Of a stretch of 24,000 nucleotides of DNA, positions 1 to 24,000 are shown piece by piece. The stretch is from Tepidisphaeraceae bacterium (GTDB taxonomy: Bacteria > Planctomycetota > Phycisphaerae > Tepidisphaerales > Tepidisphaeraceae). The notes under the pieces were generated by a model. That model had not been told where the DNA came from and ran no database searches. It saw only the letters and a program-made list of their open reading frames with translations. Both the position numbers and the translations under genes were made by a program. Numbering within the stretch: position 1 is the stretch's first letter; each line of letters begins with the position of its first letter. Where the stretch lies: assembly GCA_049515255.1 (NCBI GenBank), contig JBEKUH010000036.1, positions 13,800 through 37,799 of the forward strand. The letters are read 5' to 3'.

Positions 1-1
1 G

Positions 2-592
2 CATTATGTGCATGGGATTCACGCGGTGACGATCGGCTCGCTGGTCGATCCGGAGCAGGCTCTGATCTGGCGCGGGCCCAAAGCACATGGAGCGTTCAAA
101 CAGTTGTTGCTCGACAACACGACTTGGCCGGAACTGGATTATCTGATCGTAGATTTGCCGCCGGGAACGGGCGATGTGCCGTTGACTCTGTGCCAATTAT
201 TGAAAGTCACTGGCGCGGTAGTCGTCGCAACGCCGCAGCAGGTGGCGCTGGACGATGCGATCCGCGCGGTGCGAATGTTCCAGTTGCTCGCCACGCCGGT
301 GCTCGGCGTCGTGGAAAACATGAGCTATTTCATCGGCCCCGATGGAACCACCCACGACATCTTCGGCCGCGGCGGCGCGGAAGAGGCCGCCAGGAAAATG
401 AACTTGCCGTTCCTGGGCGCGCTGCCGATGTTCACCGAATTGCGCGTCAACAGCGACGCCGGAACGCCTTCGAAGAATTTCGAAGGCTCGCCAGTCCTGG
501 CCGCCGCCCTGATGCACATCGTGCAGAATCTCGCCGGGCAGGTGAGCATGCGCAACCTGCAGTCGGCCGGTCCAGAATTGAAGATCAGTTAA
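2..592 (+). CDS. apbC: Mrp/ApbC/NBP35-family Fe-S cluster carrier ATPase, C-terminal part (the 5' end lies outside the window)
   Basis: The reading frame is open to the window edge. Family-typical motifs are present: IWRGPKA, ELDYLIVDLPPGTGD, VVVATPQQVALDDA and VVENMSYF. Confidence 0.85.
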   Translation, partial: HYVHGIHAVTIGSLVDPEQALIWRGPKAHGAFKQLLLDNTTWPELDYLIVDLPPGTGDVPLTLCQLLKVTGAVVVATPQQVALDDAIRAVRMFQLLATPVLGVVENMSYFIGPDGTTHDIFGRGGAEEAARKMNLPFLGALPMFTELRVNSDAGTPSKNFEGSPVLAAALMHIVQNLAGQVSMRNLQSAGPELKIS

Positions 593-636
593 CCCAATGG
601 GCCGTTTGGTGGGCATCGCAGGGTTTGGGAGCGAAT

Positions 637-1248
637 GTGCATTATCGTCTAGTGTCATGTGCAATGGCGTCCATAGCCATAATGGGATGCGCGCCCACAG
701 ACCCCCAACAATCGTCTGGTGGACCAGGAGCGTTTTGGATCTCTCAGGGTGATATACTCAAAATCGTAAGGCCCTTTGGATATGGCGACAAATCGATACA
801 GGGTGGTTTTTGGCAAAATCCTTCTGGCACCATGCTGGGCGTATGCGATGCTTCCGTTGGAGTACCGTACGATGTCTATGTCATATCTGAAACCGTTCCA
901 CATGTTCGCATATACAAGCGCGAGGCGGCCTACGAGTTTAATGAGGATGGAACACCGTTTGCAAAATTTTCCCCACCGGGGAGATATCAGCTGCCGAATG
1001 GAACTCTCTTTCCGGCCGTGGGTGTGTTGTCTCAAACCGCCTGCTGCGATGGCATAGTTCGCTACGTTGTTTCATACGACTCTACGACCGGCAAGACATC
1101 CGTTTTTGGGATCGCTGATTCTACCAATCCATTAATTTCCATTTCGGATTGCTATCCACTGGGCGTTCGTAGCACGCCAACAAAGCTTTATCTTTTCGGC
1201 CACGTCGTCGATGCGCGCGACAAAAAAAAATATCGCCATTATCTTTAA
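637..1248 (+). CDS. Hypothetical lipoprotein-like protein, N-terminal portion of a gene apparently split by a frameshift
   Basis: A GTG at 637 is preceded by the SD-like tgggag (626-631). The N-terminus MHYRLVSCAMASIAIMGC resembles a lipoprotein signal with a lipobox-like IMGC. The upstream part of ORF 124..1248 overlaps apbC out of frame and is ignored. The region looks more A/T-rich than its neighbours by eye. I recognised no family. Confidence 0.5.
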   Translation: MHYRLVSCAMASIAIMGCAPTDPQQSSGGPGAFWISQGDILKIVRPFGYGDKSIQGGFWQNPSGTMLGVCDASVGVPYDVYVISETVPHVRIYKREAAYEFNEDGTPFAKFSPPGRYQLPNGTLFPAVGVLSQTACCDGIVRYVVSYDSTTGKTSVFGIADSTNPLISISDCYPLGVRSTPTKLYLFGHVVDARDKKKYRHYL

Positions 1249-1480
1249 CCTCGAACACGGAGAGCTAAAGCGGTTATCGACAATAGAAATTCCGGGCGAC
1301 TTTGTCGAACTGATTCCCGGGACCGAACGGATCGTCACAGAATCCGAAATAATCCCCACATTGTGGTCATATCGCATGTTCGACCTGAAAACTCGACAAG
1401 AGTCCGAAATCGGCCCCAGTGGTGATCGCGTTCTTCTGTGCGCCGCGTTCAACTGGGTGAGTAGCCTCGCCGCTCGTTGA
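1211..1480 (+). CDS. Hypothetical protein, probably the C-terminal continuation of the 637..1248 gene after a 1-nt frame change in the A9 run
   Basis: This 89-aa ORF with protein-like sequence starts inside the end of the previous ORF. The two frames meet at the A9 tract (1222-1230). Removing one A gives a continuous ...DARDKKNIAIIFNLEHGEL... reading frame. Confidence 0.4.
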   Translation: MRATKKNIAIIFNLEHGELKRLSTIEIPGDFVELIPGTERIVTESEIIPTLWSYRMFDLKTRQESEIGPSGDRVLLCAAFNWVSSLAAR

Positions 1481-1541
1481 TCCTGTCCGGATGAAGACGT
1501 GAGTGCGCGAATATGCAAAGGAGATTCTGGGCCGACAATAG

Positions 1542-1581
1542 CCGCTTCGTGCCTTCGTGTCTTAGTGGTCCAATATTCTTT
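1542..1581 (+). repeat. Copy A of a ~40-bp tandem-octamer element (ccgcttcgtgccttcgtgtcttagtggtccaatattcttt)
   Basis: Copy A differs from copy D (3439-3479) at one base over 40 nt. It lies about 80 nt upstream of the clpP paralog-1 start. Confidence 0.9.
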
Positions 1582-1662
1582 TTTTGATTGAAACTCCTCG
1601 CCATGGCGATTGACGCTACCAATCATCGCGCATACGATCCGCTCGCTGGAAATAGGAGACGA

Positions 1663-2367
1663 ATGGAACTATTTGATCCGAATAAAAGGCCGATGCGGAT
1701 GCCGCCGGCTTCGGCAGGGACGCCCATGCAACCGGTTGCCATGCCCGTGGCGATGCCCGGTCCGCCGGGTGGGGGTTACAATCGTTACCGTGAGATGACG
1801 CTGGAGGAAATGCTCCTGGAAAACCGGGTGCTTTTCCTTGTTGGCGAGATCAATCACGTCAGCGCCAGCCGAATTATGATGCAGATGTTGTATCTCCAGA
1901 GCGTCAAACGCGATCTGGATATCAACCTCTACATCAACAGCCCCGGCGGCGTGGTGGATGACACGCTGGCGATCTACGACATCATGAAATTCCTCAGTTG
2001 CGACGTCGCCACCTACTGCATCGGCCGCGCCGAGAGCGGCGGGGCGATTGTTTTCATGGCCGGGAAAAAGGGAAAGCGCTTCATCCTGCCCAACGCCAAG
2101 GTGATGATTCACCAGCCGTTCGGCGGCGTTTACGGACAGGCGGCCGACATCCAGATTCAGGCGGACGAAATCCTCAAAACCAAGGAAACGCTGATCAACA
2201 TTATGTCCAAATGCACCGGCCAGCCGGTCGAACGGATTCGCGATGACAGTGAGCGCGACCGGTTTTTCGATGCCGAGCAGGCTGTGAAATACGGCATTTG
2301 CGACGAGGTTCTTGGCGAGGAGGCGGCCGCGACCATGGTGGTCCCGGACTCCAACAAATCGAGATAA
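1663..2367 (+). CDS. clpP: ATP-dependent Clp protease proteolytic subunit, paralog with a non-canonical Pro/Met-rich N-terminus
   Basis: The ClpP core motifs are present: LYINSPGGVV, a Ser in GRAESGGA, a His in VMIHQPFGG and an Asp in SERDRFF. The start at 1663 is chosen for the strong SD aggag (1654-1658). The ORF itself is open from 1588. Confidence 0.85.
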   Translation: MELFDPNKRPMRMPPASAGTPMQPVAMPVAMPGPPGGGYNRYREMTLEEMLLENRVLFLVGEINHVSASRIMMQMLYLQSVKRDLDINLYINSPGGVVDDTLAIYDIMKFLSCDVATYCIGRAESGGAIVFMAGKKGKRFILPNAKVMIHQPFGGVYGQAADIQIQADEILKTKETLINIMSKCTGQPVERIRDDSERDRFFDAEQAVKYGICDEVLGEEAAATMVVPDSNKSR

Positions 2368-2397
2368 ATTGCGGAGTGATTTCTTGGGGCCCAACTG

Positions 2398-2799
2398 ATG
2401 CGATATCTCGCCATCGATCATCTGGCCATGTGCTGCCACGACGTGGAACGTCAGGCGGATTGGTATTGCACGCAGTTCGGCATGAAGCGGATTGCAGTGG
2501 ATGGCAAAACACCCCCGGCGGTGCTGATCGGATTCGAGGGCAACACCGGCGGCGGGGCGATGATGGAACTCATGCCCGTGCGCGATCCCGGCGCGGATGC
2601 CGACACATTCGCCCGATTCCAGCACGGCATGCGGCACTTCGCCATCCGCGTCACCGATTTCGAAGCCGCCTACGCCCGCCTGAAGGATTTGGGCGTGAAA
2701 TTTCTATTCGAGCCCGTCCCGGCAATGGGCGGTGGGAAAACGGTTTCATTCCGCGATCCCGAAGGGAACGAAGTGCAAATTGTGGAACGAAAAAACTGA
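2398..2799 (+). CDS. VOC (glyoxalase/bleomycin-resistance/dioxygenase) superfamily protein
   Basis: The protein is 133 aa. It has an IDHLAMCCHDV start, a second-half MRHFAIRVTDFE and a C-terminal FRDPEGNEVQIVE, the usual paired beta-alpha-beta-beta-beta VOC pattern with metal-ligand-like H, H and E. Confidence 0.75.
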   Translation: MRYLAIDHLAMCCHDVERQADWYCTQFGMKRIAVDGKTPPAVLIGFEGNTGGGAMMELMPVRDPGADADTFARFQHGMRHFAIRVTDFEAAYARLKDLGVKFLFEPVPAMGGGKTVSFRDPEGNEVQIVERKN

Positions 2800-2820
2800 A
2801 CCACGAAGGGCTTAAGAGAA

Positions 2821-2857
2821 GAATATTTAACCACTAAGACACGAAGACACGAAGCGG
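2821..2857 (-). repeat. Copy B of the tandem-octamer element, inverted orientation
   Basis: The reverse complement (ccgcttcgtgtcttcgtgtcttagtggttaaatattc) matches copies A, C and D with 2-3 mismatches. It forms an inverted pair with copy C across a ~100-bp spacer. Confidence 0.9.
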
Positions 2858-2957
2858 TTTTCTAAGTTCGGGAGTGTGCGTGCGGTAGGGACAAAATAAT
2901 TGAGTTGGATTCAGAAGAAATGAAACGAAGAACTGAATGGTGCTGGAACATCGAAGC

Positions 2958-2999
2958 CCGCTTAGTGTCTTCGTGTCTTAGTGGTTCAATATGTATTTT
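2958..2999 (+). repeat. Copy C of the tandem-octamer element
   Basis: The sequence is ccgcttagtgtcttcgtgtcttagtggttcaatatg. It sits directly upstream of the GxxExxY gene and is in direct orientation with copy D, which sits directly downstream. Confidence 0.9.
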
Positions 3000-3023
3000 G
3001 CATTTTCGGAAAGGCCACGAGGA

Positions 3024-3428
3024 ATGAACGTAGCCAACCCAAACGCGAAGTTGAGTGAAGAAATGGAGCGTGTCGCGACGCAGATTGTCGATTCCGCGTT
3101 CAAGGTTCACTCGGTTTTGGGTCCTGGCCTGTTGGAAAGTGTTTATGAAATCTGCCTTGGATATGAGCTGAAAGAGCGAGGATTGCAGATTCGTCGGCAG
3201 GTCGTGGTTCCAATTAATTATGGGGGAGTCATTCTGGATGATGGACTGAGAATCGACTTGCTCGTTCAGGAATCAGTTATCATCGAGTTCAAAACCGCCG
3301 AACAACACAATGCTCTTTACGAGGCCCAACTACTGACTTACTTGAAACTTTCTGGAAAACGACTCGGCTTTCTGATCAATTTCAATGTTAAACTCATAAA
3401 GGACGGAATAAGACGAGTAATCCTATGA
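3024..3428 (+). CDS. GxxExxY-family protein (PD-(D/E)XK nuclease-like fold)
   Basis: The signature is present as GPGLLESVYEICLGYEL (G-L-L-E-S-V-Y), followed by RIDLLVQESVIIEFKT (a D...E-x-K-like pattern). The size (~135 aa) is typical. The start at 3024 is preferred because the ATG at 2991 lies inside repeat copy C. Confidence 0.85.
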   Translation: MNVANPNAKLSEEMERVATQIVDSAFKVHSVLGPGLLESVYEICLGYELKERGLQIRRQVVVPINYGGVILDDGLRIDLLVQESVIIEFKTAEQHNALYEAQLLTYLKLSGKRLGFLINFNVKLIKDGIRRVIL

Positions 3429-3438
3429 TCCACGAGAA

Positions 3439-3479
3439 CCGCTTCGTGCCTTCGTGTCTTAGTGGTTCAATATTCTTTC
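3439..3479 (+). repeat. Copy D of the tandem-octamer element
   Basis: The sequence is ccgcttcgtgccttcgtgtcttagtggttcaatattctttc. It ends 7 nt before the clpP paralog-2 ATG (3487). Confidence 0.9.
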
Positions 3480-3486
3480 TTCCGCA

Positions 3487-4137
3487 ATGGAAAACGCTAT
3501 GTCTGAAAACACTTTAATCCCGATCGTCATTGAAAAAAGCGGCCGCGGTGAGCGGGCGTATGATATTTATTCGCGCCTGCTCAAGGATCGCATCATCATC
3601 CTGGGCGGTGCGGTCACCGATGAGGTGGCCAACACGATCATTGCCCAATTGCTCTTCCTTTCCAACGACGATCCCAAGAGCGATATCAAGTTTTACATCA
3701 ACTCACCCGGCGGCAGCGTGTCGGCTGGATTGGGGATCATCGACACCATGCACTTCCTCCGCTGCGATGTGGAAACGACCTGCATCGGCATGGCGGCGAG
3801 CATGGGCGCTTGCCTGCTGGCCGCCGGGAAAAAGGGAAAGCGATATGTGCTGGCCAACAGTCAGGTGATGTTGCACCAGCCGCTCATCGGCGGCGTGCTG
3901 CAGGGACCGGCGACTGATTTGGGCATCGAAGCGGTTCACATGCTGCGGCTGCGTGATCGTCTTTACAAACTGATGGCCGGCTTCACGGGCAAGGCGGCGG
4001 AAGTGATTCACCGCGATTTCGACCGGAACAAATGGCTCTTTGCCGAGGAAGCCGTCGAATACGGCTGCGCCGACCGCGTGCTGGAACGCATCCCCGAACT
4101 GATCCGCCCGGTCACTGAAGACGACGACAAGGAATAA
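3487..4137 (+). CDS. clpP: ATP-dependent Clp protease proteolytic subunit, paralog with a canonical N-terminus but Asn at the catalytic Asp position
   Basis: The N-terminal region is canonical ([28 protein letters not shown]). The Ser is present in GMAASMGA and the His in VMLHQP. The position that aligns by eye with E. coli Asp171 reads FDRNKWLF. Confidence 0.9.
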
Positions 4138-4143
4138 TCTCGT

Positions 4144-4758
4144 TTGCCTCGGTTTCCCTGGGCCATCATCGCAATATCCACGGCGATTTCGCTGGCCGGT
4201 TGCAGCAACATGCCGGACAAGGCCAATATCGAATTGCGGAAACAAATCCAGTCGATGCAGGCCAACATCGATCAGCTCAATCATCAGCACGATGCGGATG
4301 AGGCGACCATTCGCGGCCTGGAATCCAGCGCGACCTCCGTGCCGACATTGCCCCCGGATGAAATCGACCAACTCGTCACCGCATCGGGATTTCGATTTGG
4401 AAAAGTCACCGGCGGCTGGCGCGCCGATCCAAACGCGCCGGCCGATACAGAGTTGAAAGTGTTTGTCGTTCCCACCGACGAGCAGGGCGACGATCTCAAG
4501 GCCGCGGGTTCGTGGCACGTGGAATTGTTCGATCTGAATCTAAAAGACCCGCGCATCGGCCAATGGGATTTCGATCCCGCCGCCGCGCGCAATGCCTGGG
4601 TCGGGACATTTCTGGTGTACATGTATGTGCTGGATTGCCCGTGGCAAACCGCCCCGACGCACGAGAAACTTTTGGTGCGCGTGACATACACGGATTTGCT
4701 GACCCATCGGGTTTTCACCGAGGATTACGATCACGCGATGGTGAAGATCGCTCAGTGA
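4144..4758 (+). CDS. Hypothetical lipoprotein with a coiled-coil-like N-terminal segment
   Basis: The gene has a TTG start 6 nt after the clpP stop. The signal peptide ends in the lipobox LAGC (AISTAISLAGCSN). The segment IELRKQIQSMQANIDQLNHQH looks heptad-like. I recognised no family. Confidence 0.6.
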   Translation: MPRFPWAIIAISTAISLAGCSNMPDKANIELRKQIQSMQANIDQLNHQHDADEATIRGLESSATSVPTLPPDEIDQLVTASGFRFGKVTGGWRADPNAPADTELKVFVVPTDEQGDDLKAAGSWHVELFDLNLKDPRIGQWDFDPAAARNAWVGTFLVYMYVLDCPWQTAPTHEKLLVRVTYTDLLTHRVFTEDYDHAMVKIAQ

Positions 4759-4778
4759 TCGGCGAGTAAACTCGCCGG

Positions 4779-4994
4779 TTATAGAGAGTCAGAAAAATAC
4801 TGTCAGTGAAATTCTTTGGTGACGCATCTTGTCCCCTCTCCCGGTACTCTGGGAGAGGGTTAGGGTGAGGGCGATTTCGCTCGAATTATTCGAACGATTT
4901 TTCAATTCGGCCCTCACCCCTGCCCTCTCCCGGAATACCGGGAGAGGGGAAAAATTCATGGCGCGACTGACACGGTTTTTCTGACTCTCTATAA
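4779..4994. repeat. Nested inverted-repeat element filling the convergent gap between the lipoprotein gene and ftsI
   Basis: The outer arms are 4779-4807 and 4966-4994 (ttatagagagtcagaaaaa...tgtcagt, 26/29 matched). The inner arms are 4832-4872 and 4910-4950. Each inner arm contains its own 9-bp hairpin, ccctctccc...gggagaggg. Confidence 0.9.
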
Positions 4995-5000
4995 ATAGAT

Positions 5001-6929
5001 TTAATTCTGCCCGCTACTGGTGACCAGCCGCTCGGGGGCCAAGGGAGTGGAGCCGAAAGAACGATCCGTGTACATCTTGTCCGAATAATCAAAAATAACA
5101 CTCGGCATCGGCGCGGACGGCAGGGGAAGATCGGGCGAACTGGGGACATCCATGTAGCTGAGTGCCCGCTCGATGAAATCGCACGTGCCGGGCGCCGACA
5201 CGTCCGCGCCGTAATAGGCGATCGATGGATCAGGTTCGTGAATCACCATCACGACCACGAGGCGAGGATTTTCGTACGGGGCCATCGCCATGAAGCTGCT
5301 GTTGAATCGCGTGGCACTGTAGCCGTGGCCTTCGGCGATGTGGGCAGTGCCGGTTTTTGCGGAGATATTCCAGACTTTGCTGCGATGTCCCCTGGCAGTG
5401 CCGCGGATCACCACATCGCACAGGATTCTCCGCATGGTCGCAGCCGTGTCGGCGTCGATGACCGGCGACGCATCAGAAGTATCATCCGACGGACGCGAGA
5501 GCACTTCGCCATCGGGTCCGACCGTTCCCATGACAACATGCGGTCGCACCAGATGTCCGCCATTGGCGAGGGCAGAAAATGCCCGCGCCAGTTGCAGCGG
5601 CGTGACCATCACCTCATATCCCTGAGCAATCGACTCGGTGCTGTCGCGCTGCCATTTGCTCAGGGGTCGTACCAATCCCGGATTTTCGCCGGGAAGATCA
5701 ATGCCGGTGGTTCGACCAAAACCGAAACTCGTGATAGCGCGGTACAAGCGCGCGTTGCCCATGCGCTCGCTGAGTTGCGACATGACGATATTGCTGGATT
5801 TCACTAGGCCATCCCACGTGCAGAGATTTCCGTAATAATGATCATCCGTGATCGTCCGGCCGTACGGCGTTTGCCAGGTGATTCCGGGAACAGTCCACAT
5901 TTCCCACGGCGTCGTCACGTGCCACATGAGCGCCGGGGCGGCGAAGAACGGCTTGAAGGTCGATCCCGGTTCATACGGCGCGACCAGCGCGCTGTTTCGC
6001 CGCATATCCGGCAGCGAATCGCTCAGCGTTTGTGGATTAAAAGTCGGATAATTCGCCAGCGCGAGGATTTCGCCATTGCGCGGGTCCATGGCGATGAACT
6101 CGCCGCGCTTGGCTTTGTTTTGCTCGATGGTTCGCTGCAATTCCTCTTCAGCGAGCATCTGCAGATTGGCGTCGATGGTGAGAACGAGATGCGTGCCGTG
6201 TTTTGGCGGAAGATAATCGTCATCATCCACGCCGATGGGTTGGCGGCGGGCGTCTTTGGTCTGCCGCTCAAATCCCGGTTGGCCGGCGAGCATGGTGTTG
6301 AATTTCAGTTCCAATCCGTCGAGGCCCGAACCATCGCCGCCGCATCCGCCAAGCACGTGGGCCGCGAGTGATCCCATCGGATAAACCCGCGCGCTGCTGG
6401 CAACGATGCCGACTCCTTTGAGATGCAGCGCGTCGATCTGGGCGACGGCGTTGTCATCGAGGTCGTCCGCCACCTTCACGAATCGGCTGGTGGAACGATC
6501 GCCAAGAAGTTGCGCCAACTCGTACGGATCCTTCCCGATGATCGAGCCGAGATTTTGCAACGCCTGATCCATGTCCAGCAGGCTGCGGCCATTTTCCTGG
6601 AAATAATCCTGCATGAATTTCGGATCCACAAATAGGCTGCGGACCTGAATCGTGCCGGCCATGATCAAGCCGTTGCGATCGGAAATATTCCCGCGCCTGG
6701 GCGGAAGGATGAGGGTTTCATGCTCCTGCCGATCCGCCCGGTCAATACTGATTTCCCGGCCATAGGTTTGCAGATACGCCACCCGCCCGACCAGCATGGA
6801 AAGCAGGGCGAGGACGATGCAGATCATGACGGCGCAGCGGCTAGCGGAAAAATTTGGCATGTGGAACGTCCGGTAATACATCGGCAGAATTTGCCGGGGG
6901 AATCGAATTTTAGATAGCCGCACGATCAC
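5001..6929 (-). CDS. ftsI: Class B penicillin-binding protein (FtsI/PBP3-like peptidoglycan D,D-transpeptidase)
   Basis: The protein has an N-terminal TM helix (VMICIVLALLSMLVG) and the motifs SxxK (GSTFKPF), SxN (KSSNIV) and KTG (AKTGTAH). It sits downstream of the ftsL-like gene and rsmH. The start is uncertain: GTG 6929, ATG 6881 or ATG 6860. Confidence 0.85.
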   Translation of the reverse strand: MIVRLSKIRFPRQILPMYYRTFHMPNFSASRCAVMICIVLALLSMLVGRVAYLQTYGREISIDRADRQEHETLILPPRRGNISDRNGLIMAGTIQVRSLFVDPKFMQDYFQENGRSLLDMDQALQNLGSIIGKDPYELAQLLGDRSTSRFVKVADDLDDNAVAQIDALHLKGVGIVASSARVYPMGSLAAHVLGGCGGDGSGLDGLELKFNTMLAGQPGFERQTKDARRQPIGVDDDDYLPPKHGTHLVLTIDANLQMLAEEELQRTIEQNKAKRGEFIAMDPRNGEILALANYPTFNPQTLSDSLPDMRRNSALVAPYEPGSTFKPFFAAPALMWHVTTPWEMWTVPGITWQTPYGRTITDDHYYGNLCTWDGLVKSSNIVMSQLSERMGNARLYRAITSFGFGRTTGIDLPGENPGLVRPLSKWQRDSTESIAQGYEVMVTPLQLARAFSALANGGHLVRPHVVMGTVGPDGEVLSRPSDDTSDASPVIDADTAATMRRILCDVVIRGTARGHRSKVWNISAKTGTAHIAEGHGYSATRFNSSFMAMAPYENPRLVVVMVIHEPDPSIAYYGADVSAPGTCDFIERALSYMDVPSSPDLPLPSAPMPSVIFDYSDKMYTDRSFGSTPLAPERLVTSSGQN

Positions 6930-6957
6930 GACATTGAGCCGGCCCGCCCTCGGGAAT

Positions 6958-7002
6958 AAAAAGGGGACATCACTGATTATTAATCAGTGATGTCCCCTTT
7001 TT
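6958..7002. terminator. Perfect 45-nt palindrome (22+1+22) with an A5/T5 flank, shaped like a bidirectional intrinsic terminator
   Basis: The sequence aaaaaggggacatcactgatta-t-taatcagtgatgtccccttttt is perfectly self-complementary. It starts 25 nt downstream of the ftsL-like stop and ends 28 nt upstream of the longest ftsI ORF start. Confidence 0.6.
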
Positions 7003-7026
7003 CTCTCCGGGCAACCGAGAGTTGCG

Positions 7027-7311
7027 TTATTCGCCGACATCTGGCGTGGTAATCCAATTCTTTTCGCCCAGGGGATTCGATGCGGGGGCGGACATTTTTA
7101 AGTCCTGGCCTTTCAATGTCGCCGTTACCGCATTGGGCGCGGTGCATTCGGCGATGTTGAGTTGTTGATTCCAGAGTTCTGATTGGCTGGATTCGATGTG
7201 ATTGTGCAACGCATCGATCTGGTACGTCAGATTCAATTGCTGCTGACGCAGCTCCAGCAGGGCCACGCCGATGGCCATGCTCCATGCGAGGCATAGGAGG
7301 AGCTTGAGCAT
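7027..7311 (-). CDS. FtsL-like small bitopic membrane protein (TM helix plus coiled coil)
   Basis: From ATG 7311 the sequence is MLKLLLCLAWSMAIGVALL (TM) followed by ELRQQQLNLTYQIDALHNHIESSQSELWNQQLNI (heptad-like). The gene lies between rsmH and ftsI, as ftsL does. The call rests on position and architecture, not on sequence identity. Confidence 0.55.
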   Translation of the reverse strand: MLKLLLCLAWSMAIGVALLELRQQQLNLTYQIDALHNHIESSQSELWNQQLNIAECTAPNAVTATLKGQDLKMSAPASNPLGEKNWITTPDVGE

Positions 7312-7318
7312 CCGCTTC

Positions 7319-8254
7319 TCAATTCGCTGAGGCAACCGGTTTTGACGGGAGCCGCAATTTCGTGCCGGAGATGACGACATCGTGGTCATCGCCCTTGAGC
7401 ACCGAGGCGTTCAATTCTTTCAGTGCATCCACTTGCGATGCATCGCCCAGCACATCGTTGGCGATTCGCCAGAGGCTGTCGCCATCCTGCACGGTGTAGA
7501 AATATTGGCGGCTGGTTGAGGGCGTTGGAGCATCCGTTGGAGTCGGCAAATCGGTTGAATTTTGCGATGGAATATTCTGCGCGGTTGCGCCGGCGGTGGT
7601 CGGGATCACATACACTTTTCCAATGATCACCGTATCCGGATCATCTTTCAGCGATGGATTGGCATCGATGATCGCCCGCACATTGGCGCGGCTGCTGGAG
7701 CCCATGAGTTTGGCGGCCATGCGCGAAACGCTGTCGCCCGGCTGGGCCTTGTAGGTTTTCAATGCGCTCGGAGCGGCGGGGGAATTCTGAGAATCCGATG
7801 GCGGCTGATCGACGCCGACAATTTCCTCGCCGTTGCGACGGGCGACACGAGACAGTTCATCCGATCCAGTCCCCGGCCCATCAGCTCCGGCAATCGACTG
7901 GGGCGGCGCCGGATTGACTTGCGGGGTCGCTGGATCGGTTACATACGTTGGCCTGTTCGCTTCCTCCCGGGATGGATCAACCGGCGAGACTGCGACAGGA
8001 TTTGCTGGAACCACCGGCGGATTTAATTCCTGCTGCGTCGGTACGGCTTGTCGCGGCGTGGAATCCGGCGGAGTGTAAATCGTGATCGGTGGATTGCTGG
8101 CCATCGGCGCATTCATCGCCTCGCGCACATCACTGGCGGCATTGATCAGCGAGGCCGGCTCGATCGTCGGACGGAAATGGTCCGAGAGCAGAATCCCGAT
8201 GACGATGATAAATGCCAACCCCACGAGCAGTCCAATTTTTGTTTCGCGCGTCAT
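7319..8254 (-). CDS. Membrane-anchored protein with a Pro-rich linker and two C-terminal LysM domains
   Basis: The TM helix is KIGLLVGLAFIIVIGILL. The LysM-like repeats are YKAQPGDSVSRMAAKL...GKVYVIP and YTVQDGDSLWRIANDV...GTKLRLP. ATG 8254 is preceded by an SD-like gagg. The ORF is open to a TTG at 8272. Confidence 0.75.
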   Translation of the reverse strand: MTRETKIGLLVGLAFIIVIGILLSDHFRPTIEPASLINAASDVREAMNAPMASNPPITIYTPPDSTPRQAVPTQQELNPPVVPANPVAVSPVDPSREEANRPTYVTDPATPQVNPAPPQSIAGADGPGTGSDELSRVARRNGEEIVGVDQPPSDSQNSPAAPSALKTYKAQPGDSVSRMAAKLMGSSSRANVRAIIDANPSLKDDPDTVIIGKVYVIPTTAGATAQNIPSQNSTDLPTPTDAPTPSTSRQYFYTVQDGDSLWRIANDVLGDASQVDALKELNASVLKGDDHDVVISGTKLRLPSKPVASAN

Positions 8255-8296
8255 GCCAACCTCACAATCCAAGGGCGCCGCGAGCGCCGATTCCCG

Positions 8297-9196
8297 TCAA
8301 TGTTTTTTTTCGATGGCCCGCAATTTGGCCGAGCGCGACCGGGGATTGCGGGCCGTTTCTTCGGAAGTGGGGGCGAGGGGCTTTTTCGTGAGGATGGTCA
8401 CAACCCCGGTCTGCTCCAACGACCGAAACACATTTTTGACAGCTCGATCTTCCATCGACTGGAAGCTGATGACGGCCATTCGACCGCCGGGCGCTAAAAA
8501 CGCTGGGCCATCTCGCAGCAGCCGGGCGAGGTTCTCCATCTCGCCATTGACTGCCATTCGCAGCGCTAAAAACGTCCGCGTGGCCGGATCGATCCGCGAT
8601 CGGTCGGTTTTGCCGACCGCTTGGCGCACCAATTCGGCCAATGCTTCGGTAGTTTTGATCGGCCAATTCTTGCGCGCTTCGCCAATCTTTCTTGCGATTC
8701 CACGAGAATAATGTTCCTGTGCGAGTTCATATAGGACGTTTGCGAGGTCTTTTTCGGGAAGATGGTTCACCAAATCAGCCGCAGTTTGCGCGAGCCGGGG
8801 ATCGATGCGCATGTCCAGCGGCATGTCGCGGTCGAAGCTCATGCCATAAGCCGGATCGAATAATTGATTGGTGCTGATGCCCAGGTCGGCCAGGATTCCG
8901 TGGATCGGCGGCCAGCCGCAGGTCTGCAAAACATCCGGCAATTCCGAGAAATTGGCGTGGAACAGGCGCGTGGGGCAGGGGGATGTTTTGAGTTTCTCGG
9001 CGGCGAATTCCAGATTGCGCGGGTCGGCGTCCAGGCCAATCAATAATCCTCGCGGACCGAGCCGAGCGGCGATGGCCATCGCATGTCCGGCCCGGCCGAG
9101 CGTGCAATCAACAAATGTCTGCCCGGTAGCGGGGCGCAGAAAATCCAGCACCTCTTGTAACAGCACCGGCTCGTGACCATCGGGTGGAAGTTCCAT
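8297..9196 (-). CDS. rsmH: 16S rRNA (cytosine1402-N4)-methyltransferase RsmH/MraW
   Basis: The N-terminus is HEPVLLQEVLDFL. The motifs DCTLGRAGH, ILADLGISTNQL and a C-terminal NPRSRSAKLRA are typical of RsmH. Confidence 0.9.
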   Translation of the reverse strand: MELPPDGHEPVLLQEVLDFLRPATGQTFVDCTLGRAGHAMAIAARLGPRGLLIGLDADPRNLEFAAEKLKTSPCPTRLFHANFSELPDVLQTCGWPPIHGILADLGISTNQLFDPAYGMSFDRDMPLDMRIDPRLAQTAADLVNHLPEKDLANVLYELAQEHYSRGIARKIGEARKNWPIKTTEALAELVRQAVGKTDRSRIDPATRTFLALRMAVNGEMENLARLLRDGPAFLAPGGRMAVISFQSMEDRAVKNVFRSLEQTGVVTILTKKPLAPTSEETARNPRSRSAKLRAIEKKH

Positions 9197-9202
9197 GCGC
9201 GC

Positions 9203-9239
9203 AAAAAGAAAGCGAGGGTCGATCGGATTCGACCCTCGC
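9203..9239 (-). terminator. Intrinsic terminator of the PEP-CTERM gene
   Basis: An 11-bp GC-rich stem (gcgagggtcga / tcgaccctcgc, 9212-9222 and 9229-9239) has a 6-nt loop. On the minus strand it is followed by tttcttttt. It lies 37 nt downstream of the gene's stop. Confidence 0.75.
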
Positions 9240-9275
9240 AGTTCATCTTCGTTAGTTAGAAACTCAAATCAACGC

Positions 9276-9968
9276 TCAAATCACTCGCTGACGGCGCTTG
9301 CTCAGGAGATTCAGAACAATCACGCCCGCCAATCCACCGAGGCCAGTCCAGGCCGCGGCGGGAAGGGGAACGGGCGATGATCCGCCGCCACCCGTGATGG
9401 GGATTTCCTTAAGAAAGAAATCGGACGGCAGGCCGGAGGTGACCGGATTTGCATCCATCACCAGATCGCCGCCGTTAACGCCATACCCGATCGAGGCGGT
9501 ATCGCCGATACCCAGCGTTCCACCGGAAAGAGTGTATGACGTTCCATCGGGAGTCAGGCTGTCCGACGTCCAGGGTGAGATCGAGGTGAACGTGCTGGTG
9601 AACGATTGACCACCAGCCATCGGGCTGATCACCAGGAACTGAAAGCCGCTGAAGGGCGTCGTTGTGCTGTTGGTGATGCTTTCATCGAGAATCGCGATTT
9701 GCTGGGCGGCAGCGGTGTAGCTGGCCTGCGTAAAGGTGATCGCGATGCCTTCAGTGCTTTGGAAATCTGCGAACTTTTCCAGACCAAGCTCAACACCAGT
9801 TGTGTTGTCAGCTACGAGAGAAAGACCGACGCCCACGGGGAAAGAAATCTTCCAACCATCCACCGTATCACCACTTTGGATGACGGTCGACGCCGAAGCT
9901 GATTTCGATCCAACCATTGCAATGGCACCCACGGCCATTGCGCTTAACATCAAAGTACGACGAATCAT
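9276..9968 (-). CDS. Secreted protein with a PEP-CTERM-type C-terminal sorting signal
   Basis: The signal peptide is MIRRTLMLSAMAVGAIAMVGSKSASAS. The C-terminus is SPVPLPAAAWTGLGGLAGVIVLNLLSKRRQR: a VPxP motif, a TM helix and a basic cluster. A strong SD ggagg precedes the ATG. Confidence 0.7.
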   Translation of the reverse strand: MIRRTLMLSAMAVGAIAMVGSKSASASTVIQSGDTVDGWKISFPVGVGLSLVADNTTGVELGLEKFADFQSTEGIAITFTQASYTAAAQQIAILDESITNSTTTPFSGFQFLVISPMAGGQSFTSTFTSISPWTSDSLTPDGTSYTLSGGTLGIGDTASIGYGVNGGDLVMDANPVTSGLPSDFFLKEIPITGGGGSSPVPLPAAAWTGLGGLAGVIVLNLLSKRRQRVI

Positions 9969-10435
9969 AAAAGCCTCCTTAAACCTGCCGACCTACACGA
10001 ATACAACCGGAGTTGTCTGTTCCGGCGTCCGCAGGTTCCGGACCTTCCTTTTTTCAACTAGGGGCAGCGGGAACCACGTGGCCCGTTCACTGCCGATCAC
10101 CCAATCCCTTGGTTTTCTTCGGACTCCTTTCCGCTGTCCCACGGGGCAGCGTGCTCATCCGCGGCGGCTGCCGAGCGTTATCCACGGATACTCAATAACC
10201 TAGATTATCGGAACTCATTGGCTGCGCCAACGCGGAAAGCCAATAAAATTCTTGCCGCAAACTGGATACCGCTTGGCTTCTGTGTGATTAGGATTCCACA
10301 CCGTTTACCCACGTTGAAGCCGCAGACATAATACCAAGCGCGGCCGTGGAAGAGGAAAGAAAACCCACGTTCGCAACAGGCGCTGAAATCGGCTCGGTTT
10401 TTCCGGGTTATTTTTGGCGTTTTTTGTCTTTCAAC

Positions 10436-11059
10436 ATGGCGCCAATTCCCATCATCCACGAAGACACCGATATCCTACTGGTCAACAAACCGGCGGGAAC
10501 CCTCACCAGCACCGGCCCCCGCGAGCGCCGGCCCACGCTATGGGCCGGGGTGCGGCAATATGTCGCGGATTCGGACCGGCGGGCGCAAGCCGGATTGGTC
10601 CATCGCCTAGATCGGGAAGCCTCGGGACTGCTGATTTTCTCAAAAAATCGCCATGCTCATGAATCCCTGAAGCGGCAATTCTTCCATCACACGGTGGAAA
10701 GGGTGTACGAGGCCGTCGTTTCGCCACCGCCAAAAACGCCCAAGGGGACGATCAAAACCCGCCTGAGTGAATGGTCGGATGGATCGGTTCATGTCAGCCG
10801 CACTGGGAAAGAGACGATTACGGAGTACGAGGTCATATCGGTCGATCAGCAAACGGCTCGATTGAAAATCCGGCTACAAACCGGCCGCAAGCATCAGATC
10901 CGCGCCCATTTGGCACACCTTGGATGCCCAATTGTCGGAGATGAAATGTACGGCGGATCACAGAACAAAGCCGGCCTGATGCTCGCGGCGGTTCAGCTTG
11001 GTTTCGATCATCCACGCACCGGGAAACGGATGACATTCCGCATCCTGGCGCCGTTTTGA
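10436..11059 (+). CDS. RluA-family pseudouridine synthase
   Basis: The motifs are IIHEDTDILLVNKPAG, HRLDREASGLLIF (catalytic Asp motif) and GRKHQIRAHLAHLGCPIVGDEMYG. The start at ATG 10436 fits the family N-terminus. Confidence 0.85.
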   Translation: MAPIPIIHEDTDILLVNKPAGTLTSTGPRERRPTLWAGVRQYVADSDRRAQAGLVHRLDREASGLLIFSKNRHAHESLKRQFFHHTVERVYEAVVSPPPKTPKGTIKTRLSEWSDGSVHVSRTGKETITEYEVISVDQQTARLKIRLQTGRKHQIRAHLAHLGCPIVGDEMYGGSQNKAGLMLAAVQLGFDHPRTGKRMTFRILAPF

Positions 11060-11063
11060 ATTT

Positions 11064-11287
11064 CGAAGAAAGACAGTTTCCACCACGGAGACACGGAGAG
11101 CACGGAGGGGAAAGAAGAGTTTGAACCGCAGAGAGCGCAGAGGAATAAAATACATGCATTCAATTTTATTTTCTTTCTCTGCGGCCCTCTGCGGTGAAAA
11201 TTGATTTGAAGGAATTAAGTAAACCGCAATATAGCCGAATGCCACCTCCGTGAACTCCGTGTCTCCGTGGTGGAAATGATTTCTTCG
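11064..11287. repeat. Nested inverted-repeat element built from tandem cacggaga and cgcagaga units around an A/T-rich hairpin core, with no ORF inside
   Basis: The outer arms are 11064-11108 and 11245-11287 (tttccaccacggagacacggag...cacggagg). The inner arms are 11126-11143 and about 11177-11195. The core at 11144-11176 contains aataaaat...attttatt. Confidence 0.9.
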
Positions 11288-11307
11288 TACTACAATCCAC
11301 CGCTCGA

Positions 11308-12099
11308 ATGTCTCATCATCGTTTTCTCCTTCCAGCCTTTTCACTTTGCCAGCGGGAACTCGTGCGGTTTCTGCGGCAGCGGAATCGGATCATCGGGGCA
11401 CTGGCGACGCCGATAGTGTTTTGGGTTCTGCTCGGGGCGGGCATGGGCAAGAGTTTTCAGACCAGTGGGCCGGGCGGGGGGAGCTTTATGCAATATTTCT
11501 TTCCGGGAACGGCGGTGATGATTTTGCTTTTCACCGCGATTTTTTCCACCATCTCGATTATCGAAGACCGCCGGGAAGGATTTTTGCAATCGGTGCTGGT
11601 CGCCCCGGTGTCGCGATTGGCGGTCGTGGGTGGAAAAATCCTCGGCGGGACGCTGCTGGCGACAGCGCAAGGTGTGATTTTTCTTTTACTTGCACCGCTG
11701 ATTGGCGTGAAACTGACCCTCGCTGGATTTACCGAAGCGGTGCTTATCATGCTGGTCGTCAGTTTCGCTCTGACCGGCCTGGGATTCTGCATCGCCTGGC
11801 GGATGAGTTCCACGCAGGGATTTCACGCCATTATGAATCTGTTTCTCATGCCCATGTGGTTTCTCTCCGGCGCGATGTTCCCGGCAGAAGGGGCCCATGG
11901 CGTGATGCAGTGGATCATGGGGCTGAATCCTTTAACCTACGGCGTCTCGGGCCTGCGAAGATCTCTCTATGCCGATCTGCCTCGTGGAAATCTTCCCAAC
12001 TTTTCGTACAGCCTGGGAATTTCAATTTTGTTCGCCCTGATCATGTTCTGGCTCGCGGGCCTCAGCGCCCGACAGCGCGTTGCGGCGGATTTGCAGTAG
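11308..12099 (+). CDS. ABC-2 type transporter permease
   Basis: The protein is 263 aa. It has an N-terminal RELVRFLRQRNRIIGAL and about six hydrophobic segments typical of ABC-2 (NodJ/DrrB/NosY-like) permeases. Confidence 0.75.
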   Translation: MSHHRFLLPAFSLCQRELVRFLRQRNRIIGALATPIVFWVLLGAGMGKSFQTSGPGGGSFMQYFFPGTAVMILLFTAIFSTISIIEDRREGFLQSVLVAPVSRLAVVGGKILGGTLLATAQGVIFLLLAPLIGVKLTLAGFTEAVLIMLVVSFALTGLGFCIAWRMSSTQGFHAIMNLFLMPMWFLSGAMFPAEGAHGVMQWIMGLNPLTYGVSGLRRSLYADLPRGNLPNFSYSLGISILFALIMFWLAGLSARQRVAADLQ

Positions 12100-12121
12100 A
12101 ATCAAAAACCTGAATCGAATC

Positions 12122-12769
12122 ATGCGAAGAGAACAAAAAATCCTGATCCTGGCGCTGTGGCTCGTGGCCGGCATGGCGATCGTATCCGTCGCCGCCATCA
12201 AATGGGCGCGATTGGCGGAGAAACAGCCAACGGCCAATCCGGATGCTGTTGTCTCAAACGCGGGCTCGGAAGAAGAATCGCTTCCCGATCTCTATCCCGC
12301 ACCGGAATTCACGTTGACCGATCAACACAATCAAACCATAACGAAATCACAATTGCTCGGGCATCCATGGATTTGCGATTTCATTTTCACCACGTGCGCT
12401 GATGCCTGCCCGCTGATGTCCACGCGCATGTCGGCCTTGCAGAATAAATTGCCGCCGGATGTGAAATTGGTTTCGTTCACGGTCGATCCGCTCCACGACA
12501 CGCCGGAAGTTCTGGCGAAATACGCCCAGGCCTATCACGCCCAGGACGGCCGCTGGCTTTTCCTCACCGGTCCGGTCCAGACGGAAGACGATGTCATCCG
12601 AGGGATGCGGCTCTATTTCCAGCCGGCCCAGGGTCAAAGCGTGATCCAGCACAGCCAGCATTTCGTGCTGGTCGATGCCAAGGGATCAGTGCGGGAGTAT
12701 TACGACAGCAGCATCCTCGGTGAAACCGATCATCTCATTGCCGACGTCCAGCGATTGCTCAATCCATGA
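12122..12769 (+). CDS. SCO1/SenC family copper chaperone (thioredoxin fold)
   Basis: The protein has an N-terminal TM anchor, a CxxxC motif in FIFTTCADACP and a conserved His in IQHSQHFVLVD. The start at ATG 12122 avoids an overlap with the permease. Confidence 0.8.
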   Translation: MRREQKILILALWLVAGMAIVSVAAIKWARLAEKQPTANPDAVVSNAGSEEESLPDLYPAPEFTLTDQHNQTITKSQLLGHPWICDFIFTTCADACPLMSTRMSALQNKLPPDVKLVSFTVDPLHDTPEVLAKYAQAYHAQDGRWLFLTGPVQTEDDVIRGMRLYFQPAQGQSVIQHSQHFVLVDAKGSVREYYDSSILGETDHLIADVQRLLNP

Positions 12770-13200
12770 ACCCCGCGACCAGCCCGATGCCCGAGATCAA
12801 CGCCTCGCTCAACGCCCTCAGCGCGGTGCTGATCGTGATCGGATTTTTCTTCATCAAATCCGGCCGATACCGCGCACACGGCTGGACGATGGTCCTGGCG
12901 ACACTCGTCTCCACAATCTTTTTAGCCTGCTATCTCACTTACCACATCCGTCACGGCGAAAAGACCACGCACGCGCATCCGGGAATTTTGCGCGATGCAT
13001 ATCTGATCGTTCTCCTGCCTCATTTATTTTTTGCGGTGGTGTTACTGCCGATGATTTTCGTCACGCTACGCCGCGCCTGGCGGCGTGATTGGGCCAGCCA
13101 TCGCCGCATGAGCGTGCCGACCTTTTGGGTATGGATTTACGTTTCGCTAAGCGGAGTCGCGGTGTATTTCATGCTGTATCACACTTCGCTGGCGACGTGA
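12766..13200 (+). CDS. DUF420 (CtaM-like) integral membrane protein
   Basis: The protein is 144 aa with four hydrophobic helices and an EINASLNALSAVLIVIGFFFIK start. An ATGA overlap with the SCO1 stop suggests translational coupling. Pairing of DUF420 with SCO1 and cytochrome oxidase genes is the usual context. Confidence 0.7.
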   Translation: MNPATSPMPEINASLNALSAVLIVIGFFFIKSGRYRAHGWTMVLATLVSTIFLACYLTYHIRHGEKTTHAHPGILRDAYLIVLLPHLFFAVVLLPMIFVTLRRAWRRDWASHRRMSVPTFWVWIYVSLSGVAVYFMLYHTSLAT

Positions 13201-13201
13201 G

Positions 13202-13301
13202 GAATCGGGTTTCGGGTCTCGGGTTTGGGGTTTCGGGTGAAAAAACGATCGGTCTTTGGTATTTCCCCGAAACCCGACACCCGAAACCCGAACCCCGATT
13301 C
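13202..13301. repeat. Inverted repeat of tandem ttcgggt heptamers that fills the convergent DUF420/scpB gap exactly (possible bidirectional terminator)
   Basis: The left arm is 13202-13237 (gaatcgggtttcgggtctcgggtttggggtttcggg). The right arm is 13266-13301 (cccgaaacccgacacccgaaacccgaaccccgattc). About 31 of 36 positions are complementary. Confidence 0.85.
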
Positions 13302-13302
13302 T

Positions 13303-13941
13303 TCACCGCGTCGGCTGCAAACCGTCTTCCGATTGCGGCAGATCCTTCAGACTGTTCAATCCGAACAATTCCAAAAATCGGCGGGTGGTGCCATAGAGGA
13401 TGGGCCGGCCCGGTTCTTCCGCTCGGCCGGCGATTCTAACAAGATGCTTTTCCATCAGATTGCGAATCGTCTCCCCGCACGCCACGCCGCGGATGGCTTC
13501 GATGTCGGCTCGCAGGATCGGCTGTTTATAGGCGATGATCGCCAACGTCTCGAGCGCCGCTTTGGTCAGCTTGGCGTCGATCTCGCGCTGGTGGAGTTTT
13601 TTTAGATATTCGCCGAATTCCGGCAGGGTGAGCACCTGATATCCGCCGGCGACCTGCTCGATGCGGAAGGATCGATTGGTTTCTTCGTAGGATTGATTGA
13701 GTTTGCCGATGGCCTGACGAATCGGCCGAGTCGTGTCCAGGCCCAGCAATTCCGCCAATCGGCCGGCCGTCAGCGGATGATGCGTCGCCAGCAGCAGCGC
13801 CTCGACGGGCCGGGGATCAATTTCGGGCACGGGGGCGCTGGAATCTTCCTCGATTGGCTCCGGCTCCGACATTCCATCGGGAATCTCGTTCGCCTCCGGC
13901 GCTTCTTCCGTCTCCATTTCGTAATCCTTTACCAATCGCAT
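13303..13941 (-). CDS. scpB: Segregation and condensation protein B
   Basis: The motifs are VEALLLATHHPLTAGRLAELL, IEQVAGGYQVLT, LETLAIIAYKQPILRADIEAIRGV and GRPILYGTTRRFLELFGL. Confidence 0.85.
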   Translation of the reverse strand: MRLVKDYEMETEEAPEANEIPDGMSEPEPIEEDSSAPVPEIDPRPVEALLLATHHPLTAGRLAELLGLDTTRPIRQAIGKLNQSYEETNRSFRIEQVAGGYQVLTLPEFGEYLKKLHQREIDAKLTKAALETLAIIAYKQPILRADIEAIRGVACGETIRNLMEKHLVRIAGRAEEPGRPILYGTTRRFLELFGLNSLKDLPQSEDGLQPTR

Positions 13942-14008
13942 CAGCCGATTTATCGGTCACAGTGGCGATAATGGATCAGTTTAGCCGCCGCGGCCTCGCG
14001 GCGGAATG

Positions 14009-15007
14009 TCAGGCGCGTCTCCAATGCCGGAACCGATCCAGCGCAACGGCCAGGATGATGATACCGCCAGTCACGATTTCCTGCAGGGAATTGGACAATC
14101 CAACTTTTGTGCAGCCATTGGCGACGACGGTCATGATCAGCGCGCCGACCAAGGTTCCAAACACGCCGCCTTGGCCGCCGATCAAGCTGGTGCCGCCGAT
14201 CACCACTGCGGCGATGATGTTCAGCTCGTATCCATTGGCGCTGGTGGCATCGCCGATGGTCAGGCGGGAAAAATGTAACACTCCCGCGACGCCGGCAAAA
14301 AATCCCGCGAAGAGATAGATGCCCAATTTCGTCGGCTTCACGCGCACGCCGCAGAGCCGCGCGGTTTGTTCGTTGGAGCCGATGGCGAACACATGCCGGC
14401 CGAACCGGGTGTAATGCAATATCGCACTCACGAGCAATGTCAGAACAAACATCAGCCACACACCGACGGGGAAAATCATCCACTGTTGATCCGGCCGAAG
14501 TTGATGCATCAGCGAATTGATCCACGTGCGCGGCGCATCGACATCCGTTTCATCAGCGATCCACTTGGCGGCCCCACGAATTGCGCCCCACATGCCGAGC
14601 GTCACGATGAACGGACTCAAATCCAGCAGCGTCACCAGAAGCCCGATCGCTAGTCCGCACGCCATGCTTGCCCCGATGCCGACCAGAGCGGACATCGCCG
14701 GCGACACGTTCATCAACAGTAATTTAGCGATCACCACGGTGCACATGGCGATGTTCGATCCAACTGAAAGGTCGATTCCGCCGGAGATGATGATGACCGT
14801 TGCCCCCAATGCCGCCGTGGCATACACGGTGGTTTGCAGGAGCATGATTTGCAGATTGTCGACACGCAGAAAAGTTTTGGGCCGCAGAAATGCGAACAAT
14901 GCGAAGATCGCCAGCAGCCCCAGCACCGGGCCGATCTGATTGAGCCAGCCAAAGCTGATTCGCCAGCGCGGCGAACCGGGCTGCTCGAGCGGCGGGGATT
15001 GTTGCAT
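14009..15007 (-). CDS. Sugar ABC transporter permease (RbsC/AraH/XylH-like)
   Basis: The protein has multiple TM helices and family-typical IGGTSLIGGQGGVFGTLVGALIM and GGIIILAVALD motifs. ATG 15007 lies 8 nt after the ATPase stop. Confidence 0.8.
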   Translation of the reverse strand: MQQSPPLEQPGSPRWRISFGWLNQIGPVLGLLAIFALFAFLRPKTFLRVDNLQIMLLQTTVYATAALGATVIIISGGIDLSVGSNIAMCTVVIAKLLLMNVSPAMSALVGIGASMACGLAIGLLVTLLDLSPFIVTLGMWGAIRGAAKWIADETDVDAPRTWINSLMHQLRPDQQWMIFPVGVWLMFVLTLLVSAILHYTRFGRHVFAIGSNEQTARLCGVRVKPTKLGIYLFAGFFAGVAGVLHFSRLTIGDATSANGYELNIIAAVVIGGTSLIGGQGGVFGTLVGALIMTVVANGCTKVGLSNSLQEIVTGGIIILAVALDRFRHWRRA

Positions 15008-15015
15008 CGTCGAGG

Positions 15016-16503
15016 TCAAACCGTCTCCGTCGCGCCGGTCGCCTGAAACATAATTTGATGTTCGTTCGTGTCGGCCACTGCCGCCGCGCTTCCGAGCACA
15101 CCTTTGTACATCACGGCGATCCGGTCGCACACGCCGAGCAATTCCGGCAAATAACTACTGACCATCAGCACGGCCTTACCGCTTTGCGCCAGCTCGTCGA
15201 TGACCTGATAAATCTGGGCCTTGGACCCGACATCGATGCCGCGTGTCGGCTCGTCCAGCAGCAGCACATCCACATCGTGATGCAGAAGCCGGGCGATGGC
15301 AACCTTCTGCTGGTTTCCGCCGGATAGATCGCCAACGGGTTGGCCGGGGTTTCGGCAGCGAATGCCCAGGCGCGAAATCCATCGGCGCGATTCGGCCCGT
15401 TGCCGCCGGGGATTCACCAAGCGCCGCATTTTGGTCATGGTTAAATTATCAGCGATGCTCAAACCAAGTGCTAATCCCTCGGTTTTGCGGTCTTCGGAGA
15501 TCATTCCCGCGCCTTGCCGCCACCGCGCCGCCGGCGTCGCCGGACCTTCGAATAATTCGACACGAATTTTCCCGCGCCGAACCGGGTCCAGGCCGAAAAT
15601 GCAACGAAGAAGCTCGGTTCGGCCTGCGCCGACGAGGCCGGCGATCCCCAGAACTTCGCCGCGATGGAGCGTGAGCGACGCATCACTCGGCTTGGACTGC
15701 CCAGCCAAATGGGAGATGTCGAGCACAGCTTCGCCAGCCTTGCGCTCGCCGCGCGGATACAAATCTTCCACATCCCGACCGACCATCAGCGCGATGATCT
15801 TTTTCACCGGCGCGGTGGCGCTCTCGCCTTCGCCGACGCTGCGGCCATCGCGCAGAACTGTGAACCGATCGGAGATTTCCTTCACCTCGTCCAGAAAATG
15901 CGAAATATAAATCGTCGCCAAGCCGCCGGATTTGAGACGGCGGACCAGATTGAACAGATGCACGATGTCGCTCTGTGCCAGACTGCTGGTGGGTTCATCA
16001 AGCACGAGAACCCGGCAGCCGACGGCGACGGCGCGGGCGATTTCCACCAGTTGCCGGCGGGCGATGGAAAGATCAGACACGATTGCGTCCGGCGAAATAT
16101 CCGGCCGGCCGAGCTGTGCCAGCGCATCGGCCGCGCGGCGGCGCATTTCGGATTTTCGCAGAATCGGGCCGAAAGTTGGCTCCAGGCCCAGAAGAATATT
16201 TTCCGTCACGCTCAGGTGCGGAGCGAGGGCGAGTTCCTGATAGATCATCGCCACGCCGCGGCGGCGCGCTTCCAGCGGATGCGCCGGTGCGTAAGGTTCT
16301 CCGTCCAGCCACATTTGGCCCTCATCCGGCTTGTGCGCGCCGGAGAGAACTTTCATGAGCGTGCTTTTTCCGGCCCCGTTTTCGCCGACCAGCGCGAGCA
16401 CTTCGCCGGGCGCGACGGTCAGATCGACGCCGGCCAGGGCGACGGTGGCGCCGAAGCGTTTCTTCACACCGGTCATGCGGAGGCGGGGGATTTGCGAGGT
16501 CAT
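15016..16503 (-). CDS. Sugar ABC transporter ATP-binding protein with duplicated ABC domains (RbsA/MglA/XylG-like)
   Basis: There are two Walker A motifs (GENGAGKST and GLVGAGRTEL), a signature LSGGNQQKVAIARLL, and Walker B motifs VLVLDEPT and VLLLDEPT. The protein is 495 aa. Confidence 0.9.
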   Translation of the reverse strand: MTSQIPRLRMTGVKKRFGATVALAGVDLTVAPGEVLALVGENGAGKSTLMKVLSGAHKPDEGQMWLDGEPYAPAHPLEARRRGVAMIYQELALAPHLSVTENILLGLEPTFGPILRKSEMRRRAADALAQLGRPDISPDAIVSDLSIARRQLVEIARAVAVGCRVLVLDEPTSSLAQSDIVHLFNLVRRLKSGGLATIYISHFLDEVKEISDRFTVLRDGRSVGEGESATAPVKKIIALMVGRDVEDLYPRGERKAGEAVLDISHLAGQSKPSDASLTLHRGEVLGIAGLVGAGRTELLRCIFGLDPVRRGKIRVELFEGPATPAARWRQGAGMISEDRKTEGLALGLSIADNLTMTKMRRLVNPRRQRAESRRWISRLGIRCRNPGQPVGDLSGGNQQKVAIARLLHHDVDVLLLDEPTRGIDVGSKAQIYQVIDELAQSGKAVLMVSSYLPELLGVCDRIAVMYKGVLGSAAAVADTNEHQIMFQATGATETV

Positions 16504-17225
16504 TCCAACATCCCCGCGGCGGCGGCGTCGAGCAGCCAGATCATCTGGCCATCGACGGGGTCGATCATCTGGACGGGGAAATCATCCGGTTTGGGCGGAC
16601 CGTGCAGGACTTCTTCCAGCCGCGCGGCCTTGGACGCGCCGGCCACCATTTCAATAACCTCTTGGGCGCGATTGATGAACGGCGCGCTCATCGTGATTCG
16701 CCAGACATTCATTTTCGGCACAAAGTTCGCCACGCAACGGTGCTTGGTTTCCTTGAGCGCTTCGGTATGCGGAAAAAGGGATGCGGTGTGTCCGTCATCG
16801 CCCATGCCCAGAAGAATTAAATTCATGCCGCCGTCGCCAAATTTTTCCTTGAGCAATTGCCCATATTCAATGGCCGCTTTTTGCGGATCGAGTTCGCCCT
16901 TCATCCGATGAATATTCTGCGGTGGGATCGGCACGTGATCGAGCAGCGCGCGGGCGGCCATTCCGAAATTGCTTTCCGGATCGTTCGGCGGCACGCAGCG
17001 CTCATCGCCCCAGTAAATTTCCCAGTGGTTCCAGTCGATTCGCTCGGAATATTCATCCGTCGCGAGCAATTCGAATAGGGTTTTGGGTGTATTACCGCCT
17101 GAAAGTGCGATGGAAAATGATTCGTGCCGCCCCTTGGCATCATCGGACATCTCGATAATGCGCTCCGCCGCTGCGACTGCAAGCGATTTCAGATCCGGCA
17201 CAACTTGAATGATTCGCTCGCCCAT
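16500..17225 (-). CDS. pgl: 6-phosphogluconolactonase
   Basis: The motifs are FSIALSGGNTPKTLFELL, WEIYWGDERCVPPNDPESNF and LILLGMGDDGHTASLFP. The stop overlaps the ATPase start (ATGA). Confidence 0.85.
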   Translation of the reverse strand: MGERIIQVVPDLKSLAVAAAERIIEMSDDAKGRHESFSIALSGGNTPKTLFELLATDEYSERIDWNHWEIYWGDERCVPPNDPESNFGMAARALLDHVPIPPQNIHRMKGELDPQKAAIEYGQLLKEKFGDGGMNLILLGMGDDGHTASLFPHTEALKETKHRCVANFVPKMNVWRITMSAPFINRAQEVIEMVAGASKAARLEEVLHGPPKPDDFPVQMIDPVDGQMIWLLDAAAAGMLE

Positions 17226-17232
17226 GGATGGA

Positions 17233-17832
17233 TTATTTGGTTGCTGGCGCCGGCGGGAACTCAATCCCCGCATAAACTTCAGACAACGGTAAGTTCACAC
17301 CGATGCTCTGCAATTTCGCGGTCGCCTCACGGCCTTCGAAAAAGAACAATTTCCAAGCTCCCTCTTCTTGCCTGAGGAAAACTTCCACAAGCGCCGTTTG
17401 CTGTGAGACAAGCACATACTCCTGCAGGGACTCCAGGCGGAGATATTGAACGAATTTGTCCGCACGGTCATAAGACTCTGTCGAAGGCGAGAGAACCTCC
17501 ACGACAACTTTGGGATTGGTAATCGTTGTGCGAGCGGAATCCAACGGATCGAATTGCGGATCGCCGCAGATGACCAGCGCATCGGGATATGAATAAAGAA
17601 CCGTTTTGGTAATGCGCACGCGGAGATTGCTATCGGCGACTTTGCATGGTTTGCCTTTGAGTTGTTGACGCAACTCTCCGATGGTATTGGCGATGATCAA
17701 ACTGTGCTCGTAAGTTCCACCCGACATGGCAATAATCTGACCATCGCGAAATTCGTGCTTTTCCAGCGCGGTGCGTTCGAATCGGAAGTATTCTTCCAGT
17801 GTCATTCGTGGGGATTGCGGGGCGCTGGTCAT
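17233..17832 (-). CDS. Uma2/DUF820 family putative endonuclease (PD-(D/E)XK-like), copy 1
   Basis: The motifs are MTLEEYFRFE, YPDALVICGD, VVVEVLSPSTESYDRADKFVQY and LQEYVLV. The gene lies 9 nt after the spoVR stop and 7 nt before the pgl start. Confidence 0.8.
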   Translation of the reverse strand: MTSAPQSPRMTLEEYFRFERTALEKHEFRDGQIIAMSGGTYEHSLIIANTIGELRQQLKGKPCKVADSNLRVRITKTVLYSYPDALVICGDPQFDPLDSARTTITNPKVVVEVLSPSTESYDRADKFVQYLRLESLQEYVLVSQQTALVEVFLRQEEGAWKLFFFEGREATAKLQSIGVNLPLSEVYAGIEFPPAPATK

Positions 17833-17841
17833 TTTGTGTGA

Positions 17842-19371
17842 TTATACCTGATGCCCGGGTTTGGGCATCTCATCATGAATGGTCTGCTGCTTGGGCTGAT
17901 CGCCGGCGAAGCTGAAGAGGATCATGTCATCGTCGATCCTCGCCTGTAAATGCACGGGGCGTTGCCAGATTTTGTAGACATTTTTCAGCGTTTCCACTGC
18001 GAACTTTATCTCCAGGTCGGCGCCGTTGTGTTTGTGGGCCATGTAAAGCTCGCCGCGATTGGCGTAATTGCCGTCGGCCACATAAATGAACGGCCGGCCC
18101 ATGTTGGTGAGATGATAAAGCATCGTCTTTTTGATGCGCTGCGGATCTCGGCTGATGATCCGCAGCTGGCCGGTGTGCGGGTCGCGGCCATATTGATAGA
18201 ATTTGTGCTTCTCGATGAACTCAGGCGTCATGAATTCGTCGATGAAGTTCACATCGTTATAAACTCGACGGACTTCGAAAATCTTTTCCCGACCCAATCC
18301 GAGCCCCTTGTCCCATTTCTTTTTCTCGCCGAGGTTGTCCGATTCCTCATACGCTTTGCCGAATTTTCCTTTGTTCCAGCGATCTTCAATGTCGCGGAAA
18401 AGTTCCAAGCCGATTTTGTAGGGATTAAAATTCCCCGGCGGCATGTGGACGGTGCCGCTATGATGGTCGGCATAGTCGATGATTTCCTTGGCCTCGACAA
18501 AATGCTTGGTCATCAGCGTGCTGTGCCAATAGCTGGCCCAGCCTTCGTTCATCACTTTGGTCATGCCCTGTGGCGCGAAGTAATACGCCTCTTCACGAAC
18601 GATGGAGAGACAATCCATTTGCCAATCTTCCAGCCGCGCATGTTGCAGGAGATATTGCAGCACATCACGCGTCGGCCGGGCGGGGGAGACATGCCGCATC
18701 TTCGCGCGCTCGTCCCGCAATTTTTTCGCCTCGGCTTCGAGCACTTCCGGTGGGTTGATCCAGCGATCCAGATAGTCCTTCGCCTTGAATTTTGCGATGT
18801 CATCCTGCCGATGCGGCTCGGTGGCCTTTTCTTCGATTGGGCCGCGATTGAGAAACATGCTGTGGGCATCGATCAGGTCTTCGATGCTCAGGCAGATATC
18901 GAGGAATTTTTCAACAGTGTCGAAACCCTGTTTCTCGATGTGCCGGCGGATGCGCGTGGAGTGATTCGCCATCTCATCGATCATTTTTCGATTGGTCTGG
19001 CTAAACCACAGGTTGTTTTTGAAAAAATCCGCGTGGCCGTAAACGTGGGCGATCACCAGCTTTTGATCCACCAGTTGATTCGATTCCTGCAGATATGCGT
19101 AGCAGGGATCATTGTTGATGACCATCTCATAGATTCGCCCGAGTCCGTAGAAATGCTGTTTGCGAAGTCGTTCGTATTCCGCCCCGAATCGCCAGTGCGG
19201 ATATCGCTGCGGAAATCCGCCGTAGGCGGCGAGCTGATTCATCTGCTCGTAATCGCACATCTCGAAAATAACGGGGAAGAAATCCAGACCGTAGGATCGG
19301 GCGCGCTCACGAATCTGCTTCTTGGCAGCCAGAAGCTCGGCGGGGAATGGACCTACGAGGTGCGACGCCAT
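17842..19371 (-). CDS. spoVR: SpoVR family protein
   Basis: The protein is 509 aa. It has the family-typical segments [38 protein letters not shown] and EGWASYWHS. Confidence 0.85.
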
Positions 19372-19457
19372 TGGCTAATTCTACCCCAAAAACCGTCCAA
19401 AATCGCGGGCTGCACGGTGGCGATTTGTGGTATCATCGACAAGACGGGAGCTTTGTT

Positions 19458-20084
19458 ATGACGGTAAGGACACTGCGAGACGCCGAACGGGATTACTCGA
19501 GGGTTGTTCCACTGACGGTGGAGCAATATCACGAGATGATCGCCGAGGGGATTTTGGAGGAAGGCAAGCCAATCGAATTGATCGACGGGCTGTTGGTGCG
19601 CAAAGACCGAAGCCGACAGGGAGGAGAATCTATGACGGTCGGGTACGAGCATGCGTTGGTGGTGCAGAGTCTTTCGGAGTTGAATGAACTCTTGAAAGAT
19701 CATGGATGTCACATGAGAACTCAGAATCCGATCACACTGCCGCCAAATAGCGAACCCGAACCGGACGGCGCCCTTGTGCGCGGAGATCGGGGGAATTACC
19801 GCGTTCGACATCCGATGCCGGCCGACATTCTGGGGGTAGTCGAGGTCGCCGACAGTTCTCTCAAGGACGATCGCACAATCAAGCAACGCCTTTATGCCGA
19901 CGCGGGGATCGCATTGTACGTCTTGATCAATCTCGTGGATCATGCCATTGAGGTCCGCACGCAACCAGTGTCGGGCGAAGGGCGATATGCTGCCGTGGCC
20001 ACTTTGCCCGTGGGGCAGACACTTTCGCTGCCATTGGCGGATGGCACGAAATTGGAAATTCCGACCGAGCGCTTGCTGCCCTGA
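19458..20084 (+). CDS. Uma2/DUF820 family putative endonuclease, copy 2
   Basis: The motifs are LTVEQYHEMIAEGIL, IELIDGLLV, EPEPDGALV and GVVEVADSSLKDDRTIKQRLYADAGIALYVLINL. ATG 19458 is preceded by gggag. Confidence 0.8.
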   Translation: MTVRTLRDAERDYSRVVPLTVEQYHEMIAEGILEEGKPIELIDGLLVRKDRSRQGGESMTVGYEHALVVQSLSELNELLKDHGCHMRTQNPITLPPNSEPEPDGALVRGDRGNYRVRHPMPADILGVVEVADSSLKDDRTIKQRLYADAGIALYVLINLVDHAIEVRTQPVSGEGRYAAVATLPVGQTLSLPLADGTKLEIPTERLLP

Positions 20085-20116
20085 AATTCATAAAATTACG
20101 GGGCAATCGCGGCGTG

Positions 20117-20719
20117 TCACTTAGCTGCGGCAAACACTTTGCTCAAATTCAACGAGAATCCGGGCAATTGTCGCGTCGTATATTTCTGATTTGCTTTTGC
20201 GATCTTCGGCTTCCACAACCCGCGCCAGCGGATCATTGCCGTCATCTGTTGTTTCTGGGCGTCGATAATCCAGTACTCACTAATTCCAAATTCGAGATAG
20301 TCGTCCGGTTTTTCGTGGTAATCCCGATTTGCCGAACTTGGGGAGACGATTTCGATCACAATCGCGGGCACCCAAAGCGACCAGACATCTTCCACATCCG
20401 GAGGCGGCGAAAGGTAAACGGATAAATCAGGATGCCGTTCCGATTGTGTCGCGGCAACCAATATTTTGCTTTCCATTCCACCAGTGATCGAATGAATCGT
20501 CTCCGGGTTGGCGTCCTGATATATGACCAATTGGTTTCGAGCCGCCTGCAGTTGCGCGAAATGCCGATGGTGAGGCACATCCGTCATTTCGATGACCCCT
20601 TTATTCAATTCAAAGATTTGCCCGTCACGCGATATCGCACGATCGAAATCGTCGAGCGACATGCGCCGGCCGTTATGTTCGGGGCCGATGACGCGAGGCT
20701 TGCGTAAAGTAGCAGGCAT
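20117..20719 (-). CDS. Uma2/DUF820 family putative endonuclease, copy 3
   Basis: The motifs are MSLDDFDRA, HPDLSVY and AIVIEIVSPSSANRDYHEKPDDYLEFGISEYWIID. The gene starts 35 nt after the pnp stop on the same strand. Confidence 0.8.
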   Translation of the reverse strand: MPATLRKPRVIGPEHNGRRMSLDDFDRAISRDGQIFELNKGVIEMTDVPHHRHFAQLQAARNQLVIYQDANPETIHSITGGMESKILVAATQSERHPDLSVYLSPPPDVEDVWSLWVPAIVIEIVSPSSANRDYHEKPDDYLEFGISEYWIIDAQKQQMTAMIRWRGLWKPKIAKANQKYTTRQLPGFSLNLSKVFAAAK

Positions 20720-20754
20720 ATCTGAATAAGTATAGCAGAATCAGAGACGCCGGA

Positions 20755-23064
20755 TTAATCCCGACGCGGCCCGCGGTCGCCGCCGCGGCCACGTCCGCCG
20801 CCTCCCCCGCGACCACCACCGCCACCGCCACGTTGTCCGCCGCCGCCACCGTAGCCGCGATCGCCGCGGGGTTCGCGTGGGCGGAAGTTTCCCTCGCCGC
20901 CTTCATCGGGACTGCCGGCGGGCGCGCCGACGGGTTCGGGATCGCTCAATCCCTCTTCCTTCATCGCGGCCTTGCGGCTCAATTTGATTCGGCCCTGATC
21001 GTCGATCAAGATCACCTTCACGCGAACCTCGTCGCCGATGTTCACGAAGTCCGTCACGTTTTGCACGTAACGGTCGGACAATTCCGAGACGTGGCACAAT
21101 CCATCGGTCTCCGGAGCGATCTCGATGAACGCGCCGAATTCCTTGATGCTGACGACCTTGCCGGAATAAATTTTTCCGACCTTGACCTCGGCCGTGATCG
21201 CCTCGACGAGATCGCGGGCTTTCTCGGCAGATGCCTGATCGACGGAGCTGATGAACACTGTGCCATCGTCTTCGATGTCGATGTTGGCGCCGGTGTCTTC
21301 CTGCAGTTTCTTGATGTTCTTGCCGCCGGGGCCGATGAGTTTGCCGATTTTTTCCGGATCGATTTTGACAGTGAGCAGCCGCGGGGCGAACTTGCTGATC
21401 TCCGCCCTTGGCGCGGGAAGCACAGCAGTCATTTTATCCAGAATGGTCAGCCGAGCCTCACGAGCGCGGTGCAATGTGTCTCGTATGATCTTGTAATCGA
21501 TGCCCTCGATCTTGATGTCGAGTTGGATGGCCGTGATTCCTTCGGTGGTGCCGCAGACTTTGAAATCCATATCGCCGAAATGATCTTCCTCGCCGATGAT
21601 GTCGGTGAGAAGAACCGATCGATCGCCTTCCTTGACCAGGCCGATGGAAATTCCCGCGACTGGCCGAGTGATCGGGACGCCGGCATCCATGAGCGCCAGG
21701 CATCCGCCGCAACTGCTGGCCATGGAACTGGAGCCGTTGGATTCCAGAATATCGCTGATGACGCGCACGGTGTAGGGGAATTGCTCGATACCCGGCAGTA
21801 CGGCGATGAGACTGCGCTCAGCCAGCGCGCCATGGCCGATTTCTCGCCGACCGGGTCCACGAATTGGACGAACTTCGCCAACGCTGTAGCTGGGGAAGTT
21901 GTAATGCAGCATGAATTTCTGGCTGTATTCGTCGATCAATCCATCGACCATCTGCTCATCGCTGCTGGTGCCGAGGGTGACCGTGCACATCGCCTGGGTT
22001 TCGCCGCGGGTGAATACGGCCGAGCCGTGCACGCGCGGGAGAATGCTCACCTGGCAATTGATCGGGCGAATCGTGTGGTAATCACGTCCATCCGGCCGGA
22101 TGCCGCTGAGAATCGTCTCACGTGTCACTTGCTCTTCGACTTCGACGAAAATCGCGCGAATCTGCTTCTGTTTCTCTCGCGCTGCCACGATGGATTGATA
22201 GCTGGCATTGGGGTCGGTCACCGGCGGGGCCATTTCCTTGAGCAGATCATCACGAATCTGGTCGATGGCCTCGGAGCGATCGTGCTTGCCGGCTTTGCCT
22301 TTGACCTCGCGGATGCGATCGGTCACGCGGGCGCGGATGGAATCCACGAATCCGGGGTCGGGTTGTTTCATGTCGCCGACTTTTGGTTTGCCGGCTTTGC
22401 TGGCGAGTTCTTCGATCATTCCAACGATCTCGACAACAGCCCTGTGGCCAAATTCGATAGCATCGGCGACATCATCTTCCTTGGCCTCGCGGCCGCCGAG
22501 TTCGATCATGTTGACGAAATGCTTGGTGCCGGAAACGACCAAATCGAAATCGCTGTATTCAAGTTGTTCGACGGTGGGATTCAGGATCAGTTTTCCTTCG
22601 ATCCGACCGACACGCACGTGGGCAATCGGCGTGATGAAGGGAACGTCGCTGATGGCAACCGCAGCGCTGGCGGCGGCGCCGGCGAAGATATCTGGATCAT
22701 TCTCACCATCGAACGCCAGCACGTTCAATTGAATCTGCACCTCGTCCATGAATCCCTTGGGGAACAGCGGGCGCAGCGGGCGGTCGATCAGGCGAGCGGT
22801 GAGAATCTCCTTGGTAGTGGGGCGGCCTTCGCGCTTCATGAATCCGCCGGGGAATTTGCCGGCGGCGGCGCGGCGTTCACGGTAATCCACCTGCAGCGGG
22901 AAAAAGTCGATCCCCTCGCGTGGATTGGCGCGGGCGACGGCGCCGAAGACGACGGTCTCGCCATATTGAACAGTCACTGCTCCGCCGGCGAGCTTTGCGA
23001 ATGTGCCGGTTCCGATCACCAATCGACGTCCGCCGATCTGGCGTTCAACTTCTATTGCTTGCAT
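20755..23064 (-). CDS. pnp: Polyribonucleotide nucleotidyltransferase (PNPase) with a C-terminal Gly/Arg-rich extension
   Basis: The protein has two RNase PH-like halves, a KH motif ([20 protein letters not shown]) and an S1 domain ([20 protein letters not shown]...CHVSEL). The start at ATG 23064 ([15 protein letters not shown]) fits the family N-terminus. The ORF is open to 23118. Confidence 0.92.
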
Positions 23065-23098
23065 GAAAAAAAGCCCTCGTTCAGCCCCAGTTTGGTTA

Positions 23099-23158
23099 CC
23101 ACAGATGGACAAATGCAATCAGTTTTTGTCACAACTGTCCGCATTTGTGCATCTGTGG
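23099..23158 (-). promoter_or_regulatory. Long imperfect stem-loop in the rpsO-pnp intergenic region (pnp leader)
   Basis: The arms 23099-23116 (ccacagatggacaaatgc) and 23141-23158 (gcatttgtgcatctgtgg) are complementary at 17 of 18 positions, with a 24-nt loop. The structure lies 35 nt upstream of the pnp start. Confidence 0.5.
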
Positions 23159-23241
23159 CTGGTCACTCTCCGTCATGCCGGGGCTGATTCGGGCAGGGGG
23201 AAAGCTGTTCATCTCGCCGGAAGAATCTTCCGGCTACAACA

Positions 23242-23511
23242 TTATTTGCGCAAGCCGAGCCGGCCGATGATCTGCTGATATCGGTTGCGATCTTCGCGGG
23301 TCAGATATTTCAGCAATTGATTTCGTCGGCTGACGAGCTTGAGCAGTCCGCGGCGGGACGAATGGTCTTTCTTGTGCGCGTCGAAATGCCCGCGCAGTTG
23401 GTTGATCCGTTCGGTCAGCAGCGCGATCTGCACCTCCGGCGAGCCGGAGTCTTTATCGTGAATCTTGTAATCTTTAACGATTTTCTGTTTTGCTTCAGCG
23501 GAAATAGACAT
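23242..23511 (-). CDS. rpsO: 30S ribosomal protein S15
   Basis: The protein is 89 aa. The segments [39 protein letters not shown] and [12 protein letters not shown] are present. An SD gggag lies upstream, and the gene sits upstream of pnp as in most bacteria. Confidence 0.95.
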
Positions 23512-23740
23512 TCAAACACTCCCAGTCACCAAGCCGCCAGAACTGCGTTCGACCCTCCGAACGCCACCGGCCTGCCGGTCATTACGAATCCTTGGGAAAC
23601 GAGAATAGAGGGGCGCGGAGCGGCGGTCAAGTGGATGTGGAACGAAGGTTGCGCCGGGCGCAGAAACATTCCTTCCTTCAATTGCTCCGTCACCACTCGC
23701 CTTTTCTCCAAACCTTGGGGCCTCTAACCAAAAGAAAAAA

Positions 23741-23838
23741 TTAGCCACTGATAAACACCGATGACACCGATTAATAAAGAAAGAATTTATTTCCGGCCTT
23801 TTCTCATCGGTGCAAATCGGTGCCCCATCGGTGGCTAA
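23741..23838. repeat. Inverted repeat of tandem caccgat units around an A/T-rich core, upstream of rpsO
   Basis: The left arm is 23741-23771 (ttagccactgataaacaccgatgacaccgat). The right arm is 23805-23838 (catcggtgcaaatcggtgccccatcggtggctaa). The terminal ttagcca/tggctaa and the caccgat/atcggtg units are complementary. The core is taataaagaaagaatttatttcc. Confidence 0.8.
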
Positions 23839-24000
23839 TTCCGCTTTGGTTTCTCCAACACTGCGAGACCGATCGCTGCAGCGCGCGAGATTTACGAAGC
23901 GCCGGGGCAACGCAACCGCGCAGGCCGGCGCGCGCTCCCTACATCGGGGCGCGGCATCCCCCACCGACTTTTTTCCTCCAACCCAAGTTTTGCGGGCCAC

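Follow-up and report, generated by a model that had tools for sequence, protein, structure and literature searches.

REPIN-RAYT systems pair REP doublets with an IS200/IS605-like Y1 transposase. Free-standing homing endonuclease genes include seg and mob of phage T4, and homing enzymes with a PD-(D/E)XK fold, such as I-Ssp6803I, are also known. MITEs are IS-derived elements that are associated with a transposase and with target-site duplications. STRRs are tandem heptamers of cyanobacteria, and we know of none that forms the boundary of a nuclease gene. Members of the four-helix-bundle (S23p) family may have arms similar to those described here; the loci that we fetched contained no member of that family.

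Here we describe a GxxExxY nuclease gene and its flanking repeats in the clpP operon of a Tepidisphaeraceae-like planctomycete lineage; throughout, "the window" means the whole 24,000-nucleotide stretch of DNA that was analysed. Like the intervening sequence (IVS) in the 23S rRNA of Coxiella burnetii, which carries an S23p ORF, the cassette in the window falls within ~430-690 nt and is bounded by terminal inverted repeats that can form a long stem, of 28 bp in Coxiella versus 44 nt in the window (PMC4990558). Both elements have one small ORF in the loop, a GC content below that of the host, an insertion in sense orientation within a transcribed unit, and a sporadic distribution that suggests horizontal acquisition. 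They differ in their site, which is helix 9, 25 or 45 of 23S rRNA for the IVS and an mRNA operon junction for the cassette; in their ORF, which encodes a four-helix-bundle S23p protein in the former and a PD-(D/E)XK nuclease in the latter; and in their arms, which here are tandem octamers with many ORF-less copies.

ORF-bearing intervening sequences and REPIN-RAYT systems are the closest analogues of the cassette. The likeness to the latter lies in a nuclease-type gene set between copies of its own hairpin repeat, in the many intergenic, ORF-less copies of the hairpin, and in a repeat family that co-varies with the protein clade. However, RAYTs are Y1 HUH transposases (PF01797), whereas the ORF in the window belongs to PF13366 and has no PF01797 match; moreover, the arms in the window are built of tandem 8-10-nt units, and action of the protein on the repeats is putative. 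As with homing endonuclease genes, a small nuclease gene lies between conserved operon genes and relatives have empty sites, but homing endonuclease genes lack inverted-repeat bounds and target a neighbouring conserved gene, whereas the conserved feature here is the element's own arms. MITEs and STRRs share with the repeats described here the form of short palindromic intergenic elements and the occurrence of nested insertions, and STRRs also share tandem 7-8-nt units whose number shifts by slippage (seen here in L053 and L140). Unlike for MITEs, we found no transposase near the loci, and no target-site duplication is evident at 2814 or 3481, although the relatives compared are too diverged to fix the exact insertion boundaries.

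A low-GC cassette in the VOC-clpP2 junction

We compared the locus with that of relatives whose ClpP1 orthologues are 84-96% identical and are encoded in the same clpP1-VOC-clpP2 operon (L141, L142/L143, the P0124 contig, L148-L150 and L151). In each of these relatives VOC separates clpP1 from clpP2; VOC and clpP2 overlap by 4 nt at one extreme and are 61 nt apart at the other, versus 687 nt here. Neither the arms nor a GxxExxY gene is present at this junction in the relatives examined, and the copy of the repeat upstream of clpP1 (copy A) is likewise absent from them. Given that the junction is tight in relatives and lacks both arms and GxxExxY gene, ~2800-3486 is a lineage-specific insertion: a low-GC cassette of ~690 bp, which parts the closely spaced VOC and clpP2 genes of an ancestral clpP1-VOC-clpP2 operon and has the layout X(B)-spacer-X'(C)-GxxExxY ORF-X'(D), where X and X' are complementary arms (Table 1). 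The next intergenic region upstream, which is not part of the operon transcript, contains copy A, an arm of this family that stands alone. GC content is 0.44-0.49 in the ORF region versus 0.56-0.62 in its neighbours, in line with the A/T-richness of the ORF remarked on in the preliminary description; for the inserted block as a whole it is 45%, compared with 57-62% in the surrounding sequence. We did not observe mobility directly; in 6/6 population samples of this species the cassette is fixed and no arm varies.

Table 1. Features of the clpP operon and of the inserted cassette (positions in the window).
Feature	Position	Strand	Description
Copy A	1542-1581	+	Solo X' arm; CTTCGTGC CTTCGTGT CTTAGTGG + TCCAATATTC
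clpP1 promoter-like site	1610-1638	+	TTGACG-17-TACGAT; kept in relatives without the repeat
clpP1	1663-2367	+	PF00574, 6.8e-67; ancestral operon gene, not cargo
VOC/glyoxalase gene	2398-2799	+	PF00903, 4.9e-21; ancestral operon gene, not cargo
Inserted block	2800-3486	+	~690 bp, ~45% GC; arms B, C and D, spacer, GxxExxY ORF
Copy B	2821-2857 (core); 2814-2862 (with outer extension)	-	Left terminal inverted repeat
Copy C	2958-2999	+	Inner X' arm; direct repeat of D
GxxExxY / PDDEXK_3 nuclease ORF	3024-3428	+	134 aa; alternative start at 2991
Copy D	3439-3479 (core); 3434-3481 (with outer extension)	+	Right terminal inverted repeat, X' arm
clpP2	3487-4137	+	Ancestrally abuts VOC; displaced here by the insertion

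The preliminary description had proposed a hairpin-bounded, IVS-like cassette that delivered the nuclease-like gene between two formerly adjacent clpP genes, and had suggested a search for an empty site in relatives. That search bore out the cassette: relatives have clpP1-VOC-clpP2 with no arms and no GxxExxY gene, and so lack the ~690-bp block, and the repeat occurs beyond this locus, with the same design at every other GxxExxY locus examined. The site, however, has to be revised, since VOC is ancestral and the insertion lies between VOC and clpP2. For the same reason, A and B cannot be read as a bracket around a cassette of clpP1 and VOC, as had been thought: both genes are ancestral in relatives, and A is a solo arm that does not form a bracket with B.

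The X arm has the form AACCAC-(CACNAAGN)x3, and X' is its complement; copy B, read on the + strand, is the X arm AAGAGAAGAATATTTAACCAC TAAGACAC GAAGACAC GAAGCGG, the reverse complement of the other copies. All four 40-bp copies were recovered where they had first been described, and the three tandem units seen in each correspond to a period of 8 and 2.9 copies in every arm (Tandem Repeats Finder). Copies A and D do have only one mismatch in 40 nt, with 90% identity when compared across 50 nt; C is the most diverged copy, at 76% over 50 nt. A 35-mer search with up to 3 mismatches recovered A, B and D, versus 0.00 matches in 100 dinucleotide-preserving shuffles. Copy D ends 7 nt before the ATG of clpP2, as had been noted, and copy A ends 81 nt, rather than 80 nt, before the ATG of clpP1.

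The inverted pair B/C (47 nt, 87%), which had been identified from the outset, forms a local hairpin: its arms are ~100 nt apart when core arms are considered and 76 nt apart when extended arms are considered, and the RNA has a predicted folding energy of -75.6 kcal/mol (z = -5.8). Nonetheless, B/D is the better stem (44 nt, 93%) and marks the boundary of the element, C being an inner arm; in RNA of the whole cassette, B pairs with D in both the minimum-free-energy and the centroid fold (z = -5.8). Since D is a better pairing partner for B than C is, the GxxExxY ORF, which had been described as boxed in by the direct repeats C and D, is also enclosed by an inverted pair, a point that had been missed. 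Copies A and B can also be aligned as an inverted pair (44 nt, 89%). There is no local RNA structure at A (z = -0.7), and we found no further inverted partner for A in 1-1534 or 1592-2800, where the best local alignments scored 21 and 20, versus 26 for the best shuffle. We had considered that A might close a second cassette around a gene for a 215-aa hypothetical protein; with no partner arm for A, we dropped this idea. Elsewhere in the window, other tandem-unit palindromes lie at convergent or co-directional gene junctions. A promoter and terminator scan of 1300-3700 gave no terminator-like sites at the arms and only one relevant promoter match, that of clpP1, with copy A ~29 nt upstream of its -35 hexamer; TTGACG-N17-(C)ATACGAT is present upstream of clpP1 in L141, L142, L148/L150 and L151, all of which lack the element. 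No Rfam family, rRNA included, was detected in the whole window at gathering thresholds.

The GxxExxY nuclease and its cognate arms

The ORF in the cassette matches TIGR04256 (135.2 bits, cut-off 35; 1.3e-39) and, as its only Pfam family, PF13366 (129.6 bits, cut-off 22; 9.5e-38). The motifs G35xxE38xxY41, D78, E88xK90 and Q102xxxY106 are all intact; across 44 homologues, G35-L-L-E38-S-V-Y41, D78 and E88-F-K90 are invariant, and Q102 and Y106 are at least 90% conserved. An AlphaFold2 model (pLDDT 92.9) has weak fold matches to Cas4 and lambda exonuclease. Judging from its residues, this model and the fold matches, the protein looks like a minimal RecB/Cas4-like PD-(D/E)XK nuclease, and an active one. 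The closest non-self homologue among the matches listed is only 70% identical, so the copy in the window has not been recently active in any sampled genome; indeed, a population variant (L009) has a nonsense codon in the ORF, such that the gene may be decaying in this lineage. The family is large, with protein searches for GxxExxY/PDDEXK_3 returning at least 7,997 and at least 6,546 matches, and a 2012 catalogue of PD-(D/E)XK proteins lists its function as "Unknown" and notes "multiple transfers". The ORF has no match among the anti-phage defence families of PADLOC or the phage families of PHROGs, and only one GxxExxY locus was found on viral contigs.

Inverted arms of tandem units flank the ORF in all 15 of the independent GxxExxY loci examined, which were taken from metagenomes as well as Bacteroides, Sphingomonas, Bernardetia and Gemmatirosa. 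Ten of the 15 were found without reference to their own arms; another four were found via the arm pattern itself, and are therefore biased. The architecture takes the form X-ORF-X' (L097, L133, L134), X-ORF-hairpin (L114, L138) or hairpin-ORF-hairpin (L043, L005), and in L137 the arms have been parted by a later IS insertion. Other GxxExxY genes are likewise inserted within operons, between fabD and fabG, between radA and a gene for an FAD-dependent protein, and between ade and a manC-like gene. A generic search for inverted repeats enclosing an ORF was noisy at loose thresholds, and we used a finder based on the arm motif instead; GxxExxY was the cargo in ~10 of the ~14 arm-bounded ORFs that it returned. 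The arms of L037 enclose an AbiC-like ORF, and in some cases such arms lie on either side of an ordinary gene, e.g. thiS, a sufU-like gene or a DUF59 gene. In L138 a metabolic operon is interspersed with HicA, HEPN/NT, PemK and BrnT genes, and the GxxExxY gene is located among these; L137 has a genuine Y1_Tnp gene with REP-like repeats that are unrelated to the arms.

Arm sequence follows the protein. Units are CACNAAG in clade A and (C)AGATGAACAC in clade B, where the arm supplies the start codon: 81/119 clade B homologues start with MN[TA][DN], versus 1/119 in clade A, and 17/119 clade A homologues have an arm-derived peptide, versus 0/119 in clade B. The corresponding units are CACAGAGG in Bacteroides, CGCGAAGG in Sphingomonas, CACAGAGA in Bernardetia and CGCAGAGG in Gemmatirosa, and thus, in a sample of ~6 arm families, the repeat family co-varies with the protein clade. 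CACGGAG and CAGATGAAC are examples of arm units that are non-cognate to the GxxExxY protein of the window. Gene callers translate arms into spurious N-termini such as NHQDTKTPR and MNTDEHG.

ORF-less hairpins and alternative explanations

The 26-mer core of the arm occurs at a minimum of 120 metagenome loci and five genome loci, between unrelated genes. X..X' hairpins with loops of up to 60 nt were found at 52 of the 120 metagenome loci listed, and a GxxExxY gene or remnant at the hairpin in only five of the 120; ORF-less hairpins are thus far commoner than ORF-bearing copies. A single locus has one hairpin in L138 versus five tandem hairpins in L140. Some hairpins are preceded by an A-run and followed by a T-run, resembling bidirectional terminators. 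A T-rich tail is present in only 18% of 71 hairpins, and we therefore rejected intrinsic termination as their general role. At the variable position of the unit, the arms are complementary in 49% of cases in register versus 52% out of register; there is no pair-specific compensation at variable stem positions, and selection for base pairing was rejected on these grounds. The pattern suggests that selection maintains the unit motif and not individual base pairs, which fits recognition by a protein and is no proof of a hairpin function.

The abundance of ORF-less, intergenic copies could mean that the palindromes are REP-like elements that serve the host as terminators, mRNA stabilisers, insulators or sites for nucleoid proteins and that spread or persist because of that function, with GxxExxY as a passenger or maintenance factor. 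The terminator-like A- and T-runs of some copies, the position of the other palindromes of the window at gene junctions, and the ordinary genes (thiS, sufU-like, DUF59) that are at times flanked by arms all point the same way. We nevertheless consider this explanation unlikely: the scarcity of T-rich tails and the lack of compensation in the stems argue against it, a passenger model does not predict that arm families track GxxExxY clades, and a benefit to the host is hard to see where a tightly coupled VOC-clpP2 junction has been broken. It is very improbable that GxxExxY is instead a defence-like or toxin-like accessory gene whose arms are its own transcriptional or translational control region, inherited by horizontal transfer. 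The company of HicA, HEPN/NT, PemK and BrnT in L138 would suit such a gene, as would the upstream arm, which is purine-rich with Shine-Dalgarno-like runs and in clade B even provides the start codon; but PADLOC and PHROGs gave no match, and this explanation accounts neither for the hairpins that have these arms but no ORF, and that far outnumber the ORF-bearing copies, nor for the amplification of tandem hairpins between strains.

We also judge it improbable that the arms serve as recombination sites, attC-like or otherwise, and that a site-specific recombinase encoded elsewhere moves the ORF in trans, GxxExxY having no role in mobility. In favour of this reading, the arms form imperfect palindromes in which mismatches recur at regular intervals, and the cargo, a small promoterless gene oriented like its neighbours, is occasionally something other than GxxExxY, as in L037. 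However, we found no integrase or transposase in the annotated part of the window or beside the other loci, the cassettes are single and dispersed rather than in arrays, and GxxExxY makes up most of the arm-bounded cargo (~10 of ~14 ORFs), with arms that co-vary with it. The attC consensus core is GTTRRRY, which the outer ends of the arms (e.g. GTTCAAT, GTTAACA) do not consistently fit. Lastly, we give almost no credence to the suggestion in the preliminary description that the tandem units form an operator at both clpP promoters to which a CtsR-like repressor binds. Copies A and D are near-identical and each lies just 5' of a clpP paralogue, but relatives keep the operon and the clpP1 promoter without any copy of the element; clpP2 in relatives overlaps or abuts VOC and has no promoter region of its own; and the core is present at no fewer than 125 other loci, such that most genomic copies are unrelated to clp genes. 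The units are also unlike the CtsR heptad, A/GGTCAAA, which is found in Firmicutes.

Genes boxed by arms in this manner are found in several bacterial phyla, and the element in the window therefore looks like a selfish, IVS-like element rather than a clp regulator. Specifically, the four copies are probably arms of one tandem-octamer palindrome family, the cognate terminal inverted repeat of one GxxExxY clade, which together with its gene makes up a selfish, IVS-like cassette.

A possible mode of spread, and its consequences

GxxExxY genes are consistently boxed by clade-specific arms and inserted in conserved operons, which makes the arms the likely substrate of the nuclease. We envisage that the nuclease recognises arms of its own family, which would probably be extruded into a hairpin or cruciform, and nicks or cuts ORF-less copies; recombinational repair would then copy in the ORF-bearing version, amounting to homing into palindromes. 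Alternatively, this repair might move ORF-less palindromes in trans, as RAYTs do with REPINs. A nuclease alone is incapable of strand transfer, and spread would therefore depend on host recombination across arms of 30-45 nt. Where two arms are direct repeats, as C and D are, recombination between them could delete the ORF and leave the abundant solo hairpins. The B/D stem may loop the cassette out of the operon transcript, allowing the operon to tolerate the insert; by analogy with 23S rRNA intervening sequences it could be an RNase III substrate, and it could hide the nuclease ORF from translation in read-through RNA as well.

We tentatively raise the possibility, which we favour less than the reading of the cassette itself, that GxxExxY nucleases and clade-specific tandem-octamer palindromes form an unrecognised, phylum-spanning class of selfish DNA, in which the nuclease drives the spread of the palindromes and of itself. 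On this reading the class would be a functional analogue of REPIN-RAYT systems and a non-rRNA counterpart of ORF-bearing intervening sequences. The searchable literature on GxxExxY, PDDEXK_3, arms, heptamer hairpins and small dispersed repeats yielded no account of this architecture, and it looks like a little-described selfish element.

Such elements break operons, and they create direct repeats through which essential genes might be deleted, as could happen in the window to clpP1 and VOC, which lie between A and D. Fragmented metagenome assemblies may be a further effect, many of the carrier contigs among the matches listed being short, and gene callers are confounded, turning arms into spurious N-termini. 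For the large GxxExxY/PDDEXK_3 family, which has no known function, the arms give a testable hypothesis. They also offer a possible origin for the abundant intergenic tandem-unit hairpins of environmental genomes and, if this is true, would account for many odd intergenic hairpins in soil Planctomycetota, Acidobacteriota, Chloroflexota, Bacteroidota and others.

An arm-bounded insertion in the clpP1-VOC-clpP2 operon

The preliminary description placed four tandem-octamer copies (arms A to D) around clpP1, a VOC gene, a GxxExxY gene and clpP2, and called the GxxExxY region A/T-rich. Checking the sequence and calling genes recovered all of these (see table), with a GC content of 0.44-0.49 over ~2700-3600 versus 0.56-0.62 on both sides. 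Every arm has a period of 8 and 2.9 units (Tandem Repeats Finder); A and D differ by 1 mismatch in 40 nt (90% identity over 50 nt), and a 35-mer search allowing up to 3 mismatches recovered A, B and D, with 0.00 matches in shuffled sequence. A pairing absent from the preliminary description is that of B with D, which are complementary over 44 nt at 93%, more than B with C (47 nt, 87%). When the whole 706-nt region was folded as RNA, B paired with D in both the minimum-free-energy and centroid structures (z = -5.8), in a stem enclosing C and the GxxExxY ORF; A folded alone gave no significant structure. Judging from the sequence, a vestigial fourth arm, CCACGAGAA, is possible directly upstream of D.

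We compared this locus with contigs encoding ClpP1 84-96% identical to that of the window (L141, L142/L143, the P0124 contig, L148-L150 and L151). Source names attached to the homologues point to Tepidisphaeraceae, Phycisphaerae. All have the gene order clpP1-VOC-clpP2-hypothetical, with VOC and clpP2 overlapping by 4 nt or separated by 19, 23, 27 or 61 nt (687 nt in the window), and at this locus all of them lack both a GxxExxY gene and CACNAAG/CTTNGTG arms. A promoter-like sequence upstream of clpP1 is common to the window and all relatives examined (L141, L142, L148, L150 and L151). Together, these features show clpP1-VOC-clpP2 to be the ancestral operon, with a single conserved promoter, and the ~2800-3486 block to be a lineage-specific insertion. 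Since the promoter lies downstream of A, A sits outside the operon transcript. The hairpin-bounded mini-cassette proposed earlier stands as a low-GC, arm-bounded insertion with a 44-48-nt terminal inverted repeat; its site is the VOC/clpP2 junction of the operon, rather than a boundary between two formerly adjacent clpP genes, and its boundary pair is B/D. Across six metagenome samples of the window's species, the insertion is fixed and shows no variation in its arms; one of these samples carries a nonsense mutation in the GxxExxY ORF.

The window ORF keeps all family-invariant residues, including G35xxE38xxY41, D78 and E88xK90, and the near-invariant Q102xxxY106. A QxxxY motif is a mark of RecB-family nucleases, and with this agree the Foldseek matches in the PDB, all weak (E ~1e-3; Cas4 SSO0001, lambda-type exonucleases and the Cas4-like ACE1), of a confident AlphaFold2 model (pLDDT 92.9) with an alpha-alpha-beta-beta-beta-alpha-beta-beta core. 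We found no solved structure of a close relative and no PADLOC or PHROGs match to the protein, whose function is listed as "Unknown" in a 2012 superfamily catalogue.

Positions of arms, genes, palindromes and related features in the window and in fetched loci (L numbers)
Feature	Position	Details
A-run	window 1221-1229	inside ORF 833-1480; window and L007 have one A more than L006 and L008, splitting a 215-aa hypothetical gene (~50% GC, no Pfam match); either phase variation or assembly error
Arm A	window 1542-1581	
Sigma-70-like promoter	window 1610-1638	TTGACG-N17-(C)ATACGAT(CCGC); upstream of clpP1; conserved in relatives
clpP1	window 1663-2367	
VOC/glyoxalase gene	window 2398-2799	
Arm B	window 2821-2857	reverse-complement orientation
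Arm C	window 2958-2999	most divergent copy
GxxExxY/PDDEXK_3 gene	window 3024-3428	
Arm D	window 3439-3479	
clpP2	window 3487-4137	
Nonsense mutation	L009 588-590 (= window 3339-3341)	TAC to TAA, truncation at 116 aa
Nested palindromes	window 4779-4994	between lipoprotein-like and PBP genes; outer arms 29 nt, inner 44 nt of CCCTCTCCCGG...CCGGGAGAGGG type; similar translated repeat, SPSPHPSPRWGEG, in Phycisphaerae MAG locus L001
Second tandem-octamer palindrome	window 11077-11276	between pseudouridine synthase and ABC-2 permease genes; arms CACGGAGA x2.8 and CTCCGTGAA x2.8, 32 nt, 94% complementary; no ORF within; loop holds a nested third palindrome, CCGCAGAGAGCGCAGAGG / CTCTGCGGCCCTCTGCGG
Heptamer palindrome	window 13188-13315	TCGGGTT x4.9 / CCCGAAA x4.7; 50-nt arms, 82%; between convergent DUF420 and scpB
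26-nt palindrome	window 23099-23158	CCACAGATGGACAAATGC.../...GCATTTGTGCATCTGTGG; units similar to arm family of L067-like GxxExxY clade
Palindrome of another tandem-unit family	L141 ~5715-5810	upstream of clpP1; GAACCGCAGAGC ... CTCCGCGTTCTCCGCGAGCTTCGCGGTTCAAT; nested repeat TAGGGTGGG..CCCACC; outer end GGTTCAAT same as window's arms
AbiC-like ORF, 257 aa	L037 ~3270-4640	PF16872, 6.4e-20; within three nested tandem-unit palindrome layers (CACNAAG, CGCAAAG and CACAGAG arms)
Expanded arm	L053 ~150-353	>10 tandem TCTTAGTG units
Y1_Tnp (RAYT-like) gene	L137 4870-6180	between REP-like repeats (GGGGTCAGGTCTTGCACTGCCACAT); contig also bears GxxExxY cassette
hdr-like redox operon, Anaerolineae MAG	L138 3569-18004	interspersed with HicA, HEPN/nucleotidyltransferase, GxxExxY, PemK and BrnT/CopG genes
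Single hairpin	L138 10413-10469	
Five tandem hairpins	L140 4706-5052	~72 nt each
GxxExxY gene between fabD and fabG, Sphingomonas parapaucimobilis	L146 2477-2940	arms CGCGAAGG/CTTCGCG; gene takes up the fabD-fabG junction in the cluster for fatty-acid synthesis; annotated ORF runs through downstream arm

Dispersed hairpins and arm-flanked GxxExxY genes

The search for the repeat elsewhere that the preliminary description called for showed that it is not limited to the window. Scanning one genome per species with a 26-mer core gave five loci, of which three lie on separate contigs of a Phycisphaerae MAG and the other two belong to an uncultured bacterium and a Bacteroidetes MAG. Each is an inverted-repeat hairpin between unrelated genes; four have an X arm (AACCAC and three CACNAAG-type units) followed by its complement, X', and L005 has the order X' then X. 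A slightly degenerate core matched at least 120 metagenome loci (phyla taken from record titles), 120 of which we sorted by best partner arm. Loops of X..X' hairpins were at most 60 nt long at 52 of these listed loci, 61-149 nt at nine, 150-700 nt at eight and >700 nt at five; 11 loci had the reverse order, X'..X, and for 35, some at contig ends, no partner arm was recognised at up to 8 mismatches. Five of the 120 have a GxxExxY gene or remnant in or next to the hairpin, namely L043, L069 (the locus in the window itself), L097, L114 and L125. The element thus occurs at scattered places, usually contains no ORF and is not tied to clp genes.

GxxExxY proteins form a very large family (at least 7,997 and at least 6,546 matches in protein searches), and the called N-termini of many homologues of the window protein (NHQDTKTPR, HEEHEDHE, EPQRHEDTKK and others) are the translated upstream X arm. 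The arm-ORF-arm design is universal among the GxxExxY genes sampled: at the DNA level, tandem-unit inverted arms flank the ORF at 15 of 15 loci examined, 10 of which came from searches that made no use of their own arms. Arrangements include X-ORF-X' (L097, L133, L134), X-ORF-[X-loop-X'] (L114, L138), hairpin-ORF-hairpin (L043) and [X-loop-X']-ORF-X' (the window); at L137, the downstream arm is 3.2 kb off, beyond an IS insertion. More distant GxxExxY genes have other arm families in the same construction, such as those at L005 (TAAAGGAT/TGAAGGAT) and L067 (CAGATGAACA/CGGATGAACG), in Gemmatirosa (CGCAGAGG), in Sphingomonas parapaucimobilis between fabD and fabG (CGCGAAGG), in Bacteroides finegoldii between radA and a gene for an FAD-dependent protein (CACAGAGG), and in Bernardetia between ade and a mannose-1-phosphate guanylyltransferase gene (CACAGAGA). 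Arms co-vary with the GxxExxY protein. An arm-encoded MN[TA][DN] start occurs in 81/119 proteins of clade B (L067-like) and 1/119 of clade A (like the window's), and a CACNAAG-derived peptide in 0/119 and 17/119, respectively; at the protein level, arm families are thus clade-specific. Across 887 kb of fetched DNA, GxxExxY makes up ~10 of the ~14 distinct ORFs enclosed by X...X' pairs, and one other is AbiC-like. Separately, the Y1_Tnp gene and REP-like repeats of L137 are a classical REP/RAYT arrangement.

Arm anatomy and instability

Among 71 short-loop hairpins, pairing at the constant unit positions (CTT-GTG against CAC-AAG) reaches at least 83%, and >90% at most positions. At the variable fourth position, in-register complementarity is 49% versus 52% out of register, and is not above the 53% unit-to-unit identity within one arm, so homogenisation of the unit variant extends over an element, and single base pairs are not compensated; at the R/Y spacer position, the two arms vary independently. 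What is conserved is a repeated motif in dyad arrangement, consistent with protein recognition and with stems that have regularly spaced mismatches. A T-rich tail is present in only 18% of the 71, so the hairpins are not, in general, intrinsic terminators.

Neither the number of units nor that of hairpins is stable. One arm has expanded at L053; a single locus carries one hairpin in one sample (L138) and five in another (L140), downstream of GxxExxY; and hairpins of differing families are nested in each other at L037, L110 and window 11077-11276.

Alternative explanations and a proposed mechanism

The preliminary description also raised the possibility of a CtsR-like operator common to both clpP promoters. 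This was not borne out: the clpP1 promoter of the relatives lacks the element, and copies elsewhere lie between unrelated genes. A REP-like role serving the host does not, on its own, explain the co-variation of arm and protein, or the breaking of a coupled junction by the insertion. If GxxExxY were a defence gene, the ORF-less copies, which greatly outnumber ORF-bearing ones and differ in number between strains, would be left unaccounted for, and the protein has no family match of that kind. For an integron-like mechanism, no integrase turned up in the annotated part of the window or beside the other loci, and cassette arrays and core sites are lacking.

We propose instead that the substrate of the GxxExxY nuclease is its own arm family, probably in the form of an extruded hairpin or cruciform, and that recombination repairing the break would copy the ORF-bearing version or move the palindromes; no mobility event was seen among the loci compared. 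Recombination between arms in direct orientation (C and D in the window, the two hairpins at L043 and at L005) would lose the ORF and leave solo hairpins, much as solo LTRs originate. When the operon is transcribed, the cassette may be looped out by the B/D stem, which could be an RNase III substrate, by analogy with the Coxiella IVS (428 nt, low GC, an ORF in the loop of a 28-bp stem, cut by RNase III; PMC4990558). We found no description of arm-bounded GxxExxY elements in the searchable literature, a search outside which the curated TIGR04256 and PF13366 descriptions fall. The class is best called akin to known kinds, namely IVS-type stem-bounded ORFs, REPIN-RAYT systems and free-standing homing nucleases.

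Follow-up and report, generated by a model that had tools for sequence, protein, structure and literature searches.

The window (the whole 24,000-nucleotide stretch of Tepidisphaeraceae DNA that was analysed) contains six or seven very stable hairpins with arms built from tandem units of 7-10 nt, and these are of at least three separate kinds: a CAC-type, a heptamer STRR-like type and a CCCTCnCCC-type. The CAC-type element is previously undescribed and occurs in eight or more bacterial phyla as well as in phage contigs, with a subset of copies carrying a GxxExxY PD-(D/E)XK nuclease gene of 125-135 aa in the loop. By analogy, this suggests a REPIN/RAYT-like system in which palindromic elements are paired with a nuclease, a reading that we hold tentatively and at somewhat less than even chances.

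Shuffled sequence yielded 0 hairpins with such tandem-unit arms. Across 1.67 Mb (the window plus related loci), strong hairpins numbered 183 and those with periodic arms 77, versus 1 and 0, respectively, in a Markov control. A chance origin of the window hairpins is thus excluded, and the family structure that the initial annotation had proposed over one-off palindromes is genuine and reaches far outside this genome. All five loci that it listed are present at the coordinates it gave. TRF reports period-8 arrays (1545-1567, 2832-2854, 2961-2983, 3442-3464, 11084-11107 and 11246-11269), period-7 arrays (13205-13238 and 13266-13298) and a period-11 array (23805-23833). Inverted-repeat arms are 2819-2862/3434-3477 (93% complementary), 2823-2869/2946-2992 (87%), 11077-11108/11245-11276 (94%), 13188-13237/13266-13315 (82%), 4829-4872/4910-4953 (86%) and 4779-4807/4966-4994 (90%). 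Every window locus has MFE z-scores of -5 to -17 on both strands, and window arms score 29, 26, 9, 21 and 9 against their own partners versus at most 9 against arms of other loci. The window hairpins match no Rfam family, in agreement with the annotation, which could name none. Two of its generalizations do not hold, as the single family it described is at least three, and the loops span 28-136 nt instead of a usual core of about 30 nt.

Locus A (1542-3481), described as a single inverted repeat, actually comprises a lone arm facing one way (2814-2869) and three arms facing the opposite way (1542-1585, 2946-3000 and 3432-3481), and encloses clpP1, a glyoxalase gene (glx) and a GxxExxY gene. 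Arm A1 (1542-1585, minus strand; direct repeat, inverted repeat, TRF period 8) is a solitary CAC-type arm with outer box CCAATATTCTT, located upstream of clpP1 with its CAC array reading along the minus strand. A partial arm, TGAACCACGAAGG (2799-2811, plus strand), starts within the glyoxalase stop codon. Arm A2 (AAGAATATTTAAC-CACTAAGA-CACGAAGA-CACGAAG; 2814-2869, plus strand) has two partners, A3 and A4. A3 (2946-3000, minus strand; inverted repeat, TRF, fold) closes the ORF-less hairpin A2/A3, whose loop (2870-2945; fold) holds no detectable GxxExxY gene remnant. A4 (3432-3481, minus strand) lies directly 3' of the GxxExxY stop codon and has its last base 5 nt before the clpP2 start codon. 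The gene itself (3024-3428, plus strand) codes for a 134 aa GxxExxY/PDDEXK_3 protein (Pfam PF13366, E=1e-37; TIGR04256, E=2e-39), and a nuclease gene, which had been suggested as a possible companion of the repeats elsewhere in the genome, is found inside locus A. Its D78, E88, K90 triad is intact, with all three residues invariant in 53 homologues, and the structure model (pLDDT 92) has a Cas4/lambda-exonuclease-like fold, although the matches are weak (E ~1e-3) and generic for PD-(D/E)XK. Based on the invariant triad and the modelled fold, the nuclease is predicted to be probably catalytically active. Among ~80 related loci only the window species has a GxxExxY gene between glx and clpP2, and at this site its closest relative (L088) carries a small CACGAAG hairpin that lacks an ORF.

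Locus A, the outer and inner hairpins of locus C, locus E and a hairpin at 23099-23158 all belong to the CAC-type, a single cross-phylum family of palindromic spacer elements. The outer left arm of locus C (11064-11108, plus strand) has a GAAGAAA box, TTCCAC and three copies of CACGGAGA, and faces the outer right arm (11245-11290, minus strand; both by TRF and inverted repeat). The inverted repeat annotated at 11064-11287 is thus real, but it is better described as one hairpin nested within the loop of another, the inner one (11122-11200; fold) being TTGAAC-CGCAGAGAG-CGCAGAGG, an A/T-rich loop and CTCTGCGGCC-CTCTGCG-GTGAAAA. The genome has another CACGGAG copy ~16 kb away (L001:1145-1263), which shares the outer box but lacks the nested hairpin. 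Locus E (23741-23838; TRF, fold), upstream of rpsO, has units of 9-11 nt arranged as TTAGCCAC-TGATAAA-CACCGATGA-CACCGAT, a loop and an inverted copy with indels, and relatives have hairpins with related CACAGATGAA units. The hairpin at 23099-23158 (CCACAGATGGACAAATGC..GCATTTGTGCATCTGTGG), absent from the earlier list, occupies the rpsO-pnp spacer and the pnp leader.

A CAC-type element consists of an arm, a loop of ~20-140 nt and an inverted copy of the arm, with each arm made of an outer box (GAAGAA/TGAAC-like), AAC and C-R-C-n-R-A-G-n units. There are exactly three units in 286 of 311 arms, 62 of the 311 arms are partnerless, and polarity is biased 46 to 13. In ORF-bearing copies, 0-70 nt separate the 5' arm from the start codon and 5-25 nt separate the stop codon from the 3' arm. 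Among 80 loci of at least eight phyla, arms were present on both sides of 52 of 77 GxxExxY genes versus 1 of 836 other genes (Fisher p=2e-64), and on at least one side of 73 of the 77. Isolate genomes exhibit the same arrangement, with radA, an arm-flanked GxxExxY gene and an FAD gene in series in B. finegoldii, and fabD, GxxExxY with arms and fabG in Sphingomonas. ORF-less copies are far commoner and also occur between phage genes; none of 58 arms in 41 IMG/VR stretches adjoins a GxxExxY gene, nor does any arm in 452 kb of clpP relatives.

The initial annotation held that pairing is kept while sequence drifts. This is true of the heptamer class, where arms score ~22 with their own partner versus ~4.5 with foreign arms, but not of the CAC-type, to which most window loci belong. 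At free unit positions 4 and 8 the CAC-type arms match each other at chance (0.39 and 0.35 observed versus 0.33 and 0.39 expected; 0.52 and 0.47 versus 0.31 and 0.46 in a further test), and many stems are thus 3-bp blocks interrupted by mismatches, whereas the match is 0.94-1.0 at positions 5 and 6, on which the search pattern placed no constraint. On strands of known sense there is no excess of G.U over A.C (108 versus 121; a 2:1 G.U excess is rejected at p=1.5e-9), which gives no positive indication that an RNA helix is under selection. A motif that is kept, free positions that do not covary and the lack of wobble excess together point to sequence recognition of the CAC-type arms rather than selection on pairing.

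These results bear on a different explanation in which the hairpins are cis-acting mRNA elements, namely stem-loops between cistrons or at 3' ends like those proposed for REP/BIME and STRR, with GxxExxY genes merely lodged in their loops. In that role they would act as barriers to 3' exonucleases, as RNase III sites or as translational couplers that mask the start region of the downstream cistron until the ribosome on the upstream cistron gets there. Several observations on placement favor it. The hairpins are intergenic and adjoin stop codons, as had been noted, and they also show a position bias: spacers with hairpins are co-directional, convergent or divergent in 55/6/3 cases versus 41/9/14 expected (p=0.0009), an enrichment in co-directional and scarcity in divergent spacers that fits an mRNA-level role as well as the REPIN/RAYT-like reading. 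They start a median of 6 nt after the stop codon and end 15 nt before the next start (38 and 88 nt for plain hairpins), the typical position of CAC-type elements within operons. Also congruent with an mRNA role are the very stable folds, copies between phage structural genes and the window hairpin in the rpsO-pnp spacer, which in E. coli contains an RNase III hairpin. However, the missing wobble excess, the broken-up CAC-type stems, the partnerless arms and a whole clade of relatives lacking the clpP spacer hairpin described below all count against it, and we regard this explanation as rather doubtful.

The heptamer class is represented by locus D (13188-13315; TRF, fold), where five TCGGGTT units, a 28-nt loop and five CCCGAAA units lie between the convergent stop codons of DUF420 and scpB, with complementarity extending into both stops. 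Many species have a heptamer hairpin between clpP1 and clpP2, a recurrence that also favors an mRNA role. Its units differ between species at this orthologous spacer and form a connected series (GTTGCCA, GTTGCTA, GTTGCTG, GTTGTCA, GTTGTCC). Locus D and the clpP-spacer hairpins fit the description of the STRR of filamentous cyanobacteria, which are hairpin-forming tandem 7-bp units in spacers such as hupS-hupL, vary in unit sequence by locus and have been proposed to act in transcript stability or translational coupling (PMC2670836). The hairpins studied here differ from STRR in occurring in Phycisphaerae-like Planctomycetota and other phyla, and the CAC-type class, with its conserved 8-nt motif and nuclease cargo, is not STRR. 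The G-rich arm comes first in 34 heptamer hairpins versus 6, a rule that to our knowledge has not been reported for STRR.

Such locus-specific units that match between arms could also be neutral by-products of mutation, with neither a function nor a trans-acting factor involved. Tandem repeats would then grow by slippage, while intramolecular template switching or gene conversion between arms would copy them into an inverted arm and hold the two arms similar. The connected clpP series, the frequent lack of mirror symmetry in unit order (e.g. L100) and the absent wobble bias are consistent with this. It is nonetheless an unlikely account, given a single CAC-type motif across at least eight phyla and phages, the count fixed at three units, strong polarity biases in both classes, constant unit number among strains and the exclusive association with one gene family.

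Locus B (4779-4994) is a third conserved palindrome, unrelated to the other two kinds. Its CCCTCnCCC/GGGnGAGGG arms, annotated as tandem units, are instead sub-hairpins: inside an outer inverted repeat (4779-4807/4966-4994) is a composite palindrome (4829-4872/4910-4953) of CCCTCTCCC..GGGAGAGGG sub-hairpins plus GGGTGAGGG, and the sub-hairpin is also present in loci of other phyla.

Stable G+C-containing stems at gene ends, two of the loci being between convergent genes, might suggest ordinary Rho-independent terminators. This is extremely improbable: a terminator scan that detects a canonical terminator at 9212-9239 misses every locus, loops span 28-136 nt, phage copies have their T-run before rather than after the stem on both strands, cassettes lie inside operons (fabD-fabG and glx-clpP2) and convergent spacers are not enriched (6 observed versus 8-9 expected).

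The hairpins could alternatively be attC-like sites bounding small cassettes for integron-like recombination. Like attC, they keep their architecture while conserving little sequence, carry AAC ... GTT at the outer ends and are of similar length (~90-130 nt). Arrays of modules with ...AAC-CAC at one edge and GTG-GTT... at the other, separated by linkers of 12-25 nt (L078, L059, L021), a glx gene between two complete hairpins (L107) and the presence of glx between clpP1 and clpP2 in some relatives and its absence in others also fit. However, the window has no integrase gene, the outer boxes ATTGAAC/GTTCAAT do not fit RYYYAAC/GTTRRRY, and three units per arm at 8-nt spacing replace two integrase boxes. 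Moreover, two arms bound each cassette instead of one site following it, and cassettes are single insertions in housekeeping operons rather than one array beside attI. We thus consider this very unlikely.

Other elements offer partial parallels. MITEs, Correia, ERIC, RUP and Nezha elements likewise have terminal inverted repeats, are non-coding, lie in spacers and nest. Internal deletion of an ORF-bearing parent, as in MITEs, is suggested by the L078 array, where one module seems by eye to keep a GxxExxY 3' end (BLAST E=0.15-0.26, not significant). Unlike with MITEs, no target-site duplication was seen and no DDE or other transposase is present here, and arms are motif arrays with low identity between copies outside the motif. 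23S rRNA intervening sequences also place a small ORF within a long inverted repeat in a transcribed region, whereas the present elements are in mRNA spacers with no sign of RNA pairing selection.

The parallel behind the REPIN/RAYT-like reading is with REP/BIME, REPINs (PMC3116915) and RAYT (TnpA-REP) genes, which are known from Proteobacteria. In both systems short palindromes are restricted to spacers, chiefly at the ends of genes and within operons, two inverted units together fold into a long hairpin, these units also stand in inverted orientation on either side of a nuclease gene, and many ORF-less copies exist per ORF-bearing one. There are also differences. The enzyme has a PD-(D/E)XK rather than HUH/Y1 transposase fold; arms are three tandem 8-nt motif units, not one imperfect palindrome headed by GTAG; and one motif is shared across many phyla and phages. 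REPINs are near-identical within a genome, whereas here the unit variant differs among copies, indeed at each window locus. This counts against the REPIN/RAYT-like reading, as do ORF-less hairpins in sampled stretches without a GxxExxY gene, the failure to find a transposition footprint in the form of target-site duplications, and arms that are invariant, without presence/absence or unit-number polymorphism, among strains 98.4-99.96% identical. GxxExxY genes also form large paralogous families and are multi-copy, while RAYTs are single-copy.

Under the REPIN/RAYT-like reading, the arms would be inverted arrays of a sequence-specific recognition motif, and not mainly a helix under pairing selection. 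Their candidate reader, by analogy, would most plausibly be the GxxExxY nuclease encoded between them. ORF-bearing copies would then correspond to a RAYT gene with REP sequences on either side, and ORF-less hairpins to non-autonomous, REPIN-like copies. Counting for this reading are the association of the arms with GxxExxY genes, the conserved motif and unit number, the excess of ORF-less copies, the presence of the gene between glx and clpP2 in the window species alone, the second CACGGAG copy, the L078 array and the probably active nuclease. New copies would be near-perfect palindromes at first, placed by duplicative insertion in spacers and in the loops of existing elements, after which free unit positions would decay while motif positions remain under selection. 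Since the elements are transcribed inside operons, they may also have a secondary action on mRNA.

We recovered inverted repeats at all five loci proposed by the initial annotation (A, 1542-3481; B, 4779-4994; C, 11064-11290; D, 13188-13315; E, 23741-23838), with TRF, inverted-repeat arm detection and folding all indicating that the tandem units are real. TRF found period-8 arrays at 1545-1567, 2832-2854, 2961-2983 and 3442-3464 in locus A and at 11084-11107 and 11246-11269 in locus C, period-7 arrays of ~4.8 copies at 13205-13238 and 13266-13298 in locus D, and a looser array at 23805-23833 in locus E. Arms are 82-94% complementary to the inverted copies that they face, and the MFE z scores of all loci, on both strands, are -5 to -17 relative to dinucleotide shuffles. 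Across 1.67 Mb comprising the window and the fetched loci there are 183 strong hairpins versus 1 in a first-order Markov control, and 77 periodic-arm hairpins versus 0 in the same control, with periods of 7 (n=42), 8 (n=14), 10 (n=10) and 9 (n=8). Thus, chance is ruled out as the source of the hairpins, and the excess of tandem-unit arms over random sequence that the proposal presupposed is observed. The architecture is real, and it comprises at least three families rather than the single one that had been claimed. Specifically, loci A, C and E are of a CAC type, in which each arm is AAC plus three 8-nt C-R-C-n-R-A-G-n units followed by an inverted copy; locus D is built of heptamers, and locus B represents a third family.

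Locus A, which had been described as one inverted repeat, in fact has one arm that faces three in the opposite orientation. The single arm A2 (2814-2869) reads AAGAATATTTAAC-CACTAAGA-CACGAAGA-CACGAAG, and arms A1 (1542-1585), A3 (2946-3000) and A4 (3432-3481) run the other way; A2 and A3 form a hairpin without an ORF, while A2 and A4, the best-matched pair (93%), bracket a GxxExxY gene (3024-3428). Locus C consists of two hairpins, one with CACGGAG units and, nested within its loop, one with CGCAGAG units, and locus E has CACCGAT(GA) units following TTAGCCAC. A CAC-type hairpin absent from the original list lies at 23099-23158 (CCACAGATGGACAAATGC..GCATTTGTGCATCTGTGG) in the rpsO-pnp spacer and overlaps the start of the longest pnp ORF; the E. 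coli pnp leader contains a hairpin that is cut by RNase III. At locus D, where the DUF420 and scpB genes converge, TCGGGTT x5 faces CCCGAAA x5, and the element lies precisely between the two stop codons. Its complementarity continues for ~12 nt into the terminal codons of each gene (13188-13200 and 13303-13315; ..GCGACGTGA and, on the other strand, ..GACGCGGTGA), and the element may have supplied both stop codons. The arms of locus B are small hairpins (CCCTCTCCC..GGGAGAGGG) plus GGGTGAGGG inside a further outer inverted repeat, and loci from Acidobacteriota, Verrucomicrobiota and Planctomycetota contain the same sub-hairpin. Another cross-phylum hairpin, TGTCATCCTGAGCGAAGCGAAGGATC with its inverse, is seen in two fetched loci (L095:~640-800 and L026:13833-13920), the L095 copy being nested within a CAGATG-unit hairpin in the glx-clpP2 spacer.

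The genes around the hairpins, as assigned with Pfam and NCBIfam, are clpP1, glx (glyoxalase), clpP2, a lipoprotein-like ORF, PBP2, mraW and rluA, followed by ABC-2 permease, SCO1, DUF420 and scpB genes and later by SpoVR, three Uma2 genes, pnp and rpsO. Just upstream of the PBP2 gene there is also a nearly perfect palindrome without tandem units (6951-7009; 29-bp arms, 1-nt centre, MFE -44 kcal/mol, z=-10), and 23455-23569 on the minus strand, overlapping the rpsO start region, matches the Rfam ribosomal S15 leader below threshold (22.6 bits, gathering 39.5).

The associated nuclease gene that the initial annotation suggested looking for is present inside locus A itself, flanked by arms. We fetched 80 GxxExxY loci from contigs of one genome per species, covering Planctomycetota, Verrucomicrobiota, Acidobacteriota, Bacteroidota, Ignavibacteria, Chloroflexota, Lentisphaerota, several Proteobacteria and others. 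Across most of these loci, the top-ranking inverted repeat joining the two flanks of the gene consists of AAC and roughly three 8-nt units (CACCAAGR, CACGAAGR, CACAAAGR, CACAGAGR, CACGACGR or CGCCAAGR), with the upstream arm stopping just 5' of the start codon and the downstream arm starting just 3' of the stop. An arm detector that requires a C-R-C-n-n-n-G chain at 7-10 nt spacing with neighbouring units at least 6/7 identical found 181 arms of three or more units in these loci versus 0 in the control, a detector of this kind itself imposing part of the motif. Arms occur on both sides of 52/77 GxxExxY genes versus 1/836 other genes called within these loci (Fisher p=2e-64), and 73/77 have at least one. 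The arrangement in the window (arm, 106 nt, inverted arm, 41 nt, GxxExxY gene, 16 nt, inverted arm) is repeated at five other loci (L025, L035, L046, L072 and L082). The loci come mostly from metagenome-assembled genomes, and two isolates agree with them: Bacteroides finegoldii has a cassette of arms and gene between radA and the next gene, and Sphingomonas parapaucimobilis has one between fabD and fabG, in both cases with arms abutting the neighbouring stop and start codons. Over all sets, 286/311 arms have exactly three units and 249/311 have an inverted partner either <=150 nt away or at cargo distance. The A/C-rich arm comes first in 46 and second in 13 short-loop CAC-type hairpins, whose common outer ends are TGAAC / TTCAC ... 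GTTCA / GTGAA. The CAC-type family thus spans phyla, is defined by its motif, sits within operons and is specifically associated with GxxExxY genes. N-terminal extensions of database proteins, such as NHQDTKTPR, LKHEEHEDHE and PQRHEDTKK, are translated arms. Many database GxxExxY proteins likewise begin within the 5' arm, and the RefSeq CDS in S. parapaucimobilis (L209:410-838) runs through the 3' arm to stop at the fabG ribosome-binding site, so that arms have been annotated as coding.

The 134-aa product of the window ORF matches PF13366 (E=1e-37, 129 bits, cut-off 22) and TIGR04256 (E=2e-39, 135 bits, cut-off 35). Residues D78, E88 and K90 are invariant in an alignment of 53 homologues, as are H29, G33, G35 and E38 among others, indicating that the PD-(D/E)XK triad is intact. 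Its AlphaFold model is confident (pLDDT 92), and the best PDB matches are to Cas4 SSO0001, lambda exonuclease, the Argonaute-associated Cas4-like ACE1 and tRNA-splicing endonucleases, all of them weak (E about 1e-3, TM about 0.5). The GxxExxY / PDDEXK_3 family is very large, with at least ~8000 clusters at 60-70% identity across phyla. It was listed as of unknown function in a 2012 survey of PD-(D/E)XK proteins (PMC3424549), and our search found almost no literature on the family and no known function for it. The window also encodes members of another small, paralogue-rich PD-(D/E)XK-like family, Uma2 (PF05685, putative restriction endonuclease); three copies lie within 3.5 kb around SpoVR (17233-17832 on the minus, 19347-20084 on the plus and 20117-20719 on the minus strand), and tandem-unit arms flank 0/3 of them.

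Arms are also found away from the gene. Searching IMG/VR by the arm pattern alone (AACCACnAAGnCACnAAGnCACnAAG) gave 58 arms in 41 stretches, none with a GxxExxY gene next to it, and tblastn of those 380 kb found none either. Their usual layout is a gene, 10-20 nt, an arm, a 19-38 nt loop, the inverted arm, 9-35 nt and another gene, with neighbours that include ordinary phage genes such as that for a head-closure protein. In relatives, the 452 kb surrounding the clpP genes likewise lack a GxxExxY gene but contain ~50 tandem-unit hairpins. Thus, ORF-less hairpins far outnumber ORF-bearing ones. A protein search of phage and plasmid collections gave 0 phage matches and 7 plasmid records, and BLASTX of the cores of ORF-less hairpins for GxxExxY remnants gave nothing significant except translated arms. 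One locus (L078) contains a tandem array of modules, one of which appears by eye to retain the last GxxExxY codons (LKDGFKRLVV*) between its arms, a BLAST match that is not significant (E=0.15-0.26). In the window genome, a second CACGGAG-type element lies ~5.3 kb left of the window (L001:1145-1263). Compared by eye, it has the same outer box as locus C (GAAGAAA..TTCCACCACGGAGACACGGAG ... CTCCGTGGTGGAAAT..TCTTC) and does not contain the inner CGCAGAG hairpin, which indicates duplicative spread and the insertion of one element in the loop of another. Not one base differs in the arms among seven contigs from the window species that are 98.4-99.96% identical, indicating that the units are not hypervariable on that timescale. 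Several metagenome contigs of this species have an end at hairpin A or B (an end of L002 and ends of L004-L006, at window positions 2748, 3400, 3410, 4949 and 5004); these elements break assemblies.

We compared unit positions between the two arms of CAC-type elements with strict 8-nt spacing. Arm-to-arm match at positions 1-8 is 1.0, 0.9, 1.0, 0.52, 0.94, 1.0, 1.0 and 0.47 in 29 cassettes and 1.0, 0.94, 1.0, 0.39, 0.99, 1.0, 1.0 and 0.35 in 24 short-loop hairpins. The search pattern fixed positions 1, 2, 3 and 7 and left 4, 5 and 6 free; even so, position 6 is A and position 5 a purine throughout. For positions 4 and 8, base composition predicts match rates of 0.33 and 0.39 in hairpins and of 0.31 and 0.46 in cassettes, and the observed rates agree with this, indicating that the arms keep a sequence motif while mismatches are free to occur over a quarter of the stem. 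By analogy with REPIN/RAYT, the two arms would be inverted arrays of one recognition motif, this motif would be read by the GxxExxY nuclease encoded between them, and the ORF-less hairpins would be non-autonomous copies; we favour this reading tentatively, with slightly less than even confidence.

The main rival, that the hairpins act in cis on mRNA and the gene is merely lodged in them, is favoured by the position data. Using our own gene calls, made with an iteratively trained codon-usage model that recovers the Pfam-supported window genes, host tandem-unit hairpins fall in 55 co-directional, 6 convergent and 3 divergent spacers versus 41, 9 and 14 expected from spacer length (p=0.0009), and the position bias that was to be looked for is therefore present. 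Hairpins in co-directional spacers begin a median of 6 nt past the stop codon and end a median of 15 nt before the next start, versus 38 nt and 88 nt for plain hairpins. Against it count the lack of covariation and of wobble bias in CAC-type arms. Transition mismatches on strands of certain sense are 89 G.U versus 109 A.C in 74 cassettes and 19 versus 12 in clpP-operon hairpins; pooled, there is no G.U excess (108 versus 121), and a 2:1 excess is rejected (p=1.5e-9). These mismatch data argue against selection on an RNA helix in the CAC-type class, and we regard the mRNA-element explanation as rather unlikely. It would nonetheless be compatible with a nuclease-read motif, as in REP elements. 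In an intrinsic terminator, a short G+C-rich stem closes a loop of 3-8 nt and is followed immediately on its 3' side by a T-run. The possibility that all loci might be ordinary Rho-independent terminators fell away, as the terminator scan picked up none of them and their loops are 28-136 nt. The scan did detect a canonical terminator at 9212-9239, between mraW and ORF 9276-9968, with an 11-bp stem and then a T-run on the minus strand; no other hairpin within the first 14 kb is of this canonical bidirectional kind.

The heptamer class follows a different pattern. Heptamer arms have a mean score of 21.7 with their own partner versus 4.5 with foreign arms, just 1.4% of foreign pairings score as high as the weakest own-arm pair, and there is no motif common to the loci. 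This arm-to-arm covariation is real, arising from selection or from arm-to-arm conversion. Thus, the claim that pairing is kept while sequence drifts holds for the heptamers and fails for the CAC-type class, where positions 4 and 8 match at chance; two look-alike classes of hairpin are under different rules, one keeping a motif and the other keeping arm matching. The G-rich arm comes first in 34/40 heptamer hairpins (p=8e-6), a palindrome polarity that reads the same on both strands. A purely mutational origin may apply to this class; as a general explanation we consider it improbable, since it leaves the conserved motif, the fixed three units and the gene association of the CAC type unaccounted for.

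Orthologous sites were compared in the clpP operon. A metagenome scan with ClpP2 gave 80 related loci at 80-91% protein identity, plus the window species itself (L087, 100%). The order clpP1-(glx)-clpP2-lipoprotein is conserved in the related loci, and glx lies between clpP1 and clpP2 in only some of the relatives. The GxxExxY gene occurs at the glx-clpP2 site only in the window species (L001-L004 and L087), indicating that it was either gained in this lineage or lost from all the others. At the same site, the nearest relative (L088, 88%) carries a short hairpin without an ORF, GCCACGAAGACATGAAG ... CTTCGACTTCACGGC, directly next to the flank CCGCAATGGA that both have in common. One clade of relatives has heptamer hairpins of differing units in the same spacer and another has none. 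The units are GTTGCCA (L092, L131), GTTGCTG / GTTGCTA (L097, L108, L124), GTTGTCC (L100, L128), GTTGTCA (L107), ATTGCCG (L102, L153), GAATGCT (L113) and GGTCACT (L149, L164). Many of these are one or two substitutions apart, a pattern that fits in-place drift with homogenisation, replacement being the alternative. In L107 (2056-2686) glx is bracketed by two complete heptamer hairpins of identical unit, as if it were a cassette. Just after clpP2, in the clpP2-lipoprotein spacer, six loci (L102, L122, L123, L135, L153 and L159) have a decamer-unit hairpin, AAC-CACAGATGAA-CACAGATGAA-CACAGAT, that is nearly the same across species, in contrast to the variable heptamer hairpin upstream of clpP2.

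Relative to known systems, the CAC-type element appears to behave most like REPIN/RAYT, yet it fails the defining enzyme test. An enzyme gene flanked by inverted repeat units is common to both (52/77 versus 1/836 here). However, the REPIN/RAYT enzyme is an HUH/Y1 protein (IS200/IS605-like), whereas GxxExxY belongs to PF13366 / TIGR04256 with a PD-(D/E)XK fold. Many near-identical copies per genome are a further trait of REPIN/RAYT; in the ~30 kb of the window genome that we examined there are two CACGGAG copies with the same outer box, the four CACGAAG arms of locus A and, beyond these, distinct unit variants. The elements have terminal inverted repeats as MITEs do, and no direct repeat suggesting a target-site duplication is evident beside loci A, C or L001:1145, where the palindrome simply continues into the GAAGAA/TTCTTC box. 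The view that the loci could not be attributed to CRISPR or attC stands: CRISPR has 24-40 nt direct repeats with unique spacers of similar length rather than contiguous 7-10 nt units in inverted arms, and attC has RYYYAAC ... GTTRRRY boxes and IntI rather than TGAAC / GTTCA outer boxes, with no integrase gene in the window. No Rfam family was found at gathering score, with sub-threshold chance miRNA matches at loci B and D, and no open-access paper was found that contains the arm sequences or describes the flanks of GxxExxY genes. STRR of filamentous cyanobacteria were reportedly treated by Mazel in 1990 and Vioque in 1997, and CTGGTCA of some relatives resembles the STRR2 unit TTGGTCA. Tandem heptanucleotide spacer units able to form a hairpin define STRR; locus D has them, whereas the CAC type has units of 8-10 nt. 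The heptamer hairpins match the description of STRR from filamentous cyanobacteria (PMC2670836). However, STRR1-3 units are those of heterocyst-forming cyanobacteria, whereas the closest relatives here are Phycisphaerales and Tepidisphaeraceae MAGs and the units differ.

It is conceivable, though we think it doubtful, that CAC-type elements and GxxExxY together constitute an unrecognised mobile or selfish system, a PD-(D/E)XK counterpart of REPIN/RAYT. In such a system, the three 8-nt units to the left and right of the gene would be the recognition site of its own 130-aa product, a nuclease that would mobilise or maintain hundreds of ORF-less hairpins, and the system would be common to Planctomycetota, Verrucomicrobiota, Acidobacteriota, Bacteroidota, Chloroflexota, Ignavibacteria, Lentisphaerota and Proteobacteria as well as their phages. 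The arms explain the odd N-terminal extensions of database proteins, CDS calls that run through an arm and the breaking of metagenome contigs at these sites. The heptamer finding takes the 35-year-old unexplained STRR phenomenon beyond cyanobacteria. For the GxxExxY family, the flanking DNA motif provides a testable candidate substrate and, if it is true that the nuclease mobilises the hairpins, the REPIN/RAYT lifestyle would have been invented a second time, independently.

Follow-up and report, generated by a model that had tools for sequence, protein, structure and literature searches.

Two ClpP paralogs of a soil planctomycete of the family Tepidisphaeraceae would, judging from their sequences and with a probability that we put at roughly 60%, constitute the two rings of a heterotetradecameric Clp peptidase core of the ClpP1P2 type, in which a Ser-His-Asn triad resides on the subunit having canonical axial loops and a full Ser-His-Asp triad on the subunit having a divergent N-terminus. 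This complementary asymmetry, pointed out in the initial annotation, proved to be conserved: the Asn of the former subunit and the GRAESGG motif of the latter are found family-wide, the Asn in most of the class and the divergent N-terminus even beyond the class. The DNA analyzed (the window, 24,000 nt, whose numbering is used throughout) corresponds to positions 13,800–37,799 of the forward strand of contig JBEKUH010000036.1 of assembly GCA_049515255.1 (Bacteria; Planctomycetota; Phycisphaerae; Tepidisphaerales; Tepidisphaeraceae).

The gene of paralog 1 (P1 or P0001, clpP1-type, 234 aa) occupies positions 1663–2367 and that of paralog 2 (P2 or P0002, clpP2-type, 216 aa) positions 3487–4137, both on the plus strand. 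Their products belong to the ClpP peptidase family (PF00574, MEROPS S14), the Pfam profile (cut-off 20.2) matching residues 45–218 of P1 (6.8e-67, 225 bits) and residues 20–200 of P2 (2.9e-68, 230 bits), and each product matches more than 100 solved ClpP chains. In the genome (92.8% complete) only two true ClpP genes were found, and a core made of P1 and P2 appears to be its sole ClpP core; clpX, encoding an IGF loop, is found at another site and a ClpC-like ATPase of 846 aa displays, where such a loop is expected, the sequence "...PQFGLQP...".

P2 matches B. subtilis ClpP with an E-value of 3.7e-72 and, as originally reported, has a canonical N-terminus, nearly identical to that of the B. subtilis protein and containing the axial loop motifs P-x-V-I-E ... 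R-G-E-R ... D-I-Y-S-R-L-L. The catalytic Ser and His are likewise in place, as Ser105 within AASMG (AGC, 3799–3801) and His130 within LHQP (CAC, 3874–3876), whereas the third triad position is occupied by Asn181 (AAC, 4027–4029; all codons on the plus strand), unlike in a canonical single-gene ClpP, where it is Asp. Since the HMMER alignment of P2 with B. subtilis ClpP (3ktg and its relatives) is free of gaps around the triad ("rdfDRNkw" versus "rdtDRDnf"), Asn181 is aligned with Asp172 of the latter, and the substitution initially noticed by eye is borne out. Nor is Asn181 a chance oddity of one genome: Asn occupies this position in 120 of 120 close homologues, in 92 of 92 loci of the family and in 18 of the 23 family codes that were sampled from the Phycisphaerae, being specified by AAC (93) or AAT (18). 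Among roughly 125 full-length ClpP cluster representatives, Asn is present in ~5, and Ser-His-Asn is seen in unrelated representatives (P0315, P0352 and P0386).

The Ser and His of P2, on the other hand, never vary, either in 136 sequences drawn from inside the family, from elsewhere in the class and from further classes of Planctomycetota, or in five more. Neither residue has been lost from any of the P1 and P2 sequences examined, ClpR being recognized by the absence of one or both. ClpR is devoid of any triad residue; the cyanobacterial and plastid ClpP3-ClpR complexes are similar to the present pair in that their mixed rings contain one catalytically compromised subunit type and dissimilar in that P2 keeps Ser and His invariantly. 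A role of P2 as a catalytically inactive scaffold of the ClpR kind is therefore very unlikely, in spite of its non-canonical triad and of the finding that the docking ring of Streptomyces adds no hydrolysis (PMC9765437), because the residues that are invariant here across class and phylum should have been lost from an inactive subunit; furthermore, the AASMG context of the oxyanion hole is intact. A two-residue insertion after HQP (I134, 3886–3888, and V137, 3895–3897, plus strand) was considered as a marker of a "ClpP2" class and discarded, being present also in the homomeric ClpP of Neisseria; it is found in M. tuberculosis ClpP2, as in P2, and the P2 of family f89, which has Asn, is without it.

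The history of the third triad residue can be read from the P2 tree, in which two D/N changes suffice. The clade bearing Asp (families f2 and f5; support 96/87) is the sister of an Asn family (f1; 97/91) and lies inside a mostly Asn clade (98/96), a topology which suggests that Asp in f2 and f5 is a reversal from Asn. With only two changes, and with the Asp clade nested among Asn lineages, the Asn state is old and has been stably kept. A connection between the Asp reversal and the loss of clpP linkage was rejected, as Asp is found with unlinked (f2) and with linked (f5) genes and Asn with unlinked genes (f83). The fact that Asp and Asn have been exchanged at least twice could mean that the third triad residue is of little importance in these ClpPs, and the activity of P. 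plecoglossicida ClpP1 was not chiefly determined by this residue (PMC12900304). An alternative reading is that Asn181 is near-neutral, the heterocomplex being formed by two similarly active rings whose triads entail no functional asymmetry; all else is indeed conserved where D and N were swapped within the class. We regard this possibility as improbable, given that Asn is fixed in the family and in most family codes although AAC and AAT are both used for it, whereas polymorphism would be expected at a neutral site where a single transition yields Asp; moreover, strong effects are described in the mutational data on S. aureus ClpP (PMC9035409) and Listeria ClpP (PMC9257651).

In P1 the full triad attributed to it by the initial annotation was recovered in alignments to 6x60 and other structures, namely Ser125 in GRAESGG (2035–2037), His150 in IHQP (2110–2112) and Asp199 in SERDRF (2257–2259), all on the plus strand. 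P1 thus displays the Ser-His-Asp triad of the ClpP family, with S-G-G in place of S-M-G, and the three residues as well as GRAESGG are kept in 120 of 120 P1 homologues. The best solved match of P1 is the chlamydial ClpP2 6x60 (2e-54). Specific orthology of P1 to an actinobacterial subunit was sought and not detected, the next best matches after the planctomycete P1-types being ordinary ClpPs with 45–51% identity; in the representatives that we assigned to actinobacteria by their sequence motifs, ClpP1 has A-S-M-G and ClpP2 A-S-A-A, planctomycete P1 having S-G-G.

The divergence of P1 lies in its N-terminus. The Pfam and PDB alignments start only at residues 43–50 and yield no detectable match to the first 15–19 residues of mature ClpP, so that the axial-loop region of P1 is without a detectable counterpart; the canonical axial loop motifs are missing, and both PxVIE and RGER are absent from P1 in all Planctomycetota sampled. 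The extension is translated, inasmuch as the ATG at 1663 is preceded at a distance of five bases by a Shine-Dalgarno-like AGGAG (1653–1657, plus strand) and the homologues start alike, sharing the opening M-x-x-x-D-P-K/N-K; a start further downstream, which would have left the segment untranslated, is thus disfavored. What had been described as a ~45-aa Pro/Met-rich segment is indeed a non-canonical N-terminus but really comprises two parts. The first is a leader (residues 1 to ~20; 1663–1722, plus strand) which, in the 32 family homologues compared, ranges in length from a few or ~10 to ~80 residues and is poorly conserved except for the initial M-x-N-x-D-P. The second is a conserved block, P..MP..MPGPP(G)nYNRYREM (residues ~21–45; 1723–1797, plus strand), which takes the place of the axial loop and pore residues of a canonical ClpP. 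In the 32-sequence alignment P24, P28, P32, G33 and R41–M45 of this block are invariant, the P..MP..MPG pattern recurs in 76 of 87 family loci, and the codons of R41, Y42, R43 and E44 show 34–76 synonymous as against at most one non-synonymous difference over 86 loci. An AlphaFold2 model of the P1 monomer, built on an alignment that is shallow because its 32 sequences are near relatives only, gave a pLDDT of 49 and a pTM of 0.36, values at which the N-terminal segment is not interpretable.

The variability of the leader, followed by conservation from approximately P21–P24 onward, makes the leader a candidate propeptide. It may be, with odds slightly short of even, that the extension is mostly a propeptide and that autoprocessing near PVAM/PVAM leaves a mature N-terminus of approximately canonical length. 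In our positional alignment, anchored on LLENRV of P1 and on LLKERV, which we take to be its E. coli counterpart, P32 falls on Pro4 of E. coli ClpP, and cleavage after M27 would yield an N-terminus longer by one residue than that of the mature E. coli protein. Processing is on record for the ClpPs of E. coli, Mycobacterium and Streptomyces alike (PMC3258218, PMC9765437), a precedent that speaks for processing of P1 as well. On the other hand, the fair conservation of the first residues (M-x-N-x-D-P-K-K) is odd for a peptide destined to be discarded, and the segment left after processing (PVAMPGPPGGGYNRY) would still be without canonical VIE and RGER. Processing of this kind is compatible with a heteromeric P1-P2 core, and in that case the P1 pore would be less unusual than initially proposed, the mature N-terminus being of near-canonical length.

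Gene organization points to a functional pairing. In 88 of the 92 Tepidisphaeraceae loci the P1 gene immediately precedes the P2 gene in the same orientation, at a median gap of 93 nt. This tandem recurs, with gaps of at most 106 nt, in 22 other loci of Planctomycetota; the clpP genes of Listeria are not known to form a tandem pair, and those of Chlamydia trachomatis occupy separate loci with clpP2 adjoining clpX. Two ClpP matches, which we read as one P1-type and one P2-type, are present in ~190 of 201 Phycisphaerae genomes. P1 and P2 are thus co-encoded paralogs, usually in tandem, that co-occur in almost every genome sampled of the class, as fits a heteromeric ClpP1P2 core; against it speak two Tepidisphaeraceae loci that have no P1 within 6 kb, and families f2 and f83, which carry the pair unlinked.

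Between the two clpP genes of the window, and on the same plus strand, lie a gene of the VOC/glyoxalase fold (2398–2799; PF00903, 4.9e-21), an orthologue of which is similarly placed in ~31 of the 92 family loci, and a PDDEXK_3 gene (GxxExxY-type; 2991–3428; PF13366, 1.2e-37), which has no counterpart between the clpP genes of the 92 related loci compared and is found in this position in this genome only. A scan for promoters and terminators between 1200 and 4400 gave counts not above those obtained with shuffled sequence. A dispersed repeat of ~45–50 nt (repeat families D1 and I1–I3), consisting of three tandem CTTCGTGN octamers, is found upstream of clpP1 (1535–1584, plus strand), with further copies at 2814–2862 (minus), 2946–3000 (plus) and 3432–3481 (plus), the last of which stops 6 nt short of the clpP2 ATG. 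The repeat was considered and rejected as a Clp operator, having 87 matches across 41 contigs of the genome and occurring in only 3 of 92 related loci, in none of them upstream of a clpP gene.

The hydrophobic pocket of ClpP (E. coli L23, L24, L48, F/Y49, Y62, F82, I92, L114 and L189) is conserved in both paralogs, and a search of P1 and P2 for pocket differences that would mark the docking ring found none, the N-termini alone being different. Together with the retention of Ser and His in both proteins, the unlinked genes of f2 and f83, the occurrence of Ser-His-Asn in unrelated representatives and the active homo-complexes that a ClpP paralog also forms in some bacteria, P. aeruginosa among them (PMC12451819), the shared pocket would suit two independent homo-tetradecamers, P2 being a self-sufficient housekeeping ClpP that works with ClpX and ClpC, and P1 a separate specialized peptidase. 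Such independence seems hardly probable in view of the nearly universal and mostly tandem co-occurrence of the paralogs within the class. Besides, P1 is without the loop elements needed for recognition by ClpX, among whose determinants a flexible N-terminal loop of the canonical type has been named (PMC9823225). Known D-to-N states, finally, are inactive without partner or activator: the D172N variant of S. aureus ClpP adopts a compact form in solution, from which ADEP reactivates it (PMC9035409), and Listeria ClpP1 (Ser98-His123-Asn172) forms inactive heptamers that need ClpP2 as a template to align the triad (PMC9257651).

Listeria ClpP1 was correctly cited by the initial annotation as a precedent for Ser-His-Asn (PMC9257651, PMC9765437), and Listeria, too, has two paralogs one of which bears Asn at the catalytic Asp position. 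In Listeria, however, Asn is carried by the divergent ring, to which ClpX does not bind, whereas here Asn is found on what is by sequence the most canonical subunit and the one expected to dock the unfoldase, so that the arrangement is inverted. As an analogy, Streptomyces and Mycobacterium would be functionally closer, their ClpP2 docking the ATPases and their ClpP1 catalyzing (PMC9765437, PMC4416901). Actinobacteria share with the present system the clpP1-clpP2 tandem (PMC9765437, PMC4416901, PMC3258218); in Streptomyces the ClpP1 triad alone hydrolyses and all ATPases bind to ClpP2 (PMC9765437), whose S131A mutation leaves proteolysis intact, and in M. tuberculosis ClpX and ClpC1 bind to ClpP2 only (PMC4416901), the position that P2 is predicted to hold here. 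Actinobacterial ClpP1, which carries the catalytic load in Streptomyces, has, like P1, a non-canonical N-terminus, and both actinobacterial subunits are processed; unlike here, both have Ser-His-Asp. Chlamydia trachomatis, of the same PVC superphylum, also has a ClpP1 and a ClpP2 thought to form a heterotetradecamer, but the triad of its ClpP2 is an ordinary Ser-His-Asp (PMC9823225) and the N-terminus of 6x60 is canonical, that of P1 not. Pseudomonas ClpP2 and P. plecoglossicida ClpP1 (Ser-His-Pro, truncated N-terminus) combine, as does the present pair, an altered third residue with an altered N-terminus (PMC12900304), but there both oddities reside on one accessory subunit, while here they are split between two.

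In the ClpP1P2-type core that we favor, P2, with its canonical axial loops, would dock ClpX (IGF loop) and the ClpC-like ATPase (FGL loop), and its ring would pass the substrate into the chamber. Hetero-assembly, obligate according to the initial annotation, and one-sided docking are both inferred, and P1, keeping the same pocket, could dock ATPases too. P1 would be the main catalytic ring, its full triad supplying most of the hydrolytic activity, while its Pro/Gly-rich N-terminus would form the distal pore and probably engage no ATPase, the first ~20 hypervariable residues being probably removed as an autoprocessed propeptide. The Ser-His-Asn triad of P2, being conserved, may still be functional but attenuated or partner-gated, becoming competent only in the extended tetradecamer. 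A further step, which we put forward tentatively and consider rather doubtful, is that the Asn acts as a latch in the only Clp core of most Phycisphaerae, the triad of the docking ring being competent only when paired with P1; perhaps competence would even require a bound unfoldase, and proteolysis would then depend strictly on hetero-assembly.

The pairing of P1 and P2 through most of the Phycisphaerae is, in our preferred reading, a variant of the two-ring ClpP1P2 proteases already described, which widens the known variation of Clp proteases and introduces no new kind of machine. The P1 signature (Y-x-R-x-R-x-M...LLENR with S-G-[GA]) recurs, with the divergent N-terminus, in several classes of the phylum and could improve annotation, both genes being currently labelled only as "ATP-dependent Clp protease proteolytic subunit". 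Ser-His-Asn ClpPs have been treated as a rare curiosity, represented mainly by Listeria ClpP1 (PMC12900304, PMC9765437), whereas in the present case Asn has long been the conserved rule over the greater part of a bacterial class, and it is carried by the presumed docking subunit for the unfoldases. The Asp-bearing sister lineages f2 and f5 provide ready-made comparison proteins and, should the latch be real, a natural experiment on its purpose. If the proposed division of labor is true, the Planctomycetota would have acquired on their own the Streptomyces-style specialization of one ring for docking and of the other for cutting, and would have gone one step further, the triad of the docking ring itself being altered.

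The genome (4.2-Mb, 166 contigs, 92.8% complete), of which the window represents contig C36:13800-37799, encodes two ClpP paralogs matching Pfam PF00574, namely P1 (P0001, clpP1, 1663-2367, 234 aa) and P2 (P0002, clpP2, 3487-4137, 216 aa); no further true ClpP was found in it, the other two PF00574 matches being marginal (20-21 bits). Its assignment to Tepidisphaeraceae (Planctomycetota, Phycisphaerae) follows from the names attached to near-identical proteins and to loci related to it. The HMMER alignment of P2 with B. subtilis ClpP (3.7e-72) is ungapped around the third triad residue and sets the D-R-N of the former on the D-R-D of the latter so that Asn181 (codon AAC, 4027-4029) stands on Asp172, and both Ser105 (AASMG) and His130 (LHQP) are in place. 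The proposal that P2 keeps Ser and His and has Asn at the Asp position, made by eye in the initial annotation, is thus borne out by a rigorous alignment, as is the canonical nature of its N-terminus, the first 30 residues being almost identical to those of B. subtilis ClpP. P1, which aligns to solved ClpPs from residues 43-50 onward only, does retain a Ser-His-Asp triad (Ser125, His150 and Asp199), its serine being embedded in G-R-A-E-S-G-G as opposed to the usual G-x-A-A-S-M-G.

The complementary asymmetry of the two paralogs, already perceived in the initial annotation, is real and deeply conserved: Ser-His-Asn occurs in 120/120 of the closest homologues of P2, Ser-His-Asp together with GRAESGG in 120/120 of those of P1, and 92 Tepidisphaeraceae loci show the same residues. 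The codon for the P2 Asn is AAC in 93 loci but AAT in 18 others, and the use of two codons indicates a maintained state rather than a shared sequencing error. Within the sample of the class Phycisphaerae, P2 has Asn in 18 GTDB family codes (f1, i.e., Tepidisphaeraceae, f3, f4, f80, f82, f83, f84, f86, f88, f89 and f90-f97) and Asp in five (f2, f5, f85, f81 and f87); in the other Planctomycetota classes Asp is present in 14/14 P2-type sequences, and the Ser and His of P2 are invariant across all family, class and other-class sequences read. In a maximum likelihood tree of 62 P2 sequences, a “core Phycisphaerae” clade (support 98/96) contains 35 Asn and 11 Asp sequences; inside this clade, f2 and f5 together form an Asp-bearing group (96/87) whose sister is f1 (97/91), a family with Asn. 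The tree requires at least two D/N changes, the simplest history being a single ancient replacement of Asp by Asn and a later return to Asp, although the tree alone does not separate gains from losses. This same interchange could signify that the third triad residue is of little importance here. A two-residue insertion after HQP was considered as a diagnostic mark and rejected on account of its distribution; for instance, the P2 of two f89 loci (L152 and L153) has Asn and lacks the insertion, so that the two features are separable.

About five full-length non-P1 sequences with Asn occur among the 150 cluster representatives closest to P0001. Of the Asn-bearing representatives, P0334 is a Phycisphaerae P2 and P0315, P0352 and P0386 are unrelated ClpPs having Ser-His-Asn and the motif D-R-N-[YF]-W-M; the N-terminus of two of these three presumably resembles that of Bacteroidota ClpP. 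At a locus of another planctomycete class (L109; genome G028, family f32), a second ClpP paralog, in which T-G-W-V-A-S-A-G surrounds the serine and the triad position holds D-R-N, adjoins a canonical Asp-bearing ClpP, so that Ser-His-Asn appears to have had a separate origin there, in another type of paralog. Ser-His-Asn has been termed “rare”, with Listeria ClpP1 as the example (PMC12900304).

Concerning the start of P1, an AGGAG is located five bases 5′ of the ATG at 1663 and the homologues share the start M-x-x-x-D-P-K/N-K; the N-terminal extension is therefore translated, and the downstream start envisaged as an objection in the initial annotation can be set aside. In the family, this segment consists of a variable leader, from a handful to ~80 residues long, followed by an invariant block (P24, P28, P32, G33, then R41-Y42-R43-E44-M45-T46) leading into helix A (L-L-E-N-R). 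Purifying selection clearly acts on this block: over 86 loci, the codons of R41, Y42, R43 and E44 show 34-76 synonymous differences against no more than one that is non-synonymous. In the P1 of the other Planctomycetota classes sampled, the only common features are Y-[QN]-R-x-R-[EQ]-M-[TS]...L-L-E-N-R and S-G-[GA], and the would-be pore-lining residues are lineage-specific. If the L-L-E-N-R-V of P1 is set on L-L-K-E-R-V, which we take to be the corresponding E. coli sequence, P32 coincides with Pro4 of E. coli ClpP, and cleavage behind M27 would presumably leave an N-terminus one residue longer than that of mature E. coli ClpP; this near-E. coli mature length and the hypervariability of the leader make it plausible that the latter is a propeptide. 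At its other end, P1 has a C-terminal tail that is conserved (2326-2364; columns ~290-313 of A1, an alignment of 32 family homologues) and that reads A-A-x-D-[AG]-x-K-P-K in the relatives. C-terminal “lids” over the docking pocket have been described in the structure of P. aeruginosa ClpP2 and in chlamydial ClpP1 as modelled by AlphaFold (PMC9823225), and by analogy the P1 tail might play a lid-like role. The AF2 monomer model of P1 was too poor to use.

The P1 gene immediately precedes that of P2, on the same strand, in 88/92 family loci (gap −16 to 713 nt, median 93) and in 22 loci of other Planctomycetota (gaps ≤106 nt), the two genes being unlinked in families f2 and f83; two ClpP matches, read as one P1 and one P2 type, are found in ~190 of the 201 Phycisphaerae genomes sampled. 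Two genes intervene in the window. The first (2398-2799), with a VOC/glyoxalase fold, has orthologues (45-66% identity) filling the larger clpP1-clpP2 gaps (~400-700 nt) of ~31/92 Tepidisphaeraceae loci, and is thus a conserved cluster member in a sub-lineage. The second (2991-3428), of the PDDEXK_3 (GxxExxY) type, occurs at this site in the present genome only among the loci compared and is flanked by a dispersed repeat, so that it looks like a recent insertion splitting the clpP operon. This ~45-50-nt repeat, made up of three tandem CTTCGTGN octamers, is present in four copies (1535-1584, 2814-2862, 2946-3000 and 3432-3481) placed on either side of clpP1 and of the VOC and PDDEXK_3 genes, the last copy ending 6 nt 5′ of the clpP2 ATG. 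Genome-wide it yields 87 matches distributed over 41 contigs, most often arranged in inverted pairs ~130 nt apart, one such pair being located ~700 nt upstream of clpX; the repeat was looked for beside the clpP genes of relatives and found absent. Farther upstream, two overlapping ORFs (124..1248 and 1211..1480) lie in different frames.

As to potential partners, clpX resides on a different contig and codes for a protein with an IGF loop and a zinc ribbon at its N-terminus. Also outside the window, G000:C55:837-4364 encodes a 245-aa protein consisting of two Clp_N repeats only and, just downstream of it, an 846-aa ClpC-like ATPase that has FGL, instead of IGF, LGF or VGF, as the presumed ClpP-docking tripeptide at the expected loop position.

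A literature search brought up no publication dealing with the ClpP of Phycisphaerae or Planctomycetes. In the known two-ClpP systems of M. tuberculosis (PMC4416901), Streptomyces (PMC9765437) and Listeria (PMC9035409, PMC5361862), the unfoldases bind one ring, that of ClpP2; a flexible canonical N-terminal loop is one determinant of ClpX recognition (PMC9823225), and in Streptomyces hydrolysis is due to the ClpP1 triad alone (PMC9765437). With Asn for Asp, Listeria ClpP1 is an inactive heptamer unless templated by ClpP2 (PMC9257651) and S. aureus ClpP forms a compact, ADEP-rescuable particle (PMC9035409). By analogy with these systems, we favor, with a probability of roughly 0.6, a ClpP1P2 heterotetradecamer in which P2 would be the docking ring, its Ser-His-Asn triad being attenuated or gated, and P1, whose distal pore would not dock, the ring responsible for most of the catalysis; the docking-pocket residues are conserved in P1 and P2 alike, which limits this reading. 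The comparison of homologues revealed no specific orthology of planctomycete P1 with actinobacterial ClpP1 or ClpP2. The proposed roles would functionally resemble the actinobacterial division of labor, and the Asn would reside on the ring opposite to that which bears it in Listeria.
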